64,000 nucleotides of DNA, taken from assembly GCA_046760505.1 (NCBI GenBank), contig JBHIEG010000006.1, positions 20,924 to 84,923 of the forward strand. Direction: 5' to 3'. Position numbers and translations under genes: made by a program. Below, one piece after another: positions 1 to 64,000 of the stretch; positions within the stretch are counted from its first letter, which is position 1, and each line of letters opens with the position of its first letter. The notes under the pieces are model-generated. The model was not told the origin of the DNA, ran no database searches, and saw nothing but the letters and a program-made list of their open reading frames with translations. This stretch comes from Candidatus Hydrothermarchaeota archaeon (GTDB lineage Archaea; CAYFZR01).

Positions 1-312
1 CTCAAATGTGAGTGTGAAAAGATTTTTTTTCTCGTCAGATTCAATTTTCAAGAGGTCTTCTGGCTGAGCTCTTCTTAGAATTGTCTTTAGTCTCTCTAAA
101 TCCAGACCAATGACCCTTTCTTCGTCGATTTCGTATTTATCAAAGGCTTCTTTGTGCAGGTCTAGCATTATCATTGCCACGTGAGGGGGATCCATGGCGC
201 GTACCTTAATTCCTTCTTCAGTTATGTGGAATGCACCTTCATCAATTATCTGCGAAATAGCGTCTATTACAAGTCTAAACGTCTTTATATCATTAATATC
301 TATTCTAAACAA
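1..312 (-). CDS. pcn: DNA polymerase sliding clamp PCNA (3' end truncated by window edge)
   Basis: Manual translation from TTG at 312 (SD GGAGGT upstream): MFRIDINDIKTFRLVIDAISQIIDEGAFHITEEGIKVRAMDPPHVAMIMLDL..., with the PCNA AMDPxHVAM motif; sits in the known tfs-pcn neighbourhood; not in the ORF track. Confidence 0.95.
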   Translation of the reverse strand, partial: MFRIDINDIKTFRLVIDAISQIIDEGAFHITEEGIKVRAMDPPHVAMIMLDLHKEAFDKYEIDEERVIGLDLERLKTILRRAQPEDLLKIESDEKKNLFTLTFE

Positions 313-648
313 TTAATTACCTCCCATTGCTTTCTTGAAAATTTCTACTGCGCGTTTATAGAGATCAAAATCTAAATTTTCCATTAATTGTATAGCTTCA
401 CCCCTTATTTCTACTTTTTCCCCTATCAAAGGTGTTCCAAAAACCCTGACAAAATCTTTTACATTCACTTCGGGAGAGAAATCAAACCTCACTAGAACAG
501 AGCCGCTTCCATCATCTAGTAAGATTGAATTTGTCTCTTCTTCTTTGTAGAGAACTACACCAAACAACATAACCCTAGAGTCATCCTCTATTTCATTTAT
601 CTTAATCATTTTGGCAGGCAGTTTCCAGTCTTTAAAAGATTTTGACAC
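313..648 (-). CDS. Small OB-fold protein, replication protein A small-subunit-like
   Basis: LLDDGSG...VRVFG OB-fold pattern; probable GTG start overlapping the tfs stop. Confidence 0.75.
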   Translation of the reverse strand: MSKSFKDWKLPAKMIKINEIEDDSRVMLFGVVLYKEEETNSILLDDGSGSVLVRFDFSPEVNVKDFVRVFGTPLIGEKVEIRGEAIQLMENLDFDLYKRAVEIFKKAMGGN

Positions 649-980
649 TAGTATTCCCTCCAAGTATAATGACACTTGCTACATCTATAAAATCTTGTCT
701 CTGGCTCATCGCTAGATCTAGTTTGCCTAATCCACCAGTAAGCAGTGTCGTTTCCACATTCCTTGCATGGGATCTTTGTACTTGGCAGCGCGGGGACTTC
801 TTCGATTACTGGAATCTTTTCTTCTCTTCCCAATTTGTTGTCTTCAGACCTGTATTCTTTCCGTATGTGCGCATATTTATTTGAGATTTCTCGTGAGTCA
901 CATCTGCGACAATAAAGTATTACTTTCTCCTCTTCTTTTGTAATCTCCATCAATGTTCCGCATTGTTTGCAGAATTCCAT
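648..980 (-). CDS. tfs: Transcription factor S (TFS, RpoM-like)
   Basis: Two Zn ribbons (CKQC/CRRC and CKEC/CSKC) and the QTRSSDEPET motif. Confidence 0.95.
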   Translation of the reverse strand: MEFCKQCGTLMEITKEEEKVILYCRRCDSREISNKYAHIRKEYRSEDNKLGREEKIPVIEEVPALPSTKIPCKECGNDTAYWWIRQTRSSDEPETRFYRCSKCHYTWREY

Positions 981-1399
981 CTAAACACCTTAAAATCCTC
1001 TACAATTTTGCCGTGGTCAAACGCTAATTCAGGGAGATCTTCTATGTTGAACCATTTTGCCTCACTTGCATCTGTAGTTGGTAAAAATTCTTGAGTAATT
1101 GGCTCGAGCACATAAACAATGGAGACCATATGTCCCCTGGGATCCCTCTTTGGATCAGAGTAGACCCCAAATAGCATGTCTATTTTGCAATCCAAGCCAG
1201 TCTCTTCCTTGACTTCTCTTAAAACTGCTTTCTCTACACTTTCTCCGCATTCTACAAATCCGCCGGGAAGTGCCCAGGATCCTTTGTAGGGTTCTTTTTT
1301 CCGTTTTATTAGTACTATCTCGTTTTCCTTTAAGACAATTCCATCTACTGTTAGGGCAGGAGCCTTAAATTTGCCGCAAACACATGGACATTTAATCAT
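950..1399 (-). CDS. NUDIX hydrolase (ADP-ribose pyrophosphatase-like)
   Basis: Nudix box GGFVECGESVEKAVLREVKEETGL; RDPRGH; LAFDH. Confidence 0.92.
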   Translation of the reverse strand: MIKCPCVCGKFKAPALTVDGIVLKENEIVLIKRKKEPYKGSWALPGGFVECGESVEKAVLREVKEETGLDCKIDMLFGVYSDPKRDPRGHMVSIVYVLEPITQEFLPTTDASEAKWFNIEDLPELAFDHGKIVEDFKVFRWNSANNAEH

Positions 1400-1827
1400 G
1401 GAATTAACCTCTTTACCTTAAGCAAGATGAGTTTCAAATAACCGACTTTTGGGATGGATATTATTACTTTCCCTATTATCCAGTCCGGCTTAACCTTCCA
1501 TGGATCTGCTTGCTTATTGTGGTCCCCCCTCGTCCTAAGGGTATTGTCAGGGTAAATTTTGGTGACGCGATGCACTATTGGTATAGAGAATCCAGGCGGT
1601 CTAAAAACTATGATGTCTCCCTCTTTTATGGTTGTAATGTTCGCTCCTTTGACAATAAGTAGATCTCCCGGATAGTAGACTGGAATCATACTGTCACTTG
1701 CTACAGCAACCATTGGCGTTTCTGTATTGAGTGCATATGAAAGCCCTTGGTTGAAAAAGAAGCCTACTAGTATGCCTATTATTGCATATAACAAAATCTC
1801 CTTTACAGTACCCTTCTTATTTTCCAT
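1396..1827 (-). CDS. sec11: Signal peptidase I, archaeal Sec11 type
   Basis: N-terminal TM; SDSMIP, IVHRV, TRGDHN...D motifs. Confidence 0.92.
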   Translation of the reverse strand: MENKKGTVKEILLYAIIGILVGFFFNQGLSYALNTETPMVAVASDSMIPVYYPGDLLIVKGANITTIKEGDIIVFRPPGFSIPIVHRVTKIYPDNTLRTRGDHNKQADPWKVKPDWIIGKVIISIPKVGYLKLILLKVKRLIP

Positions 1828-2418
1828 TTATGCTCGCCCCATGGATTCTCCAAGCGTGACTCCTCTCGCTATTATATGTGCTAGCCTTATAGGCTCTGGA
1901 ACGACCCCTCTGTAAAGGGAAAGTTTAACCAGATTTATGGCTGCTTCTTTAGATACGCCGTAAGATTGGAGGTATATCTTGCTTCTTTTGTAGTTAAATA
2001 TAAATATGTTCCCGGCTCTCTTTACTCTATCCCATCTTTTCTTTGCATCATCAAACTGCTCTAGAGCCTTCTTCATAGATTCCATGTCTGGTTTCTTCCT
2101 CATAACTACAATAATTGGTAATTCCGTCTTTTCACCAAGTTCTGTGATGTCTACTATGTTAAATCCTCCTAAAGTGATTCCTTTGAGCATTATTACTCTA
2201 ATCTGTTCGTAGTGTCTCGAATTTAGGACAAGGGAAGTAAGTCTTTCTGTTGCATCATCTCCATCTACTGTAACTTTTGTGCTTATGACTCCATCCAAGT
2301 GATGTTTTCTCGTTACCGCTCCCACAACGAGAACTTCTTTGTCATCAAATGTGAATGGCGCATCATCGAATCCCAACATCCTTATTTCTTCTTTTATATG
2401 GGAAAAATCAGTTGTCAT
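1828..2418 (-). CDS. DUF99 family protein (endonuclease V-like)
   Basis: LGFDDAPF, VDGDDAT, GITLGGFNIVD, PEPIRLAH motifs; start adjusted to MTTDF. Confidence 0.88.
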   Translation of the reverse strand: MTTDFSHIKEEIRMLGFDDAPFTFDDKEVLVVGAVTRKHHLDGVISTKVTVDGDDATERLTSLVLNSRHYEQIRVIMLKGITLGGFNIVDITELGEKTELPIIVVMRKKPDMESMKKALEQFDDAKKRWDRVKRAGNIFIFNYKRSKIYLQSYGVSKEAAINLVKLSLYRGVVPEPIRLAHIIARGVTLGESMGRA

Positions 2419-3106
2419 TTTTTTCAATAGCCTCCTTGATGGCTTTTTCGATCGCATTCATGTGAAACTTTCCAGCAAGATGTATTGGACTTTCCCCCTT
2501 AACTATATCCATGCCTCTTTTTGACCTACATGGATAGTACTGAGTGTATAATCCGGCAAGTCTTGGTGCCTGACTTACATCTTTTCCCACTAAATTTTCA
2601 GCTACGAACCATGATGCCCCACATGGAGATCCTTTAATCACTGTTATTTCTTTGATGGTATCATCTTCTAACTTTATCTTGTACTTTGGGAAGCCAAATT
2701 CCTTTGCGAATCTATCGTATTCTTTTATTCCTTTGGGAACGAGACTGCAGCATGTAAGAGGTACTATTATGCTAAGGTCTTTCCTCTTATTTTTAAGGTA
2801 GAGCGCGGATTCATCTTCCTTTGGTATCAAAAATGTTTTAACTCCCTGTTTTGATCCGATGTCTACTATGTATGATGTAAGGTCAGGGTGTAGAGAATAG
2901 GTGAAAACCATGTCCACATCTTTGAAGTAATCGGGAAAATCCTCAGGAAAATATTCCTCTGGATGCTCTATAAAGGAGGGAACTTCTTTGGGAAGTGAGA
3001 ACTTTTTAACAACCGAGACATTTCTTCCATATTTATTTATGGTCTCTTCAACTCTTTCTCCGTACTTGCCACGCAAAATAAGAAGTATTTTTAATTTATC
3101 CACCAA
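2408..3106 (-). CDS. DUF166 family protein
   Basis: LHPDLT, CCSL, FGFP, SPCGASWFVA, YPCR, IHLAG motifs. Confidence 0.8.
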   Translation of the reverse strand: MVDKLKILLILRGKYGERVEETINKYGRNVSVVKKFSLPKEVPSFIEHPEEYFPEDFPDYFKDVDMVFTYSLHPDLTSYIVDIGSKQGVKTFLIPKEDESALYLKNKRKDLSIIVPLTCCSLVPKGIKEYDRFAKEFGFPKYKIKLEDDTIKEITVIKGSPCGASWFVAENLVGKDVSQAPRLAGLYTQYYPCRSKRGMDIVKGESPIHLAGKFHMNAIEKAIKEAIEKNDN

Positions 3107-3842
3107 TAGACCTCAGTATAGCCTTTATCGACTCAACTGAGATGGAATTTTTATTTAGATCGTATGGAGACTTTCCTTGGATATCAGCATTTACAATGTT
3201 CTCATCGTAGGGAATCGATCCTAGGAGAGGCATATCAATAGAACTTTTTATGAATTCGATCTGCTCATCGTGAGTTATTTTGTTTGCTACCGCTGCAATA
3301 TTTTTTATTCCGATCCCTTTGGACAATTCTTTTATCCTGTTTGCCGTGTCTATGGATCTTTGTCCAGGCTCAACTATCACTACCATCAAATCAACATTTT
3401 CAGCTGTTCTTCTTCCCAGATGCTCTATGCCTGCTTCCATGTCCAGGATCACCCAGTCTTCCTCCTTCAGTATTAGATGTCTAAGTAATGCGCGTAGAAA
3501 TGTACTTTCTGGACATACACACCCTGATCCACCGGTTTCAACCGTACCCATAACAAGAAGCCTTATTTTGTTCTTTTTTATGCTAAAATTATCCAAGACA
3601 TCATTTACCTTTGGATTCAGCCTGTATAGACCAGATCCCATCACGGTTCTTTCTTCTATCAACTCTTTTAGCTTTGAGACCGGGGTTGGTAATTCTGAGA
3701 TTCCAAGGCTTGTGTGCAAGTTCATATCCGGATCTGCATCTATTGCTATTACATTCTTTCCTTCTTCGTCAAGTATTCTTGCAAGTATTCCGGAAAAGGT
3801 TGTTTTGCCGGTCCCCCCTTTACCGGCGACTGCAATTTTCAA
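3096..3842 (-). CDS. cooC: CODH nickel-insertion ATPase CooC
   Basis: GKGGTGKT, DADPD, GCVC Ni motif, DMEAGIEHLGR. Confidence 0.93.
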   Translation of the reverse strand: MKIAVAGKGGTGKTTFSGILARILDEEGKNVIAIDADPDMNLHTSLGISELPTPVSKLKELIEERTVMGSGLYRLNPKVNDVLDNFSIKKNKIRLLVMGTVETGGSGCVCPESTFLRALLRHLILKEEDWVILDMEAGIEHLGRRTAENVDLMVVIVEPGQRSIDTANRIKELSKGIGIKNIAAVANKITHDEQIEFIKSSIDMPLLGSIPYDENIVNADIQGKSPYDLNKNSISVESIKAILRSIGG

Positions 3843-3870
3843 AAGATCACCTAAATTTAATAAAAAAAGG

Positions 3871-5271
3871 TTACTTCAGTTCCAAAGTCGATACAAGCTT
3901 TGGTATTCCGCTAGAATCCCTTGGACCTACCACTACTTTCCAACCGGATATGTCTTCAAGTTCTCCCGTTATACGCGCGGCCATTCCAGGTATTACAATA
4001 GTCCTGTGTTTTACCTTCTCCTCTATTTTTGTCTCGTCCATTGTCTCCTTAACCCTTGACGCATTTAATTGCCCCCCTGCAACCGCAGATTCTACGCCAA
4101 TTCCCTCTGTATCTACAACAAGGAGCCAACAGTCTATGTTTCCAGATTCTATATCACTTGCTACCGTGTAGTAAGTGAGCGCAAAGTTCGTGGTGAACAT
4201 GACCGGAGACATATCTGTTGGCGATCCTATTTCCTTCAATCCAGGTTCTACGGATACGGGTCTTCTGGGGTCTGTGTATAGGTTCTCCCTAAGCGTTATC
4301 AACGGTATGATCATCCAAGGCTCGATGCAATGGAGTATCATGAGATCACTAAAGTTTACTAAACAAATATTAGATACAATAGCCTCTAAATTTGCTTTTG
4401 TAATATCATCTCCTTCCGTTAACCATGCAACTGCTGGAACTGTCATTAGTGGAAATCCTAAGTCTTTTTGTCCTTCCTCTATGGCTGCTCTTCTTAGCAT
4501 TACCAGATTGTTTACCGTGGTGCTTATTCCTTCTCCTTGAGGGTATGTTCCGGGATCCAATACGATTTCTTCAATTCCCATTGCTAGTAAGGCTCTCGTA
4601 ATAGATCTCATTAATTCAAGGTCATTTGGAGCGAATACCGCCAAAGGCACGTTGTATTTTAGCGCTAACTTGCCGACTTCCTCCCAATTTTCCCTTGTTG
4701 CAGCGTATATCAAAGGCCTTCTATCCTTAACAACTTCTAAGCCCGCTTCTAAGATTTTGGGATCGAATGAACAGAGTATTAGCGGTATTTTCACATTATC
4801 TGCAACTGTTTTCACTGCCTTCTTGAATTTTTCTGCATCTTTGCTCACGCTTCTTATGGCAACCATTTCTAACTTCAATATCATCCCTATGTATTCCTTT
4901 GTAAAGTCCTGAGCAAACTTGGAACGCTTTATTATCTCATCTTCTTTCATTTCATCCGTAACTTCTATTGCTATGGCTGTTTTGTTATAATATGTTAATT
5001 CATGTCTGTAGAGTACTTCTTCTCCTCCTATGAGAACCTGATTATCACCAACTCCTACTCTCACTAACGAAACAAGAGGTGCAAGGTAATCCTTTAGTTT
5101 CTCAAGTTTTTCCTTATATTTTGGCTCCTTCATGTATGGACAGTCTTCTATATCCTTTGTGCGTTCAATCAATTGGGCTGCGAATGCCATACATGTGTTG
5201 AATCCGCAATCTCCACAGTTTGTTTGAGGAAGAAACTGATATGCTTCCAGAGGGCTTTTTACCTTAACCAT
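3871..5271 (-). CDS. cdhE: ACDS complex gamma subunit (corrinoid Fe-S protein large subunit)
   Basis: LPQTNCGDCGFNTCMAFA...CP Fe-S motif; TTNFALTY; VVGPRDSS. Confidence 0.97.
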   Translation of the reverse strand: MVKVKSPLEAYQFLPQTNCGDCGFNTCMAFAAQLIERTKDIEDCPYMKEPKYKEKLEKLKDYLAPLVSLVRVGVGDNQVLIGGEEVLYRHELTYYNKTAIAIEVTDEMKEDEIIKRSKFAQDFTKEYIGMILKLEMVAIRSVSKDAEKFKKAVKTVADNVKIPLILCSFDPKILEAGLEVVKDRRPLIYAATRENWEEVGKLALKYNVPLAVFAPNDLELMRSITRALLAMGIEEIVLDPGTYPQGEGISTTVNNLVMLRRAAIEEGQKDLGFPLMTVPAVAWLTEGDDITKANLEAIVSNICLVNFSDLMILHCIEPWMIIPLITLRENLYTDPRRPVSVEPGLKEIGSPTDMSPVMFTTNFALTYYTVASDIESGNIDCWLLVVDTEGIGVESAVAGGQLNASRVKETMDETKIEEKVKHRTIVIPGMAARITGELEDISGWKVVVGPRDSSGIPKLVSTLELK

Positions 5272-5283
5272 CCTTGATACCTC

Positions 5284-6582
5284 CTAAAACCGGGCTGATA
5301 CCCAGTCTGTTATCTCTGGATATTCCTTCTCCAGCATTCCTGCTAGTTGAAGGCAGGTCTCTTTCAGGGTTTTGACTGCAAACGGATGCATCATCATGAA
5401 TAGATCCCCCCCTGCCAAAGCGAGGGTCAGTCCTGTTACAACTTCCCACAGAGGACCTCTCAGTTCTCTTGGCCCCCATTCCTCTCCTTCAACGGGAGAT
5501 TGTTTCATCCAAGCCTCTCTTGCTCCCCAGGCATTTGTAGTTCCGCTGGACATCGGGAAGTTTAGGTCTCTATCCCCCTTCAAACCGCTTATTCTTATCC
5601 TTTGCATGTTTGTAAAGGCATAATCCAATCCATAACCCAGAGCTGCTGTAGTAGGGTCCATAATTATCTGGTCTCTTGGAACTCCCTCTCTAAACAAGTA
5701 TCTGTTTAGCGTTTTTTGATTGTTTATATCTAGCTGCGTCCATGATAAAACGACGTGCCCATAGTCTATTGCTGCCTTGGCAACTCTCTTATAATCTAGA
5801 TTTAGGCTTGCAGATGCTAATAGAACTCTTTCTCCTTCCGCAACTTTTGCTGCTTCTTCTAAAACTTCTGGATCTTTCTCCGGAACTCCAGATCCCCCTA
5901 CCACGATTGGCACCTTAACCGCTTGTAGTATATCTTCAACAACCTTTGCAGCCTCTTTAGAAGGCGTATCTTTTATAGCGGGATCTGTGGAGATAAGGTG
6001 TATCGTTACCATATCGGCGCCAAATTCCTTTACACACTTCTTTGCCCAATCAGATGGGTCTTCCATCACATCCTCTATGGTTGCCTTAACAGGTCCTGCT
6101 AAGGGAATGGGCATATCAAAAACGTCTACTGTTACTACCGGAACGTTAGGATTTTTTGCCTCGAAGTTGTAAAATGGCAGAGTTTTATGACCTCCTACCT
6201 TAATTACATAGTCTCTTGTTCCGCCATCTGATTTTGTCGCGCCAAGTGTTATCTCTTCTATCTCCTGTAGCCATTTTACCTTTGGAATCTCAAATGTGGC
6301 TGGCTCTAAGGTAACCTTAGGTACTTCAGGAACGGCTTCAGGAGCAGTAGGAACGGTTGGAATGGTTATACTTACTCCTGTGAGTTCCTGCAAACTTTGA
6401 GCCAGTAGTTGTGCGTAATAAGCTACTTTATAGAGTGCAGGTGGAATCTGCATCTGGCCTGGCTCAATTTCAATGACCATCTCGCCATCTTCTCCTAGTT
6501 CTATGGTCACATCTTCTAGTTCTTCAATATTAAATGTCTCTAAGATTTTTAAAAGCTCTGAGAGGTCGATTTTTTCCTCCAA
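5284..6582 (-). CDS. cdhD: ACDS complex delta subunit (CFeSP small subunit)
   Basis: MDPTTAALGYGLDY, TTNAWGAREAW, MMMHP. Confidence 0.97.
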   Translation of the reverse strand: MEEKIDLSELLKILETFNIEELEDVTIELGEDGEMVIEIEPGQMQIPPALYKVAYYAQLLAQSLQELTGVSITIPTVPTAPEAVPEVPKVTLEPATFEIPKVKWLQEIEEITLGATKSDGGTRDYVIKVGGHKTLPFYNFEAKNPNVPVVTVDVFDMPIPLAGPVKATIEDVMEDPSDWAKKCVKEFGADMVTIHLISTDPAIKDTPSKEAAKVVEDILQAVKVPIVVGGSGVPEKDPEVLEEAAKVAEGERVLLASASLNLDYKRVAKAAIDYGHVVLSWTQLDINNQKTLNRYLFREGVPRDQIIMDPTTAALGYGLDYAFTNMQRIRISGLKGDRDLNFPMSSGTTNAWGAREAWMKQSPVEGEEWGPRELRGPLWEVVTGLTLALAGGDLFMMMHPFAVKTLKETCLQLAGMLEKEYPEITDWVSARF

Positions 6583-7347
6583 CTAATATACCTCCTCAAG
6601 TTTATTCAGTATATCTTTAATCGCCAACATAGAGGGTGAATCTTCAGGCAATTCAACCACAGGTTTTCCTTCAAGATCATAAAGGGAAACATTCTTGTCT
6701 TCCGGTATTACTCCAATAACCTCCAATCCAAGTTCATTTGCTTTTTTTCTTAAACTCTCTTCCATCCCCGGCAGTACTCGATTTAGAATTACCGCCATAT
6801 AATCAAACTTTATTTCAAGTTCTTTCGCTAGCTCTTTAATTCTTTCTGCTGTTTTTAAGCCTTTAACTGTAGGATCTGTAACTACCAGCAGGATATCAAC
6901 GTCTCTTGTTGTTCTTCTACTCATGTGTTCGAGTCCAGCTTCAGTATCTATTACAGTGATATCGTAGTGTCTGGCGAATTTGTCTATTATGTCTCTCAGC
7001 ATATGATTTACAAGACAATAGCATCCAGGACCTTCTGGTCTTCCCATTACCAAGAGATCAAATTTTGGCCCCTCAACAACTATCTCCATTATTTTTCCTT
7101 CTAGTAGGACGTCTTTTGAAGTTCCTGGTGGAAGCGATCGAAAGTCATCGGAGATTTTTTCTCTTATATCACCCACAGTTTTCTCAAATTCAATACCCAA
7201 TGCCTCTGGCAAGTTGGAGTCAGCGTCGGCATCAACTGCCAAGATAGATTTGGAATTTTTACTCAGTAAATGAATTAAACTAGCCGAAACGAATGTTTTT
7301 CCGGTACCTCCTTTACCAGAGACGGCTATTACTGTACCTTTCTTCAA
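6583..7347 (-). CDS. cooC: CooC/AcsF nickel-insertion ATPase (second copy)
   Basis: GKGGTGKT, GRPEGPGCYC, DTEAGLEH. Confidence 0.93.
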   Translation of the reverse strand: MKKGTVIAVSGKGGTGKTFVSASLIHLLSKNSKSILAVDADADSNLPEALGIEFEKTVGDIREKISDDFRSLPPGTSKDVLLEGKIMEIVVEGPKFDLLVMGRPEGPGCYCLVNHMLRDIIDKFARHYDITVIDTEAGLEHMSRRTTRDVDILLVVTDPTVKGLKTAERIKELAKELEIKFDYMAVILNRVLPGMEESLRKKANELGLEVIGVIPEDKNVSLYDLEGKPVVELPEDSPSMLAIKDILNKLEEVY

Positions 7348-7375
7348 GATGTTTCCCCTGGAAATTTGAGAGACC

Positions 7376-8821
7376 TTACTTGGTCTCTCTCTTTACAATT
7401 ACTTTGTCTATGTGTATTTTTGCGCCTTTCAGTACCAGTCTTATTGTTCCCCCTGCAATAGGCATTCCTGCTGGAACCGTTGGCATGCTCGGGGCTGTAA
7501 CCTGCATTTCCGGCATTGGAGTTACCCCCGGTGTAGGAGTTGGAGGCGCCTCAGGTGCTGGAGCTTCTTCTGGAGGAACCTCTTCAGGAACTTCCTCTAC
7601 CCAGGAAGCCACTACTGGATGACCTCTTTCCTTGAGGAATGCCTTTAGTTCCTCTATATCCTTCACATCTTCTTCTGTAGCGATCTTATCTACAAGATCT
7701 TCAGGTATCGCATCCTGTACTCTGTCTTTAAGAGCTTTTGGGAGCCAAACCGTTTTACTCCAACCACCATCTGCCATAAGGAATTTTGGCGATCTGAAGT
7801 ATTCTATTCCTATTCCTAGGAAGCCTGGAACCTGTTTTCCCCCTCCTGTTTGACCAGCCATCGTTGAGAAAGGCAGGCCATTTACGGTTACTCCCTTGAA
7901 GTCTCTGTGAACCCAGCCGAATCCATCTACTTCTGGTATGTAGAAACCTATAACTTCAAAACATCCGCAAGATGTATGAGGATATTGCATAAAGCTGTGG
8001 AGCCATATTCTATCATATTCTCCTCCGGAAAGGGTTACAGCGGCCTCATTTACCCCGGAGTATTCACCTACTTCTGCATTCAGTAGCTCTCCTTTTGGTA
8101 TTACCTTCATAGGTCCTTCTGGATCTACTTTGGCAGCGGCTCTTCCGTCAAACCATGTCATGGCTCCGCAAAGAGAAACCCTGTCTGGCGTAATCACGCA
8201 TACATTCGTTGGAGCAAAAGATTGACAGAGAGTACATCCATAAAATGTATCCACGTCCTCCTCGCTTAACTCCCTAGTTCTTGCGTCCCTCTCCTCATAT
8301 GCCTTCATGGCTTCTGGCATTCTCTTTTCCACTTCATCCTTGTCGGTAATGTATATGGCTTCTATCTTTTCTATGAAGGGCAACTCTTGTTTAAACAGAA
8401 ACATTGTGGCTTGAGCAATCTGTTTTAAGGACTTGAGTCCTTTTTTGATCGCGTCTTTACTTATCCTTATCCAGATATCATATCTTTGGTTTAAATGCAT
8501 GTAACCTTGGATGAAGTTCTGAAACTCGTGATTTCTTCTCTCAATTACGGATTCAAGGTCTTTTTCAACCATTTCCCCTGCTACCTTGTATATCATGGCA
8601 AAAGGATATCTTCCGCCTTCTTCCATATCTTCCAAATCTGGTCCGATTAGGGTAACCCTGTAGTCTTCTATCTCATCCATCGAAGCAGCTTGAACAAGTT
8701 CAAAACCTATTCCTTTAGGACCTGCTAATTCCACGTACATGTCTTCCCCTCTGATTCTCTCCCCCTCGTACATAGGGCTCATATCAAACGGGAAAACGTC
8801 CGCAGTAATTTCTTCAGCCAT
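7376..8821 (-). CDS. cdhC: ACDS complex beta subunit (acetyl-CoA synthase)
   Basis: CTLCQSFAPTNVC, SLCGA, HTSCGCFE A-cluster ligands; Pro-rich C-terminal linker. Confidence 0.97.
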   Translation of the reverse strand: MAEEITADVFPFDMSPMYEGERIRGEDMYVELAGPKGIGFELVQAASMDEIEDYRVTLIGPDLEDMEEGGRYPFAMIYKVAGEMVEKDLESVIERRNHEFQNFIQGYMHLNQRYDIWIRISKDAIKKGLKSLKQIAQATMFLFKQELPFIEKIEAIYITDKDEVEKRMPEAMKAYEERDARTRELSEEDVDTFYGCTLCQSFAPTNVCVITPDRVSLCGAMTWFDGRAAAKVDPEGPMKVIPKGELLNAEVGEYSGVNEAAVTLSGGEYDRIWLHSFMQYPHTSCGCFEVIGFYIPEVDGFGWVHRDFKGVTVNGLPFSTMAGQTGGGKQVPGFLGIGIEYFRSPKFLMADGGWSKTVWLPKALKDRVQDAIPEDLVDKIATEEDVKDIEELKAFLKERGHPVVASWVEEVPEEVPPEEAPAPEAPPTPTPGVTPMPEMQVTAPSMPTVPAGMPIAGGTIRLVLKGAKIHIDKVIVKRETK

Positions 8822-8833
8822 TTTTACGCCTCC

Positions 8834-9361
8834 TTAGAGGTTTTCTATCACCTCTTTTAATTCTTTTTCCCAATCTTCATCGCTCATATTGCCGAAAGAC
8901 ATCGTAGCGTTGGGATGGTAGTACTTATCAAGGGTTAAGGTTCTCATCTTCCCGAAGTGTTTTAGACACTGCAACATGAGCGATTGTTGATAGTATAACC
9001 CCCCCACGTAGGCTACTACGTCGTATGGTCCGTTGCCATCTAAACCTTGCCATTCATCATCTCTGAGTAAATTTGTTATTTCTAGAATTCCCATAGATTT
9101 TGCATTCACTCCCCTATCCTTAAATTCCCTTACCATGTGAGCAGTTGCTATGATTGGAATGTTTTTTTTCTTCGCTATTTCGATTATGTAATCTATCAGT
9201 TTCTTTTCATTCAATTCGTACAGTATTTGAGATCCTGCTACGATCAACGGTCTTTTTGCCTTGGAAAGTAATTTGCCTAGGGTCTTTCCATCCGTGGCTC
9301 TCGCTGTAACCGGACCTACTATGTTTGCTCTCTCCCAAGGGGTAGCATCTATTTTTGCCAT
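8834..9361 (-). CDS. cdhB: ACDS complex epsilon subunit
   Basis: AKRPLIVAG, WQGLDGNGPYD, YHPNATMSF; operon position. Confidence 0.95.
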   Translation of the reverse strand: MAKIDATPWERANIVGPVTARATDGKTLGKLLSKAKRPLIVAGSQILYELNEKKLIDYIIEIAKKKNIPIIATAHMVREFKDRGVNAKSMGILEITNLLRDDEWQGLDGNGPYDVVAYVGGLYYQQSLMLQCLKHFGKMRTLTLDKYYHPNATMSFGNMSDEDWEKELKEVIENL

Positions 9362-9364
9362 ATG

Positions 9365-11740
9365 TTACACCCTCCTCTTTCTTATTAATCTCTCCAGGTT
9401 CGTGGGATCGAATCTTGGATCATATGCTCTTACCTGTCCGCCTTTAATTTTCTTATCTTTTACTTCGAATCCATGTTCTTTCTCCAAAACTTCCAGTAAC
9501 TCTGATCTTCTTGCAATAGGAAGATCTGTTTCGCTTCTTACGAAGAGATACCAATCCTCTGGATACTCTCCGAAGTACTTCTTTGATAGATCTAGGTAAT
9601 GAGTTAATTTTATCGATCTTCCCGGAGCAGTATCGTTTGGTCTCATTACCATGCGAGCTGTTTGCACTATTGCCTCTTCTTTGGTCTCTGCTGTATAAAT
9701 CAAATGCTCAGGTCCGGGCTCGAAGTAATGGAAGGAGCCATCTTTTGCATCTATGATCTGCCATTCCTCTTTTTTGTCCTTTCTTCCAAGATACATTCTC
9801 CTGTATTTAGATCCGTGGGGACCAACTATAACTGGAACTCCAAGTCTGTTACATCCGGTAGCAATAGATGCTGCCTTTTGAGAATATGCTCCCCATGCTA
9901 CTCCTACCGCGCCAACTCTGTTGAGTATATAATCCGCTATCTCCTCGAAGTTTGCTCTAAGGTTTCTCATCGCAAATATGTTTGCTACCTTTATGGCTGC
10001 TCCAGCAATATGGGCGTTAGATACGCAAGAGCCCGTATTACATATATTTCCTGCATCAAAAGCTCCGGGATATCTCTCCCATATGGTCTTTCCTTCCTCA
10101 TCCTTATAGAATGACACATCCATTGCCGCGCATCCTGAGGTTACAACAATGTAATTTCTAGATGCAAATTCGTTGGCCATTTCAAAAAGATCTTTTCTTG
10201 ATCCAGGATAGTTTGAGCAACCCACGTAGGCTATTACCCCGGGTATTGTTCCTAAGACAATGGGAGCGCCAACGTTTCTTATCTCCACGTCTGAGACTGC
10301 TCCTCTTCCGGATCTCATGACAGATTTTTCAGTCTTTATCTGCGCCTCTGACGCTGCCTCGATTAAGTTCAACGGCTCAATACCCTGAGGACATTCTATA
10401 GCGCATTTTCCACATCCTATACATCTTTCATGCAATTCCACAAGTAATGAGAAATCTCCTTTAGATGCTGTCTCGTTTGCTGTGTGAATAGGTAAGTTAC
10501 TGGGACAAACACGCCTACATTTCTCACAGGAAGTACAAGTTGATGCGATTTCCTGAACTTTGCTCAGATCAGGGATTATTTTAAATTTCTTCCTCTTTGG
10601 AGCAATTGCTTGAGCAACCTTGACTGCCACTTCCCCTACCTTATAGGGGTCTGATATGAATGCTCCGGGCAACTTCCCCTCGACAAGATCTTTCACAATT
10701 CCATCCGCCGGATCATTGGTCCTATTTGGCAATCCATAAAGGATCTTATCCATGGTTGTGATAACCGGTGCCTTAATCTTCTGGGCTTCTTGTAAAATAT
10801 CTGCCCTCACGCATTGTTCGTCCACAACTATAACGTCTGGAACGCCAGATCTTATGAATTTAAGTTGTTGAGATATCGGTCCTATTACCTTTGCTTTTGT
10901 GTAGTACCTTGTCATGTCATGAGCAGTGCAACATATCGCACAAACTTCGACCTCGTCTTCTAATCCGTGATCCACCATGTAGTCGATGATTCCTACGCCA
11001 GGCAGTACGTTATGTCCTATACCTAGGATTACGGGTTTTTCTTTATCTATTGCTCCCATTCCTATCTCTACCAAAGGCGCATCGGGATCTGCCTTTGGGA
11101 ATCCTAGACAAGATATCTGAGCGACATCTGCCACTTCCATGGCGAGAAGATCAAGCATACCCGTGTGGAGTGCTTTAGACTCAAAATCTAAGTAAGATCC
11201 TTCCTGCCCCGTATGTACTGCAGCAAGGCAGTGAGTTATCTGTTCTTCAACGTAGTCCAAAACCTCCTCCAAATCACCTAATGTAGTTGGCCTCATTCCC
11301 ACGATTAATCTTGTCAGAGGAGCCTCTACATTTATGACATCCTTACCAACATCTATCGGATGATCTCGTCCAAACCTATCTATCAATTGATGAAGCATGT
11401 GTCTTGTGTGAGCAGTATGGGCCGCACAACCTATTAAGCAAGCAGCAAGAACTATTCTTCCTGTCTGATTTGAGATGTCTATTCCACAAGCTCCCCTTCT
11501 CTCTCCAGAAAGATCACATTTCCCCATAGTACACAAACAGCACATATCGCAGTACGGCGCATAGAAAGGATGGTATCTTCTCAGCAAGGTGAAATCCCAG
11601 TCTCTTAGATCTATTATGCTTGGTTTTGGCGTTGGACCCATTGGCTCTTCCCAAATTTCAGCTTCTTCTATGATCCTTCCTATGGTAATGGTAACTCCTT
11701 CCAGACCTTCCACAGCGATCCTTTCTGGGTTTTTGGCCAT
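9365..11740 (-). CDS. cdhA: ACDS complex alpha subunit (CO dehydrogenase)
   Basis: CDMCCLCTMGKC, ICCTAHD, DEQC, two ferredoxin motifs, GSCVSNAH. Confidence 0.98.
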   Translation of the reverse strand: MAKNPERIAVEGLEGVTITIGRIIEEAEIWEEPMGPTPKPSIIDLRDWDFTLLRRYHPFYAPYCDMCCLCTMGKCDLSGERRGACGIDISNQTGRIVLAACLIGCAAHTAHTRHMLHQLIDRFGRDHPIDVGKDVINVEAPLTRLIVGMRPTTLGDLEEVLDYVEEQITHCLAAVHTGQEGSYLDFESKALHTGMLDLLAMEVADVAQISCLGFPKADPDAPLVEIGMGAIDKEKPVILGIGHNVLPGVGIIDYMVDHGLEDEVEVCAICCTAHDMTRYYTKAKVIGPISQQLKFIRSGVPDVIVVDEQCVRADILQEAQKIKAPVITTMDKILYGLPNRTNDPADGIVKDLVEGKLPGAFISDPYKVGEVAVKVAQAIAPKRKKFKIIPDLSKVQEIASTCTSCEKCRRVCPSNLPIHTANETASKGDFSLLVELHERCIGCGKCAIECPQGIEPLNLIEAASEAQIKTEKSVMRSGRGAVSDVEIRNVGAPIVLGTIPGVIAYVGCSNYPGSRKDLFEMANEFASRNYIVVTSGCAAMDVSFYKDEEGKTIWERYPGAFDAGNICNTGSCVSNAHIAGAAIKVANIFAMRNLRANFEEIADYILNRVGAVGVAWGAYSQKAASIATGCNRLGVPVIVGPHGSKYRRMYLGRKDKKEEWQIIDAKDGSFHYFEPGPEHLIYTAETKEEAIVQTARMVMRPNDTAPGRSIKLTHYLDLSKKYFGEYPEDWYLFVRSETDLPIARRSELLEVLEKEHGFEVKDKKIKGGQVRAYDPRFDPTNLERLIRKRRV

Positions 11741-11986
11741 AATCTTACCTCCTGATTTCTCTCTTTCCTGATTACTATCACCAGATAATGAAGCATATAT
11801 AAAGTTATCTTGCCTACTTAATGAGATACTCGGCCATGAATTTTATATTACTTAGTTATTTTTCTCTGAGAAGCCGGATCGCAGAATTTTTTCGTTTTAA
11901 GGAGTTCCTTGGATCAAAGGAAAAATGCCCAAAAGTTTATGATACTTACAGAACAAATTATACTTAAGAATAAAACAGGATGGCTT

Positions 11987-12739
11987 ATGGAAGGGAAGGG
12001 GATAGGCGAAGGAGAACTCAGAATAATATCTGAGTTCGCGAATTGTTATGATGTAGTTGAAAACATGCCTAAGTTCATATATTCTCCTAGGATAATAAGA
12101 GACTTTTCATCGAAATTAAAGGAGATTGAGAAAGATCTGATGGAGTTTCTTTCAAAGAAGATAAATAAAAAATATGTTGAGAGGCTGTTAAAAGATAACA
12201 TAGAGATAGTCAAGAAGAAGAGAATGAATTTTGGACGTTATGAGGTAATCCCGTATTTCAGAAGGAGAGAAATAGAGCATTTAACAAAACTGCACCGACA
12301 GACCTTGGATGTCGCTATCTTGGATGTCCTGTCGAGGGAAGGCATTATAAATTTACCTCTAGAAGAGCGCGAAACCATAAAAAATAGAATCTGGCTTGGT
12401 CTTGAATTAAAGACTTTTGCTATGCTGGGCGGATTACATATACCCGATGAAACCACGTTTTCAGATGAGATCATAGAAAAAATCTCGGAGGAATGTGTGG
12501 AAAATCTTTACAGAAAAATAGTTGAAGAAAGAAAGAAATACTTAAAGCATATAATAACCGTGCTTGATTTCAGGTATAAAATAGAAAAATACGATCTGGA
12601 CCCAGATCTCTGGCAATATTTTACAGTTATAGAAGCAGTCAGACTTTTAGGATTGACTGGAGAATTTGTCTACGACTTCATAAAACTATCAGAGCTCATT
12701 CAGAAAATGGAGGGAATAGAATACAAGATCGAGGAGTAA
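11987..12739 (+). CDS. Hypothetical protein (helical, K/E-rich), divergent from cdhA
   Basis: Long ORF with coding-like composition, 1 nt before dph6; no recognisable motif. Confidence 0.75.
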   Translation: MEGKGIGEGELRIISEFANCYDVVENMPKFIYSPRIIRDFSSKLKEIEKDLMEFLSKKINKKYVERLLKDNIEIVKKKRMNFGRYEVIPYFRRREIEHLTKLHRQTLDVAILDVLSREGIINLPLEERETIKNRIWLGLELKTFAMLGGLHIPDETTFSDEIIEKISEECVENLYRKIVEERKKYLKHIITVLDFRYKIEKYDLDPDLWQYFTVIEAVRLLGLTGEFVYDFIKLSELIQKMEGIEYKIEE

Positions 12740-12740
12740 T

Positions 12741-13412
12741 ATGCGGGTGGCATGTTTATTCTCAGGTGGAAAAGATTCTAATCTTGCGTTATTTCGCGCA
12801 ATAAATCAAGGATTAGATGTCAGATATCTTGTGACAGTTTTTCCAAGATCTAGGGAAAGTTACATGTATCACTACCCATGCATACGTATTACGGAACTTC
12901 AGGCAAAATGTATTGGACTACCTTTAATAAGCAAAGAGAGCATTCCTGAAAAGGAGAGAGAATTAGAAGACTTGAAGGAAACCCTATCAAAATTAGATAT
13001 AGATGGAGTAGTTTCAGGAGCACTGGCATCTGAATATCAAAAGAGAAGAATTGAGAGAATATGTGGAGAACTTAAAATAGAGTCAATCACTCCTTTATGG
13101 CAAGACGATCCAGTATCGGTGTTGAGAGAAGTAAGTGAAAAATTTCACGTAATCATATCAGGCGTGAGCGCTCAGGGACTTAAAAAAGACTTGATTGGAA
13201 GAGATCTGGATAGGGAATGTGTAGAAAAATTAATGGATCTCAACAGAAAGTACAAGATACATTTAACAGGAGAGGGAGGAGAATTCGAGACCTTAGTTCT
13301 AGATGCTCCATTTTTCAGAAAAAGAATAGAAATCTTGGAAAAAGAAGTTATTTGGGAAGGAGACAGCGGATATCTAGATATAAAAAAAGCCACATTGATT
13401 GATAAACATTAA
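12741..13412 (+). CDS. dph6: Diphthine-ammonia ligase
   Basis: SGGKDS PP-loop, SYMYH, GEGGEFETLVLDAP. Confidence 0.93.
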   Translation: MRVACLFSGGKDSNLALFRAINQGLDVRYLVTVFPRSRESYMYHYPCIRITELQAKCIGLPLISKESIPEKERELEDLKETLSKLDIDGVVSGALASEYQKRRIERICGELKIESITPLWQDDPVSVLREVSEKFHVIISGVSAQGLKKDLIGRDLDRECVEKLMDLNRKYKIHLTGEGGEFETLVLDAPFFRKRIEILEKEVIWEGDSGYLDIKKATLIDKH

Positions 13413-13446
13413 AATCGAGATTTCAAACCATTTAATTTTAATAACC

Positions 13447-14544
13447 ATGGTTGAAAAGTGGATAGACATGTTGCACAGCGAGTTAAAGACAACAGTGGTT
13501 GGGAGTTTTCCTCTAAAGCCATTTCATGATGTAGACTATGAGTACGCTCCTTATTTTAATAGAGAAAAAATATTTTCTGAAAAAGAGCCTGTAGTTACCC
13601 ATCCATACATACCGAGTATGGCAAAAGCCTTGGAGATTCAGGTAAGGGCAGGAATTGATTATCCTTGTTATGGACAGCTACAAGACATGAATCTGATGTT
13701 TTTGGGCCCCCTAGCGAGAAAGAAATGTGGAATAAAAATCATAAACAATAAAGCATACGTTGTCGAAGATCTTAAGCCGCCCAAAACAAGTATTGCTCAG
13801 GATGTGTTGCTCTGGGCGAACAGATACAGGAGATATTTTGAGGGGGTAAAAATCCCTTTGACCGGGCCGATAACATTAGCCTCTGTCTCCAGTGTAGGCG
13901 ATAAATCCGTCTTGAATTATCCGGAGCTTATCAGGGATCTTTCGGAAATAGTAGCCAAGATAGCAAGAGACTACGATAAAAACGGAGCAGGTATAATAAC
14001 TCTAGATGAACCAAGTCTGCCATACGCTACTTATATAGGAATAGACAGCGATTTAATTATAGATTGTTTAAACAAAGTGATAAAAGAAATAAAAAAAGCC
14101 ATCCCCGCGATTCATGTATGTGGGAAGTTGGATAGCACTACTACAGAGATTTTACTGGAAACAGATGCTTTATTAGTGGATCATGAGTTTGCTTCCATAC
14201 CAGAAAACTTAGATGCTTATTCAAAATCAGATCTAGATAAATACGATAAAATCATTGGTTTAGGTTGCGTTGTAAGTAACATTGATCCAGAAAAGTTGAT
14301 AGAAATCTCAAAAGGACAAAATTGGAATTCTGTTGTTGAAACAAAGGAAGAAATATCTGATTTCATAAAAAAAGCAGCCAATAAATTTGGAATCGAAAGA
14401 CTTGTCTTGGATCCTGATTGCGGGTTCGGTGGATTGAAACACTACATCAAGGGAGAACTTACCGAAAATGTACTGCTGAAAATATGTTACCAAAAAATGA
14501 AGAACATGGTTGATGTTGCGAGAGATTTGAGAAAATTAACCTAG
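13447..14544 (+). CDS. Core (single-domain) MetE-family methionine synthase
   Basis: TTVVGSFP, TGPITLA, DEP; Zn ligands HVC, E and DPDCGF; no N-terminal folate barrel. Confidence 0.8.
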   Translation: MVEKWIDMLHSELKTTVVGSFPLKPFHDVDYEYAPYFNREKIFSEKEPVVTHPYIPSMAKALEIQVRAGIDYPCYGQLQDMNLMFLGPLARKKCGIKIINNKAYVVEDLKPPKTSIAQDVLLWANRYRRYFEGVKIPLTGPITLASVSSVGDKSVLNYPELIRDLSEIVAKIARDYDKNGAGIITLDEPSLPYATYIGIDSDLIIDCLNKVIKEIKKAIPAIHVCGKLDSTTTEILLETDALLVDHEFASIPENLDAYSKSDLDKYDKIIGLGCVVSNIDPEKLIEISKGQNWNSVVETKEEISDFIKKAANKFGIERLVLDPDCGFGGLKHYIKGELTENVLLKICYQKMKNMVDVARDLRKLT

Positions 14545-15041
14545 AATATATAATTTATGCTCGATTTATCGAAATCATCTACCATTTCTATATCCAAGTT
14601 TCTTGGGAAGTACTCCACGGTAGGATAAACTAGGTTGGGAAAGAACCCGCCCATGTCTTTAGCCATTTTAGTGACCAAGTGACCTTCACCAAATATCTCT
14701 TTAGAAATCCAGTAAACTAATTTTCTCGTTTTACTCTCGTCTAAATAACCTAAAGAATGAATGTACTCGTGCAACAAAATGTTAAAGGCGTATGCGTTGA
14801 ACAAACCAGGATCCGTTTGGAGTATCCTCCTTATGGGTGTTTTGTTCATCACGATTATATTGGAACCTACCGGATAAAATGCTCCAATCCAGAAGTCCTT
14901 GCTACTGCCTAATTCAGCTAATCCCAGTGTTAGACCTGCTCTTCCTGTACCCATCGTTTTCCAAACTACTTCTTTTACAATCTCGAATATGTCTCCTATG
15001 GTCTTTGCTTCCTCTAATTTTTGAGCATGGGATTTAGGCAT
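14541..15041 (-). CDS. Hypothetical protein with HExxH metallopeptidase motif
   Basis: LLHEYIHSLG. Confidence 0.75.
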   Translation of the reverse strand: MPKSHAQKLEEAKTIGDIFEIVKEVVWKTMGTGRAGLTLGLAELGSSKDFWIGAFYPVGSNIIVMNKTPIRRILQTDPGLFNAYAFNILLHEYIHSLGYLDESKTRKLVYWISKEIFGEGHLVTKMAKDMGGFFPNLVYPTVEYFPRNLDIEMVDDFDKSSINYIF

Positions 15042-15052
15042 AAACTTCCTCC

Positions 15053-15793
15053 CTATTTTTGAGCCTTAACAGTGATGGAGTATCCGTCCAAACTAAATTT
15101 CTCAATCGAAAAGAGTTTAATTTTCTCTAAGATTTGGATTTCTGAGAATCCCGCCTTTTTTATGGTTTCTAAATACTCATTTTCTGGTAAAGCTCCCGCT
15201 ATACAAGATATCCAGAGATTAAGGTCTTCTCTTATATGATCAGGCACGGGTTTTTCCGTCACAATATCTGATACAACAATCTTGCCGCCCTTCTTTAAAA
15301 CTCGGTACGCTTCCCTGAAAACCTTCTCTTTGTCTGTTGCGAGATTTATCACACAGTTACTAATTATTGTATCAACTGAATTACTTTCTATGGGCATATT
15401 TTCCATATCCCCATGTTTGAATTCCACATTATTGAGTTTTAGCTTTTTTGCATTGTTCGTCGCCTTTTTAATCATTTCCTTTGATAGATCCAGACCAATT
15501 ACCTTTCCGGTATCTCTAACCTTTTTTGCTGCAATAAAAACATCTAATCCTCTTCCCGAGCCTATATCCAATACAGTGAGGCCTTCATTTATTTCTGAAA
15601 AAAGGATGGGATTTCCACAGCCCAAAGAAAGATCGGATATTTCTGGAAATTCTTCGGGAAATTCATCTGTTAGGTTCTGATAGTATCTGCGAAGTAGTGA
15701 AAGTGATGTTTCAGGAGGACAGCATTCTTTTAAACAAGACAGGTTCTTTCTTGCTATCTCATCGTACTTTTTTACAATTTCTTCTTTTTTCAT
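15053..15793 (-). CDS. arsM: Arsenite S-adenosylmethionine methyltransferase-like
   Basis: SLGCGNP, LDIGSGRGLD, ISNCVINL, WISCIAGA and an N-terminal CC. Confidence 0.85.
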   Translation of the reverse strand: MKKEEIVKKYDEIARKNLSCLKECCPPETSLSLLRRYYQNLTDEFPEEFPEISDLSLGCGNPILFSEINEGLTVLDIGSGRGLDVFIAAKKVRDTGKVIGLDLSKEMIKKATNNAKKLKLNNVEFKHGDMENMPIESNSVDTIISNCVINLATDKEKVFREAYRVLKKGGKIVVSDIVTEKPVPDHIREDLNLWISCIAGALPENEYLETIKKAGFSEIQILEKIKLFSIEKFSLDGYSITVKAQK

Positions 15794-15817
15794 GTTGATC
15801 CCTCTATTTTGAATTTA

Positions 15818-15833
15818 TAATGGACGTCCAATA
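15818..15833. promoter_or_regulatory. Palindromic operator 1 (TAATGGACGTCCAATA) upstream of arsM
   Basis: Near-perfect inverted repeat similar to the site at 15861. Confidence 0.7.
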
Positions 15834-15860
15834 TTAAGAATATATGCTAATACTTAAATA

Positions 15861-15876
15861 TATTGGTCGACCAATA
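15861..15876. promoter_or_regulatory. Palindromic operator 2 (TATTGGTCGACCAATA) upstream of padR
   Basis: Perfect 16-bp palindrome between a TATA-like TTAAATA and the ATG at 15883. Confidence 0.75.
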
Positions 15877-15882
15877 ATATCC

Positions 15883-16203
15883 ATGAGAGATGTTATATGC
15901 CCCCCGAACTGCTGCGATATGAGGGGTTTACTTTCATTTATCATTCTTTGGTGCCTGAGGAAAAGACCAATGTACGGACAGGAGATAGCAGAGGAGTTGG
16001 CTCGAAGAAGAGGTGAAAAACCAAATCCAGGCACCCTATATCCCGCGTTGAAACAACTAGAGGAGAGGGGACTAGTAGTGTATCGTATTCATGGAAGAAG
16101 AAAGATATACACCCTTACCGAGAAAGGTCAACTCGAGATAGAAAAAGCCTGTAGATATTTCTGCCAAGTATTTGGCGATATCTTAGAAGAATTTAAAGAG
16201 TAA
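15883..16203 (+). CDS. PadR family transcriptional regulator, Cys-rich
   Basis: MYGQEI, PGTLYPALKQLEERGL, RKIYTLTEKG; N-terminal CPPNCC. Confidence 0.92.
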   Translation: MRDVICPPNCCDMRGLLSFIILWCLRKRPMYGQEIAEELARRRGEKPNPGTLYPALKQLEERGLVVYRIHGRRKIYTLTEKGQLEIEKACRYFCQVFGDILEEFKE

Positions 16204-16209
16204 AATGGA

Positions 16210-16240
16210 GCGTGGCTCGCCACGCAACGTGGCTCGTTGC
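16210..16240. repeat. Two overlapping GC-rich hairpins sharing the 9-mer CGTGGCTCG
   Basis: GCGTGG-CTCG-CCACGC (16210-16225) and GCAACG-TGGCT-CGTTGC (16224-16240). Confidence 0.6.
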
Positions 16241-16379
16241 ATCCGCAATTCTATAAAAAATTATTTTATTACTGATACAATAGATGCGTTTTTCTACTCT
16301 GAATATTGTATGGGGGTTTAGAAAGGGGGCGATAAGGTAGTATAGGATAAATTCAGTATAGATTACTTAAAAACCCCTT

Positions 16380-16760
16380 CTATTTCATCATTTCTGTCAG
16401 GATCTTCAAGATTTCTGCCTCATCTATGGGCACGTACATGACTTTACTCTTGTTTTTTGATTGAATTAGCAATGCTGGCAATTCTTTGATACCGTATTTC
16501 CATCTGAGCAACGTCAATTTGAAGCCCAGATAGAGCCTGTATGGTTTGCTTGTTTGGAAGGTTGAGTTTGGGTTTATCTCGCCAAAAACATCAACTTGGA
16601 TGTCAGTACCTCTCACAATTTTTCTTACAGTCTTTTCCAATTTTTTGCTTTCTTCAGTCTGGACTACCTGAGTTGCCCATCCTGGAGCGCTTCCACCAGC
16701 TCCACCAACACCAACCAACTTCGTTACTGCTTTTTTAAAAATCGTTATTCTCAGTGACAT
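16380..16760 (-). CDS. Hypothetical protein, possible degenerate thioredoxin-like fold
   Basis: C-terminal YGIKELPALLI resembles the cis-Pro strand; no Cys. Confidence 0.55.
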   Translation of the reverse strand: MSLRITIFKKAVTKLVGVGGAGGSAPGWATQVVQTEESKKLEKTVRKIVRGTDIQVDVFGEINPNSTFQTSKPYRLYLGFKLTLLRWKYGIKELPALLIQSKNKSKVMYVPIDEAEILKILTEMMK

Positions 16761-16852
16761 AGTTATCTTCAAATTCTATTAGATCCTATAGTTGATCTAT
16801 TTTTATCTTATATTCGTCTTTTCATCTTATATTCATCAACTTATATTAATTC

Positions 16853-18406
16853 TCAGTGGGAGAGGTGTCTTACTCCCGTAAAAACCATAGAGATCTCATG
16901 TTCATTCACTGCTCTTATTACCTCTTCATCTCTTATGGATCCCCCAGGCTGAATTATCGCGGTTATGCCTGCCTCAGCTGCAACATCGATTCCGTCTCTA
17001 AAGGGAAAGAAGGCGTCTGACGCGAGAACACTTCCCTCTGTAGAAAAACCGGCCATTCTAGCCTTTTCAACTGCTATCCTCACCGAATCGACCCTGCTCG
17101 TTTGACCTGCCCCTATCCCTATCACTTGGTTAGGGATTGCGAGGACTATTGCGTTTGATCTCACGTTTCTTATGAACTTCCATGCAAACATCATTGCATC
17201 TATTTCTTCTTCAGTGGGTTTTTTATGGCTTACAACCTTTAAATCCTCCCTTTTTAATTTGATTTGATCGTAACTCTGGCACAATAAACCTCCGATTATT
17301 CCTCTGATCTCTTTTCCTCCATAAATGTCGAGGTTCCAAATTTCAGAAATGTCGATCAGCCTTATATTCTTCTTTTGTTTCAGTACATTTAAGGCATCAT
17401 CGCTGAATCCTGGAGCAGAGACCACTTCTATGAATTGTTTATTTATTTCTATAGCGGTTTCTTCATCTACTTCTCTGCTCAAAGCAACAATTCCTCCAAA
17501 GGCGGATACAGGATCCGTTGAGAGAGCTTTTCTATATGCATCGCTCAGTTTTTTTCCTTTTGCGCCGCCACATGGATTTAGGTGTTTTACAATGACGCAG
17601 GCGATATCATCTCTAAATTCGTATATTAACCTTAGTGAGGCATCTATGTCAAGAATATTGTTGTAGGAAAGCTTTTTTCCATGAATTTTCTTTATCTTGG
17701 AAAAGTTCACCTCGGCATTCTTATCAATGAATAAAGAAGCTGTTTGATGGGGATTTTCACCGTACCTTAACTCTTCTTTTTTTTCGTATGTGAGTATCAA
17801 TCTATCCGGGTAATCATCCCTTAGGAAATAATTGTATATCTGTGCATCATATTCCGCGGTTCTTTGAAATGCCTCCACGAACAATTCATATCTTGTATCT
17901 CTACTGATCGTTCCATTTTCCCTGAGTTCTTTCAGTATTCTATCATATTTAGAGGGATTCACCAGAACAACCACGTTTTCAAAATTTTTTGCTGCAGCCC
18001 TAATTAGAGCAGGCCCTCCAATATCGATGTTTTCTAGTATATCCTCCAAAGAATCCTTTTTCTTAATTTTCTCTTCAAATGGATAGAGATTTACAACTAC
18101 CATATCTATAGAAGGTATGTTATACTTAATAATCGTCTCTTCATCTTCTCTTCTATTTCTCCTCCATAGTATGCCGGCGTGTACTTTTGGATGGAGCGTT
18201 TTAACTCTTCCGTTTAATATCTCAGGAAAGCCTGTGTAATCTGAAACTTCCGTTACAGGTATTCCTGATTTTTTCAAAAGTTTTGCAGTTCCTCCCGTAG
18301 ATAAAATTTCTATACCTAATTCAGTTAATCCTTTAGAAAATTCAACTATGCCTGTTTTGTCGTAAACGCTTATCAGGGCTTTTTTCACAGGAAGCTCGCT
18401 CCTCAA
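16853..18406 (-). CDS. purH: Bifunctional AICAR transformylase/IMP cyclohydrolase
   Basis: ALISVYDKTG, GRVKTLHP, LRYGENPHQ, ASDAFFPFRD. Confidence 0.97.
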   Translation of the reverse strand: MRSELPVKKALISVYDKTGIVEFSKGLTELGIEILSTGGTAKLLKKSGIPVTEVSDYTGFPEILNGRVKTLHPKVHAGILWRRNRREDEETIIKYNIPSIDMVVVNLYPFEEKIKKKDSLEDILENIDIGGPALIRAAAKNFENVVVLVNPSKYDRILKELRENGTISRDTRYELFVEAFQRTAEYDAQIYNYFLRDDYPDRLILTYEKKEELRYGENPHQTASLFIDKNAEVNFSKIKKIHGKKLSYNNILDIDASLRLIYEFRDDIACVIVKHLNPCGGAKGKKLSDAYRKALSTDPVSAFGGIVALSREVDEETAIEINKQFIEVVSAPGFSDDALNVLKQKKNIRLIDISEIWNLDIYGGKEIRGIIGGLLCQSYDQIKLKREDLKVVSHKKPTEEEIDAMMFAWKFIRNVRSNAIVLAIPNQVIGIGAGQTSRVDSVRIAVEKARMAGFSTEGSVLASDAFFPFRDGIDVAAEAGITAIIQPGGSIRDEEVIRAVNEHEISMVFTGVRHLSH

Positions 18407-18416
18407 ATGATCACCC

Positions 18417-19466
18417 CTAGCTGATTAAATCTTCCAATCTATCCATCTCTATGGCCTTTTTGATCTCCATTGCTATTCTCCTACCCATGCTGACATTCTC
18501 TCCATAAAGAAGGTAGGAATAGGGTGAGCCACCTACATAAAGATTTGTGCCAGCCACTATTCTGGCAGAAATTTCGAACGTTATAAATTCCATTTTTTCA
18601 GTGCAAACCGTTTCAATGCAAAATGGTCCTATTATTCCTGGAGGACAAAGTTCCTTAGAGGCTTCAACGACCCTGTCACCCATCTCAAATACCTGCTGAA
18701 GCAATGCCTCTCTAACAACTATAGGCGAATTACCCACCACAATGTATGTTGGATCTAAGTCAAGTTCTAACTGGTTTTTAGCAGGAATTCTAGTTAATCC
18801 ATCTACATTGGTCTCGTATCTGACATCTATGCCGAATAATTCGACCTCATCCCTTAAGGGAGAGTAGAAGTATGAAAGGTAAAAATTTACCCCAGGAATG
18901 TATTCCTGAATTGTAACGTCTTTGAAGTCTTCTTCTGTTATTAATCCCATTTTGACCATTTCTTCTGCTTTCTTATGAAACGAGTCAGGACCTTTTAGCA
19001 AGAAGTATCCCTCACCGCCTCTTGCACCTGGAAACTTAACGATTGCTAGGTTTTCTACTTCCTTCGGATGATTGTATTCTTTTGGAATCTTAAGATTTGA
19101 TTTTTCCAGCCATTTCCTCTCTAGTTTTCTATCTGCTTCCCAGCGCAATATTTTCCTATTTCCAAACATTGGTACCTGAAGTTCTTCTTCTACACATTTT
19201 ATGCCCAAATAAGCAACAAAGGATCCGTGTGGTATGATTATTGCATTTAAATCTAGTAACTTCTCTTGGACCTCTGCATCTGTTATGTTTTTGAAACTTT
19301 CTAAAACAATAGTCTCATCACATACCCTAAAACGTTTATAGGGCGTTTCTCTTCCTCTTTCAACTATAGCCAATGTCTTGAAACCTTCTTCTTTTGCACC
19401 CTTCAATATTTGCAGTGCAGAATGACTTCCTAAAGTTGCGATAACCATATCTTTTTCTTTCTTCAT
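18417..19466 (-). CDS. purP: Formate-dependent FAICAR synthetase PurP (ATP-grasp)
   Basis: IATLGSHSAL, IPHGSF, GARGG, EISARIVAGTN, SMGRRIA. Confidence 0.93.
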   Translation of the reverse strand: MKKEKDMVIATLGSHSALQILKGAKEEGFKTLAIVERGRETPYKRFRVCDETIVLESFKNITDAEVQEKLLDLNAIIIPHGSFVAYLGIKCVEEELQVPMFGNRKILRWEADRKLERKWLEKSNLKIPKEYNHPKEVENLAIVKFPGARGGEGYFLLKGPDSFHKKAEEMVKMGLITEEDFKDVTIQEYIPGVNFYLSYFYSPLRDEVELFGIDVRYETNVDGLTRIPAKNQLELDLDPTYIVVGNSPIVVREALLQQVFEMGDRVVEASKELCPPGIIGPFCIETVCTEKMEFITFEISARIVAGTNLYVGGSPYSYLLYGENVSMGRRIAMEIKKAIEMDRLEDLIS

Positions 19467-19549
19467 GATCTCACGCATTTTATATTTTTAAAACTATTTT
19501 CTTCCACTATCACTCCACAATCCCTTCTTGAGGTACTCTCCATGGCCAT
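19463..19549 (-). CDS. Putative 28-aa upstream mini-ORF coupled to purP
   Basis: SD GAGGTGA, then ATG; MAMESTSRRDCGVIVEENSFKNIKCVRS*; the TGA overlaps a purP ATG (ATGA). Confidence 0.45.
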   Translation of the reverse strand: MAMESTSRRDCGVIVEENSFKNIKCVRS

Positions 19550-19594
19550 ATGTCACCTCTAAATCACTATTATATCCGGTCCTATTACATTCAC

Positions 19595-20521
19595 TTACAT
19601 AATATCTATCAATACATTTCCAGCCTTTTTGGTGCCATCTCTGTCGCTTCCTGCCACCAATATGATATCTTTGCCCTTTCCAAACGGATTTTTAATATAC
19701 TGGAGGGTACCTTTTCCCCACCCGGGATTTGCATTACTCACAATTACAGGCATTTTATTTAAAATGGAGACGCTTATTTTGTTTACAACAGGACCTCCCA
19801 CCACTATCATGTGATACTTTGAGTAAGTTTCTTCAGTAACTGACGTATCATTTATTATCTGAGGGAGACGTTCCAGTGCATATTTCTTATCTTCAGAGAT
19901 TTTTCTAGCAGTTTCACGATCTAATTCTGGAGCATTCTCTCCCACCACTATGACAAACGTTGGATTTCGCCCTTTTCTGTAGTCAAACCTTGAGATACTA
20001 AATGGGTCTGATACAACTACGTCTTTCGGTTTTACGTGATATTCAAGCATCTTAATCTCGTATGCTGGTAGTTTGCTATCCTTGTATATCGTTACGCAAT
20101 CGTTTTCTGGATTGTATTCCTTCCATCCAATTGTAATTGAGAGTTCGTTGTCTCCTTTTTTGAGTATTCTTCCATATCCGGAGAAGCCTTTCCAGCCACT
20201 TCCTACCCTACTCGCTGTAGATCCTATTGTTTGCCCGTTTAGATGAACGGTTACTAGTTGGTTTCCTATTTCCTCATTTTCCCACTCTAAATGAAGATAA
20301 ACGCTTACATGCTTCAAGGGCTCTATAACTGGGTAGCCACCGTACTCGGGTATCCTAAATCTATAAACTATTTTTTTCGAGGATTTATCGTGGGTACAAA
20401 TCTCTTTATCCCCGTATCCCATATCCGAAAAGGATAGGCTCACGGTTTTAACGGTTACGAGTTGAGCGAAAGATACAGAGATTAAAAATAGAGTTAAAAA
20501 TATCACCTTTTTCATGATCAC
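19595..20521 (-). CDS. Secreted protein with S-layer C-terminal-like domain
   Basis: Signal peptide; IVVGGPVVN...NPFG...ILVAGSDRDGT motif of Methanococcales/Thermococcales S-layer domains. Confidence 0.75.
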   Translation of the reverse strand: MIMKKVIFLTLFLISVSFAQLVTVKTVSLSFSDMGYGDKEICTHDKSSKKIVYRFRIPEYGGYPVIEPLKHVSVYLHLEWENEEIGNQLVTVHLNGQTIGSTASRVGSGWKGFSGYGRILKKGDNELSITIGWKEYNPENDCVTIYKDSKLPAYEIKMLEYHVKPKDVVVSDPFSISRFDYRKGRNPTFVIVVGENAPELDRETARKISEDKKYALERLPQIINDTSVTEETYSKYHMIVVGGPVVNKISVSILNKMPVIVSNANPGWGKGTLQYIKNPFGKGKDIILVAGSDRDGTKKAGNVLIDIM

Positions 20522-20540
20522 ACACCTTTAAATGAAGATG

Positions 20541-20556
20541 AGAAAAGATATATAAA
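20541..20556 (+). promoter_or_regulatory. BRE/TATA promoter of tRNA-Gln
   Basis: AGAAAAGATATATAAA ending about 28 nt upstream of the tRNA. Confidence 0.6.
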
Positions 20557-20583
20557 AGGTATCCGATTCAACTATTTGAGAGT

Positions 20584-20656
20584 AGCCCGGTAGGGTAGTG
20601 GTCAATCCTGCCGGCCTTTGGAGCCGGCGACGGCGGTTCGAACCCGCCCCGGGCTA
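20584..20656 (+). tRNA. tRNA-Gln(TTG)
   Basis: Acceptor AGCCCGG/CCGGGCT (A1-U72); anticodon arm CCGGC-CTTTGGA-GCCGG; GTTCGAA T loop; no intron, no encoded CCA. Confidence 0.95.
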
Positions 20657-20714
20657 TTAGATTCAGCCCTCTTATATATCTACTCCATGACCGGTAAAAA
20701 ACAATTATCCTCTT

Positions 20715-21425
20715 TTATTTACCTAGAAACTTCATAGAATCCAAATCAACAACCTTTGCGCGAACATAATAATCAGAAAATCTCAAATATTTTTTTCCTC
20801 GAAAAATTAGTAGTCCTGCTAGCAGGTCTAATGGTAGCAAAAATACCTTTCCTATATTTCTTAGCGAACTCTCGACTAAATTGAGTTTTCTGCCATTCTC
20901 CTTTAGTACCTTAATTCCTATTAGGTACTTGCCAATTGTTTGACCGTTGTAGGTTTCCATTAGTACCAGAACTATGAGATCAAAAGCGACCAAGCCTTGA
21001 GCGTAGATTATAATCTCGATAATATTTATCCCGTGCTTAAGAATTGGAACCCACATACCTACAAGTACTATGAGTGATACCGGGAGAACCACCAGTATCA
21101 TAAAATCTATAATTGTGGCTGCAAATCTGTTTAAAATAGATGTTTGCGGCTCGATTATAACTTGCTCATCGCTGATTTTTTTAATTTCTTTTATTACGTT
21201 GTAAGCAATCTTTCCTTTGTCCGTCAATATGTACGTTCCTTGTCCTGTTGTCTTGCACAGTCCCCTCATTTTCCTAAGGTGGAAATTGAGTTGTCCCGTA
21301 TCTATTTTTAGGGTGCTCAACATCTCAGTATAGGATAGTTCGGTGTTCTCGTGGAGCAACTCGATTATACTTCTTCTAATTGGATGAGAAAGGGTTTTGA
21401 ATATATCATCTTCCTCCTTAGCCAC
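20715..21425 (-). CDS. Winged-helix (ArsR-like) regulator fused to RDD membrane domain
   Basis: LSHPIRRSII...GQLNFHL HTH; RFAATIIDF, GQTIGK, RFSD RDD motifs; GTG start after GAGGTGA. Confidence 0.85.
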   Translation of the reverse strand: MAKEEDDIFKTLSHPIRRSIIELLHENTELSYTEMLSTLKIDTGQLNFHLRKMRGLCKTTGQGTYILTDKGKIAYNVIKEIKKISDEQVIIEPQTSILNRFAATIIDFMILVVLPVSLIVLVGMWVPILKHGINIIEIIIYAQGLVAFDLIVLVLMETYNGQTIGKYLIGIKVLKENGRKLNLVESSLRNIGKVFLLPLDLLAGLLIFRGKKYLRFSDYYVRAKVVDLDSMKFLGK

Positions 21426-21686
21426 GATTTCACCTCTATTTTGACAACAATCTATTTTAATCAAGTTATTGATACCAAGAAATTTTTCATAAGAGTATTT
21501 TCCGTTTATTATGATATAAAAATAGTATTGTTTATTCAAAAGTGTGTGAGAAACTCAAGGTTTCCTTGAAAAATATTCCTCATTCGTTGGGAAACATTAT
21601 TCTCAAAAAACCTTATAACCAAGTTATATGTTATAGTTTAAAATATAATAGTGCCGAAGAAAACCTGAAAAAAGATGGGGGAGAAA

Positions 21687-22835
21687 ATGAAGGCAACCAA
21701 ATACCTACTGTTTTTGGCTCTACTGACATTACTTCCTTTAGCAGTAGCCTCTCCAGAGGAATATGTTGGCGCTGAGAAATGTAAGATGTGTCACAAAGAT
21801 GTCTATGAAGAATGGAAAGAATCTGGCCATCCATACATCATAAGAACAGCGGAAGAAGCCAAAGAAGCAGGACTTCCTTTACCGCCTGGCTACACATGGG
21901 ATGATATATCTCATGTTATTGGAGGTTACAAGTGGAAGGCCCGGTATTTAGATAAAAACGGATACTTCATCACAAAAACAAAAGCAGGTAAGAATGGATC
22001 CAACCAATACAATCTAGAAACCAAAACATGGTCTGATTACCATCCAGGAGAAATCAAAAAATATAACTGCGGAAAGTGCCACACCACGGGATACTCTCCA
22101 GAAGGACATATGCACGGTATGGAAGGAATAGTTGGCACATGGGTTTATCATGGAGTTCAGTGCGAGGTGTGTCATGGACCGGGAAGCGAGCACATCGCAA
22201 AAGGAGGAGATAAAACCTTAATTATCAAAGATACATCATCGGCCCTCTGTGGAAAATGCCATATCAGAGGAGACAAGAATACAATTCCAGCAAAAGGAGG
22301 ATTCATAAGACACCATGAGCAGTACAATGAATTATTAGCGAGTCCCAAAAAGGACTTTGAATGCGTAGCGTGTCATGATCCGCATAAGAAATCGGAGCTC
22401 TCTATAAAAGTTGGTTGTGCTTCCTGTCATGCAGAGGAAGGCAATGAGTTCAACGGAAGCCTCATGCAAAAAGCAGGCGTAAAATGCATAGACTGTCACA
22501 TGGCTGAGGCTGCAAAATCTGCTATCGCTCGCTCAACGTTCCAAGGGGACGTTAAAACTCATCTCTTCAAAATAAACATTGATCCTGACGCAAAGATGTT
22601 TACAGAAGACGGAAAGTTTGCGTTAGGATATTTAACCGTGGAATACGCTTGCTTGAAGTGCCATACTGACAAGGACAAGAGTTGGGCATTAAAATACGCT
22701 GAAGGCATTCATGCATTAAAAGAAGTTCCTAAGCCACCTGCTCCGCCTGCAGCCAAGCCGACTTGCGGACCCACGTTGCTGCTGCTATTGGCTTCGCTAA
22801 CAGCGTTGCTAATTGGACTAAAAAGAAGGAAATAA
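21687..22835 (+). CDS. Octaheme cytochrome c with C-terminal CGP-CTERM anchor
   Basis: Signal peptide; eight CxxCH motifs (CKMCH, CGKCH, CEVCH, CGKCH, CVACH, CASCH, CIDCH, CLKCH); Pro linker, TCGP, TM helix, KRRK. Confidence 0.92.
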   Translation: MKATKYLLFLALLTLLPLAVASPEEYVGAEKCKMCHKDVYEEWKESGHPYIIRTAEEAKEAGLPLPPGYTWDDISHVIGGYKWKARYLDKNGYFITKTKAGKNGSNQYNLETKTWSDYHPGEIKKYNCGKCHTTGYSPEGHMHGMEGIVGTWVYHGVQCEVCHGPGSEHIAKGGDKTLIIKDTSSALCGKCHIRGDKNTIPAKGGFIRHHEQYNELLASPKKDFECVACHDPHKKSELSIKVGCASCHAEEGNEFNGSLMQKAGVKCIDCHMAEAAKSAIARSTFQGDVKTHLFKINIDPDAKMFTEDGKFALGYLTVEYACLKCHTDKDKSWALKYAEGIHALKEVPKPPAPPAAKPTCGPTLLLLLASLTALLIGLKRRK

Positions 22836-22846
22836 GCCTTCTTTTT

Positions 22847-23698
22847 TTATTTTTTATTTATAGGTTGCAATCTCCCTTTTTCGTTGATTTTAAAGACGTA
22901 TAAACCAACAATAAGCCAGTAAATTAAGTAGGAAAAAGCCTCCAACAGAGAGGGATCCCCGTTGTATCCGAATAGAGATTTCATTGTCGAGCCTATTATA
23001 CCTTTCTCATGCATCGGAGGATAGCTTCCGTCTGGATTTAATGCTGGATTGATGTCCCAAAGGTGCTCAACAAAAACTGGCAGTACGTTAGCCTCTTGGA
23101 GTTCGTGAACTCCTTGCGCAGTAAGTCCAGAGGCAAAGAATATCAATATTGTGCTTGTATAAATGAAGAACTTCCTGTAATCAAGTCTATATGTTCCCTT
23201 TAATAATAAAACACCCAGTACGATAACAGAAACAAGACCTCCAAAAAAACCTATGAGAGTATCAGCCGGAGAGATCATTGCCAAGGTACCCAAAAAGAGA
23301 ACTGTTTCAACTCCTTCTCTGAAAACAGATAGGAATGCTATGCTTGCTATCCCAAATAAATGCCTAGATGAAATAGCAAAATCTATCTTCTCCTGCAACT
23401 CTCCTTTTATTAAATAAGCCTGCCTTGACATCCAAAATATCATATAAGTTAGTACAGTTGCTGCAAAGAGCATTACTACGCCTTCAAAGAGTTTTTCTGC
23501 CTTCCCTTCAAAACCACCGTAAAGTCCTTTAAAAATAAAAGCAACCACAATGCTTGCTATTAAAGCAGAGGCAGTTCCTATGTATAGAAACTTGTTTAAA
23601 TCTCTCCTTCCTATCTTTGCTAAATAGGCTGCAATTATTCCTATAATGAGCGCTGCTTCCATTCCTTCTCTTAAAGTAATTATGAAACTCACGAGCAT
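22847..23698 (-). CDS. FTR1 family iron permease
   Basis: Two REGxE motifs (LREGMEA, FREGVET); GVHELQEA; multiple TMs. Confidence 0.93.
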   Translation of the reverse strand: MLVSFIITLREGMEAALIIGIIAAYLAKIGRRDLNKFLYIGTASALIASIVVAFIFKGLYGGFEGKAEKLFEGVVMLFAATVLTYMIFWMSRQAYLIKGELQEKIDFAISSRHLFGIASIAFLSVFREGVETVLFLGTLAMISPADTLIGFFGGLVSVIVLGVLLLKGTYRLDYRKFFIYTSTILIFFASGLTAQGVHELQEANVLPVFVEHLWDINPALNPDGSYPPMHEKGIIGSTMKSLFGYNGDPSLLEAFSYLIYWLIVGLYVFKINEKGRLQPINKK

Positions 23699-23711
23699 AA
23701 TTTCATATATT

Positions 23712-23727
23712 TTTAGGGTAACCTAAA
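23712..23727. promoter_or_regulatory. DtxR/IdeR-like iron operator TTTAGG-GTAA-CCTAAA
   Basis: Inverted repeat between the TATA-like element (TATATAA on the minus strand) and the FTR1 ATG. Confidence 0.7.
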
Positions 23728-23784
23728 TTATATACGTTTCGATTTTTAAACAGTAAAAATAACTAGAGGAGATTTTTTGAATCG

Positions 23785-24903
23785 CTAATCAATTTCTATT
23801 ATTTCATATTCATCAGAGCCAAGATTATGATTCTTAGCGGCTTGTAATTGATAGTCCGAGTGAGTCCAATTGAATATGGACCCAAACTTCTCTCCGGATA
23901 TTCCCTGAGCCATAGAATTCGGTAAACAGGGACTTTCATTTACAAAGTCTATGGAAGCCTTTTCTATCGCAAGTATATCTTCAGAGGCTAAAATACCGAC
24001 GTCAGGCACGATTGGATTATCTGAATAAGGACAGCAATCGCAGTGGGGTGTTATATCGAGTAAAAAATTGAAGAAGACGAAGTTTTCTTTTCCTACAAGT
24101 TTAAAAACTGCTTTTGCACAGTCTATAATTCTTTCTGATAGATCTTTTCCGGTTATCCATTTTAATACTATCGCATTTTCCCTACATACTTCAAAGCATC
24201 CGTTGCACTTAAGGCACAATGAATCAACTACCTTGTATTCTTGAATGGCATTCCCAGGACATATATCCACGCATTTATCGCATCTTGTACATAGATTCTC
24301 ATCAATTACAGGGAGTTCGTATAGATGGATATCGAACTTAGATGGTTTTGCAATACATCCAACACCTATGTTTTTTAGTGCTCCTCCAAAGGCTCCTCTG
24401 AAATGTCCCTTGAAGTGCGCTAGAGATATTACCTTGTCTACTTCATCAAAGATTTTGGCGACATATACTTTCTTTAGGTGAAAACCATCCACTTCAACCT
24501 CTATGTAATCAAATCCCTTCAATCCATCCGCTATTATTATGGGTGCGCTTAAAGTTTGAGATGTATATCCGTTTTCCTCAGCAATCTTCATCCTTCCTAG
24601 GGCAAAACTTCTGTCATCTGTAAAGCCTAATCCTGTTGTCTCCGTTACAAAAGGTTCACCGCCCTTTTCTTTCACAATTTGTGCAATCTTTCTGATATAT
24701 ACGGATCTAAGGGGTTTTGTGGTTCCGTGCACGCCGAAGTGTGTCTTTAAAGCGACAACATCTCCTCTTTCGATAAAGTCTAATATTCCACTTTTTCTTA
24801 TTAGCCTCTCTAACTTATTTACCATGCTCAAATGCGGCTGATACCATCTTTCAGGCGTTTCTACGGGAGCACGAGAGTTTGCAAAGAAGACTTTGGCTCC
24901 TAT
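23785..24903 (-). CDS. DUF362 family Fe-S protein with 2x[4Fe-4S] domain (proposed ATA start)
   Basis: ALKTHFG, IIIADGLKG, AHFKGH...GGALKNIGVGC, CDCC; the ORF extends to IGAKVFFANSRA, with ATA at 24903 after GGAGG. Confidence 0.88.
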   Translation of the reverse strand: MGAKVFFANSRAPVETPERWYQPHLSMVNKLERLIRKSGILDFIERGDVVALKTHFGVHGTTKPLRSVYIRKIAQIVKEKGGEPFVTETTGLGFTDDRSFALGRMKIAEENGYTSQTLSAPIIIADGLKGFDYIEVEVDGFHLKKVYVAKIFDEVDKVISLAHFKGHFRGAFGGALKNIGVGCIAKPSKFDIHLYELPVIDENLCTRCDKCVDICPGNAIQEYKVVDSLCLKCNGCFEVCRENAIVLKWITGKDLSERIIDCAKAVFKLVGKENFVFFNFLLDITPHCDCCPYSDNPIVPDVGILASEDILAIEKASIDFVNESPCLPNSMAQGISGEKFGSIFNWTHSDYQLQAAKNHNLGSDEYEIIEID

Positions 24904-26021
24904 CTTTTTCCCCTCCTTACGTGTAGAAATGTGAGTATAAATGCAATCAAGAATATAAATGAAATACTGATCAGCATCAGATAAAACTTCTTTTTTTCCC
25001 TCTCTCTTTCTTTTTCCTCTTGAATTCTCTTCTCCTCTACTTCAGATATTTTTTCCTCGAGTTTTTTCTGTTCTTCTTTAAATTTTTGGATTTCTTCTTT
25101 GGTTACTTTCTGCAGGTAAAGCAATGCTGATGTTTTTAGTTTCGTAGCATTTTTCTCTATTTTATTTGCAATTGATTTGGCTTTAAGCGAATAATTTAAG
25201 GCTAAGTCGTATTTTTTAGATTCCTTTAATTCCTCTGCCTTCATTATGAGCTCTTCCGTGGTCCAGTAACTTTCGTTTAATTCTTCAAGTGTTTTATAGT
25301 AAGTGCTAGAGTTGGTTAGGTTTCTATGAATGGTTGAAATTACAGATCGAGCCTCTTCAAGGCTGATTCTTGCCTCTTCTAGGCTATCTTTAGCCTCTTT
25401 AATTCTTTTGTTGGAGAGTTCAAGAAACTTGCCATATTCTATGTAGAATTCAAGTTTATCTAAGGGGGTAACCTTTTCATCATAAAAGTAAAGCGATAGC
25501 CTACTGTCCTTTATTTCCACCATATCGGGCTCTGGTTTGACCCTACCAATTTGCATATTTTCAGGGATCGTTACCTTGTAAGAAACTCTGAGTATGTATA
25601 AAGGGGAGAATATACTGTCCCTTATGATATAACCCCTTTCTGTCTTGGCTATAAAATCAGATCTTTTATAGTCGATTTCTATGGTCTTAAATTTTTTTGG
25701 CGGAATTGAGGTAATTCTAACGGAGATGCAATTGCCTGTTTCATCCTTGGTGAACGTAACATTGAGTGGAGAGTATCTGCCTGTTAAATTGTGCACGTAT
25801 GCCGATGCATTGTACATGGAACCCATACAGTAGATGAAAGGCGGCGCTAGATGTGTGTAGTTACCGTAAGAATAATTTCCAGTGTTGATATAATTCCAGA
25901 ATTGATTCACATTGGCCTCATCAGGTTCTGCTATATCGATTACATAAACGAAGTTATCTACTATCAATTGAGCGGTTGATACCGATATAGCGAACAACAA
26001 TGCCAAGAACTTAAACCTCAT
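24900..26021 (-). CDS. Secreted/membrane-anchored protein with coiled-coil and C-terminal TM
   Basis: Signal peptide, several N-x-S/T sequons, coiled-coil, TM followed by RRGKR. Confidence 0.75.
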   Translation of the reverse strand: MRFKFLALLFAISVSTAQLIVDNFVYVIDIAEPDEANVNQFWNYINTGNYSYGNYTHLAPPFIYCMGSMYNASAYVHNLTGRYSPLNVTFTKDETGNCISVRITSIPPKKFKTIEIDYKRSDFIAKTERGYIIRDSIFSPLYILRVSYKVTIPENMQIGRVKPEPDMVEIKDSRLSLYFYDEKVTPLDKLEFYIEYGKFLELSNKRIKEAKDSLEEARISLEEARSVISTIHRNLTNSSTYYKTLEELNESYWTTEELIMKAEELKESKKYDLALNYSLKAKSIANKIEKNATKLKTSALLYLQKVTKEEIQKFKEEQKKLEEKISEVEEKRIQEEKEREREKKKFYLMLISISFIFLIAFILTFLHVRRGKR

Positions 26022-26125
26022 AAAACCATCTTCTTTTTCTCATACAACATATTTTTTATCCTAGTGCAAAAGATTTTTATATCCTTTTGCCAATCGCACT
26101 CTTCAGAGATTGAGGGGGAATAAAA

Positions 26126-27757
26126 ATGCAAACAACTGAGGGACAACCTATCTTGATATTACCAGAGGGTTCTGAAAGGTATATGGGAAGAGAAGCTCAA
26201 AGGATGAATATTCTTGCAGCCAGAATTATAGCAGAGGCAATAAGAACTACGTTGGGTCCAAAAGGTATGGACAAAATGTTGGTAGACTCTACGGGAGACA
26301 TAACGATAACAAACGATGGAGCCACGATTTTAAAAGAAATAGATGTAGAACATCCAGTTGCGAAGATGATAATCGAAGTTGCCGAGACCATGGATAATGA
26401 AGTCGGGGACGGTACAACAAGCGCGGTGATACTCACTGGGGAGTTACTTAAAAAAACCGAAGAATTGTTAAACCTTGGCATTCATCCCGCAACCATTGCA
26501 AAGGGATTCAGAATGGCATCTGAAAAAGCAAGTGAAATACTCGATGAAGTATCAAAAACTATATCGATAGAAGACGTTGATGTACTCAGAAACATCGTCA
26601 TGACATCAATGAGTGGCAGATTGGCAGATGAAATAAAGGAAGACCTTTCAAAAATAATTATTGATGCTATAAAGACGATTTCAGAAGAAAAAGATGGGAA
26701 ATACAAGGTAGATTTGGATAATATCAAGATTCAAAAATTTGAGAGCAGTAGTATATCTGAAACCAAACTCGTAGATGGTATCGTACTTGATAAAAAGAAA
26801 GCCCATCCCATGATGCCGAAATTGGTTAGGGATGCTAAAATTGCCCTTATAAGGTCTAGAATGAAGGTTAGAGAAACCGAAATGAAGGCCAAGTTTAGAA
26901 TAACTGATCCAAAAGAGCTTAAAAGATTCTCGGATGAAGAACGCAACATTTTGATGAGCATGTTAAGTAAGATAAAGGAATCTGGAGCAAACGTCGTCTT
27001 ATGCAAAAGAGACATAGATGAAAACTTCCAAGACCTTCTCGCGAGAGAGGGCATTTTTGCTGTAGAGAGAGTTCCAACTTCAGATATAAAGAGACTTATC
27101 CTTGCTACGGGTGCAGAACTTGTTACAAATTTGGAAGATTTATCTAAAGATAATTTAGGACATGCAGACCTAGTTAGAGAAGAAAAAATTGGAGAAAAAG
27201 AAATTGTATTCATAGAAGGGTGCAGAAATCCAAAGGCGCTAACAATACTGGTAAGGGGCAGCACGGGACATATCGTAGACGAAATAGAGAGAGATGTGAG
27301 CAATGGACTGCACGGAGTAAAGGTTTCCATCGAAGACGGAGGCGTTGTTCCAGGTGGGGGCTCTATAGAAGTTGCAATCTCAAGTCAACTCAGAAATTTT
27401 GCCAAGAAGATAGGAGGTAGGGAGCAGTTAGCCATCAATTCATTCGCCGAGGCACTTGAAATTATACCCAAAACCTTAGCCGAGAACGCGGGACTGGATT
27501 CTGTGGATGTACTTCTAAGGTTGAAAGCAACCCAGGAGAAGGGGAAAATTAACTACGGGATCGACGTGTTCACAGGCGAAATAAAGGACATGTTCGATGA
27601 AAATGTACTAGAGCCAAAAAGGGTTAAGTTGCAGGCAATTAAAACCGCAACCGATACCTCAATCATGATATTGAGGATAGATGACGTAATAGCCATAGCC
27701 CCCATAGAGATAGAAGATACAGGATATCCTGGGCCTATGCCTGAAATGGAGTTGTAG
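26126..27757 (+). CDS. Thermosome (group II chaperonin) subunit
   Basis: [36 protein letters not shown]. Confidence 0.96.
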
Positions 27758-27768
27758 GGGGAAGTTAC

Positions 27769-27999
27769 ACGTTCCCTGCAAATAGATTAACTCGTTTTGA
27801 ACGTGCGAGAATAATCGGAGCCAGAGCATTACAAATTTCAATGGGAGCACCGGTACTGATCGATATACCAGAAAATCTAGTAGATCCACTTGAAATAGCA
27901 AAGCTTGAGTTCAAAAAGGGCGCCGTACCTCTAACCGTTAGGAGAAAGTTACCAGGAGGAGAGTACGTATTAGTAAAGATGACAGATCTGGCATTGTAA
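27769..27999 (+). CDS. rpoK: RNA polymerase subunit K (Rpo6); proposed ACG start
   Basis: Manual translation: (T)[31 protein letters not shown]...PLEIAKLEF...PLTVRR; in-frame TGA at 27742 with no ATG/GTG/TTG between it and the core. Confidence 0.93.
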
Positions 28000-28007
28000 A
28001 AAAAGAC

Positions 28008-28262
28008 TTGAGTAAGGAAGAATCAAAACCATACATCGTAGAAACTTTTTCTTTGGAGGAAAGCGGTATATGCGACGAGTGCGGTCATAAGGGAGTGGTC
28101 CTTTTTTGTACTCCTTGTGACAGATATTTATGTGAGGTCTGCTACCACAACCATTCTGTGAGCGATGAAGAAATGCACTGGAAATGGAAGAACAATACTA
28201 TATGCTGGTCATCTAATGATGAACCTATTGAAAAGTTAAAAGAGGAAGAGAAAGAGGAATAA
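28008..28262 (+). CDS. Small B-box-type zinc finger protein
   Basis: CDEC...FCTPCDRYLCEVCYHNH. Confidence 0.65.
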   Translation: MSKEESKPYIVETFSLEESGICDECGHKGVVLFCTPCDRYLCEVCYHNHSVSDEEMHWKWKNNTICWSSNDEPIEKLKEEEKEE

Positions 28263-28263
28263 C

Positions 28264-29166
28264 TTAGACCGCCACTTCTAAATCCAATTTTTCAACGAGT
28301 TCCTTGTATCTGTTTCTTACAGTTACCTCTGATGTTCCAGCTACACCAGCAACTTCTTTCTGAGCTCTTCTCTCGCCTTGTAGAACGCTGGCAATGTATA
28401 TTGCGGCTGCTGCAATTCCAGTTGGGTCTCTACCCGCAATCATTTCTTTTTCTATTGCCAGTTTTATTATGTCAATTGCCTTTGATTGAACTTCTCCAGA
28501 AAGACCTAATTCGCTGGAAAATCTGGCTACATATTCAATAGGACTTGTTGGCATGAGTTTTAATCCCAATTTCCTACCCAGTAGCCTATAGATCTTACCG
28601 AGTCTCTTCTTATCTATTCTGGCTGCCTCAGCAATTTCACCCATGCTTCTCGGTACCTTATGCTGTCTGCATGCAGCGCAGAGAGCTGCTGCTACCACAC
28701 TCTCTATGGATCTTCCTCTAATTAAATCACTTTTTACCGCTTTTCTGTAGGTTAGAGCAGCGGTTTCCTTTACATGTCTTGGAAGATTCAATTGCGATGA
28801 GATGGATTCCAGTTCTGAGAGGGCGAAAGCAAGATTTCTCTCCGTTGCATCGGATAATCTAACCCTCTGCTGCCACTTCCTCAACCTGTATAGTTTGGCT
28901 CTCTGACCTGGCGCGAGCTCGTTACCTCTTCCATCCTTTGTACTGAGGTCTATTGTAGTAGAGAGGCCTTTATCGTGCATCACATAGGTCATGGGGGCTC
29001 CTACTCTACTCTTAACAACCCATTGATGATGGTCGTGAGCCCTCCATTCTGGACCCGTATCAATCATATCGTGTTCAAGAACAAGCCCGCAGGATTTACA
29101 GATTAGTTCCCCTCTTTTCTCGTCCTTCGCTACCTTAGGACTCCCACACTCCGGGCATTTTTCCGT
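28264..29166 (-). CDS. tfb: Transcription initiation factor IIB; proposed ACG start
   Basis: Zn ribbon CPECGS...CKSCGLV in frame upstream of IDTGPEWR; [24 protein letters not shown]; in-frame TAG at 29170-29172. Confidence 0.95.
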
Positions 29167-29412
29167 TTTCTACACCTCCATCTTATTATTAATGTGTTTG
29201 TACTTCTTTATAAAACTTATGTTTCTCCTATACCCCAACGTGATTGTAATATATAAGTCTTTCGGTATAGATATAGATAGATAACCTGCAGAGAATTTTT
29301 GTATAACAAATTTTGCATGATGAATGAAATATAGGGGAATAAAAAACAAATGAAACAAGATTGATTTGATAATTTTATATAACTTTTATATAACTTTATA
29401 TGGATGATCTGA

Positions 29413-31860
29413 ATGGATGAAACGATTACTGAAAAATTTTATCCACTCGATGTGGATTATTTCACAGAAAATGGAAAACCAGTGATTCGAATATACGGAA
29501 AAACTCTAGAAGGAAAAAGGATAGTTGTTTTGGATAAACAATTCGAGCCCTACTTTTACGTTATTCCAGAGGAAGATTCGGATACTGATGAATTAATCAA
29601 CAGGATTATGGAAGTTAAGGTAGAAAATGCAGAGATTGTAAGGTGTAGCCCAAGGATAATGAAGGAACTAGGCAAAGACGTTCGAGTTATAAAAGTCCTT
29701 GTGAGCCATCCTCAAGATGTGCCTAGGTTGAGAGAAATCGTCTCTGATGTAGAAGGAGTAAAGGAAGTGAGAGAACACGATATACCATTTCATAGAAGAT
29801 ATTTAATAGATTCAGGCATCAAACCCATAGAAAAAACTGAAATAAGAGGCACGAAGCTGAAAAAAGATTATAGAGCAGATGTTATTTTGGAAAAGGTGGT
29901 AAATGAAATAGGTAAAGATAGATTAAATAAAAATAACGATGGGGATTTTCTATCTCATTTACACCTTTTAAGTTTTGATATTGAAGTTTACAATCCTTTT
30001 CTCTCTCCCCGTAGCAAAAAAGATCCCATTATAATGATTAGTCTAGCAGACAATCTTGGCTACTCTTCCGTCCTGACTTACAAAGACGAAACAAGAAACG
30101 AATACGTTGAAGTTCTATCCAATGAAAAAGAGATAATAAAACGTTTCGTAGAAATCATAAACGAAAGAAATCCCGATATTCTGGTAGGATACAACACAGA
30201 TTTGTTTGATTTCGGCTATTTAAGAGACAGGGCTGAAAAATACAAGGCAAAACTTGATTTGGGGATAGATGGAAGTGATTTAAAGTTTGAGAGAGGGGGT
30301 TATGGTTCCAAGGCAAAAATAAGGGGAAGACCGCACATAGATCTGTATCCTGTTATAAGAAGATCGTTTAGGCTTAGTAAATACACCCTAGAAGATGTTG
30401 CTGAAGAACTGCTTGGTAGAGAGAAAACAAAAATCTCAGTAAAGGAAATATTCAGATGCTGGGATGAGGGCGGAGAGAAACTCAAAGAACTGATTCAGTA
30501 CTCTTTAGAAGATGCCCTAGTTACGCTTGAAATAGGAGAAAACATCATTCCATTGCAGCTCGAGTTGTGTAAGATAGTTGGTCAAACACCCTTTGATATT
30601 GCAAGAATGACTTCGGGTCAGTTGGTTGAATGGCTACTCATAAAAAAAGCTCACGAATACAATGAAGTCGTACCAAACAGACCTAGAGGCAGAGATTTAA
30701 TCGAGAGAGAGGCTGAGAGCATAGTAGGAGGTTACGTAAGGCAACCAGAGAAAGGTTTGCACGAAGATATCGTTCTCTTTGATTTTAGAGCACTTTATCC
30801 AAGCATAATCGTTACCCACAACATAGATCCATCAACCCTTAATTGCGAGTGCTGTGAAAATGAAAATGTCGCTCCAAAATTAGGCTATAGATTCTGTTTA
30901 AAAGAAAAAGGCTTCATACCAAGGATACTTGAAGACCTCATAAAGAAGAGAGTGGAAATAAAGAATTCCATCAAAAAAGAGGAAGATCCTACCAAAAGAA
31001 GAATCCTAGATATACAGCAACAGGCACTAAAAATACTGGCAAACTCTTTTTACGGCTATATGGGCTACCCTAGGGCGAGATGGTACTGTAAGGAAGCTGC
31101 AGAGAGCGTTACTGCATGGGGGAGGTATTACATTCAGGAGACCATAAAGACGGCTGAAAAATTCGGGTTGAAGGTTGTTTATGGAGATACTGACTCTCTG
31201 TTCTGCAAAGCTAATGGTATGAGTTCTGAAAAAATAAATGACTTTGTAAGGCAAATCAATTCTAATCTTCCTGGAATTATAGAACTTGAATACGAAGGAA
31301 GATATAGAAGGGGGATTTTTGTAACGAAAAAGAGATATGCAATGGTAGATGACCAAGGAAAGATGATTGTTCGTGGCCTAGAACTCGTAAGAAGGGATTG
31401 GGCAGAGATTGCAAAAGAGACACAGAAAAAGGTTCTTGGAGCAATTCTAAGAGAAGGATCACCAGAAAAGGCTGCTGAGATTATAAGAAACGAAATAAAG
31501 AGAATAAAAGAAAAAAATGTGGACGTTGAAGATCTGATAATATATACTCAGTTAACAAAAGATATTTCAGAGTACAAAACTGATGCACCGCACGTGACTA
31601 TCGCGAAGAGAGCCAGGAAAATGGGAATGGATATCTCACGAGGCTCCATAATAGGTTATGTCGTAGCAAGAGGAGACGGAAAAATAGGCGATAGAGCTCT
31701 TTTAGTAGATGAAATCGAAAAATTCGATTACGACCCAGATTACTACATTGATAATCAGCTTCTTCCAGCCGTCCTGAGGATAATGGAGGCAGTGGGATAC
31801 ACCGAGAAAGACTTGAAGACGGATAAGGTACAATTCAGCCTAGATATGTTTAGTGATTGA
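29413..31860 (+). CDS. polB: Family B DNA polymerase
   Basis: ExoI FDIE, GYNTDLFD, DFRALYPSII, KILANSFYGY, YGDTDS, KKRY; no intein. Confidence 0.97.
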   Translation: MDETITEKFYPLDVDYFTENGKPVIRIYGKTLEGKRIVVLDKQFEPYFYVIPEEDSDTDELINRIMEVKVENAEIVRCSPRIMKELGKDVRVIKVLVSHPQDVPRLREIVSDVEGVKEVREHDIPFHRRYLIDSGIKPIEKTEIRGTKLKKDYRADVILEKVVNEIGKDRLNKNNDGDFLSHLHLLSFDIEVYNPFLSPRSKKDPIIMISLADNLGYSSVLTYKDETRNEYVEVLSNEKEIIKRFVEIINERNPDILVGYNTDLFDFGYLRDRAEKYKAKLDLGIDGSDLKFERGGYGSKAKIRGRPHIDLYPVIRRSFRLSKYTLEDVAEELLGREKTKISVKEIFRCWDEGGEKLKELIQYSLEDALVTLEIGENIIPLQLELCKIVGQTPFDIARMTSGQLVEWLLIKKAHEYNEVVPNRPRGRDLIEREAESIVGGYVRQPEKGLHEDIVLFDFRALYPSIIVTHNIDPSTLNCECCENENVAPKLGYRFCLKEKGFIPRILEDLIKKRVEIKNSIKKEEDPTKRRILDIQQQALKILANSFYGYMGYPRARWYCKEAAESVTAWGRYYIQETIKTAEKFGLKVVYGDTDSLFCKANGMSSEKINDFVRQINSNLPGIIELEYEGRYRRGIFVTKKRYAMVDDQGKMIVRGLELVRRDWAEIAKETQKKVLGAILREGSPEKAAEIIRNEIKRIKEKNVDVEDLIIYTQLTKDISEYKTDAPHVTIAKRARKMGMDISRGSIIGYVVARGDGKIGDRALLVDEIEKFDYDPDYYIDNQLLPAVLRIMEAVGYTEKDLKTDKVQFSLDMFSD

Positions 31861-32554
31861 AATGATAAAATGCGTTTTTTTCGATGTAGATGATACTTTA
31901 TTCGATAGTACTGGACTCACTGAAAAGGCTAGAAGAGCAGCAATAGAAGCCATGATCGAAGCCGGACTTCCTCTCAGCCTCGAAGAGGGATACGAGTTAC
32001 TCATGGAGATCGTTAAGAAATATGGCAGCAACTATGGAAAGCACTTTGATGCCCTATTAGATGATTTAAAGATCGGTTGGAATCCAAAGATCATAGCAGC
32101 AGGAGTTTATGCGTATCATAGAATCAAATTCGCCTACCTGAAGCCTTTTCCCGATGTTATTCCGACGCTCATAGAATTGAAGAAGAGGGACCTAAAACTT
32201 GGTATAATCTCTGACGGCAATCCTGTGAAGCAATGGGATAAAATAATCCGTCTCGGCCTTCAAAATTTCTTTGATGTAGTAATAACATCTGAGGAGGCTG
32301 GAGCAGAGAAGCCTGATTTAAAAATTTATGAAGTAGCATTGGAAAAATCTAAATGTGAGCCAAAAAACAGTGTTATGGTAGGCGATAGGATAAGGAAGGA
32401 TATACTTGGAGCCAAAAGAACAGGTATGCTTACCGTTAGATTTTTACACGGAAAATACAAGGATGAAAAGCCTTTTTCAGAAGAAGAGAGGCCTGATTTT
32501 CAAATAAAAAGTTTTAGGGATCTTATTGATATAATAGATAAATTAAACCGATAA
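31853..32554 (+). CDS. HAD-superfamily hydrolase (archaeal TIGR02253-like)
   Basis: FDVDDTL, ISDG, KP, VGDRIRKD. Confidence 0.9.
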   Translation: MIEMIKCVFFDVDDTLFDSTGLTEKARRAAIEAMIEAGLPLSLEEGYELLMEIVKKYGSNYGKHFDALLDDLKIGWNPKIIAAGVYAYHRIKFAYLKPFPDVIPTLIELKKRDLKLGIISDGNPVKQWDKIIRLGLQNFFDVVITSEEAGAEKPDLKIYEVALEKSKCEPKNSVMVGDRIRKDILGAKRTGMLTVRFLHGKYKDEKPFSEEERPDFQIKSFRDLIDIIDKLNR

Positions 32555-32656
32555 AAACAAATACGCAAATTTTCCAACAATTTTGTTTAAGAAATATTTA
32601 TCTTTTCTTTCGGCCAGATCCTTTTTCATAACTAAAAAAATTGCGGCTGGATTCGT

Positions 32657-33046
32657 ATGCCCGTTAAAAAAGTAAAAGATATTATGTCGAGAGATATTGT
32701 TTTTGTCTCATCGAACGCGGATATAAAGGAGATAATCAGAACCATGATAGAAAAAAATATACACAGCGTCGTAGTAAGAGAAGGATTATACTTCAAGGGA
32801 TTCGTAACCGATGATGACGTCTTTGATGCACTGAGAACTCTTATATTAGATGGCTTTTTGCCCAAAAGAACTGCAGATTCTTTGATATCATCTCCCACAA
32901 TAAAAATAGACCAAGAGAACACTGTTGAGGAAGCCATACTTACTATGGCGAGAAACAACGTCAAATATCTTCTAGTGGAAAAAGAAGGAAATGTAGTAGG
33001 ATTGGTCTCAGTCACAGATCTCCTAAAAATGTACATAGAAGAATAA
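32657..33046 (+). CDS. Tandem CBS-domain protein
   Basis: VKDIMSR...GFVTDDD; GLVSVTDLL. Confidence 0.88.
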   Translation: MPVKKVKDIMSRDIVFVSSNADIKEIIRTMIEKNIHSVVVREGLYFKGFVTDDDVFDALRTLILDGFLPKRTADSLISSPTIKIDQENTVEEAILTMARNNVKYLLVEKEGNVVGLVSVTDLLKMYIEE

Positions 33047-33766
33047 TTACCCTTCAATTAGCCTCAATATGTTTCCTGAAAGAATTTTTTCAAACTCTTT
33101 TCTTTTTAAATCGAGATCTAATATTTTCTTTAATTCATATTCCTGAGATCCGTATGGAAAATCCGATCCGAATAAAATTCTATCTACTCCAACGAGTTTT
33201 ATAGCATAGTTTATTATTCCCCTACTTGCCAAGGAAGTATCAAAGTAGACGTTCTTCTTTCTTTTAAAAGCCTCTAATACTCTGATATGGCCTCCATTCA
33301 ACATCCCTATGTGAGGAATTATTACGTTTAAATCGGCATTTTCCTCTATAAAGGATACGGTATTCTCATATTCCTCCTCTAAGTTAACAGGAAGACCTAA
33401 TTCTTTTATTTTTTCAAGCATCTTTTTACAAGATTTGCTTTCGTAGTCGTATTCTGGCTCGTTTAGGTGTCTGTGCCACTTTATTCCCTTGTAGTCTTCT
33501 AGATTGGGCGGAATTATGTAGTCTCTCCAGACGAAATAAAAAGGATATATATGCCTTTTAATTCTAGATTTCTCAAGTACGTATCTGTTGGATTCTATTC
33601 TTGACTTAGGAGTATCCAAGATTCTATACTGGTCTTCAGGAAAAGGAAATATGACAGCACCATCTATGTTTAACCTGTCTAAGTTTTCTATAATCCTCTC
33701 TATTGGATAATGAATTGTCTTACTACCACAGTGAACATGCGCATCTATTATGAGGGGATTGGACAT
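33047..33766 (-). CDS. Amidohydrolase family metal-dependent hydrolase
   Basis: IDAHVH, PHIG, YFDTS, LFGSDFP. Confidence 0.88.
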   Translation of the reverse strand: MSNPLIIDAHVHCGSKTIHYPIERIIENLDRLNIDGAVIFPFPEDQYRILDTPKSRIESNRYVLEKSRIKRHIYPFYFVWRDYIIPPNLEDYKGIKWHRHLNEPEYDYESKSCKKMLEKIKELGLPVNLEEEYENTVSFIEENADLNVIIPHIGMLNGGHIRVLEAFKRKKNVYFDTSLASRGIINYAIKLVGVDRILFGSDFPYGSQEYELKKILDLDLKRKEFEKILSGNILRLIEG

Positions 33767-33818
33767 TGCCCTACATTTAACCTGAGTATATTTTTATATT
33801 CTTTTTAAAAAGATAACC

Positions 33819-34538
33819 TTGATGGCTGATAAATTACTTGAGGTAAATAAAATTAACGTCTTTTATAATGGGTTGCAGGTGTTATGGGATATTTCATTAA
33901 ATGTGGAGGAAGAAGAAATTGTTTCTCTCGTTGGTCCAAATGGAGCGGGCAAGACAACTGTTCTTAAAACGATTCAGGGTCTTATTCATCCATCAAATGG
34001 AGAGATCAAATTTCTCGGAAAGAGAATTGAGCACTTATCATGCCATGAGAGGGTTGATATGGGAATAACATATGTCCCCGAGAAGGGGGGAATATTCTTA
34101 GACATGACGGTCAGAGAAAATCTTGAACTGGGCGCGTATTCGCCTGCTTCTAGAGAAAAAAGGGATGAAACTCTCGAATACGTCTACGAACTCTTTCCCA
34201 TGCTCAAAGAGAAAGAGAGCAAAATTGCAGGATCTTTAAGTGGAGGCATGCAGAGGATGCTTGCCATTGGAAAAGGTCTAATGTCAAGGGCCAAGATTTT
34301 ACTTTTAGATGATCCCTTCTTGGGACTTGCCCCAAAATTGATCCTAAAACTTTATGGAACCATAATGGATATCAACGAAGCCGGAGTTGCAATCTTGCTG
34401 GTTGGACAACACGTCTCTCTCATCTTAAATTTATCAGATAGGGCATATTTGATGGAAGCAGGAAGAATCACGTTAGAAGGCAGGGGAGAGGAACTCTTGA
34501 ATGATGAACACTTAAGGAGAACTATGTTTGGCGTTTGA
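33819..34538 (+). CDS. LivF-like ABC ATPase (orphan)
   Basis: GPNGAGKT, LSGGMQRML, LLLDDP. Confidence 0.88.
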   Translation: MMADKLLEVNKINVFYNGLQVLWDISLNVEEEEIVSLVGPNGAGKTTVLKTIQGLIHPSNGEIKFLGKRIEHLSCHERVDMGITYVPEKGGIFLDMTVRENLELGAYSPASREKRDETLEYVYELFPMLKEKESKIAGSLSGGMQRMLAIGKGLMSRAKILLLDDPFLGLAPKLILKLYGTIMDINEAGVAILLVGQHVSLILNLSDRAYLMEAGRITLEGRGEELLNDEHLRRTMFGV

Positions 34539-34571
34539 TACTTTATTAAAAATTAAAAGGAGGTATTTTTT

Positions 34572-35033
34572 GTGACTAAAAAACCAAGTGCGACTGAAAT
34601 ATTTAAGAACGCTTGCCTTGCATGGGCTTACGGAATGCAATTTACGCTATCAAATTATCCTGAGACTAAAAGGATTTTACTCTCTAAAAGCGGTGATATC
34701 TGGTTAAAATTTCAGAGTGAGACATCCAACATAGAAATTCAAAAGGGCTCGCCAATAGAAGTAGCAAAAAAATACGTAGAAGACTGTACAAGAGCAGGAT
34801 ACAACAAACCGGAGGACTTCAAGATATACGGAAACGATGAAAAGATAGAGGTAGAGATTTACGATTGCTTCTATAGCCCCATATGTAATTTGTTGAAAGA
34901 AAAGGATGTACCGGTAACTTGTCCCCGTACCAATATACTAGAGGGAGTTATTCATAGAGGGAGCGAGAAAAAGTACATTTCCATAATAAAGGTGGGTAAA
35001 AAGTGCTGTAAGGGAACTCTATTTAGATGGTAG
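34572..35033 (+). CDS. V4R/MetOD1-like Cys-containing ligand-binding protein
   Basis: IYDCFYSPIC...TCP...CC spacing typical of V4R-like folds. Confidence 0.55.
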   Translation: MTKKPSATEIFKNACLAWAYGMQFTLSNYPETKRILLSKSGDIWLKFQSETSNIEIQKGSPIEVAKKYVEDCTRAGYNKPEDFKIYGNDEKIEVEIYDCFYSPICNLLKEKDVPVTCPRTNILEGVIHRGSEKKYISIIKVGKKCCKGTLFRW

Positions 35034-35035
35034 AT

Positions 35036-36130
35036 TTAGGTTATCAGTTGTTTGAATACATTTATGAGGCTTCTGAGCCATCTTATCACGGCTGAACTAG
35101 GTTCCTTTTCGGGGGTTTCAGGTTTTTTAGTTTCTTTCACTTTAGGTATAGTTTTTTTCTCTAAAGGCTTCTCTTTAGTTTCAACTTCTTTAAATGAACC
35201 TACGGTAAAATTCAAGTAACTCGTTTTCAGCGTGTGCTTAAGGCCTTTTTCATCCCAGTAAGTTATTGTGGCTGGTTTTAATGAATATGTTCCGTTTTTA
35301 GATGCTTTAATATAATAAAAGAAGTATTTTTTCTGCTTAGATTTCAAAAAACCAGACCATGCTATTTTACCCCTTACAACCTCTAAGTTATCAGGCGGAT
35401 AGTTGTCTTGAGCGTATACAAAGGCGCTTCCATTACCTACATTATTTATTTCAAAATGAACATAGATCAATTTATCTTTTCTCGGGTTTTTCGGGAATAT
35501 AGTTCTGTTAAACTCCAATTTCACATTCGTTGGTTTTCTAAATACGACCATTAGATCTTTCTTGGTTGGAAACAACTCTCCTCTATCTAGCTTGGTTTCG
35601 TAGATTAAATCCGTATAACTTTCGTTCCAGATTACTTTGTTCGGCTCAGGATACAAATCATAGATACCTGCCCAATCTGGTAATCTTACAGTTATTTTTA
35701 AATTATCGATCGAGTACCCAAAAGCCTTAAATCTTGTATAAAATAAAACATTTTCTTCCCCTAAAGAGACCAGATCCGGAGTTCGGTACATTATATGGAT
35801 TTTGCGAGTATCTCCAAAGGTAAGGGGGTATCTCGGATATTTATTGTAAAGTAATTTTAGAACCGTAAAATTGCCCATGTGATAGATTACAGGATCCATT
35901 TTACCTTTATTATCTGAACAGTTGTAGATAAATGCAGAGGGACTTGGTAGTGTTAGATAGATAAAATCTAAAGACGCATTAAGTTCCTTTATTTTAACCG
36001 TGGTATTGATCTCTACCTTAGTTATACATGTCTTTCCGTTCGGCTCGAGCAGAATATTGTAGTCATAAAATACCTTTCCACAAGTAATTCCAACCATTAG
36101 AAGAACCAATAGGAATGGTAAGTACTTCAT
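35036..36130 (-). CDS. Secreted protein with BatD/DUF11-like Ig domain, co-directional with the pilin cluster
   Basis: Signal peptide; EINNVGNGSA, GTYSLKPATITYWD. Confidence 0.7.
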   Translation of the reverse strand: MKYLPFLLVLLMVGITCGKVFYDYNILLEPNGKTCITKVEINTTVKIKELNASLDFIYLTLPSPSAFIYNCSDNKGKMDPVIYHMGNFTVLKLLYNKYPRYPLTFGDTRKIHIMYRTPDLVSLGEENVLFYTRFKAFGYSIDNLKITVRLPDWAGIYDLYPEPNKVIWNESYTDLIYETKLDRGELFPTKKDLMVVFRKPTNVKLEFNRTIFPKNPRKDKLIYVHFEINNVGNGSAFVYAQDNYPPDNLEVVRGKIAWSGFLKSKQKKYFFYYIKASKNGTYSLKPATITYWDEKGLKHTLKTSYLNFTVGSFKEVETKEKPLEKKTIPKVKETKKPETPEKEPSSAVIRWLRSLINVFKQLIT

Positions 36131-36135
36131 CTTAC

Positions 36136-36567
36136 CTACCTTACCGTATAACTAGCGGTAGAACCTTCTTTGCATGATACAACTATGAGATCTCCCTCTG
36201 ATAGCGTAGTTGTTTTATTTGTGCCTATTTCTCCAGGTGTTAGTATGCCTCTTGTTTGGGCGTTTATAAGAGCCCCTCCAACGCCGTTTATGTATACCTT
36301 TACATCGGTTGCATTCTTCGTTCCGGAATTTTTTACCATTATTATGTTGTTCTTCGAGTTGTAATCGAGTATCATTAAAGTTATATCAGTAATCTTTGAC
36401 TGGGTTTCAGTATTATCCTGAATACCTGATTGGATATTAGTAGTATAAGAGGTGAGCCAAACATGAAAAACTCCTGCTATCGCTACAGTGATACCTATAA
36501 CCAGTATAGCCGCTACTATAGGGCTTACTCCCCTTTCTTCTCTTATTATTTTAACTTTACATTTCAT
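36136..36567 (-). CDS. Archaeal type IV pilin
   Basis: Class III signal ERG/VSPIVAAILVIGITVAIAG; KNSG motif. Confidence 0.9.
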   Translation of the reverse strand: MKCKVKIIREERGVSPIVAAILVIGITVAIAGVFHVWLTSYTTNIQSGIQDNTETQSKITDITLMILDYNSKNNIIMVKNSGTKNATDVKVYINGVGGALINAQTRGILTPGEIGTNKTTTLSEGDLIVVSCKEGSTASYTVR

Positions 36568-36576
36568 TTTACCACC

Positions 36577-37476
36577 CTAAAAGATATAGGAGAAGGAAAT
36601 AGGTCTTACCGTAACTTCATTGTTTTCAAGATTTGATGGATCGTTTAAATCTATGTTTAGCGTAAATCCTCCGTAAGGTCCTATGGAAGGAGAGTCAGAG
36701 TATTCTATACCGTAAAGGGTAGGTCTCCACGTTACCGAATTTGTATTTGGATCTACATTGAATGTTATCTGCGTTATTGTTATACCTGCTACGGCATCCG
36801 TTACGGTAATGGTAAAGGATCCGGAGTTGCTCGGAGTTGCTAGAGTATACTCGAAAACCCATTCTGTATAGGCGGTAACGGTTTCTCCATCGTTTAAAGT
36901 AGTAGATTTAGTCATTGCAAAATCAAAATCATGATCATCTGGATTAGGAGTCTTTATTGTCCATTGAGTATCCACATCTGTCTTTCCGGTCCTCCTTACG
37001 TCAGATAGGAATTTCTTCGTAACAACGGTTTCCTTGGAACTCACTATTATGGAATCGCCTTTGACTGGATAAAATACGGTGGTAACATTCCCCAATTCTA
37101 TAAAACCTGATTCTCCTTCTGCTAAGGTTGTTATTGTATTTCTATTTACGTCTTTTATGGGCAATTCTTTCGTTCCATCGCTCGTCACAAGAACTGATGT
37201 AAGGTTAGTCAACGTAATGGTGCCCTGATTGTATACGGTTACGATAGGGTAGGCGCCATCTTGAACAAGATCAGGCAACTTTAAGTCTATATCTGCTAGA
37301 GTAGTAATTTCCTGTCTCTCGATATCTTGCTGAATGCTTGCTTGCGTAGAGGTCTGTACCATTGATATCCATACAAATGCAATTCCTATGAGTGCTACAG
37401 TTATCATTAGCAATAAGAGAGTCGCTACTATGGGACTTACTCCCTTTTCGTCTTTTAACAGGTTTATTTTTTTCAT
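36577..37476 (-). CDS. Large type IV minor pilin/adhesin
   Basis: EKG/VSPIVATLLLLMITVALIG; Thr-rich C-terminal domain. Confidence 0.88.
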   Translation of the reverse strand: MKKINLLKDEKGVSPIVATLLLLMITVALIGIAFVWISMVQTSTQASIQQDIERQEITTLADIDLKLPDLVQDGAYPIVTVYNQGTITLTNLTSVLVTSDGTKELPIKDVNRNTITTLAEGESGFIELGNVTTVFYPVKGDSIIVSSKETVVTKKFLSDVRRTGKTDVDTQWTIKTPNPDDHDFDFAMTKSTTLNDGETVTAYTEWVFEYTLATPSNSGSFTITVTDAVAGITITQITFNVDPNTNSVTWRPTLYGIEYSDSPSIGPYGGFTLNIDLNDPSNLENNEVTVRPISFSYIF

Positions 37477-37487
37477 GTGATCACTTG

Positions 37488-38351
37488 TTATGGTGGATAA
37501 TACTTCAGGCAGATTCTGACGAGATCCCAACTGATATCATCAAGATTTCCTTCTTGGTTGACACCGATAGTAAGGTTATTATTCACCTGAGGAGTTGGCC
37601 ATGTGTTTAAACTCGTGCTGTTGAACCAGTATGTCACATTACTTATGGTGTTTCCGGCAAAACTCTTATTTTCATTTATAACCTCGTCAGAGTCCATGGC
37701 ATAAATGGAGTCTCGTCTGCCGTTTTTTTGCCAAGAAACTATGTGGAGTTCTACGTCAACCTCGGTAATGTTTGCACCGTTTGGAATGTTAAGGAAGTAT
37801 ACGTATGTTTTGGACAGGTTGCCACCGGTGGTATTGAATATTCCGGATTCAAGATCTCCGCTACACCAGATCGATAGTGCCGCGGATGGAGGAGAAGGCA
37901 CGACCACTGCTCTTACTTGAGGAGAGACATCCATGCGCCAGTCATCTTCCATACTGAACACGTAGATCATATCTCCTAGCGAAATGTTCCTGCTAAATTT
38001 TACATTTATTTCGTTTCCTACATATAATGCATCAAAATGAGCATCTTCATGGGAGAACCATTTAAAACTTGTCCAGTAGCAGTGTATAACAGATACATCA
38101 TGTAGGGTAACGGATCCGGTATTCTTTATACTTATGCTCTTGTTTCCGGGATAGACAGATGTGAATTCTATATCAGCGCTCCTTTCCATCTCCATTTTTT
38201 CGTTGTATCTTTTGCTCACCTCGCTTAATCTATAAGAGACATTTGAAATTTGTGTTACAGAAAATAAAACGGCAATCATAAGTAAGCCAAATATTATTAC
38301 GAATATGATCGGCTGATAAACCCCCTTCTCTTCGTAAAGCATTTTTTCCAC
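37488..38351 (-). CDS. Pilin-like protein
   Basis: EKG/VYQPIIFVIIFG hydrophobic N-terminus; IKNTG motif. Confidence 0.75.
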   Translation of the reverse strand: MEKMLYEEKGVYQPIIFVIIFGLLMIAVLFSVTQISNVSYRLSEVSKRYNEKMEMERSADIEFTSVYPGNKSISIKNTGSVTLHDVSVIHCYWTSFKWFSHEDAHFDALYVGNEINVKFSRNISLGDMIYVFSMEDDWRMDVSPQVRAVVVPSPPSAALSIWCSGDLESGIFNTTGGNLSKTYVYFLNIPNGANITEVDVELHIVSWQKNGRRDSIYAMDSDEVINENKSFAGNTISNVTYWFNSTSLNTWPTPQVNNNLTIGVNQEGNLDDISWDLVRICLKYYPP

Positions 38352-38505
38352 TGTAGGTTATCTCAGGAATGTTTTATATGTTTTTGTGGGCAGGATGATG
38401 CTGGCAGAATGAAAATACCTTTTCTCTTCGAATTCAATTATTAAGTGATGGAAGATTATTTCAAGCGCTCTGCATTAGTTTTAAATAATAAAAAGGAGAA
38501 AATGG

Positions 38506-38919
38506 TTACTTTACTTCTGCAGAAGCCATTGCACCTTCTTTACATGTTACGTCTACGACATCACCTGATTGTAACGTGTATCCAGCAGTCGGCATCTTGC
38601 CTATTCTGCTAGCATTCAAAGTGTCGAATTTGTAAGTAAAATTCCCATTTACATAAAGCCTCACATCGCTTGCGTTGGCGCTTCCTGTATTCATTACTTT
38701 AACGTAGTTTTTATTTTTCTTTGCCTCTAAGATGAGTAAGTTCACATCGAATTGCGCAGTGGCTCCGCTCACCTTAGCAGTTGTTCCCGTGGTAAAACTT
38801 GTCACCCAGACATAGGCTATTCCCGCTGCTACTACTGCTATAGCTATCAATAGGATTACTGCTATTACTGGCGAGACACCTTTCTCCTCCTTCCTTATCC
38901 CTTGGAACGTTTTTTTCAC
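38506..38919 (-). CDS. Archaeal type IV pilin (probable major pilin)
   Basis: EKG/VSPVIAVILLIAIAVVAAG; has its own upstream TATA-like element and downstream T-tract. Confidence 0.92.
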   Translation of the reverse strand: MKKTFQGIRKEEKGVSPVIAVILLIAIAVVAAGIAYVWVTSFTTGTTAKVSGATAQFDVNLLILEAKKNKNYVKVMNTGSANASDVRLYVNGNFTYKFDTLNASRIGKMPTAGYTLQSGDVVDVTCKEGAMASAEVK

Positions 38920-39062
38920 CCCCAGTAAATATTCTATTTTAATCTGTTATAGTAGTACTCATATTTTATAAGCGTTTTGTCAACAAAAACGATTTATTGT
39001 CAGACAAATTTGTGTCAGACGATTATCTGTCCTTTAAATCCATTAATATTTATGATAATTAA

Positions 39063-39509
39063 TTATATCTCAAGCAATCCATGCAACTCGCAAAACTCCT
39101 TTGAGCCAAAAACATCGATCAGATTTTTGACCTTCAGGAATTCGGAATCGTTGGATATAACACATTCCGAACCAGATTCTATTGCTGTTGCGGTTATTAT
39201 TGCATATGGAAGTCTTATCTTCTGCTTTGCTCTAATCTCACCTGCTCTGTCAGCAATTCTTACATTTGGCGGAAAGACTTCAAATTGAGGTGATGTAATT
39301 ATGTATGAGAAAAAAGCATTCTTCTCCTGAATCAAACCTTGCTGATTATAACCAGCCGAGAGCTCTGTTAGTACGATCGTGGACAATATCGCGGTGAGAG
39401 ATCCACCATCTATTGCATCCAATATCTTAGAAGAATAAGCCATGAACTCTGGCTCTTTGTTGATAACATTCAAAAATATATTTGTATCTACTGTAACCTT
39501 CATATCCAC
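39063..39509 (-). CDS. vapC: PIN-domain VapC toxin (one catalytic Asp replaced by Tyr)
   Basis: VDTN, TEL, LPYAII (normally LPDAII), SNDSEF. Confidence 0.88.
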   Translation of the reverse strand: MDMKVTVDTNIFLNVINKEPEFMAYSSKILDAIDGGSLTAILSTIVLTELSAGYNQQGLIQEKNAFFSYIITSPQFEVFPPNVRIADRAGEIRAKQKIRLPYAIITATAIESGSECVISNDSEFLKVKNLIDVFGSKEFCELHGLLEI

Positions 39510-39733
39510 TCTTCTCTAACCTTCTTTTGGAAATCTAGGCTACTCACACTCCATTTTTTTTGACTCATTAAAATACTCGATAGTTTTTCGGTGGTTTCTT
39601 TTCTTAACACTATTTTATCACCGTGTTTTTCAAATACTACTTTGTCTCCGGCCTTAAGTCCTAAGAGATCTCTCAGATCTTTTGGTAGTGTTATCTGTCC
39701 CTTTTTTGATAATTTAGAAATTGCAACAATCAT
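39500..39733 (-). CDS. AbrB/MazE-type antitoxin
   Basis: KLSKKGQITLPKDLRDLLGLKAGDKV; overlaps vapC. Confidence 0.9.
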   Translation of the reverse strand: MIVAISKLSKKGQITLPKDLRDLLGLKAGDKVVFEKHGDKIVLRKETTEKLSSILMSQKKWSVSSLDFQKKVREEWI

Positions 39734-39788
39734 CTAGGACACCTTACAAAATGGTAAGAATTTCCTTACTTATTAATCTTACTATTCT

Positions 39789-40601
39789 TTATACTAGAAA
39801 CTGAAATACGAGATATCCTATCAAGGTTAAAATCACGGAATGTTTTAATCCCGCGAGAATAGACCCTTCACCAACTTCTCCACATACCAAGCCCCCGAAT
39901 ACGGCTTGAATGAGGGCAAGATGATAGAATAGCGTTCTATATCCTTCAGGTGATATGGGCATCCTTAAGAATGCAAACGAGCCCATGCCCCCCATCGCTG
40001 GAACCATCGTTTTCTGAATAGCAACAACAATTGCGATGAATACAAAGAAGGTTAGATAAATAATGACTATGTATGGTCGCATAGCCCCTTTTCTCTCCTC
40101 CTCTATTTCCATTATCATCTGAGCATCCCTTGCCGCGGAGTCCAGTATATCAGATATGTCTCCTCCAGCTCTGTTGGCCTCTATTATTAGAGAGCATACG
40201 CGACTCACAATTCTGCTATTGCTCCTCTCAGAGAACTTCTCTAGCACCTCTTCAAATGGAACTCCCCAAGAAATTTGTGTGGCCATTTTCTTTACCTCGT
40301 CAGTTAAAGCGCCATAATCAGATTTTGCAAGTGTGTAGAAAGCCATTGAAAGGGGTACACCGGCACGGCTGGCTTCAACCATATCTCTTAAAAAATCAGG
40401 AAATCTTTTTTCTATTTTTCTGGTCCTTATATCCTCAAGTAGTTTTGCTAACATTAGTGGAAATCCAGAGAAAACTAGTGCGAGCACAAATACGGTATCA
40501 AATGTCTTTGTATCCCCATATAACCTATAACCTCCACTGACCAGTGCAACAAATATTAACATTCCTATCGCAACGAATGCGGCTATCTTTCTCCTTTTCA
40601 T
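39789..40601 (-). CDS. Type II/IV secretion system F-domain membrane protein (TadC/FlaJ-like)
   Basis: FPDFLRDM, DYGALT, ANRAGG, GLKHS. Confidence 0.9.
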   Translation of the reverse strand: MKRRKIAAFVAIGMLIFVALVSGGYRLYGDTKTFDTVFVLALVFSGFPLMLAKLLEDIRTRKIEKRFPDFLRDMVEASRAGVPLSMAFYTLAKSDYGALTDEVKKMATQISWGVPFEEVLEKFSERSNSRIVSRVCSLIIEANRAGGDISDILDSAARDAQMIMEIEEERKGAMRPYIVIIYLTFFVFIAIVVAIQKTMVPAMGGMGSFAFLRMPISPEGYRTLFYHLALIQAVFGGLVCGEVGEGSILAGLKHSVILTLIGYLVFQFLV

Positions 40602-40603
40602 GG

Positions 40604-41467
40604 TTACACCTTGGGCTTAAGAGAATCTACTATTATCAGAAACATTATGCATGCAATCGGAATGAAGAGATAGATCATCATCTGGAAAAATATATTCACC
40701 GGAATTTTTAAGGTCCAGCCACCCATCATAGTCATAACTGCTACCATAACTATGAGAAAAACCGGAGCAACAACAAATAAGGTTATGTATATCTCGGTCA
40801 TCAATCCAAGAGATTCCGTGAACTCTCTCTGTATTTTTCTATGCTCCCATGTGAGCTCTCTTGCAACTTCTCTTAAAAAAATCTTTAAATCACCACTAGA
40901 TTTTATCGTGTTATTTATTCCCATCAGTATCTCCTTTAGTCGAGAAGATGGACTTCTCTTGCAGGCATTCTCTAGTGCTGTAGATAGATCCTCTCCAAAT
41001 ATCTCGATATCTCTTGTAATGGTCTTGGCTTCTTCTGATACCTCTCCATACAACTCAGATAGACCTAAAGCCTTTAATATAACGGCTGGTGGCATTCCTG
41101 CACCAGCCATTATTGATATGTAGTTCACTGCATATGGTAAATTCATGTCAATGTCTAATCTTCTTTCATACGCCTTGAAAAATGGGTATATATAAACTAG
41201 ACCAGATATAAACAAAGAGATAAGAAAAGAAGCGACTAAAGTAAATCCGAGAGGAAAGTAACCAAGTTTTATAATGGTAAGGCGATAAAAAAATGCAAAA
41301 GAAATTAAGAAAGGTATGAAGAATGATAGAAAGAGGATTCCAAGATAACTGCCCAGCGTGGTTTTAATGTTTGATTCATGCAGAGATTCATGAAGTCCCT
41401 CAAAGAGATCATAAAAATGAGATTCAAAAAAGGAGCCAATTCTCCTGTACATTACATATACCGCCAA
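40604..41467 (-). CDS. Type II/IV secretion system F-domain membrane protein (TadC/FlaJ-like)
   Basis: LPYAVNY, YGEVSEE, SPS, SSGDL. Confidence 0.9.
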   Translation of the reverse strand: MAVYVMYRRIGSFFESHFYDLFEGLHESLHESNIKTTLGSYLGILFLSFFIPFLISFAFFYRLTIIKLGYFPLGFTLVASFLISLFISGLVYIYPFFKAYERRLDIDMNLPYAVNYISIMAGAGMPPAVILKALGLSELYGEVSEEAKTITRDIEIFGEDLSTALENACKRSPSSRLKEILMGINNTIKSSGDLKIFLREVARELTWEHRKIQREFTESLGLMTEIYITLFVVAPVFLIVMVAVMTMMGGWTLKIPVNIFFQMMIYLFIPIACIMFLIIVDSLKPKV

Positions 41468-43092
41468 ACGTCTTCTAAAACTGTTTCAGGAGACTTATAA
41501 TATGTTGCAACTACTCTGGCGACATCGGTAAATTTTCTTATTCCTCTATTCTTCATCCATTCTAGAATATTCTTCCTGTTTTCTAATTCTCTCCTCATCT
41601 CCTCCTCGCTTATGTTCATATCAGCCATGATTCTTTCCATCAGATACGATCTGCTCGAGACAAAGTGGTGTTTATCTGAGTGGGGATCCCATTTGAAGGT
41701 ATCATTTGTAATGAGTTCTTGAGTGTTTGGATCCAACCCCACTATTTCGGTGGTTCCCTTTATTCTTCGCACATATTTTCCTTTTACTCTGCTTCTAACC
41801 TGCATTACTATTATATCTAGGTTTTGCAATAGTACTCTTGGAATATTTATGGGTGGAGACTCCAATCTGTGGATAACTCCTTGGGGAGAATCTGCATGGA
41901 TTGTGCTAAGCGCCAGATGCCCTGTTGCCATTGCCTGGAAGAGTGTATTCGCCTCAACGCCTCTTACTTCTCCGACAATTATGTAATCAGGTCTTTGTCT
42001 TAAGGCAGTTTTCAGCAAATCGAACATATCTATTTCGCCGTATCTCCTTCCGTTGGTTAAGGCTGGTCCAAAGCCACTTCTCGTTACCTGGGGGATCCAG
42101 TTTGAGTGAGGTAAACTCAGCTCCGGAGTATCCTCTATGGTAACGATCTTTAACTCTGGTGGAATAAATAGAGATAAAGCGTTTAGGGTAGTAGTCTTCC
42201 CAGCAGCAATTCCTCCCGCTACTAGCACGGAGGCATCGTGCTCTATAGCAAGCCATAAATAGGCGAGAAGCTCCGGAGAAGCGGTTCCGAGTTCTATTAG
42301 ATCTGGGGGAGTCATTGGATCTCCCCTGAATTTCCTTATCGTAAATGTAGATCCCTTTCTAGAGATTTCCTTGCCATATGTTAACTGAACCCTGCTCCCG
42401 TCAGGAAGAGTTCCCTCAAGCAAAGGCTCAGCAACTGAGATATGCTTGCCACTTCTTTGTGCAATCTTGATGATGAAGGAATCCAACTCATCTGAGTCTG
42501 AAAACTGCAGGTTGGTTCTCATTGAGCCGAACATTCGATGATAAATGTAGATTGGAATGTTAGCGCCATCACAACTTATATCCTCAATATTAACGTCGTT
42601 CATCAAAGGCTCTATGATTTCTAAGCCAGCGAAGTCTCTAATGATGTAATACTTTATTTTTTCTCTGGAATTTTCGCTCAATCTGATTCTGTGTTTCTTT
42701 ACAACTTCATCTACCTTCTCGCATAGGTATTTGTCTAATTCTTCGACAGAAAAGAAATCCAGTTCCAGTTCGTCTATCAATGTCTCTTTAATCTTCTTCA
42801 GAGCTTTTTCTTCATCTTCATTTAACTCGGGTTGTTTGACCTCGTATATCAATTCGTGAGACTCTCTGTCGTAATGTATGTTTGCGAAGGCGTATGGTTC
42901 TATCAAGGGATAAGTGGTATCTATTTTTGTCATATAATTCTCATTTTTTGTTATTGCAGGTAAAACAGGCGCCTTCCTTTCCTTTTGTTCTTTTATTTGA
43001 TTGAGAAGATTATTTAGTTTACTCTTGCTTAATTCAGTTTCTTTCTTTTTTATTTTTTCTAAAATTTCCTGGGCTCTCTCTTCGATATCCAT
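41452..43092 (-). CDS. Type IV pilus assembly ATPase (FlaI/VirB11 family)
   Basis: IEDISCDG, GGIAAGKTT, LRQRPDYIIVGEVRG, ATGH, TIHA. Confidence 0.95.
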   Translation of the reverse strand: MDIEERAQEILEKIKKKETELSKSKLNNLLNQIKEQKERKAPVLPAITKNENYMTKIDTTYPLIEPYAFANIHYDRESHELIYEVKQPELNEDEEKALKKIKETLIDELELDFFSVEELDKYLCEKVDEVVKKHRIRLSENSREKIKYYIIRDFAGLEIIEPLMNDVNIEDISCDGANIPIYIYHRMFGSMRTNLQFSDSDELDSFIIKIAQRSGKHISVAEPLLEGTLPDGSRVQLTYGKEISRKGSTFTIRKFRGDPMTPPDLIELGTASPELLAYLWLAIEHDASVLVAGGIAAGKTTTLNALSLFIPPELKIVTIEDTPELSLPHSNWIPQVTRSGFGPALTNGRRYGEIDMFDLLKTALRQRPDYIIVGEVRGVEANTLFQAMATGHLALSTIHADSPQGVIHRLESPPINIPRVLLQNLDIIVMQVRSRVKGKYVRRIKGTTEIVGLDPNTQELITNDTFKWDPHSDKHHFVSSRSYLMERIMADMNISEEEMRRELENRKNILEWMKNRGIRKFTDVARVVATYYKSPETVLEDVWRYM

Positions 43093-43250
43093 ATGGGATA
43101 CTCCGTAGCCTAATGCTTCTCTTTGCTTAGAGTGTTGTCGATGATTGATTATATTTCTTTCGATTACAAATTAGTTTTCTAACCAGCATATTTGGACAAG
43201 GGAAAAATATTTTATCAGAAAGGGAACAATTTCTTTCTTGAGGTAACCTG

Positions 43251-44303
43251 ATGGAAGAAAAGGTGGAGAGATACAGTCTTTCTATAAATCCTTTTGGTTA
43301 TTTAGCAAGCGAGTCCTTGGATAACATCAAGGATATATGTGTTTATCAAGATGTTGATTACTCTTTGTTGGAGTTACTGGAAGAAGTAAAGAGCGGTGAG
43401 AGTAGAGTATTTAGTATAAACGGCCCTTTTGGGACAGGAAAGACGTTACGACTAAAATTTATTCTAGAAAACTATGATGATACTGGAATTTATACAAAGA
43501 TTCCGATAGGAGATTTTAAGTCTGTTATGGCGCATATTCTAAAAGAAATAAGGATTACAAAGGCAAAGCGCAGCTTCATTAAAAGGATACTCCGTAGATT
43601 TTACTCTTCAGTAGACCCTTCTGAAGTAGAGAAAGATCCCATAGAACTATCAAATATAATACTAGAGGAAGTAAGCGGGTGTGTTTTTCTAATAGATGAG
43701 TTAGAAAATATTTCTAAGATGAAAGATGATGAAATAGATAATTTTTTCCAGGTATTAAAAGAAATGGTAAGCAATATCCCTCCTAAAACCATGTTAGGTA
43801 TTTCATGCACGACTTCTGAATACTTTTTATTTAAAAATAAGTACTTCGCCTTCTTTCAGCGCATAGACAAAGAATTCTCACTTAAAGATCTAACAGATGA
43901 AGAAGCAATAGAACTGGTAAAAAAAAGATTGCAAACAAACAGAATTCTAAAAGATTTAGATCCATTGTATCCTTTTTCAGAGGGTGCAATAGCAGAGGCA
44001 AATAACTTAACATCTGGAAATCCAAGAAATCTTCTTAAATTACTGCAAGAAGCCTTAAGAGTTGGTATAAGGGATGAACTTCCAAATATAGAAGTCCCAG
44101 TAATAAGAGAAGTTTACAGCAAGGTTTTCGAGCCATACAAAACGAAATTGGAAATAGAACTTGAGAAAATAGAAAAGGAATTTCTTGAACTCTCCGCTAA
44201 ATACGATGCCGGAGAGATTGATTTTGAAGTTTATCAGTCAAAAATAAGAGATCTTGAGGTTAGACTGTTAAAAATAGAGAGGGAGGTAAAAGAGACAAAA
44301 TAA
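43251..44303 (+). CDS. AAA+ family P-loop ATPase with C-terminal SHOCT-like helix
   Basis: GPFGTGKT, FLIDE, YPF, GNPR; YDAGEIDFEVY tail. Confidence 0.8.
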   Translation: MEEKVERYSLSINPFGYLASESLDNIKDICVYQDVDYSLLELLEEVKSGESRVFSINGPFGTGKTLRLKFILENYDDTGIYTKIPIGDFKSVMAHILKEIRITKAKRSFIKRILRRFYSSVDPSEVEKDPIELSNIILEEVSGCVFLIDELENISKMKDDEIDNFFQVLKEMVSNIPPKTMLGISCTTSEYFLFKNKYFAFFQRIDKEFSLKDLTDEEAIELVKKRLQTNRILKDLDPLYPFSEGAIAEANNLTSGNPRNLLKLLQEALRVGIRDELPNIEVPVIREVYSKVFEPYKTKLEIELEKIEKEFLELSAKYDAGEIDFEVYQSKIRDLEVRLLKIEREVKETK

Positions 44304-44305
44304 AT

Positions 44306-44650
44306 TCATTCATACTCGATACTTTTGCTTTCCTTTATGAGTTCATACCAGTTTTTTAGCAGGACTATGAAAAGTATAATGAAGATGGATTCGCTCAGTT
44401 CGTATAGATAATAAGTCTCGAAGTGAAATAATTCTTTGAATGTGCCTATCGTTTCATGTAAGACGAAGATGACACCTATGAGAAAGATATATGACCATGT
44501 TTTACTCAAAAAACCTGCCTTTAAAAATGCCTTTGCCTTGAGCATATCAGGATCTAGGCTCTCAGATTCTTTTCTTATTATTACCAATATCGCTAAAACG
44601 ACCAAACCTATGATGAAATTTATGATTTCCAATATCGCTTCTGCATGCAT
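44306..44650 (-). CDS. Small three-TM membrane protein
   Basis: Three hydrophobic helices. Confidence 0.65.
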   Translation of the reverse strand: MHAEAILEIINFIIGLVVLAILVIIRKESESLDPDMLKAKAFLKAGFLSKTWSYIFLIGVIFVLHETIGTFKELFHFETYYLYELSESIFIILFIVLLKNWYELIKESKSIEYE

Positions 44651-44950
44651 CTTTTACCCGCGTCTTCATGTTATTTGTTCAAATTATCACTCACTTTTAA
44701 ATCATCACTCGATTGTTTATAATAAATTTTGAAATATTTATAGTATTATGATCGATGAAATCGTAATTTTTGCCAAAAAAGAAATATTTATGTGAATTCT
44801 ATCAATTCTCATCCTTCGATCACTGAGAAGTAAACATGGTATCGTATTCTTCTCTAGCGCGTAAACATGAACTTCAGCGAGATACAAAACCCCTGCATTG
44901 ATTTCTGCTTACCAAATGAAAAAATTTTGATGCTTAATTATCCTATTTAA

Positions 44951-45319
44951 TTACCCTATTATTCTTTTTATCTTTTCCGCAGCCTTAGACATCTCGACAA
45001 GAATTAAACCCAATCCTGCGTCAGGACCTGTCATTACGACAAGTAGAGCCTTTGGACCTGCCCCGGTAGATATCACCTTTGTCTCTGGAGACTCTATTAA
45101 TATGCGCTCTGGTACACCTTTCTTTAACTCGCTAATGGCTGTTTCTGCAGCTCCGGTCATTGTGGCAGTCATAGCAGCGAAAGTTCCTTTTTCAATGCCC
45201 TCTGGTATATCTGATGCCATCAATAAGCCATCTCTAGTAACTACTGCAGAGGCCTCGATATCTCCGACTTTTTTAAGTTCCTTGAGAATCACTTCTAGAT
45301 CTTCCTTTAGAGTAGACAC
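44951..45319 (-). CDS. Roadblock/LC7 (MglB-like) protein
   Basis: SAVVTRDGLLMAS, FAAMTA, GLGLIL; GTG start. Confidence 0.93.
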   Translation of the reverse strand: MSTLKEDLEVILKELKKVGDIEASAVVTRDGLLMASDIPEGIEKGTFAAMTATMTGAAETAISELKKGVPERILIESPETKVISTGAGPKALLVVMTGPDAGLGLILVEMSKAAEKIKRIIG

Positions 45320-46487
45320 CCCACTCACCCTCGAATATGAGATCAATTAGTATTTCGAAAGCATTTATAACTTTATCGCTTTTAGTTGCAACACATGGAA
45401 CTAAAGGCACTTCTTCGCTGATTTTCATGATTTTTCTTATTTCTTCGACATCTAATGCGTCAGCAAGGTCCTGTTTATTAGCAACTATAACGAGAGGCAG
45501 TCCATGGGTTTTTGTGATTTCTATCATGTGTTTAGCCCTCTTAAAAGTTTCTGGCTTGCTAGAATCAATAACCAAGAAAACTCCAATGGTTTCTCCTGCT
45601 ATCCGTCTCAATATAGGGTCAAATCTCTCCTGACCCGGAGTACCGAATATATCAGCAGTATATCCCTTATGATCTACATATCCGTGATCTAATGCCACTG
45701 TAGTGCCCAGTCTATCTACGGAAACCGCCTTTTTGGAGATTGTATGGATGAATGTACTCTTCCCCGCGTTGTACGGTCCAGTTACAAGAATCTTTGGAAT
45801 GTAAGCCTTTACTCCACCTGGGCGCAAAACCTTGAACAGTATAGATTTTTCCCTTATCTCGCACCATTTCACATTCGTTACAGCATAATATTGTCCGATA
45901 ATGACTCTTTGCGCAATGCCACCAACGGAAACAACCGCATCGAAGGTTGTAAGCAATTTATCAAATACAAAACTCTCATATGGCCATCTTGTAAAGTTGA
46001 AAACACCATAATCGTCTTTCAACATTATTCTCTTTGTAAGATACTCGATAAATTCTAACGTTTTTCTTTCTCCACAGAGATCCATCACACTAGAAAGAGA
46101 TCCAAAAGTTATTATGCTTCCATCTCCAAGATCATCGCATGCCTTTTCCAAAACTCTCTTATAACATTCGATATTTTCAGGATCTTCTACATGGTATTCA
46201 CTCTCAGGTCTTAAACCAACCAAATTAGAATAACCATCTATAAATATCAAATTCTCAAATCTTTCAACATCCCAACCATATTCCAAAAACTCTTTTTTTA
46301 CCGTATTTGGAGGACCAGTGGTAGTTAAGTAAATACCCTTCATTCCTTGTTCAAGATTTGAGGCGAAGGTCTGCATACCGAATACGTCGCCTATTACTCC
46401 GGGCTCTATAAGGTAGAGTAGGCTTTTTCCTGCGGGTATTCCTCCTCCCAATAACTCATCTAGTCTTGGTATGTTTGTGGTGATCAT
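45273..46487 (-). CDS. Degenerate KaiC-like domain fused to MglA/CvnD-like small GTPase
   Basis: N-terminal TNIPRLDELLGGGIP with degenerate Walker A (IEPGVIGD); C-terminal GPYNAGKST, TTVALDHG, FGTPGQERF, NKQD. Confidence 0.9.
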   Translation of the reverse strand: MITTNIPRLDELLGGGIPAGKSLLYLIEPGVIGDVFGMQTFASNLEQGMKGIYLTTTGPPNTVKKEFLEYGWDVERFENLIFIDGYSNLVGLRPESEYHVEDPENIECYKRVLEKACDDLGDGSIITFGSLSSVMDLCGERKTLEFIEYLTKRIMLKDDYGVFNFTRWPYESFVFDKLLTTFDAVVSVGGIAQRVIIGQYYAVTNVKWCEIREKSILFKVLRPGGVKAYIPKILVTGPYNAGKSTFIHTISKKAVSVDRLGTTVALDHGYVDHKGYTADIFGTPGQERFDPILRRIAGETIGVFLVIDSSKPETFKRAKHMIEITKTHGLPLVIVANKQDLADALDVEEIRKIMKISEEVPLVPCVATKSDKVINAFEILIDLIFEGEWGVYSKGRSRSDSQGT

Positions 46488-46683
46488 TTTATCTCTTGAA
46501 GCTTATTTGTGCAGATCATTATAAGTGAGTTTTCATTTTGAAATTAAAGCGTGTTCTTTGAGTATTTATGTTTGAGAAATCTCATTTATAACCATACAAA
46601 TTAGTTACGCATTTGGTAAAATTTTTTACACGATTTTATCAAAAACCAAACTCTCTCAAAGAATGGAAAATCTTAATCTTAAG

Positions 46684-47349
46684 TCAAATCACTTTGATCA
46701 TTGAGGTTTCTATGCGATATCTAAATTTATCATTTACGAATCCCTTTAATAACAATTCTTCGCCTTTAAAATGCATTAATCCCTGCATGAGTTGCTGTAT
46801 AGCGTTTACTTCCTCTGGCTTGTGTATGCTTTCGTTCATGACGAAGAAGCATATTCCACCAACCGCCTTTATTCTTCCCGTGAAAACGTGTAGAAAACGA
46901 AATACTGGTTTGATGCTTGAGTACATGAGAAGCGTGGATACCGAGTCTAACACTACTCTTATTCTCTTTATCCCAGACTTGCGCCATAGATCTTCAATAT
47001 GATTGGACGTGCTAGCCAAAATCATCCCTAAATCAAGAGGTCCCGATACACAAGAGACATTTTCTATATCTCTGGGACAATTCTCATCAAATGTTAACGA
47101 ATAACAATCAACTATTCTCAAGTTTTCTAGTGAGGAGGAAAACCTGCTTATTTCTTCAACTACCTTCTTCGCGGTATCATTAGTTGATATGTAGATGACT
47201 CCTTCATTATTTTTAAGCGATGATCCGCAACATTGGTGACAGAATAGTTTGTGTCCTGAATATGCGTCTCCCAGGACCATTATCATGCATTCTGGCTTTA
47301 TTTTGACATCTATCCCCTCTAATCCAATGGAATATTCTTCATCTTTCAT
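46684..47349 (-). CDS. KaiC/RAD55-like protein with degenerate Walker A
   Basis: GDAYSGHK, IVDCYS, VLDSVSTLLMY. Confidence 0.8.
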   Translation of the reverse strand: MKDEEYSIGLEGIDVKIKPECMIMVLGDAYSGHKLFCHQCCGSSLKNNEGVIYISTNDTAKKVVEEISRFSSSLENLRIVDCYSLTFDENCPRDIENVSCVSGPLDLGMILASTSNHIEDLWRKSGIKRIRVVLDSVSTLLMYSSIKPVFRFLHVFTGRIKAVGGICFFVMNESIHKPEEVNAIQQLMQGLMHFKGEELLLKGFVNDKFRYRIETSMIKVI

Positions 47350-47639
47350 ACCAATCTTACCTTTAATATTCACTTAAAAATTTAAATCTTACGCAAAGAC
47401 GGTAAAAGTTCTTATTAACCTCTTGAGTCTCAATTTTTATGCAACTATAGCAGGTATATGTGCTTTCTTGCTACGGAGAACCGCAAATTTAGACTAGTCA
47501 TACTCTTTTTAAGAAATTTGGCAAGATTTCGATCACTTGCTTTATTTGAAGCTTAGATATTTATATTTTGAACAATCAAGGAACAAAAAATGTCAGTAGC
47601 CTAGGAAAATTTATTAAATAAAGTCAACAATTAGAGAAT

Positions 47640-49109
47640 ATGGTGAGTAAAAACAATCTAATTAAGCTGTTGGTCATATCAGTTGTTTTAGTTAACATTA
47701 CCGTAATTAGCGGTTGTGTTAAAGAAAAACCACCAACTGAAGAAGTCGTTGGGGAAAAACCCGCGGAAGAATTGTTAGAGGAAAAACCTAAAGAAGAAAT
47801 AACGCCTCCAACCACTCCTGTTCCGGAAACTCCTTCTGCTCCTGCACCTGCTCCATCGCCTAAAACAACTGCTCCTCCTGTAAAGAAAGGTCCTGAACCT
47901 CTCGAAATACCCTTCGAGGCATCACACTTCGGATTTATGCACCCAGAGAGGTCTTTATCTGAGGCAGCGGAGTTGAAAGTACACTGGGCAAGACCTCATC
48001 CAGGACCCTTTCTCTGGGATTCGATTGAGCCTGAAAAAGGTAGATTCGATTTTTCTTCTCCGGATAGAGAGGTGAGACTTCTCCAAGAATACGATTTCAC
48101 AATGATAGCCACAATCTGGCCCTATGCCGATTGGGATCAAGAGAGTTGTAGGAAAAGACTTTCATTTGAAAAAATCAGAGAGTTCAGGGAACTTGGCTAC
48201 TATCGTCAGATGCCCTGTGATATGGAAGCCTACAAGAATTTTGTAAAAACCGTAGTGGAGCGCTACGATGGCGATGGCATTGACGACATGCCGGGACTGA
48301 AGTATCCTGTGAAATACTGGGAAGTGATTAATGAACCGTCAATGAAAGAAGATTTGGTTTTCTTCTATGGCTCTCCAGAAGAGTACTTTGAAGTCTTGAA
48401 GGCGACCTACGAAGCAGTAAAAGAGGCAGATCCAGAAGCAAAAGTTCTTAACGGTGGAATCGCAGGCTTCGACTACGAGTCCAGAAATTTCTGGCAGAAG
48501 GTCATTGACCTCGGGGGGGCTAAATACTTTGATATATTCAACCATCATTCCATCAGCGGACCTGAAGATCTCCATGTCCCAGAGGCAAAGAGTTTCATGA
48601 GAAAAAACAATATAAGAAAGCCCCACTGGATACCTGAGGTAGAATTCAGTGCTTGGGGTCTTAAGAGGGAGAGGCTCACTCCTGAAGAATGGGCGAATGT
48701 AATCGTAAGGTCTTACATTTATTCCTTTGGCGAGGGAGTAGATAAGCTCTTCTATGTTGGGCTGGACGAAAGTCCAGGAGATCCTGAGAGCTGGTTATTA
48801 TACACTGAATCAGAAAAGAAACCCCATAGAGCAAAAGAGGGTCCAAAGAAAAGACAAGCCACCTTCTACGCGTTTAAGACCATGGTAGAAAAGATCGACT
48901 ATTTTACTGCGGTTAGAAAACTCGGGAAAGGGAAATACAAATTTACTGTAAAAGGAAAGCCAGTTTATGTTCTCTGGGCTCCGGGACCGGTACCTGCTGA
49001 GATAACTGGAACCGTCCTCGTAACAAACATTAGGGGTTATACCAGAAAAATTGATGCAACGAGCATAACACTAACAGAAAGCCCAATTTTTGTTGAGCCT
49101 CTCCATTGA
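47640..49109 (+). CDS. Lipoprotein glycoside hydrolase (clan GH-A, GH39-like)
   Basis: Lipobox ISGC; Pro/Thr linker; WEVINEP acid/base; WIPE nucleophile region; YDGDG. Confidence 0.78.
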   Translation: MVSKNNLIKLLVISVVLVNITVISGCVKEKPPTEEVVGEKPAEELLEEKPKEEITPPTTPVPETPSAPAPAPSPKTTAPPVKKGPEPLEIPFEASHFGFMHPERSLSEAAELKVHWARPHPGPFLWDSIEPEKGRFDFSSPDREVRLLQEYDFTMIATIWPYADWDQESCRKRLSFEKIREFRELGYYRQMPCDMEAYKNFVKTVVERYDGDGIDDMPGLKYPVKYWEVINEPSMKEDLVFFYGSPEEYFEVLKATYEAVKEADPEAKVLNGGIAGFDYESRNFWQKVIDLGGAKYFDIFNHHSISGPEDLHVPEAKSFMRKNNIRKPHWIPEVEFSAWGLKRERLTPEEWANVIVRSYIYSFGEGVDKLFYVGLDESPGDPESWLLYTESEKKPHRAKEGPKKRQATFYAFKTMVEKIDYFTAVRKLGKGKYKFTVKGKPVYVLWAPGPVPAEITGTVLVTNIRGYTRKIDATSITLTESPIFVEPLH

Positions 49110-49121
49110 AATTATCACTAT

Positions 49122-49859
49122 CTACTCTGCGTACTCCCCCTTAGGGTATACCACAAGACCTCGAGAAGTTATTTCTAGAGGATATCTTCTCATTCCATGC
49201 CTAGCTTCTCTCATTTTTCGAATCACAATACTTCTTCTCAGTTGTCCACCGCTCTCGGTTAGATACAGGAGTATTAAACCTCTCGTTATGAATTCTTCGA
49301 CTCCATATCTGCTCAATCTTCCCGTTCCTTCGATGGATTCGGATGTTAAAATTGAAGTGCAGTTGCTTTCAAGAAGTATGGTTGTAAATTTGTGGATTGC
49401 TCTTCTTATTTCTGCTTCGCTCTTCAACTGTAGACCTAAAGCAGGAATAGAGTCTATTGCAATTCTTTTTGCTCCAATTTCTTCTATTGTTTCGTAAATT
49501 TTAACCGCAAGTGCATCCAAATCGAATCCAGCTGGGGTAACTACTCTCTCTCTCGTGGGTATTCCGGCTCTTGCTAGAGAAGCATCAATAATAACAAATT
49601 TACCGTCTTCCTCTAATTTTTTAACGTCCCATCCGAATACCTGCATTTCCCTTCTTACATCATCAGGCCTCTCTTCAAGAGATACATATATACTTGGCTC
49701 ATTAAACTTAGATGCACCGGCATATAAAAACTGGAAGCAAAATAGGGTCTTTCCCGTACCTGGACCACCTGAAACTAATACAACCGTATTTCTCGGGAAA
49801 CCGCCATCCAATATCTCATCCAATCCCGGAATGCCTGATTTGACTCTATCTTCTCTCAA
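49122..49859 (-). CDS. KaiC-like ATPase (intact)
   Basis: SGIPGLDEILDGGFP, GGPGTGKT, SLEE, IDSI, RKMR. Confidence 0.93.
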   Translation of the reverse strand: MREDRVKSGIPGLDEILDGGFPRNTVVLVSGGPGTGKTLFCFQFLYAGASKFNEPSIYVSLEERPDDVRREMQVFGWDVKKLEEDGKFVIIDASLARAGIPTRERVVTPAGFDLDALAVKIYETIEEIGAKRIAIDSIPALGLQLKSEAEIRRAIHKFTTILLESNCTSILTSESIEGTGRLSRYGVEEFITRGLILLYLTESGGQLRRSIVIRKMREARHGMRRYPLEITSRGLVVYPKGEYAE

Positions 49860-49945
49860 ACCTTAACACCGAATTATTGTTTAATGTTTATATTTGTTCT
49901 TTGATGTTTATAATTCTTATTTTGATAAATTTTGGCTTACCTAAA

Positions 49946-50701
49946 CTACACTATTCTTGTGGCAGTATCTAATACAATACCCTTCTGGGTTATTCGATAG
50001 GGTACAATTTTGCTGCTCGGAACTATATGTAACATATTGGTTATGCATATACTTCTCTCAAGTTCATTGCCTCTCTCACGAACCCTTAATTCTATTATTC
50101 CATCTGAGACGTGCTCTATCGTACTCAATGTAGATTCATCATGCATTCCTTTTTCCAGTGATACGAGATAAACGCACTTGTATATTCTCACAAATGCCTT
50201 TATCCCTTCCAAAACCTCTTTTACCTCTTTCAATGAGTGCAGCCAGAGAATGTCAGAGAGGGAATCTATCACACCAATATGACTTCCCTTGGATGCGAGT
50301 TCATCATTCTCTAGAACCCCCAATCTCAGCATGTTTAAGATGCTTGTATCCCAGGATCTGGATACAGAACTCAAAGAAGGTGTTTTTTTGTGAGTTTCTC
50401 CAAGAACCCATTTTATTCTTGAAGAAAAAACATCTATGAATGTCAGATTGCCGGACTTTTCAAATTCTTCAACTTCCCATCCAAACCTACTCATGTTAGA
50501 TTTGATATCCTCTGAGGAACACCAAGTGACAAAATATATTCCTGATCCTCCTTGGGAGAGAGCGTTATAGAGAAACTGTTGACATATGATGGAATGACCG
50601 GTACCTGGATTACCAACTAGGAGAATAAGACTACCCTTGGGATATCCTCCTTCTAGAAGCTCATTTAACCCTGAAATTCCTGTATCTACGATATCAGTCA
50701 T
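49946..50701 (-). CDS. KaiC-like protein with degenerate Walker A
   Basis: TGISGLNELLEGGYP, GNPGTGHS (K to H), IDSL, lacks the EE motif. Confidence 0.88.
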   Translation of the reverse strand: MTDIVDTGISGLNELLEGGYPKGSLILLVGNPGTGHSIICQQFLYNALSQGGSGIYFVTWCSSEDIKSNMSRFGWEVEEFEKSGNLTFIDVFSSRIKWVLGETHKKTPSLSSVSRSWDTSILNMLRLGVLENDELASKGSHIGVIDSLSDILWLHSLKEVKEVLEGIKAFVRIYKCVYLVSLEKGMHDESTLSTIEHVSDGIIELRVRERGNELERSICITNMLHIVPSSKIVPYRITQKGIVLDTATRIV

Positions 50702-50844
50702 TTCTACAATTTTTACTATTAAACTCTCTGGTATAAAAATCTTCTATAGCGAGAATTCTGCAAAATTGTATAGGAAATATTTATGTTGTTGATTTTTTAT
50801 AGTTACGATGTCATTATACATTATACTAATAAGGAGGAGAAAAA

Positions 50845-52248
50845 ATGGCAAACATCCCTCAAGAGATAGTGAATATGTTAAACCTCTTGAGAGGATCCTC
50901 TCTAATGGTTAAGGGCGCTCCAGGAACTGGAAAGACCATATTCTCGCTCGAACTTCTGAAAGAACTCGGCGAGAACTACAGTGGAATATATGTCTCAACC
51001 CGAGTTCAACCAAGAGACCTGTATATAATGTTTCCTTGGTTAAATGGTGTTGTTTTTGAAGAAAATATAATAGATGCTTCCTGTTCTTTTGTATCCAAAT
51101 CTCAAGAATTAAATAAGGTTATACGCTATAGTAGCCAGCCTGATTTTGTTAAAGCAACATATGAAAAGATAGACGGACTTAAAAAACCAGCGTTATTAGT
51201 GATTGATAGTTGGGATGCAGTTTTCAGTGTGGTAAGAGAATCGAACGAAGAAGAACTCGCCAGAACAATGATAGACCTAGCAAAAGAGACCGAGACGAAT
51301 CTAATTATGGTCGTAGAAAAAGAAAAAAAGACAGGGTTAGATCACTTGGTAGACGGTATCGTATTATTAAAATGGGAAGAAAAAGATGGGGAGTGGTATA
51401 GAGAGATCTATCTAGATAAGTTGAGAGGAACTGAAATTCTCCAGCACAAATATCTTTTCACACTGAATGGAGGTAGATTCAGGCATTTTGAACCATTTAA
51501 ACGAAAATTTCCAAGAACTAGAAGAAAGTTTAAACCCATCATAGACTCGAGATCGCATTTCTCGTCTGGAAATAGATATTTAGACGAGATACTGGGTGGA
51601 GGCTTTCCAAGGGGAAGTTATGTTTTTCTTGAGACTGGAGAAAACGTGGATTACTATGCATTCGCGAATATTATCAACCTAACAGTTGCCAATTTTATTA
51701 CTCAGGGCAGAGGAGTGTTAGGAATTCCTAGGGTAGGAACAAGTCCGGGAATGATCAAGTATTTTGCACACCTCTTTGGTTTTGAAGATGGACTAAAAAG
51801 CCTTTTGAGGATGGTTAGGGAAGAAGATTCGTCAGGCAAAGAAACAGAAGATTTTGTTCTTCCCTATACTACTGAAACTCTGAAAGAAGATTTCAGGAAA
51901 ATTGATTCTGAAATTAGAAGATTGAGAGAGGAAACAGGGGAACCGGTGCTAAAAATAGTGGCTTATGATCACATGGAGTCTCTCTTTGGAGTGAAAGCAT
52001 TGCCAGAAATGATAAGTCTCGAAGCTCAAGAGATAGCGGACAGTAACGCATTAGCAATTGCTACCGGAACCCACAGCACGCCAGAAACCAATAAAAAACT
52101 TGCTGATACCGCTAATATCCATTTAAAAATTATAGAGTTAAATGGAGCCATGGTTCTTTTTGGATTAAAACCAAAAACAGGATTGTACAATATTGAGATT
52201 GATATTTCAAAAGGCTATCCAGATATAGTACTGACTCCGATCAGATGA
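50845..52248 (+). CDS. GvpD-like double KaiC-domain ATPase
   Basis: GAPGTGKT, YVSTRV, IDSWDA, DKLRG, YLFTLNGGRF; second domain SGNRYLDEILGGGF with degenerate P-loop. Confidence 0.85.
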   Translation: MANIPQEIVNMLNLLRGSSLMVKGAPGTGKTIFSLELLKELGENYSGIYVSTRVQPRDLYIMFPWLNGVVFEENIIDASCSFVSKSQELNKVIRYSSQPDFVKATYEKIDGLKKPALLVIDSWDAVFSVVRESNEEELARTMIDLAKETETNLIMVVEKEKKTGLDHLVDGIVLLKWEEKDGEWYREIYLDKLRGTEILQHKYLFTLNGGRFRHFEPFKRKFPRTRRKFKPIIDSRSHFSSGNRYLDEILGGGFPRGSYVFLETGENVDYYAFANIINLTVANFITQGRGVLGIPRVGTSPGMIKYFAHLFGFEDGLKSLLRMVREEDSSGKETEDFVLPYTTETLKEDFRKIDSEIRRLREETGEPVLKIVAYDHMESLFGVKALPEMISLEAQEIADSNALAIATGTHSTPETNKKLADTANIHLKIIELNGAMVLFGLKPKTGLYNIEIDISKGYPDIVLTPIR

Positions 52249-52252
52249 TCAC

Positions 52253-52636
52253 ATGGCTAAAAAAATACTACTTGTGGATGATGCCGAATTTATGCGCGAA
52301 ATGCTTGAGGAAATGTTGGATCCATCAGAGTACGAGATCATAGAGCATGTAACAACCGGAAGAGAGGCTATAAATACGTACAGAAAATTAATGGAGGAAG
52401 GAAATAGACCGGATATAGTTGCCATAGACATCGTTTTGCCTGAGATAGATGGTATTACAGTTATAAGGGAAATAAAAAAATTAGATCCCAATGCAAAAAT
52501 TTTTGTAATCAGTGCATTGAGCGCTCCTGGTCCAATAAATGAGTCTATTGAGGCTGGAGCCTCAGATTATATCATCAAGCCTTTTACAACTAAGAAATTA
52601 ATCAAAACACTAGAAAATCTGCTGAAAGAGAGGTAA
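52253..52636 (+). CDS. Stand-alone response regulator receiver (CheY-like)
   Basis: VDD, DIVLPEIDG, SA, YIIKPF. Confidence 0.93.
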   Translation: MAKKILLVDDAEFMREMLEEMLDPSEYEIIEHVTTGREAINTYRKLMEEGNRPDIVAIDIVLPEIDGITVIREIKKLDPNAKIFVISALSAPGPINESIEAGASDYIIKPFTTKKLIKTLENLLKER

Positions 52637-52641
52637 CCGGG

Positions 52642-54735
52642 ATGGATGAAGTTAGAAAGACGGGAATCGATATTTTAGGTGATGTCCCTTGGGGTACGCA
52701 TTTCTGTCAATTTTATCTTACAAAAGAAGATTTAATCGACATTTTGGTACCTTATTTCAAAACAGGATTGGAAAACAATGAATTCTGCATGTGGATTACC
52801 TCAGAGCCTTTAACAGTTGAGGAAGCAAAAGAATCATTAAAAAAGGTTGTAAAGAATCTAGAGGACTATATTAAAAAAGGACAGATAGAGATACTCCATT
52901 CGAGTGAGTGGTACACCAAATCAGGAAAATTCGAGCCTGAAAAGGTCTTGCAAGGTTGGGTTGATAAAGAGAATCAGGCTTTGAAAAAAGGATTTGATGG
53001 TCTGCGCCTTACGGGTAATACTTTTTGGCTTGAGAAAGAAGATTGGAAGGGTTTCACTGAGTATGAGTCGCTTGTAAACAATGTCATCGGCAAACATAAA
53101 ATGATTGCCATTTGTTCCTATTCTCTTGATAAGTGTGGGGCATCCGAAGTAATTGACGTGGTGAACAATCATCAATTTGCTCTCATTAAACGAGAGGGTA
53201 AGTGGGAACTTATTGAAAGCTCCGAACGTAAGAGAGCATGGGAAATGCTTCGAGAAACCGAAGAACGCTATAGAGAGCTTGTGGAACTCTGTCCTGATCC
53301 AATTGGCGTTCATAGCGAAGGGAAGCTCGTCTTTATAAACACCGCCGGGGCAAAACTTCTTGGAGCATCGAGTCCAGAGGAACTCATTGGAAAATCAATA
53401 ATGGATACCGTGCACCCGGATTATCGCAAAATCGTTAAGGAAAGAGTTCAAAAGATGATAGAAGAAGGAAAGAGAGTCCCATTAATCGAGGAAAAGTTCT
53501 TAAGGTTAGATGGTACTGAAGTAGATGTGGAAACCACCGCGATCCCTATCTCATATAAGGGCAAGCCAGCTGTCTTGGTTATCTCAAGAGACATTACAGA
53601 GCGAAAGCGGGTAGAGAAAGAACTTAAAAAACAGAAAGAATTCCTCGAATCGATATTCGACGCTGTTACCGATCACCTCACGGTAATCGATAGGAATTTC
53701 AAGATAGTCGCCATGAATAAGAGTCATGCCGCAAGTTTTAATAAAAAACCTGAAGATTTCATAGGAAAGTATTGCTATGAGGAGTTTCATGGAATTAAAC
53801 AAGTCTGTGAAGATTGTGTGGCAAAAGAATCTTTTGAAACTGGAAATCCATCCTATGGACTAAAATCTGGAATCAGAAAAGATGGCTCACGATACTGGGT
53901 TGAAATCAATACATTTCCAGTAAAAGATGAGAATGGACAAGTTAATTCAGTAATAGAATACGTTAAAGACATTACAGAAAAGAAAAAGGTTGAGGAAGAG
54001 CTAAAAGAATCCTATGAAAAATTACAGGTTGCCTACGATGAATTAAAAGAATTGGATAGGATTAAATCAGACTTCATTAATATTGCTTCTCATGAACTTA
54101 GATCTCCTCTATCTGCTATAATGGGATATCTAACTCTTATGGAAACCAAAACAGAACTCGACGAGAAACAAAAGCATTATTTAGATATTATATTTAGAAA
54201 TGCAAGTCTCTTGAACGAATTAATTTACAAGATACTGGAACTCTCACTCATAGAATCCGGGAAGATTGAACTTTTTAAAAGGAAATCATCAATTCTAAAG
54301 ATAACAAAGGAAATCATTGAGGACCTAGAAATAAAAGCCAAAGAAAAAGAACAGGAGATTACTCTAGAATTTTCAGAAAAAGTACCCATGATAAAAATCG
54401 ATAGAGAAAGAATAAAAGAGGTTTTGACCAATCTGATATCAAATGCCATTAAATTTACACCAGAAGGAGGAAAAATTAAAGTAAATATAGAAAATAGGAA
54501 AGAAGATGTACTCGTATCTGTAAGCGACAACGGACCAGGAATTTCGGAAGAGGACCAGAAAAGGATCTTCGATCGTTTCTATAAGGTCGAGAGCTCTCTT
54601 ACAAGAAGTGTAGAGGGCACAGGTCTTGGACTGTCGATCGCAAAAGGATTGGTAGAACTGCATGGAGGAAAAATCTGGGTTGAGAGCGAACTGGGAAAAG
54701 GAAGCACCTTTTACTTTACCATACCAAAAACATAA
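52642..54735 (+). CDS. Soluble sensor histidine kinase, MEDS-PAS-PAS-HisKA-HATPase
   Basis: WGTHFCQFY and LRLTGN (MEDS); two PAS/PAC; SHELRSPL, NLISNAIKFT, DNGPG, GTGLGL. Confidence 0.95.
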   Translation: MDEVRKTGIDILGDVPWGTHFCQFYLTKEDLIDILVPYFKTGLENNEFCMWITSEPLTVEEAKESLKKVVKNLEDYIKKGQIEILHSSEWYTKSGKFEPEKVLQGWVDKENQALKKGFDGLRLTGNTFWLEKEDWKGFTEYESLVNNVIGKHKMIAICSYSLDKCGASEVIDVVNNHQFALIKREGKWELIESSERKRAWEMLRETEERYRELVELCPDPIGVHSEGKLVFINTAGAKLLGASSPEELIGKSIMDTVHPDYRKIVKERVQKMIEEGKRVPLIEEKFLRLDGTEVDVETTAIPISYKGKPAVLVISRDITERKRVEKELKKQKEFLESIFDAVTDHLTVIDRNFKIVAMNKSHAASFNKKPEDFIGKYCYEEFHGIKQVCEDCVAKESFETGNPSYGLKSGIRKDGSRYWVEINTFPVKDENGQVNSVIEYVKDITEKKKVEEELKESYEKLQVAYDELKELDRIKSDFINIASHELRSPLSAIMGYLTLMETKTELDEKQKHYLDIIFRNASLLNELIYKILELSLIESGKIELFKRKSSILKITKEIIEDLEIKAKEKEQEITLEFSEKVPMIKIDRERIKEVLTNLISNAIKFTPEGGKIKVNIENRKEDVLVSVSDNGPGISEEDQKRIFDRFYKVESSLTRSVEGTGLGLSIAKGLVELHGGKIWVESELGKGSTFYFTIPKT

Positions 54736-54772
54736 TTTTGGTTTATAAGAGATCTACAGTTTCGAGAAAAGG

Positions 54773-54844
54773 TGCCCCGGCCGGGACTCGAACCCGAGTC
54801 GCAGGCTCCGCAGGCCTGCAGGATATCCACTACCCTACCGGGGC
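54773..54844 (-). tRNA. tRNA-Arg(GCG)
   Basis: Reverse complement GCCCCGG...CAGGC-CTGCGGA-GCCTG...GGTTCGAGTCC...CCGGGGC-A. Confidence 0.93.
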
Positions 54845-54939
54845 TCCACGATTTCAACATCAATTTTCTAAAGGTGAGAAAATATATCTCGAAAGAGAAT
54901 AAAAATCTTTTCTCTGTTACCTTAGGATTATTGTTTGTC

Positions 54940-55179
54940 TTAAAGGCTCAAAACAATACTTAAAGCCGCAAACGAGATCAAAATAATAATCCAGAAAATC
55001 TCTCTTAAATCCAGTCTTTCTCTGTAGTTATATTTATGATTACAATTGATTCTTATGAGCTCTTTAACCTCTTCCATGCTTTGAGGCTTTTTATTTTTGA
55101 TCAAAATCATGGTATGGCAATTAGAGCAATCCATTGTGCAGCTGCAAGACTTAAAGAAGCGGCAGTTCTTATTCATCAA
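54940..55179 (-). CDS. Small Cys-rich protein with C-terminal TM
   Basis: CRFFKSCSCTMDCSNCH; hydrophobic C-terminus. Confidence 0.5.
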   Translation of the reverse strand: MMNKNCRFFKSCSCTMDCSNCHTMILIKNKKPQSMEEVKELIRINCNHKYNYRERLDLREIFWIIILISFAALSIVLSL

Positions 55180-55230
55180 ATGAAGAAATGAATTGATTCG
55201 ATAAATACTTGTCCCTTTAATTATGGAAAA

Positions 55231-55941
55231 CTATATGTACATTCTTGAATCAATTTCCTGTTGTTGATCAGTTCTCATTTTAATTAGTTCTTTTATCTTC
55301 TGTTCTAAATTTTCTGCTTCTTCTAATAGTTTAGAAGCTTTTAGATCGACTTCATACGTTTTCTCTATGACTTCAATCGCAATGGCAGCAGCCTGTGGAT
55401 CTGGCCTTTCTTCAGCATAGGGTAACAAAGCTATGGCGGGAAAATCGTTTATTTCGCAATATGCAAGCAACGATGCAAGAGGTCCAACCACTTGCAGCCC
55501 AGGGTCGAGTATCGGTATGTTCAGATCTTTAAGCCTGTGGATCGCCTTAGACGTGGCAACTCCTTTTATTTTAACCTTAGCATCGGTCTGAAACTTTTTG
55601 TTCAATCCGCCTATGAGTACTCCTTCTTTAAGTTTATTCGCCCTTGCCCAGTTTGAGACCAGATTCATGGTCTCGTTCATTTCTACCGTAGTGCTGAAAG
55701 CCTCATTTACAACGATAACAAGGTTTTCGTGTTTGTATATCTCTGTAGGTAAAGAAAGTCTATCATTTTGAACAGTAACCACCGGAACCATCTCAGGATT
55801 CTCTATGTAACCTATCCTTCTCGCCTTCAATACATCTATCATATGCTTAACTGATATGTATCCGGTGAATCCTATGCCTTGGAAGCCGGATATGAGGATG
55901 CAATCTTTCAGATTCTCCTTCTCAATTATGTGTACCTTCAT
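55231..55941 (-). CDS. PAC2 family (proteasome assembly chaperone-like) protein
   Basis: GFQGIGFTGYI, IGG, VGPLASLL, PDPQAA. Confidence 0.88.
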   Translation of the reverse strand: MKVHIIEKENLKDCILISGFQGIGFTGYISVKHMIDVLKARRIGYIENPEMVPVVTVQNDRLSLPTEIYKHENLVIVVNEAFSTTVEMNETMNLVSNWARANKLKEGVLIGGLNKKFQTDAKVKIKGVATSKAIHRLKDLNIPILDPGLQVVGPLASLLAYCEINDFPAIALLPYAEERPDPQAAAIAIEVIEKTYEVDLKASKLLEEAENLEQKIKELIKMRTDQQQEIDSRMYI

Positions 55942-55945
55942 GTTT

Positions 55946-57445
55946 TCATCTCAGTGGTATTTTTTTCAGCCACTCTATATCTCCTCTGTAGAGAAGCCTT
56001 ATATCATCTATGTCTAACTTCATCATCGCAAGTCTCTCCAAACCAAGACCCCATGCAAGCACCGGATACTTTACTCCCAATGGATCCAGCAACTCCGGTC
56101 TAAATATTCCTGCCCCCCCTAATTCTACCCACTCGCCCTTCTCCTCATAGAAAACTTCAACTTCTAAAGAAGGCTCTGTATAAGGAAAGTACCCGGGTCT
56201 GATCCTTATTTGTTCAAATCCCATTGCCTTATAAAATTTTCTTAGAATTCCTAGTAGTTGCGCAAAATTAGAATTTTTATCCATTGCTATGCCTTCAACT
56301 TGGTGAAACTCAGGTAAATGCTTGTAAGTTATGTTTTCTCTCCTGAAGACCCTATCAACCGCGAACATCCTTACTGGAGGCTCTTTATGTTTATGGAGAT
56401 ACCTGACTGATAGAGAGGTATTATGGGTTCTTAGAAGTGTTTTGGATGCAATATCCTCTTTCCACTCACCGCCCCATCCAATCGACCCGGTCTTGCCACC
56501 ATGTTCATGGGCCTCCTTTACATTCTTAACTAAATCTTTTGGTAACTTTGCTCTTTCAGGACGTTTGAGATAGAATGTATCCTGCATTTCTCTAGCAGGA
56601 TGGTCTTGAGGTTGGAATAAAGCATCAAAGTTCCAAAAAGCGGACTCCACTAAAGGCCCTCTGACCTCGACGAAACCCATTAACAAGAAAATTTCGCGAA
56701 TCTCATCGATTAATCTTCTAAGTGGATGTTTTTTCCCTATTGATACCTTTGGTACGCTTGCTGTTATGTCATATCTTCTGAATTTAACTTCTTTCCATTT
56801 TCCAGAGGTTATTATTTCGCTAGTTAATTGAGTAACTTCTTCTTCTAAAGGTATGCCAAAAGAAATGAGTTCTTCACCTTTTTCTGTTAACTCTAGGATT
56901 CTCTCTTTTATTTCTATAACTTCTATTAAACCTCTCTTTTCCAGTTCCTTTATGAGTAATTTTTCTCCTTCATACGTTTTGCCATCTAATATTCCTCTTA
57001 AGATTTCCTCGTCTCTGCCTAACTTATCTTTAAATTTTTTTCCCTCTTCCGTAAGTTCAAGAAAAGCTTTTCCATCTCTTTTCTTTATTTCCCCCCATCC
57101 CTTCTTTCTTATCCAGCCTAAGCCGATTTTCAAATCCTCTTTATCAATGTGGATTTCAGATATAGGCTTTTCATCATATTTTAAGAGTTTTCTCTCTGGA
57201 AAACCTTCTTTTAGATATTTCTTTCCCTCTTCTTTTATATTTGCCTTAATTCTCTCTTTTTCATGTACTTTTATGAGATTTTTTCTCCTTAACCATTCTA
57301 TTGCTCTATTTATTGCAGTCTTGTCTAGATCTACTTTTTTACTTAACTCATCTGGGGTAGATTTTTTTAATCTGCCTAATTCAACCAGGACCTTTCTTTC
57401 AAATATGTGTAGTTCTGATATCCTTTCATCCAGGCTCATAAACAT
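55946..57445 (-). CDS. pheS: Phenylalanine-tRNA ligase alpha subunit
   Basis: FWNFDALFQPQDHPAREMQDTF, FPYTEPS, GLGLERL. Confidence 0.97.
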   Translation of the reverse strand: MFMSLDERISELHIFERKVLVELGRLKKSTPDELSKKVDLDKTAINRAIEWLRRKNLIKVHEKERIKANIKEEGKKYLKEGFPERKLLKYDEKPISEIHIDKEDLKIGLGWIRKKGWGEIKKRDGKAFLELTEEGKKFKDKLGRDEEILRGILDGKTYEGEKLLIKELEKRGLIEVIEIKERILELTEKGEELISFGIPLEEEVTQLTSEIITSGKWKEVKFRRYDITASVPKVSIGKKHPLRRLIDEIREIFLLMGFVEVRGPLVESAFWNFDALFQPQDHPAREMQDTFYLKRPERAKLPKDLVKNVKEAHEHGGKTGSIGWGGEWKEDIASKTLLRTHNTSLSVRYLHKHKEPPVRMFAVDRVFRRENITYKHLPEFHQVEGIAMDKNSNFAQLLGILRKFYKAMGFEQIRIRPGYFPYTEPSLEVEVFYEEKGEWVELGGAGIFRPELLDPLGVKYPVLAWGLGLERLAMMKLDIDDIRLLYRGDIEWLKKIPLR

Positions 57446-58464
57446 TCCTTCTTAGCTAGTATTGTCCTCTCGTTTCTGGTGTTAGATTTAAGGAAGAGTA
57501 CATGCTCAACTTTCAATCCATTCTTGGTGAACATCTCGCTTACTTCCTTTACCGCTACATCAATGTTCTCTACGGGAAATTTATTGGTTCCTGGTACTAT
57601 GGCAAGTTTTGTTGTGTGGATGATCTTTCCACCGTCAACCAAGCAGCGTCTAAATTTAAGGGTGAGCGCTGCTGATTCTTTATGTAAGAGATTGACATCG
57701 TTGGTGACCATATCTAACTCTCCTACCTCATCTAAACTTAGATCTTCGGCTCTCTTTTGTAAAAATCTGACATTTGGTAATTTTGCTACACTTGGCTCCA
57801 ATGGCGCGCTGTCTACGGCTATAACCTCTTTTGCATACCTAGAGAGCACCTTCGTCCAGCCTCCAGGTGAAGCACCTATGTCCAATACTCTCTCTTTTGG
57901 TATCCAATCCCTATGCAATTCAAATACCTCTTCAAGTTTAAGCATTGCTCTGTTTAAGGGTCTTTCGCCATGCCTCTTTATCTTTCTACCTTTCTTATAG
58001 AAAATTTCTTCTTCCTTGCATACACTAACATATGCCTTATTCTGAATTATCTCAACGAATACAATCGAATTCGGCTCCAATAAATCCACTCTTGCGCCGG
58101 TAATGTCCTTAATTCTCTTGCCGACTTCTCTTTCCACATCTTCGCTTTTAAAACTGTGAGAACCCCTTCTTCTGCATCTCACCATAAAGCTCTTGTCTAT
58201 TAAACCGCTAGATTTTCTTGCAAGATCGTCAAACCATCTATTTACTTTACCGGGATATATGTTGAGAACGTAATCAATGGGAATGGCTCTAACCAAGAAT
58301 TTTGTATCGGATTCTTTTATCTTTTTTATCTTTTCTCTTGGATTCTTCGATTTTATGAGCAAGAGTCCCTTGAAGTAAGTTGTTTTTACTTCATCTTTGG
58401 TTATTTCCTCTAATTCTTCTATCGCTTCCTTCTCAAATCCTGAAATAACAGTCGCCACTATCAT
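57436..58464 (-). CDS. THUMP + FtsJ/RrmJ-type RNA 2'-O-methyltransferase (RlmM-like)
   Basis: THUMP (FMVRCRRRG...VDL) plus LDIGASPGGW and a K-D-K-E tetrad. Confidence 0.85.
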   Translation of the reverse strand: MIVATVISGFEKEAIEELEEITKDEVKTTYFKGLLLIKSKNPREKIKKIKESDTKFLVRAIPIDYVLNIYPGKVNRWFDDLARKSSGLIDKSFMVRCRRRGSHSFKSEDVEREVGKRIKDITGARVDLLEPNSIVFVEIIQNKAYVSVCKEEEIFYKKGRKIKRHGERPLNRAMLKLEEVFELHRDWIPKERVLDIGASPGGWTKVLSRYAKEVIAVDSAPLEPSVAKLPNVRFLQKRAEDLSLDEVGELDMVTNDVNLLHKESAALTLKFRRCLVDGGKIIHTTKLAIVPGTNKFPVENIDVAVKEVSEMFTKNGLKVEHVLFLKSNTRNERTILAKKECL

Positions 58465-58476
58465 TTTTTCCTCTCT

Positions 58477-59568
58477 TTAATAATCTAGTCCATGAATGGG
58501 GAATACTTTTTCTTTTATCAATTTTACTCTCTCTTTTACCTCATCAAATAACCTTTTATCCTTATTTAATTCCACTTTATCGTGAAGAAGTTCGAACTTT
58601 TCTATTGATTCCTCTGGTAGGGCTTCTGAAATTCTCACAAACATAATGGACCAGCATCTCGCTACATTGTCAGGATTGTAACCTCCTCCCCCCAGTATCA
58701 CGTACCTTCCATCTGCTGTTTCGTGCGCTAGTTTATGCACGATCTCAGAGACTTCTTGATATGCCCTTGTTGTCAAGGATAAGCCTACAAGTGGATCCAA
58801 GTAATGGCCATCTACGCCAAATTGATGGATTAAGATCTCTGGATCGTAAGCCTTTATCAGGGGAGGAACAATTTCTTTAAAAGCATAGAGATATGCTTCG
58901 TCATAGGTATTAGATGGGAGGGGTATGTTTACCGAATATCCCCTTCCCTTTCCAATGCCAATTTCTTCTATACCTCCCGTACCAGGATAGAAGAAGGGTT
59001 CATACTTGTGGAGAGATATCTTCAGTACAGGCTCTTCATAAAGAATTTTCTGCGTGCCATCCGCATGATGCCCATCTATATCCACGATGGCTATCTTTCT
59101 CACATCGTATTTTCTCTCTATGTACTTCACCCCTATCACTACGTCGTTGAAGACGCAAAAACCGCCTGCAGAATCTTTATCTGCATGGTGAAAGCCCCCT
59201 CCTGGATTAAAGGCATGATTTACTTCCTCGTTCATTACGAGATCTATTGCAAGCAAAGAGGCTCCAGTTCTCAGACATGAAAGCTCAAAAATTCCCTTGT
59301 AGGCGGGAGTATCTCCATAATCTAAGAATCCTGTTCCTATTTTGCTCATTTTTCTAACAAAATCTATGTACTCCTTCGTGTGGACTAAAAGCAGATCTTC
59401 CTCTCTTGCATGCGTCGGAACATATACCCTCGCTTTATCGTTGAAAACACCAAGTTCTTTAAGAATATCATATGTTTTCTTGTATCTCTCAGTTATCTGG
59501 ATGGGTGGAGGGGTAAAACTTATCTCTCCATAACCCTCATGGTGAATGAAACCCACCCTTCCGCTCAA
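58477..59568 (-). CDS. Histone deacetylase family protein (AcuC-like)
   Basis: GGFHHA, GFCVFND, DIDGHHADG, GVDGH, GGGGY. Confidence 0.93.
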   Translation of the reverse strand: MSGRVGFIHHEGYGEISFTPPPIQITERYKKTYDILKELGVFNDKARVYVPTHAREEDLLLVHTKEYIDFVRKMSKIGTGFLDYGDTPAYKGIFELSCLRTGASLLAIDLVMNEEVNHAFNPGGGFHHADKDSAGGFCVFNDVVIGVKYIERKYDVRKIAIVDIDGHHADGTQKILYEEPVLKISLHKYEPFFYPGTGGIEEIGIGKGRGYSVNIPLPSNTYDEAYLYAFKEIVPPLIKAYDPEILIHQFGVDGHYLDPLVGLSLTTRAYQEVSEIVHKLAHETADGRYVILGGGGYNPDNVARCWSIMFVRISEALPEESIEKFELLHDKVELNKDKRLFDEVKERVKLIKEKVFPIHGLDY

Positions 59569-59572
59569 TCTA

Positions 59573-60502
59573 TCACTTTCCCATCTTTTTAAGTATCCTC
59601 TCCTTTGCCTCCTTAGCCTCCTTAGATTTAGGGTTTATCCCCAATGCTTTTTCATAACATTCAATTGCCTCTTCAAGCATGTTCATGCTCGTCAGAGTTG
59701 TTCCCCTGTTTATCCAGGCAAGATAATTGTTCGGGTCTATTTCTAGGATCCTATCGAATAATTCAATTGCCTCTTCATACTTACCTAACTTGGTGAGACA
59801 GAAACCTTTATTGCTTAGAGCCAATACATGATCAGGGCTCAATTCAAGTAATTGGTTGTAACATTTAACTGCCTCATCAAACCTGCCAAGCATTATCAGG
59901 CAAGCGCCTTTGTTGTTTAATGCTAGCTTAAAATTTGAATCAATCTCTAATGCCCTATCGAAGAATTCTATTGCATTCTCATACTCTCCGAGTTTAAAAA
60001 AGGACATCCCTCTTTCATATAGTTTATTTGCATCTATTCCTTTTTTTTCAACGTCTTCTACTTTTATTTCAAATACTAAGGTCACTCCTGCTAGTGGATG
60101 ATTGAAATCTACTTCGACAAAATCTTTCGAAATCGTAACTATTTGGGCCGGACCTTTCTCTGTATTAATGATCATACCCTCTATAGGCTCTATATCACTT
60201 TCCTCGAAAACTTCGAGGGGGATCTGCTGAATTAAGTCTGATCTTCTAATACCGTATCCTTCTTCTGGAGGAACTAAGATTCTTTTTTCCTCTCCTTTCT
60301 CCATTCCCACCAATGCCTTCTCAACTCCTTCAATTACCTGAGCCATGCCGATTTCTACCGTGATAGGCGTGTAATCTCTATCCGAATCATAGATTTTCGC
60401 GAATCTTGCAACTTCTTCGTATGATGTGTCGACTATCTCCCCTGAAATCAACATGGCGGTGTAGTTTATCTTCGCGATGTCTCCGATTTGTATTTTCTCC
60501 AT
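59573..60502 (-). CDS. SlyD-type FKBP peptidyl-prolyl isomerase fused to TPR repeats
   Basis: VPPEEGYG, VDFNHPLAG, followed by about four TPRs. Confidence 0.92.
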   Translation of the reverse strand: MEKIQIGDIAKINYTAMLISGEIVDTSYEEVARFAKIYDSDRDYTPITVEIGMAQVIEGVEKALVGMEKGEEKRILVPPEEGYGIRRSDLIQQIPLEVFEESDIEPIEGMIINTEKGPAQIVTISKDFVEVDFNHPLAGVTLVFEIKVEDVEKKGIDANKLYERGMSFFKLGEYENAIEFFDRALEIDSNFKLALNNKGACLIMLGRFDEAVKCYNQLLELSPDHVLALSNKGFCLTKLGKYEEAIELFDRILEIDPNNYLAWINRGTTLTSMNMLEEAIECYEKALGINPKSKEAKEAKERILKKMGK

Positions 60503-60610
60503 TTTCTCACCAACCTCTCTGACGCTAGATTTTAAGTAAATCTATGCCAGAATCGTTTTGAGATAATAGGAGGATAACCCTTTATATAAGTCTTTAATGA
60601 TGTAGGGAAT

Positions 60611-61663
60611 ATGGAGGTAAAATTCGGGATTCAGTTGCCTCTACATCCAATGGATCTTATTTTCGAGACTGCAGTATATGCCGAGAAAAATTATTTTGAT
60701 TCAGTCTGGACTCCAGATCATCTAGTAGGAATAGGAATCAGAAGATGGGACTGCTTTGAGGCATGGAGCGTACTGAGCGCACTCGCATTAAAAACGAAAA
60801 GAGTAACACTGGGAACCTGTGTAAGTGATCCACACAGAAAACATCCAGCAGTTCTAGCCCAAAACCTAATGACCTTAGATGTTTTATCCAAGGGAAGAGC
60901 ATGTTTAGGAATGGGAGCAGGAGAGGCCATGAATCTAGATCCATACGGAATAAACTGGGAAAAACCAGTTTCTAAGATGCGAGAGGCGATTGAAATTATA
61001 AAGATGCTACTAACTCAAGATAGCGTAAACTACGATGGAAAATTTTTCAGACTTGAAAAAGCCTTCATAGAGCCTAAACCTATAAAAAAACCCCATCCAC
61101 CCATATGGATTGCAGGAAATTCCGAGAAAACCATGAAACTAACCGCGGAAGTAGGTGATGGGTGGGTACCTACTGCGAGGCTTCCTGAAGACTATAAGAA
61201 AAACCTAAAAAAGATAAGGAAATGGGCGAAGGAAAAGGGGAGAGACCCTTCTCAGATTGAGCCGGGAATATTTCTCTATACAGTAGTTGCTGAAGAATAC
61301 GAAGAAGCCAGGAAACTTCTAGAACTTCCGGCAAAAATGTTAATGATTCTTTCCCCATTTAGAGAAGAAAGATTGAGAGAGTTTGGCGTTAATTTAGAAA
61401 AAATAAGCACACCAAACATGTTCGGCTTTGTTTTTAACAGGGAAAATGTCGAGAAGATGATTGAAGAGACGCAAGAAATACCTTTTAGTGCCGTAGAAAA
61501 ATATTTCGTATTCGGATCTCCAGAGGAATGTATATCCAGATTTGAAGAATATGTAAAAGCAGGAGTAAGACACTTCTTTCTGACTTTGCTGATTTCTCGA
61601 GAAGAATACAGGGATATGCTTGAACTTTGCGCGAAAAAGGTGGTTTCTTACTTCAAATATTAA
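60611..61663 (+). CDS. LLM-class (probably F420-dependent) oxidoreductase
   Basis: WTPDH, HPAVLAQ, GMGAGEAMN, PPIWIAG, GDGW. Confidence 0.9.
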   Translation: MEVKFGIQLPLHPMDLIFETAVYAEKNYFDSVWTPDHLVGIGIRRWDCFEAWSVLSALALKTKRVTLGTCVSDPHRKHPAVLAQNLMTLDVLSKGRACLGMGAGEAMNLDPYGINWEKPVSKMREAIEIIKMLLTQDSVNYDGKFFRLEKAFIEPKPIKKPHPPIWIAGNSEKTMKLTAEVGDGWVPTARLPEDYKKNLKKIRKWAKEKGRDPSQIEPGIFLYTVVAEEYEEARKLLELPAKMLMILSPFREERLREFGVNLEKISTPNMFGFVFNRENVEKMIEETQEIPFSAVEKYFVFGSPEECISRFEEYVKAGVRHFFLTLLISREEYRDMLELCAKKVVSYFKY

Positions 61664-61677
61664 AAATATGAGAAAGA

Positions 61678-63351
61678 TTAGGCGGCTGACCTAATCTTTC
61701 CTTCCTTCTCCCAATCTCTTATGAATCTCCTTATAAGTTTTCCAGTTGGCGTCCTTGGCAGCTCGTCTACGTAACCGAAGAGCCTTGGAAGTTTGTAGAC
61801 CGCTACATAGTCCCTTAGGAAGGTTTTTAACTCTTCCTCAAGTTCTTTTGATGGTTCATAGCCTTCGTTAAGTACGAGAACCGCCTTCGTGTTTTGTCCT
61901 CTTACTGGATCTGGAACCCCTATAACGCCTGCATCTTTGACTGCTGGGTGCTTTTTAAGGGCTTCCTCGATTTCTTCTGGTCCGATACGGTAACCAGAGC
62001 TCTTTATCATATCGTCGTCTCTTGAAACGAAGTATATGTATCCTTCCTCGTCCTGATAGACCATGTCACCCGCTATGTTATAGCCTTCTTTCACACCTTC
62101 CTTTTGCTTCTTCAGAAGCCTGTTATTGTCTGCATGGGGTTTCCAGTACACGGTACCTGTCGGTCCCTTAACTCCCATGGTTCCAATTTCTCCTGGCTTG
62201 CATTCCTCTCCTGTATCAGGGTCGAAGATCTTTATTTCGAATCCTGGCAAAGGCTTTCCTATGGATCCAGGTTTTGGCTCTGGAGCGGTAACGTTTGATG
62301 TAACCAAGTGTACCGCTTCAGTCATTCCTAGACCCTCGTATATGGGCATTCCAGTCTTTTCCTCCCAAGCCTTGAAAGTCTCAGCCCCTAGGGACTCTCC
62401 TCCCGTGGTATACATCCTTATGCTACTCAGATCGTATTTGCTGAAATCTTCTTTCAATAAAACCCTGTATGCGGTTGGAAGACCCGTTAAAACGTTTATC
62501 TTGTGGTCTTCAATCGTCTTTAACATTGCTTCCGGAGTGAACTTTGGTAGCAACGATATGGTTGCTCCAGCAATCCATGGAATTATAGCGAAAGTTCCGT
62601 AGCCAGCTGCAAAGGATACGGGAGCAGAGCCTCCAAGTACCTCTCCAGGTTTAAGTTTCCAGACATGTTTTGCAACAAGATCTGCCTCTATGAGCACTCC
62701 TTGAGCGAAGTGTACGCAGCCTTTAGGAGGACCGGTTGTACCGGATGTATAGAGTATAACCGCTGGATCTGTCTTTTTAATCTTTACAGGTTCAAACTCA
62801 GGTTTTCCTTTCTTCAGCAACTCTTCATAGGATACGTAGCCCTTCTTCTTTATCTCTTCGGGATCTCCGCCTATTACTATAATGTGTTCTATAGATTCTA
62901 ACTCTGGTTTGGCCTTCTCAACTTCTTCTAGCAAACCAGCAAAAACTATTATCGCCTTAGCCTCTGCATTATTCAACGCATATGCTATTTCAAATTTAGA
63001 CCACAGAGGAGACATGGGTACGGGAATTGCACCAATCTTCATGATGGCGAAGTTTGCCACTACTGCTTGGGGAATGTTTGCTGTTCTTATACCCACTCTG
63101 TCGTATTTCTCCAATCCGAGTTCTACCAGACCATTTGCCAGTCTGTTAACGTCCTCGTATACTTGTCTGTAGGTTATTTTTTTGTCTTGGAAGAGTATTG
63201 CGACGTTGTCTCCTCTTCCTTCTTTTATGTTCTTGTCCAGAAGTTCTTCTGCTAAATTTAATTCGTCTGGTAGATCTTCGTAACCCGGAGGCGTTACTAA
63301 ATCAGGCCAGAGATCCTTATCCACGATATAATCTTTGGGTATTTCGCCCAT
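61678..63351 (-). CDS. AMP-dependent acyl-CoA synthetase (benzoate/acetate-CoA ligase superfamily)
   Basis: YTSGTTGPPKG, EGLGMTE, GD, RDDDMIKSSGYRI, PRTPTGK. Confidence 0.92.
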   Translation of the reverse strand: MGEIPKDYIVDKDLWPDLVTPPGYEDLPDELNLAEELLDKNIKEGRGDNVAILFQDKKITYRQVYEDVNRLANGLVELGLEKYDRVGIRTANIPQAVVANFAIMKIGAIPVPMSPLWSKFEIAYALNNAEAKAIIVFAGLLEEVEKAKPELESIEHIIVIGGDPEEIKKKGYVSYEELLKKGKPEFEPVKIKKTDPAVILYTSGTTGPPKGCVHFAQGVLIEADLVAKHVWKLKPGEVLGGSAPVSFAAGYGTFAIIPWIAGATISLLPKFTPEAMLKTIEDHKINVLTGLPTAYRVLLKEDFSKYDLSSIRMYTTGGESLGAETFKAWEEKTGMPIYEGLGMTEAVHLVTSNVTAPEPKPGSIGKPLPGFEIKIFDPDTGEECKPGEIGTMGVKGPTGTVYWKPHADNNRLLKKQKEGVKEGYNIAGDMVYQDEEGYIYFVSRDDDMIKSSGYRIGPEEIEEALKKHPAVKDAGVIGVPDPVRGQNTKAVLVLNEGYEPSKELEEELKTFLRDYVAVYKLPRLFGYVDELPRTPTGKLIRRFIRDWEKEGKIRSAA

Positions 63352-63543
63352 CGCCCTCACCTCAGAATCTCTCTAAAGTTTGTTAATGTTGGGGGGTTAT
63401 ATAAGTCTTATGTTATTTTTTATGACAAATGTATTTGTCTGATTCCCAAGGGTGTTTGCTCTTTTTATGCAGTTTTGTCTCGTCTTGTTTTTTCCGTCAA
63501 ATTTTCGATTAGAGAAAGCATCTTAAGTAAGAACTTTTCTCAA

Positions 63544-63964
63544 ACAAATGAGGCAAGAAGGTGGCTAAATCAAGCCGAAAGCGTCCTAAGAGCATCAAAA
63601 GATAGCAGTAGTGCCAAACACTATGAATGGTCTTGTTTTCAAGCTCTACATTACGCGGAGAAGGCTTTGAAGGCATTTTTATTTTTGAAGGGGGTTAGGG
63701 GAATTTTAACTTATTCTGTCAGGAATTAATCCTGGAATGTAATAAATACGAAAATTTTAATGATCCGATGGATTTGGAAGGTCGTTGAATGCACTTTGCA
63801 TTCCTACACGATATCCAAATGGATTGCCAGGAACAAATATTCCAGCGGAGTTTTATACAAAGGAGGATGCTGAAAGATGCATAAAATACGCAGAATCAAT
63901 ATTGAAAAAGAACAATAATCCTTTCGTCTTGGACGTTTTAGAAAGAGGGAGTACTGATCCTTAA
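63544..63964 (+). pseudogene. HEPN-domain pseudogene (two frameshifts)
   Basis: EARRWLNQAE...CFQALHYAEKALKA ends at TAA 63729; continues in other frames as ELILECNK... and IPTRYPNGLP...YTKEDAERCIKYAESIL. Confidence 0.8.
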
Positions 63965-63987
63965 ATTCTCGGTTTGAAATGAAAATA

Positions 63988-64000
63988 AGCCGCCGGTGGG
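63988..64000 (-). tRNA. Possible 3' end of a tRNA (Thr-like), truncated by window edge
   Basis: Reverse complement CCCACCGGCGGCT resembles T-stem 3' strand + acceptor 3' strand + U73; only 13 nt visible. Confidence 0.35.

Follow-up and report, generated by a model that had tools for sequence, protein, structure and literature searches.

Does an archaeal type IV pilus answer to the KaiC-like, GTPase and two-component genes encoded beside it, or do these genes only share its neighbourhood? The question is raised by positions 35,036 to 54,735 of a 64,000-nucleotide stretch from a Candidatus Hydrothermarchaeota archaeon (GCA_046760505.1), hereafter the window. Analysis of this region, and of related loci in other genomes, showed that the island and a conserved G-protein module within it are real. 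Its genes form several distinct transcription units, arranged as a mosaic, and not a single operon.

Gene content of the island

Profile searches of the ORFs of 35036..54735 against Pfam and NCBIfam confirmed the gene content that had been described, and ORFs were present at both borders. Contigs from four DNA runs of one study show uniform depth over the region, with pieces that span positions 38774-44732 and 44828-52792. This is evidence against a chimeric assembly, albeit from runs not independent of the source sample.

The pilus operon lies on the minus strand and includes an ArlI/PilB-type assembly ATPase (T2SSE) of 546 aa (41452..43092; PF00437, 124.9 bits; Walker A GGIAAGKT) and two T2SSF/TadC/ArlJ-like platform genes (40604-41467 and 39789-40601; T2SSF, 54.5 and 76.9 bits). 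In NCBIfam one of the latter corresponds to the N half and the other to the C half of ArlJ, so that together they amount to a split ArlJ; most of 20 loci around pilus-ATPase homologues have such a pair beside the ATPase. Inserted between the tadC and pilin genes, also on the minus strand, is a VapBC-like toxin-antitoxin pair (39063..39733), made up of a PIN protein (39063-39509, 65.6 bits) and an AbrB/MazE protein (39500-39733, MazE_antitoxin 50.5 bits). Four pilins had been counted in the preliminary description, three of which stand as class III signal-peptide prepilins scoring above the TIGR02537 cut-off of 20 bits: a type IV pilin of 143 aa (36136..36567; 32 bits; Pilin_N and Flp1_like below cut-off; N-terminus REERG/VSPIV), a large pilin-like protein of 317 aa (36577..37530; 38 bits; DEKG/VSPIV motif), and a type IV pilin of 137 aa (38506..38919; 47.1 bits; Pilin_N 32.3 bits). 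The fourth, a 287-aa protein (37488..38351), had no family match in Pfam or NCBIfam and is pilin-like only in its hydrophobic N-terminus (EEKG/VYQPIIFVII). The 38506..38919 pilin is polymorphic in the population, with joints, indels and loose ends at 38474-38758 in contigs of the DNA runs. At the end of the operon, a secreted protein of 364 aa (35036..36130) with a hydrophobic N-terminus and a BatD/TRAP-beta-like beta-sandwich region (borderline matches, TRAP_beta 23.2 and BatD 22.7 bits) is possibly a pilus-associated adhesin. Two Peptidase_A24 matches over cut-off, on contigs C2 and C17 outside the window, supply the prepilin peptidase, and all the hallmarks of an archaeal type IV pilus (ATPase, TadC platform, prepilins and a prepilin peptidase in the genome) are present. 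An archaellum was considered and rejected: the FlaI model gave 450.8 bits, below its cut-off of 550, and no archaellins or ArlC-H/X accessory families were found in the window.

The pilus operon and the operon of the G-protein module are separate units. Between them, divergent from the former and convergent with the latter, is an orphan AAA_16/ATPase_2-like P-loop NTPase (43251..44303, plus strand; Pfam matches all below cut-offs) with no homologue in the 78 loci of the G-protein module or the 20 pilus-ATPase loci and no paralogue in the genome. The KaiC cluster is interrupted by a glycoside-hydrolase-like gene encoding 489 aa (47640..49109, plus strand; Glyco_hydro_42, 23.0 bits for a cut-off of 21; GH39, 21.6 bits) and comprises, on the minus strand, KaiC_a, a canonical single-domain KaiC-like ATPase (49122..49859; 260.1 bits; Walker A GGPGTGKT), and KaiC_b, in which the Walker A lysine is replaced by histidine (49946..50701; 135.6 bits; GNPGTGHS). 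Pairs of active and degenerate KaiC genes recur on contigs C10 and C44. On the plus strand follow a GvpD-like ATPase (50845..52248), a single-domain CheY-like receiver (REC; 52253..52636; 85.3 bits; CheY_Halo 96 bits, below the cut-off of 200), and a histidine kinase with the Pfam architecture MEDS-PAS-PAS-HisKA-HATPase (52642..54735). The GvpD-like protein had been taken for a double KaiC; its first half is KaiC/P-loop-like (GvpD_P-loop, 65.5 bits, cut-off 24), but the second is GvpD_bR2 (60.8 bits, cut-off 27.9). Its paralogues lie on C10, C1, C3 and C16, and among 30 loci from another class, 12 likewise have a GvpD-like gene with a REC protein encoded after it. The MEDS kinase is the only full-length kinase matched when the genome was queried with it, the two matches elsewhere being partial (contig ends or fragments).

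An AAA gene divergent from the pilus ATPase, a roadblock gene, a KaiC-GTPase fusion, three single KaiC-like genes, the receiver, and the MEDS-PAS-PAS kinase were all recovered by Pfam/NCBIfam as described. The reported lack of cheA/cheW/MCP, kaiB, and archaellum accessory genes in the window was likewise borne out, as ORFs of at least 90 aa in the rest of the window had no match to che, MCP, KaiB, or archaellum accessory families; the whole genome yielded no CheW match and no KaiB match over cut-off. None of the KaiC-like genes is a bona fide clock KaiC: each has a single domain, only KaiC_a and the GvpD-like protein retain an intact Walker A, and no KaiB match in the genome exceeds the cut-off. 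Identity with ArlH/FlaH was also rejected (KaiC_a 43.1, KaiC_b 77.5, and GvpD-like 20.8 bits, against a cut-off of 215). KaiC-family matches number 31 in the 2.17 Mb of the genome, so that finding one close to a given locus is not unusual. The PIN and AbrB/MazE pair, the GH42/39-like gene, a 114-aa membrane protein, and the 364-aa secreted BatD/TRAP-beta-like protein did not figure in the preliminary description.

A conserved triad of pseudo-KaiC, GTPase fusion and Roadblock

The one strongly conserved unit of the region is a triad on the minus strand. It consists of a DUF7504 pseudo-KaiC (46684..47373; DUF7504, 73.6 bits), a fusion protein in which a KaiC-like domain is joined to an Arf-like small GTPase (45273..46487), and a Roadblock/LC7 protein (44951..45346; 52 bits), the 5' end of which is uncertain because of a 74-nt overlap between its ORF and the fusion gene. 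Relatives of the fusion are encoded in 322 of 388 candidate stretches from species-representative genomes, and 78 loci were kept for neighbourhood counts (fusion homologues at 49-57% identity). DUF7504 was found directly upstream of the fusion in 74 of these 78 loci and Roadblock directly downstream in the same number, with the triad intact in 71. The 114-aa membrane protein downstream of Roadblock (44306..44650, minus strand) also has homologues in triad loci, located after Roadblock in L014 (two copies) and before the fusion in L023.

Residues 1 to ~225 of the fusion are KaiC-like without a Walker A motif and align full-length to the KaiC-like proteins PH0186 and PH0284, and residues ~230-390 make up the GTPase (GPYNAGKS, TPGQ, NKQD). 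An alignment of 67 fusions shows no variation in the GTPase motifs G237/G242/K243, T283-P284-G285-Q286, and N337-K338-D340, and S244 is nearly invariant (90% or more); the N-domain has no Walker A in any of them. In the same sequence alignment R259 is invariant directly before the invariant G261-T262-T263, which makes it a candidate intrinsic arginine finger.

DUF7504 is the predicted partner of the fusion N-domain. Modelling of the two proteins gave a median ipSAE of 0.73 (runs 0.68-0.79), a mark reached by 58 of 80 solved complexes versus 2 of 110 mismatched pairs, and the best of 3 controls reached 0.00. At least 82% of contacts agree between runs, with a partner pLDDT of at least 83, and on the fusion side the predicted interface is confined to the N-domain; in both families it is formed by the residues that are most conserved. 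These models support binding of DUF7504 to the N-domain, although the prediction may lean on solved KaiC/RadA homo-oligomers and so reflect likeness of interface rather than binding. As predicted, the two pseudo-KaiC domains would pair via a RecA-type subunit interface, and Roadblock would most likely act on the GTPase, whose G1, G3, and G4 motifs are intact, as MglB does on MglA.

Genomic context and the case for pilus control

In our assessment the region is probably a species-specific accessory island of independent modules, in which the triad is general-purpose and pilus control is a plausible local output. The first module would be an adhesion-type type IV pilus operon (ArlI-like ATPase, split TadC, three or four prepilins, and beta-sandwich protein) with the inserted VapBC-like pair, and the second a self-contained G-protein switch, i.e., the triad followed by the small membrane protein. 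The KaiC-like gene pair, one active and one degenerate, would form the third, and the GvpD-like ATPase, receiver, and MEDS-PAS kinase the fourth. Triads elsewhere sit among housekeeping genes, with r-protein S19e, YhbY, CysRS, an ABC transporter, and TruD as recurrent neighbours, which points to a switch of general purpose and not to a controller dedicated to the pilus.

The preliminary description had proposed such a controller: a dedicated, chemotaxis-independent circuit running from the MEDS-PAS kinase and receiver through a KaiC hub to the GTPase/Roadblock pair and thence to the adjacent pilus ATPase, modelled on the control of type IV pili by MglA/MglB in Myxococcus and of ArlI by ArlH. 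We regard this circuit as rather unlikely, and its wiring from kinase to KaiC, GTPase and motor as hypothetical. Part of the proposal holds. The signalling genes do adjoin the pilus operon, in a genome without CheW, and both KaiC-GTPase fusions of the genome are within 5 kb of a T2SSE ATPase (2.2 and 4.2 kb), for which the naive chance, given 7 T2SSE matches, is about 8e-4, a figure based on n=2 and a distance chosen afterwards. The second of these loci, on contig C44, carries KaiC-MinD-T2SSE, Roadblock, the fusion, and two KaiC genes. The sole sister species lacks both fusion/Roadblock modules together with both adjoining T2SSE ATPases, and keeps orthologues (89-90%) of two other T2SSE ATPases. 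In L022, also from Hydrothermarchaeota, T2SSE, DUF7504, fusion, and Roadblock abut on one strand. On the pilus side, a KaiC-like gene is embedded in or beside pilus genes in 6 of the 20 loci of pilus-ATPase homologues, a set that includes T2SSE-KaiC-TadC-TadC operons of other archaea, and on contig C5 a KaiC-like gene is in an operon with T2SSE. The accessible text of PMC4858521 describes KaiC arCOGs and Roadblock arCOG02603 near archaeal type IV pilus loci as a recurrent pattern; the KaiC-like/pilus association itself is in this sense already published. Likewise, the KaiC-like protein CirA, encoded beside arl genes, represses motility in Haloferax, according to the part of PMC10983859 available to us.

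Against the circuit, a T2SSE ATPase was found near only 1 of the 78 triad loci and TadC or pilins near none, within flanks limited to a median of 9.1 kb upstream and 7.8 kb downstream (at least 5 kb on both sides in 34 of 78); this is not above the about 1.7-2.5 T2SSE genes expected by chance. The nearest T2SSE match in Methanoperedens nitroreducens is 88 kb from the triad, and none of the 20 pilus-ATPase loci has a Roadblock, fusion, or small GTPase gene. The linkage of the module to pilus genes in relatives, on which the proposal was to be judged, was thus largely absent, and because the switch elsewhere is not near pilus genes, a circuit dedicated to pilus control is possible only locally. 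Moreover, the T2SSE ATPases that lie beside a fusion in these three cases come from different clades (the window ATPase is 36.5-39% identical to the C44/L022 type), and the available DNA of C44 and L022 shows neither TadC nor pilins. From the sequence, the triad and the pilus operon appear not to be co-transcribed. KaiC_a did not group with pilus-embedded KaiCs in an unresolved tree, and the kinases that accompany the triad elsewhere are of the GAF-PAS and not the MEDS type. Nevertheless, the two fusion-T2SSE pairs, their joint absence from the sister species, and L022 speak for a genuine functional link, at least in some lineages. In a lineage without chemotaxis genes and with almost no other two-component systems, the triad lies twice beside pilus-type ATPases, and control of pilus assembly or placement is a candidate local output. 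Pilus control by the triad would be plausible only as a lineage-specific use.

The sister genome keeps both flanks of the island (PolB to orf153 and PAC2-PheRS, with PolB and PheRS at 84% amino-acid identity) and has other genes at both island borders; no fusion, no orthologue of the window pilus ATPase, and no GvpD-REC-MEDS kinase arrangement was found in it. The right border of the variable region is a tRNA-Arg(GCG) gene (54771..54844, minus strand), and no tRNA-derived repeat was detected in 30001-54700. Anti-phage models of PADLOC gave weak partial matches only among 16 proteins (BrxD 20.9 bits, mad8 about 18 bits), which do not place the region among defence systems. Pure juxtaposition, with unrelated accessory genes (pilus, toxin-antitoxin, glycosidase, and KaiC modules) piled up at a variable tRNA-side spot and signalling targets elsewhere, would suit this variability, the tRNA border, the unrelated VapBC, GH-like, and orphan AAA_16 inserts among the modules, the abundance of KaiC genes, and the normal housekeeping context of the triad, but is quite improbable given that the same kind of arrangement has two instances in this genome and another in L022, that no integrase or att-like repeat was found in the region, and that its GC content is even.

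Relation to known systems

The triad shares with MglA/MglB of Myxococcus xanthus and Thermus thermophilus a Ras-superfamily small GTPase gene adjoining a Roadblock/LC7 gene, the cognate Roadblock being adjacent in 74/78 loci. The G3 motif of the fusion lacks the usual Asp (TPGQ), as in MglA, with the G1 P-loop and G4 NKxD present. The TxxGQ form of G3 is a mark of MglA. The portion of PMC4316618 accessible to us gives partial support for this mark and reports that the MglA/MglB switch governs type IV pili in Myxococcus. Unlike MglA, the fusion GTPase is Arf-like: the best 60 of 693 PDB matches are Arf/Arl/Rab/Sec4 proteins with no MglA among them, which fits the archaeal small GTPase group said in the same portion of that paper to be nearest Arf/Sar. 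Furthermore, the window GTPase is fused to a pseudo-KaiC with a second pseudo-KaiC alongside, the solved structures nearest to the Roadblock are archaeal Roadblock proteins and CvnB5 rather than MglB, the triad has no conserved pilus linkage, and no RomR/RomX was recognised.

CvnB5, one of five solved matches of the window Roadblock, belongs to the Streptomyces conservons CvnA-D, in which a histidine kinase, a Roadblock, and a small GTPase form one signalling complex (PMC4316618, same portion). Conservons, however, are bacterial, membrane-associated, and without KaiC-like parts, and the window kinase belongs to a different operon at a distance of 5 kb. Single-domain KaiC-like genes near an ArlI-like ATPase recall ArlH (FlaH)-ArlI, but in contrast to that system and to pilus-embedded KaiCs, no KaiC gene lies inside the window's pilus operon, and archaellins and ArlC-G/X are absent. 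The likeness to haloarchaeal GvpD extends to both the P-loop domain and basic region 2, each above its Pfam cut-off, whereas the window has no Gvp families or gas-vesicle genes, and receiver proteins follow the gene here and in the 12 related loci noted above.

Our literature search for archaea, in which Makarova, Galperin and Koonin 2017 was represented by papers citing it, returned no paper joining KaiC either with MglA/MglB or with a small GTPase plus Roadblock/V4R. KaiC-centred archaeal signalling networks were, according to those citing papers, proposed in that work, and MEDS and DUF835 are listed as inactivated KaiC by Galperin 2018 (PMC5847659). As far as these networks are described there, the island resembles them in joining active KaiC-like ATPases, inactivated KaiC-like domains (MEDS, DUF835/DUF7504-type), PAS/GAF sensors, kinases, and receivers.

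Gene organization of the island and its absence from the sister species

The island of pilus and signalling genes spans positions 35036 to 54735 of the window. Both borders proposed in the preliminary description coincide exactly with open reading frames, and its gene list was borne out by Pfam and NCBIfam. A pilus operon on the minus strand encodes a secreted BatD/TRAP-beta-like protein of 364 aa (35036-36130), pilins at 36136-36567, 36577-37530 and 38506-38919 (the last of 137 aa), a 287-aa protein (37488-38351), two TadC proteins corresponding to the N and C halves of ArlJ (39789-40601 and 40604-41467), and an ArlI-like T2SSE ATPase with the Walker A motif GGIAAGKT (41452-43092). Four pilins had been claimed: three exceed the TIGR02537 cut-off, whereas the 287-aa protein is pilin-like at its N-terminus only. 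Absent from the earlier list was a VapBC-like pair (PIN plus AbrB/MazE, 39063-39733, minus strand), which lies within the operon between the tadC and pilin genes. Divergent from this operon is an orphan P-loop gene (43251-44303, plus strand). Toward it runs a second minus-strand operon of DUF7504 (46684-47373), a KaiC-GTPase fusion (45273-46487), Roadblock (44951-45346) and, last, a 114-aa membrane protein (44306-44650); the first three are hereafter called the triad. Beyond them lie a GH-like gene (47640-49109, plus strand), two KaiC-like genes on the minus strand (KaiC_a, 49122-49859; KaiC_b, 49946-50701), and, forming one operon on the plus strand (50845-54735), the genes of a GvpD-like ATPase, a CheY-like receiver and a MEDS-PAS-PAS kinase. 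The genes of the island thus form separate transcription units.

Housekeeping genes flank the island (PolB, HAD, CBS; PAC2, PheRS and others), and a tRNA-Arg(GCG) gene (54771-54844), 36 bases past the kinase stop, marks the right edge of the stretch in which the window and the sister genome differ. Elsewhere the window encodes a thermosome subunit, TFB, a CODH/ACS (Cdh) operon and a multihaem cytochrome c, the latter two at 3871-11740 and 21675-22835. In agreement with the preliminary description, che, MCP, KaiB and archaellum accessory genes are missing from it; across the whole genome we found no CheW match and no KaiB match over the cut-off. Two prepilin peptidases are encoded in the genome, both outside the window.

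Four DNA runs from a single hydrothermal-vent study yielded contigs that cover the island evenly, with pieces spanning 38774-44732 and 44828-52792, which makes a chimeric assembly unlikely. No RNA run was among those listed as covering 40000-49900. Within the population, the 137-aa pilin gene is polymorphic at 38474-38758 (contigs break here, skip 94 and 201 bases, and show insertions and loose ends), as might be expected if a surface filament were under diversifying selection. Several small indels were also present in three of the four runs in the intergenic stretch 39731-39772, beside the VapBC-like pair. In the spacer between the membrane-protein and Roadblock genes (44732-44822), a variant carries TAAT in place of 89 bases, at a depth of about 9.5 versus about 33 (about 20 in run X3), in three runs. 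A mobile-element reading was rejected: neither an integrase family nor an att-like repeat was found, and repeats of the tRNA-Arg region within 30001-54700 do not exceed 11 bases. A defence-system reading was also rejected, matches to PADLOC models being weak and partial.

The GTDB phylum of this archaeon, whose DNA derives from hydrothermal-vent metagenomes, comprises just two species representatives, both of one genus. Since a DNA search of the whole region against the sister genome gave just six short matches (55-272 bases), the comparison was made at the protein level. The sister genome, 100% complete by markers, lacks the island: synteny of the flanks extends as far as orf153 on one side and resumes at PAC2 on the other, and different genes abut these flanks. 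It keeps orthologues (89-90%) of the T2SSE ATPases found on two other contigs of our genome, C5 and C32, as well as an ATPase like that of contig C38. The ATPases of the window and of contig C44, any form of the fusion, and the GvpD-receiver-MEDS kinase arrangement are missing from it.

Motifs, conservation and usual neighbours of the triad

KaiC_a (GGPGTGKT) and the GvpD-like protein (GAPGTGKT) have an intact Walker A. The motif is altered in KaiC_b (GNPGTGHS), degenerate in DUF7504 and missing from the N-domain of the fusion (EPGVIGDVF), which aligns full-length to the KaiC-like proteins PH0186 and PH0284. The GTPase half of the fusion retains GPYNAGKS, TPGQ and NKQD, and among 67 aligned fusion sequences G237, G242, K243, T283-Q286, N337, K338 and D340 are invariant and S244 nearly so (90% or more). 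A complex of the fusion with DUF7504 was predicted at an ipSAE of 0.73 (runs 0.68, 0.73 and 0.79; best of three controls 0.00), passing a mark that 58 of 80 solved complexes but just 2 of 110 mismatched pairs attain, a pass that may partly mirror interface likeness because solved KaiC/RadA rings show such interfaces. The runs share at least 82% of contacts, with a partner pLDDT of at least 83. The predicted interface lies wholly within the fusion N-domain (residues 29-34, 57-66, 86-92, 130-137, 166-170 and 192-197) and is made of stretches near-invariant in both families. The model suggests that the two pseudo-KaiC domains pair.

Scanning species-representative genomes with both fusion paralogues of this genome yielded 388 candidate stretches, 322 of them encoding a relative, and the best 80 of these gave 78 loci (49-57% identity). 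Every protein encoded in the window or on the paralogous contig C44 served as a query against the six-frame ORFs of these loci. The triad is kept as an operon in Methanoperedens, ANME-2, Methanosarcinales, Methanocellales, Hydrothermarchaeota, Archaeoglobaceae and other records, with DUF7504 immediately upstream of the fusion in 74/78 loci, Roadblock immediately downstream in 74/78, and both in 71. Its recurrent neighbours, identified by clustering, are housekeeping and transporter genes: r-protein S19e (40 loci), CysRS (30), PDCD5-like (25), ABC-2 transporter genes (21 and 20), YhbY and UPF0146 (16 each), and TruD (8). A ~115-aa membrane-protein family accompanies the triad in a few lineages (locus L014, 5555-6263; locus L023, 9595-9951; window 44306-44650), its members having the motif D..LLKA..FL...W.Y in common at 25-28% identity. 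The 114-aa protein of the window is 13-17% identical to the small membrane proteins of C44 and of a Hydrothermarchaeota locus (L022), values at which homology is not established.

The flanks of the 78 loci add up to 1048 kb, with medians of 9.1 kb on the upstream side and 7.8 kb on the downstream side. A KaiC-like gene was present in the flanks of 11 loci, a histidine kinase in nine, a receiver in three and a T2SSE ATPase in one, while TadC, pilins, GvpD-like and AAA_16 genes were seen in none of the available flanks. Nine kinases were scanned, one from a pilus-side locus; they are of GAF-PAS types and none contains MEDS. Five triad-bearing genomes hold 24 T2SSE matches (17 strong) in about 10.2 Mb, so about 1.7-2.5 T2SSE genes would be expected in these flanks by chance, versus the one observed. 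In Methanoperedens nitroreducens the nearest T2SSE match is 88 kb from the triad. Linkage of the fusion and Roadblock to pilus genes in related genomes, as the preliminary description would have it, was largely not borne out in these loci. We consider that the triad is probably a general-purpose switch residing in a mosaic island, with a coupling to the pilus that is lineage-specific at most. The dedicated, chemotaxis-independent pilus control circuit proposed earlier, acting through a KaiC hub and a GTPase switch, appears rather doubtful.

Pilus ATPases and local juxtapositions

When 30 other archaeal genomes were sampled, proteins homologous to the pilus ATPase (40-53% identity) came mostly from small genomes. 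The ATPase-TadC core recurs around them, both TadC halves being detected in 15/20 loci, and a KaiC-like gene is embedded or adjoining in six (L098, L099, L102, L105, L108 and L114); Roadblock, fusion and small GTPase genes were found in none of the 20. The six loci match what Makarova, Koonin and Albers (2016) state on archaeal T4P loci, which are strongly associated, and sometimes co-transcribed, with KaiC arCOGs; the same paper describes Roadblock arCOG02603 as 'often encoded in a variety of T4P loci' (PMC4858521). In Haloferax, the KaiC-like CirA, adjoining the arl genes, represses motility (PMC10983859). That KaiC and Roadblock genes are generally associated with archaeal pilus loci has already been published.

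Matches in our genome number 31 for KaiC, 7 for T2SSE (5 strong) and 5 for Roadblock. A second fusion, with 36% identity to that of the window, lies on the 10.3-kb contig C44 (L001, 1-10339), whose genes run KaiC-MinD-T2SSE, two small membrane proteins, a 158-aa protein without family match, a small GTPase, a V4R-like protein, Roadblock, a GAF-PAS-V4R protein, the fusion, two KaiC genes and DUF835; this short contig encodes neither TadC nor a pilin. Both fusions of the genome are thus within 5 kb of a T2SSE gene, for which the naive chance is about 8e-4, with n=2, a threshold picked afterwards and accessory genes that are prone to cluster. A third ATPase, on C5 (L119), is directly preceded by KaiC and a TackOD1-HTH regulator in the operon KaiC-TackOD1/HTH-T2SSE-TadC-TadC. 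A separate DUF2226-Roadblock-V4R unit lies about 10 kb from this operon; the two stretches concerned are 389-2192 and 10725-12534 of L119.

At L022 (3212-11554), T2SSE, DUF7504, fusion and Roadblock follow one another on one strand, with a divergent KaiC upstream and several small multi-pass membrane proteins, V4R and two MetOD1 genes after them. The ATPase of this locus belongs to the C5/C32/C44 clade (44-48% identity) and lies outside that of the window ATPase (36.5%), so the three juxtapositions of fusion and T2SSE are independent. TadC and pilins were not seen at two of the three in the DNA available there. In a poorly resolved tree of 36 KaiC-like domains (5/33 inner branches starred), KaiC_a groups weakly (SH-aLRT 80) with the KaiC adjoining the L022 T2SSE and not with pilus-embedded KaiCs. 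A metagenome scan with the C44-type fusion yielded no orthologous locus and just two relatives, both partial and weak (26-28% across the GTPase part). Against 101 genomes in the class of Methanoperedens the C44 fusion matched five, all at 32-37% identity; as C44-type fusions these were rejected, being window-type triad genes. On present evidence the pilus link is one of local juxtaposition, and a juxtaposition with nothing behind it seems quite improbable.

Other modules of the island also recur elsewhere. GvpD-like genes are followed by receiver proteins in 12/30 loci from the class of Methanoperedens, where, in 12 genomes (L120-L131), a GvpD-like orthologue precedes a ~360-aa receiver-containing protein and then a second receiver. 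The divergent KaiC(-)/GvpD-like(+) pair appears again on contig C10, and pairs of active and degenerate KaiC on C10 and C44. Between the KaiC/GvpD-like pair and the KaiC pair of C10, an FtsZ-family gene is directly followed by a small GTPase (L093, 7155-8718). Used as a query, the MEDS kinase gave two partial kinase matches only elsewhere in the genome. MEDS and DUF835 figure as inactivated KaiC domains in the list of Galperin et al. 2018 (PMC5847659).

A candidate KaiC-tethered GTPase switch

In a general-purpose switch of this kind, Roadblock would act on the GTPase as MglB does on MglA, the pseudo-KaiC pair may dock onto active KaiC-like ATPases, as may the MEDS domain of the kinase, and the pilus ATPase could be one output. 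Little is understood of archaeal signalling beyond two-component and chemotaxis systems, and the idea of KaiC 'hubs' is so far nearly all computational. For this idea the triad offers a compact, testable unit, in which two pseudo-KaiC domains, predicted to pair, are combined with an Arf-like GTPase that is intact and with its Roadblock partner. The triad also has a bearing on how Arf-type GTPase/Roadblock regulation originated. MglA is absent from the best 60 of 693 matches to the GTPase half of the fusion, whose closest solved relatives are Arf, Arl and Rab, and the Roadblock protein is nearest to archaeal Roadblock structures and CvnB5. The literature searched, which did not extend to the likeliest source, Makarova et al. 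2017 (mBio), contained no account of the pseudo-KaiC::GTPase fusion or its triad.

A bolder proposal, which we regard as unlikely, is that in a deep-branching vent archaeon without a chemotaxis system, KaiC-tethered Arf-like GTPase/Roadblock switches were recruited twice to pilus-type ATPases and would set when or where pili are built. Such a system would be an archaeal counterpart to the way MglA/MglB govern type IV pili, with pseudo-KaiC as its scaffold and a MEDS-PAS kinase as its input. Should the pilus link hold in this lineage, it would be the first instance in archaea of a type IV pilus under G-protein control.

Follow-up and report, generated by a model that had tools for sequence, protein, structure and literature searches.

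An inactivated KaiC domain fused to an MglA-type GTPase in a candidate archaeal signaling module

Why would an archaeon join a small GTPase to a KaiC domain that lacks its ATPase residues, and with which proteins would such a fusion act? Small Ras-like GTPases and their Roadblock partners, represented by MglA and MglB, are central to bacterial polarity, and the same pairing of GTPase and Roadblock folds recurs in eukaryotic Rag/Ragulator signaling. A gene of this unusual composition lies in a 64,000-nucleotide stretch of DNA (hereafter the window) from a Candidatus Hydrothermarchaeota archaeon (assembly GCA_046760505.1, contig JBHIEG010000006.1), where it overlaps a Roadblock gene and is accompanied by a second KaiC-like gene. 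The relevant features are as follows, with the basis for each assignment in brackets.

46684..47373, minus strand: DUF7504 KaiC-like gene, third gene of the module (Pfam PF24336 and KaiC, alignment A3)
45273..46487, minus strand: gene for the fusion of an inactivated KaiC domain and a GTPase, 404 aa (ORF list, Pfam, NCBIfam)
45813..46487, minus strand: KaiC/RecA-like domain, residues 1-225 (family profile, Foldseek, BLASTP against the KaiC at 49122)
45321..45812, minus strand: small GTPase, residues 226-389 (motifs, Pfam, NCBIfam, alignment A2, structural match)
45276..45320, minus strand: lineage-specific C-terminal tail, residues 390-404 (alignment A2, AF2 pLDDT)
45324..45332, minus strand: Shine-Dalgarno-like GAGGGTGAG, inside the GTPase coding frame (read from the sequence)
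44951..45319, minus strand: Roadblock/LC7 (MglB-like) gene, 122 aa from GTG 45319 (Pfam PF03259, homologue alignment)

Architecture of the fusion gene

The N-terminal domain of the fusion protein retains the entire KaiC/RecA fold but none of the catalytic residues. Pfam KaiC (PF06745) matches residues 3-126 (E = 7.2e-13; 48.9 bits against a cut-off of 26.6), and the profile of the fusion family aligns with the KaiC-like protein PH0186 (2zts) over residues 2-229 (E = 2e-27). Foldseek superimposes the domain on PH0284 (2dr3) with a TM score of 0.87 and an rmsd of 2.2. In a BLASTP alignment with the active KaiC encoded at 49122, the sequence IEPGVIGD (residues 27-34) lies opposite GGPGTGKT, with G33 in place of the P-loop Lys and D34 in place of the Thr, and T58-G59 are found opposite the catalytic Glu pair. 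The position of the Walker B Asp is occupied by G130, where FGSLS is present instead of the DS found in the wider family profile and in PH0186. This Asp is kept in the DPANN and some other rows of alignment A2 (48 sequences), and is Asn in the Methanobacterium-type rows.

The Walker A motif GxxxxGK[ST] is absent from the domain, and the family consensus reads PGVEGD. We considered GGIPAGKS (residues 15-22) as a cryptic P-loop given that it fits the Walker A regular expression, but this string was ruled out: it sits before strand 1, belongs to a conserved GGGxPxG turn, and is not retained in the wider family. At three positions of the pseudo-P-loop (P29, F36, and Q39), conservation in alignment A2 reaches at least 90%. 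A decaying domain would lose such residues. The preliminary description of this DNA, whose reading depended on an N-terminal KaiC/RecA fold, had already noticed that the Walker A Lys is missing. The profile, the Foldseek match, and the alignment with the 49122 protein all agree with that account, and the HMM domain search it had proposed returned KaiC and Arf/Ras domains on the fusion and Roadblock/LC7 on the second ORF.

Judged by its motifs, the region comprising residues 226-389 is an intact MglA-type small GTPase. Pfam models for Arf and Ras match residues 232-384 (E = 3e-15 and 4.5e-13), and the NCBIfam model small_GTP (TIGR00231) scores 62.9 bits against a cut-off of 42.5. The characteristic elements are G1 (GPYNAGKS, 237-244), G2 (TTVALDHG, 262-269), G3 (FGTPGQ, 281-286), and G4 (NKQD, 337-340). 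These four strings and IEPGVIGD, as quoted in the preliminary description, are all present in the 404-aa translation. The G1 and G3 residues are invariant in alignment A2 (G282-T-P-G-Q286), as is T263 of G2, while T262 is at least 90% conserved.

The best structural match for a model of the G domain is Myxococcus xanthus MglA bound to MglB (6izw_A, E = 1.3e-12), and the closest structures are the MglA-MglB complexes 6izw_A, 3t1q_A, and 6h5b_A. In a quick-search, midpoint-rooted tree whose rows were picked by their likeness to the fusion, 49 of 49 fused G domains fall on one side of a branch with an SH-aLRT value of 96. An AF2 model of the full-length protein has a pLDDT of 90.1 and a pTM of 0.86, and these values suggest that the mutual position of the two domains is predicted with confidence.

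Residues 390-404 form a tail that overlies the start of the Roadblock gene in a different frame. The tail is absent from the other 47 rows of alignment A2, at most two of which extend a few residues beyond the common end, and is also present in P0001, a second, slightly different sequence from the same cluster. Residues 393-404 have AF2 pLDDT values below 50 and are predicted to be disordered. The two genes overlap because the fusion protein carries this 15-residue tail.

The length of the overlap depends on the start codon chosen for the Roadblock gene. The longest ORF (44951..45346, minus strand) begins at TTG 45346, encodes 131 aa, and gives an overlap of 74 nt, while a start at GTG 45319 yields 122 aa and an overlap of 47 nt. 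The Shine-Dalgarno-like GAGGGTGAG (45332-45324) ends 4 nt ahead of GTG 45319, and 26 Roadblock homologues of 110-129 aa align from this codon. Given the ribosome-binding-site-like sequence and the homologue-like length of the product (homologues have 120-129 aa), GTG 45319 is the probable start, and the overlap of about 47 nt reported in the preliminary description is right for it.

Gene neighborhood in archaea and in this genome

Both neighbors of the fusion gene belong to recognizable families. The Roadblock protein matches PF03259 (E = 5.9e-14; 52 bits against a cut-off of 23) and carries a D30-G31 pair, of which G31 is invariant in the homologue alignment and the preceding residue is mostly D, or else E or N. 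The product of the DUF7504 gene is 229 aa long from GTG 47373, although ATG 47349 is the likelier start. It matches PF24336 (E = 3.7e-20; 73.6 bits against a gathering cut-off of 27) and also Pfam KaiC (E = 1.2e-8), with a shifted P-loop (GDAYSGHK) that reads GHK where its relatives retain GK.

The fusion itself is not rare. A total of 1775 proteins match it at E<=1e-3, and among the matches listed, 120 of 120 are 386-404 aa long and carry both KaiC and GTPase domains. When 1.84 billion cluster representatives were searched with the N-terminal domain, 94 matched at E<=1e-10, including 37 of at least 370 aa and 31 with G[TS]PGQ. We found no description of a KaiC-GTPase fusion in the literature searched, as far as the portions of PMC4858521 and PMC4316618 consulted extend; the supplementary tables of these two papers may list such genes.

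We compared gene order in 32 related loci of 3.1-17.2 kb, ranging from Methanosarcinales to DPANN, Altiarchaeota, Hadarchaeota, and Thermoplasmata. A KaiC-like gene, usually of the DUF7504 type or another degenerate form, adjoins the fusion gene in a fixed order in 28 of these loci and is missing in four. In 26 of the 32, a same-strand Roadblock gene is found no more than 1 kb away, in agreement with the partnership proposed in the preliminary description, and 22 loci have both neighbors. The set of three genes (DUF7504, fusion, and Roadblock) therefore travels together across many archaeal phyla, and the window contains a further copy of this recurrent archaeal module. In type-A relatives, the DUF7504 and fusion genes abut or overlap, whereas a gap of 196 nt separates them here.

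The same genome carries a second, paralogous fusion module on contig C44, in which a full KaiC gene (Pfam E = 2.3e-69) is located one gene past the adjoining KaiC/DUF7504 gene. About 20 KaiC-like genes are present in the genome, and five KaiC-family genes are clustered at 46-52 kb of the window. Genes for a MEDS-PAS histidine kinase and a receiver are also found near the module.

Pilus genes are also close by. Seven T2SSE ATPase genes are carried in the 2.17-Mb genome, and one of these is found near each of the two fusion genes, at distances of 2.2 and 4.2 kb; in the window, an oppositely oriented AAA gene (43251-44303) intervenes between the module and the pilus genes. KaiC-family and Roadblock (arCOG02603) genes are described in archaeal pilus loci in the part of Makarova 2016 consulted (PMC4858521). 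However, a search of the 32 related loci, which span 3.1-17.2 kb, found no relative of the window pilus ATPase at E<1e-5. On this result, we rejected pilus linkage as a trait of the family and treat the association as a local one.

Module content also appears to differ between this genome and its sister genome (G001). DNA comparison of the two gives no match for a window segment of ~19.7 kb (~35100-54770) that includes the module and whose right edge adjoins tRNA-Arg (54771-54844). The sister genome lacks the fusion, an orthologue-level DUF7504 protein (114 versus 273 bits), and a fusion-type Roadblock protein (68 versus 165 bits), in a presence/absence comparison of two genomes, the only two of this phylum in the collection. 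The window adds a local pilus association and a strain-level difference in presence to what the other copies of the module offer.

A proposed G-protein switch and competing explanations

The interpretation we lean toward is that the genes at 46684-47373, 45273-46487, and 44951-45319 constitute one copy of a conserved archaeal signaling module, in which a G-protein switch would be built on a KaiC scaffold. From its sequence, the fusion protein is most likely such a switch, whose G domain would cycle between GTP- and GDP-bound states. A Roadblock dimer would set this cycle by acting as a GTPase-activating protein (GAP) and perhaps by promoting nucleotide exchange too, both of which have been reported for MglB. 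The KaiC domain, presumably incapable of hydrolysis, could serve as a fixed scaffold that ties the GTPase to the DUF7504 protein, which in turn might connect the switch to the KaiC signaling network, whose genes are concentrated around the module. In this genome, the switch may act on the assembly or placement of type IV pili. If this arrangement is correct, the module would join two proposed archaeal signaling systems, KaiC hubs and MglA-type G proteins. The three proteins are small and soluble, and are suited to reconstitution.

One element differs from the preliminary description, in which the Roadblock protein was simply a GAP. That assignment is not supported as stated: it derives from homology, and for M. 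xanthus MglB both GAP and GEF behavior have been reported, according to the portion of the source consulted (PMC13408092).

A credible though unlikely alternative is that the KaiC domain acts only in cis, as an effector, lid, or nucleotide-state sensor for the attached G domain, and has no KaiC-like partner; the neighboring KaiC-like gene would then act upstream or downstream by other means. The pTM of 0.86 implies a fixed contact between the domains, and such confident packing in the model would fit an internal role equally well. Moreover, the AF2 model has no interdomain linker, as the strand at 225-236 follows directly, and four of the 32 loci are missing the KaiC-like neighbor. Against this explanation, the adjoining position and fixed order of that neighbor in the remaining 28 loci point to a partner in trans, as does the joint absence of all three module genes from the sister genome.

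We consider it improbable that the KaiC domain instead enters hetero-oligomeric rings with an active KaiC such as that encoded at 49122, so that the GTPase is displayed on a hexamer and the Roadblock protein is purely a GAP. Potential ring partners are available: active-looking KaiC genes at 49122 (Pfam E = 2e-77) and 49946 lie 2.6-3.5 kb away, the genome is rich in KaiC-like genes, and the second module has a full KaiC gene nearby. Foldseek also superimposes the whole fusion on a two-domain KaiC such that the G domain occupies the CII position, but at an rmsd of ~13. However, ATP at the subunit interfaces is what holds KaiC hexamers together, and the fusion domain lacks the P-loop Lys and Thr. 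An oppositely oriented glycosidase-like gene also separates 49122 from the module. Among the 32 loci, a KaiC whose best match is the 49122 protein (E = 1e-21 or better) adjoins the fusion gene in only three (L023, L026, and L029) and occurs elsewhere within 8 kb in three more (L006, L009, and L032). The preliminary description had named the 49122 KaiC as the docking partner, but the partner gene conserved across phyla is the DUF7504 gene immediately upstream, given that a KaiC-like gene adjoins the fusion in 28 of 32 loci, and one of the 49122 type in three.

The scaffold interpretation could be extended further, and we speculate, with considerable doubt, that the fusion, DUF7504, and Roadblock proteins are an archaeal counterpart of the bacterial MglA/MglB/SofG polarity system, wherein a catalytically silent, mixed ring of RecA-type pseudo-ATPases places the switch at the type IV pilus motor. 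Such a ring of two pseudo-ATPases can be likened to the RecA-type ring of Elongator Elp4-6, and it would decide where or when pili are assembled. GTPase control of pilus machines would then have arisen in archaea with a KaiC domain as its scaffold.

Finally, it is very improbable that the module is carried by a mobile or variable island as cargo with a role other than signaling, such as defense. The segment unmatched in the sister genome does end at a tRNA gene, but the ORFs scanned include no integrase. The gap is flanked by two different contigs of the sister genome (C29 and C10), so the assembly may simply be broken there. The module also occurs widely in chromosomal settings across many phyla, and PADLOC matches none of the three module proteins. 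We rejected a defense-system reading on this last result, with only weak BrxD/Cas3b and mad8 matches among neighboring genes.

Comparison with known KaiC-like and MglA-type systems

The fusion combines features of several known systems. Its N-terminal domain shares its fold, over its entire length, with PH0186 (2zts), PH0284 (2dr3), and SSO2452 (2w0m) (TM 0.81-0.87, rmsd 2.2-3.8). In its alignment with the family profile, PH0186 keeps GTGKT and the Glu pair, whereas the fusion domain has neither. In this respect it resembles the archaeal inactivated KaiC (iKaiC) proteins, in which a KaiC fold without ATPase residues is likewise joined to a signaling domain. These were described by Makarova, Galperin & Koonin 2017, as relayed in Galperin 2018 (PMC5847659), and the fusion partners named in the portion of the latter consulted are REC, HalOD1, and PAS, with no GTPase among them.

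The GTPase domain shares the strings TTVAxDxG and FGTPGQERF, as well as a Roadblock partner, with the actinobacterial conservon systems (CvnA-D, or AGPS; Mfp in Mycobacterium). A Streptomyces locus (L055) was verified as a conservon by its ordered HATPase_c, Robl_LC7, DUF742, and GTPase genes, and its CvnD-type GTPase is 30% identical to that of the fusion (E = 2e-21). However, neither the CvnA-type histidine kinase nor DUF742 (CvnC) of the four-gene conservon set has a match in the archaeal module. In addition, the conservon G4 motif is NxFD (NEFD in the L055 protein) rather than NKQD, and in a pairwise alignment the segment between G1 and G2 is longer by 19 residues in the L055 protein (an extended switch I), an insertion that the fusion lacks.

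The most extensive similarities are with MglA groups 2-5, which include CvnD and are distinguished by a G2 'TT' and a G3 'GTPGQ' (Wuichet & Sogaard-Andersen 2014, PMC4316618, as far as consulted). The fusion has the Ras-superfamily G domain, GTPGQ in place of DxxGQ in G3, and the Thr-Thr pair in G2. These features, along with the identity to the verified conservon GTPase, uphold the MglA/CvnD-like assignment made in the preliminary description. The intrinsic Arg finger of group 1 MglA proteins is missing. In the same portion of that paper, MglB proteins coupled to groups 2-5 carry an Asp-Gly pair, which is also found in the window Roadblock protein. The MglB/Roadblock gene of these groups lies within four genes of its GTPase gene, as it does here, where the two genes overlap. 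Furthermore, groups 2-5 are single-domain proteins, whereas the fusion GTPase is preceded in one ORF by 225 residues of inactivated KaiC domain. Like archaeal group 4, the fusion lacks an insertion between G1 and G2. No conserved neighbors are reported for group 4 in the text consulted (PMC4316618); the fusion, in contrast, has a conserved KaiC-like gene adjoining it as the third member of its module.

The fusion gene and its overlapping Roadblock partner

Two overlapping genes form the starting point of this analysis, and the translated product of the first carries all the motifs quoted in the preliminary description.

45273–46487, minus strand: dead-KaiC::GTPase fusion ORF, 404 aa, ATG start
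44951–45346, minus strand: Roadblock/LC7 ORF in its longest form, 131 aa, in a frame that differs from that of the fusion

Motifs in the fusion protein (residue numbers)
27–34: IEPGVIGD
237–244: GPYNAGKS
262–269: TTVALDHG
281–286: FGTPGQ
337–340: NKQD

The HMM domain search that had been proposed as a check returned the predicted families. Pfam models place a KaiC domain (PF06745, E 7.2e-13) at residues 3–126 of the fusion and Arf/Ras domains (E 3e-15 and 4.5e-13) at residues 232–384, and the ORF at 44951–45346 matches Roadblock/LC7 (E 5.9e-14). The NCBIfam small_GTP model gives the fusion protein 62.9 bits, with a cut-off of 42.5.

Translation of the Roadblock ORF could begin in frame at TTG 45346, GTG 45328, or GTG 45319. 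The sequence GAGGGTGAG is located at 45332–45324, 4 nt ahead of GTG 45319, and the 122-aa product from this codon aligns from the same point as its homologues of 120–129 aa. With this start the overlap with the fusion gene is 47 nt, as had been estimated. Homologous fusions stop about 15 residues sooner, and their Roadblock genes start within a few bases of that stop. The window fusion has no stop at the usual end and reads 15 extra codons across the Roadblock start. Thus, the overlap exists because the fusion frame extends 15 codons past the end of its homologues. The resulting C-terminal tail is predicted from the structural model to be disordered and is absent from the other 47 rows of our alignment of 48 fusion-family sequences. 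Because it is also present in P0001, a slightly different sequence that belongs to the window's own cluster and comes from a separate contig, the tail is not an assembly error.

The two domains of the fusion protein

The assignment of the N-terminal domain to the KaiC fold holds at the level of both profile and model. Positions 2–229 of the 48-member family profile align with cyanobacterial KaiC as well as with PH0186, a KaiC-like protein from Pyrococcus (2zts, E 2e-27). An AlphaFold2 model of the fusion built from the same alignment has a mean pLDDT of 90.1 and a pTM of 0.86, with pLDDT values below 50 solely at residues 393–404, and Foldseek matches its N-terminal domain to PH0284 (2dr3; TM 0.87, rmsd 2.2, 232 columns).

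The fold is retained while the catalytic residues are lost in all three comparisons with the active KaiC gene at 49122 in the window. IEPGVIGD lies opposite GGPGTGKT, such that G33 occupies the position of the Walker A Lys, whose absence had been pointed out earlier, and D34 that of the Thr. T58-G59 lies opposite the catalytic Glu-Glu. The Walker B Asp is replaced by Gly (FGSLS) in the subfamily of the window fusion, is retained in DPANN rows and a few more, and is Asn in Methanobacterium-type rows. The degenerate P-loop has itself the consensus PGVEGDVFGMQ, with P29, F36, and Q39 at least 90% conserved among the 48 sequences. Given this sequence conservation, the domain is under selection for something besides catalysis.

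The C-terminal G domain contains invariant G282-T-P-G-Q286, T263, and G242-K243 in the 48-sequence alignment. Modeled alone (pLDDT 86.2), its best solved match is Myxococcus xanthus MglA bound to MglB (6izw_A, E 1.3e-12, TMq 0.75), followed closely by Thermus thermophilus MglA-MglB (3t1q_A, 3t12_A), Asgard ArfR, and Arf/Arl proteins. MglA leads the Arf-like proteins by a narrow margin, and a profile sequence search gives its top scores to Arl3, Arf, and Rab8.

Distribution, gene neighborhood, and genomic setting

A word-indexed search scored 7999 candidates and found 1775 fusion homologues at E ≤ 1e-3. The best 120 of these are 386–404 aa long and all carry PF06745 and GTPase families; those outside the window's own cluster share 50–59% identity at 94–96% query coverage. 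Among these 120 listed matches, the only source names are "GTP-binding protein," "small GTP-binding protein," "ATPase domain-containing protein," and "hypothetical protein." Residues 1–225 compared with 1.84 billion cluster representatives gave 649 matches at E ≤ 1e-3, including 94 at E ≤ 1e-10. Among the latter, 37 are at least 370 aa long, 31 contain G[TS]PGQ, and 54 are shorter than 300 aa and may be fragments or stand-alone forms.

We also examined 32 related loci (L001–L032) on genome contigs from Methanosarcinales, Methanocellales, Methanoperedens, ANME-2, Archaeoglobaceae, Methanobacterium, Thermoplasmata, Hadarchaeota, Altiarchaeota, and several DPANN lineages. The fused form is encoded at L001–L030, with the L025 copy split across two ORFs; the ORFs of L031 and L032 (360 and 392 aa) have an N-terminal part unmatched by the dead-KaiC query. 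Of the 120 listed proteins, 27 entered the 48-sequence alignment, together with sequences from 20 of the 32 loci. L030 was excluded because of an in-frame stop, and L025 (split), L027 (cut by a contig end), L001–L004, L006, L011, L028, L029, and L031 were left out. Sixty-seven G domains, picked for likeness to the query, were placed in a quick maximum-likelihood tree with a midpoint root. A single branch (SH-aLRT 96) separates all 49 fused domains from the 13 bacterial and 5 stand-alone archaeal ones. This grouping is compatible with a single origin of the fusion.

Neighbors were counted by script among stop-to-stop ORFs at the 32 loci, with the window's proteins as phmmer queries (E < 1e-5). 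A KaiC-like gene adjoins the fusion in 28 of the 32 loci, although at L025 this is the fusion's own split N-terminal part. A same-strand Roadblock gene lies within 1 kb in 26 (in three of the six loci without one, the fusion sits at the edge of its contig), and both neighbors occur together in 22. The window module is thus one of a large family built around a conserved core of three genes. There are two recurrent gene orders, KaiC-like > fusion > Roadblock, which includes the window, and Roadblock > fusion > KaiC-like, found in Methanobacterium and ANME-2-type paralogues.

The window-type KaiC-like neighbor is a DUF7504 protein (PF24336, E 3.7e-20 for 46684–47373). The P-loop in most relatives keeps GK, with Glu replacing Ser/Thr (GPPMSGKE), and that of the window copy reads GDAYSGHK. 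DUF7504-type and fusion genes abut or overlap in relatives, whereas in the window they are separated by 196 A+T-rich nt (46488–46683) containing the TATA-like GGTTATAAATG and CATAAATAC. The fusion gene of the window may therefore be transcribed from a promoter of its own.

The window module adjoins a complete archaeal type IV pilus locus.

36136–38919: Pilin_N genes
39789–41467: two T2SSF genes
41452–43092: T2SSE ATPase gene
Other flank of the module: two KaiC genes, a GvpD-like gene, a receiver, and a MEDS-PAS-PAS histidine kinase

The interval separating the Roadblock gene from the pilus ATPase gene contains an AAA/ORC-like ATPase gene at 43251–44303 (plus strand), with sub-threshold matches only (AAA_16; BrxD-like, E ~4e-5), and a gene for a 114-aa membrane protein that has no family match (44306–44650, minus strand). 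A KaiC-family gene at 49946–50701 (minus strand) encodes GNPGTGHS, with His replacing the Walker A Lys, and adjoins the canonical 49122 KaiC gene (GGPGTGKT) and the GvpD-like gene (50845–52248).

The genome containing the window (G000; 2.17 Mb, 142 contigs) has about 20 KaiC-like genes, along with a second fusion paralogue (C44:7202–8332, 376 aa) and two GTPases of the same type that stand alone. The second fusion belongs to another module.

C44 4190–10261, minus strand: DUF835, KaiC, KaiC/DUF7504, fusion, GAF-PAS-V4R sensor, Roadblock, unassigned 240-aa ORF, stand-alone small GTPase
C44, opposite strand: KaiC, MinD/ParA, T2SSE pilus-type ATPase

On a further contig (C10, 7155–8718), an FtsZ gene (Tubulin and FtsZ_C) is overlapped at its end by the gene for a 171-aa stand-alone GTPase of this type, whose orthologue is the sole GTPase of the type found in the sister genome G001.

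Each of the two fusion genes lies close to one of the seven T2SSE genes of G000, at distances of 2.2 and 4.2 kb. By a rough estimate, such proximity has a chance of about 4% per fusion gene under random placement, and it is unlikely that both lie there by chance. Because no pilus ATPase was found at any of the 32 related loci (phmmer with the window's proteins, E < 1e-5), the pilus link is local and not a family trait. Makarova et al. 2016 (PMC4858521) had already described archaeal pilus loci that contain KaiC-family genes and Roadblock genes of arCOG02603.

Apart from G000, the collection includes a single genome of this phylum, G001, which belongs to the same genus. G001 yielded no fusion (the best match is the 171-aa stand-alone GTPase), no orthologue-level DUF7504 (114 versus 273 bits), and no fusion-type Roadblock (68 versus 165 and 137 bits). 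Thus, the three module genes are jointly present or absent across two congeners. Window positions 16100–35098 are syntenic with G001 DNA at ~80% identity, 35100–54770 (~19.7 kb) have no DNA match there, and the match resumes near 54940. A tRNA-Arg(gcg) gene (54771–54844, minus strand) abuts the right edge of the unmatched stretch, which contains the pilus locus, the AAA gene, the module, a glycosidase-like gene, three KaiC-family genes, the receiver, and the MEDS-PAS histidine kinase. This stretch could be a variable island. Alternatively, since its two sides lie on separate G001 contigs, it could reflect an assembly gap in that genome. Elsewhere, about 180 bases at ~16205–16390 match more than 40 places on many G001 contigs at 65–92% identity, a pattern that points to a short, dispersed repeat, perhaps a MITE-like one.

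Proposed function and comparison with known systems

By homology, the G domain would act as a GTP/GDP switch on which the Roadblock protein would act as a dimer. MglB has reported GAP activity, to which recent work adds GEF-like behavior (PMC13408092), and the conservon Roadblock protein MfpD is a proposed GAP (PMC13015309). Judging from synteny, the dead KaiC domain would pair with the KaiC-like protein encoded next to it, and a putative mixed RecA-type assembly of the two is plausible. Our best guess is that the output in G000 is pili. The second module has a GAF-PAS-V4R sensor gene and the window module has none; because sensors differ between the copies, a core switch with exchangeable inputs fits.

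We found neither a description of a KaiC-GTPase fusion nor bench work on such a module in the titles, abstracts, and partial texts searched, a set without Makarova et al. 2017. We read the module as a switch of the MglA/MglB type carried on a scaffold of dead KaiC; it is common in sequence databases.

The MglA/CvnD-type signature proposed for the G domain is borne out by comparison with the classification of Wuichet and Sogaard-Andersen 2014 (PMC4316618). There, MglA groups 2–5 have GTPGQ as G3 and a Thr in G2 where group 1 has the Arg finger, the insertion that bacterial members have between G1 and G2 is missing from archaeal ones, CvnD and MfpB are placed in group 2, and group 4 is nearly confined to methanogenic Euryarchaeota, with no conserved neighbors found for its mglA genes. 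The window G domain has the GTPGQ, the G2 Thr, and the archaeal lack of insertion. Among the sequence features of groups 2–5 and group 4, it departs only from "single domain."

The related-locus scan, which used two motif strings as query, also drew Actinomycetota and Chloroflexota loci aligned with residues 232 to ~385 only. One of these, from Streptomyces, was confirmed as a conservon in which the genes for the histidine kinase, Roadblock, DUF742, and the GTPase follow in that order; the GTPase shares 30% identity with the window G domain (E 2e-21) and carries an insertion of 19 residues between G1 and G2. In contrast to the conservon, the window module is without CvnA and DUF742, and its G4 motif is NKQD instead of NxFD. 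Because the N-terminal domain combines the KaiC fold with the loss of catalytic residues in all three comparisons, it fits the "inactivated KaiC" of Galperin et al. 2018 (PMC5847659, citing Makarova et al. 2017).
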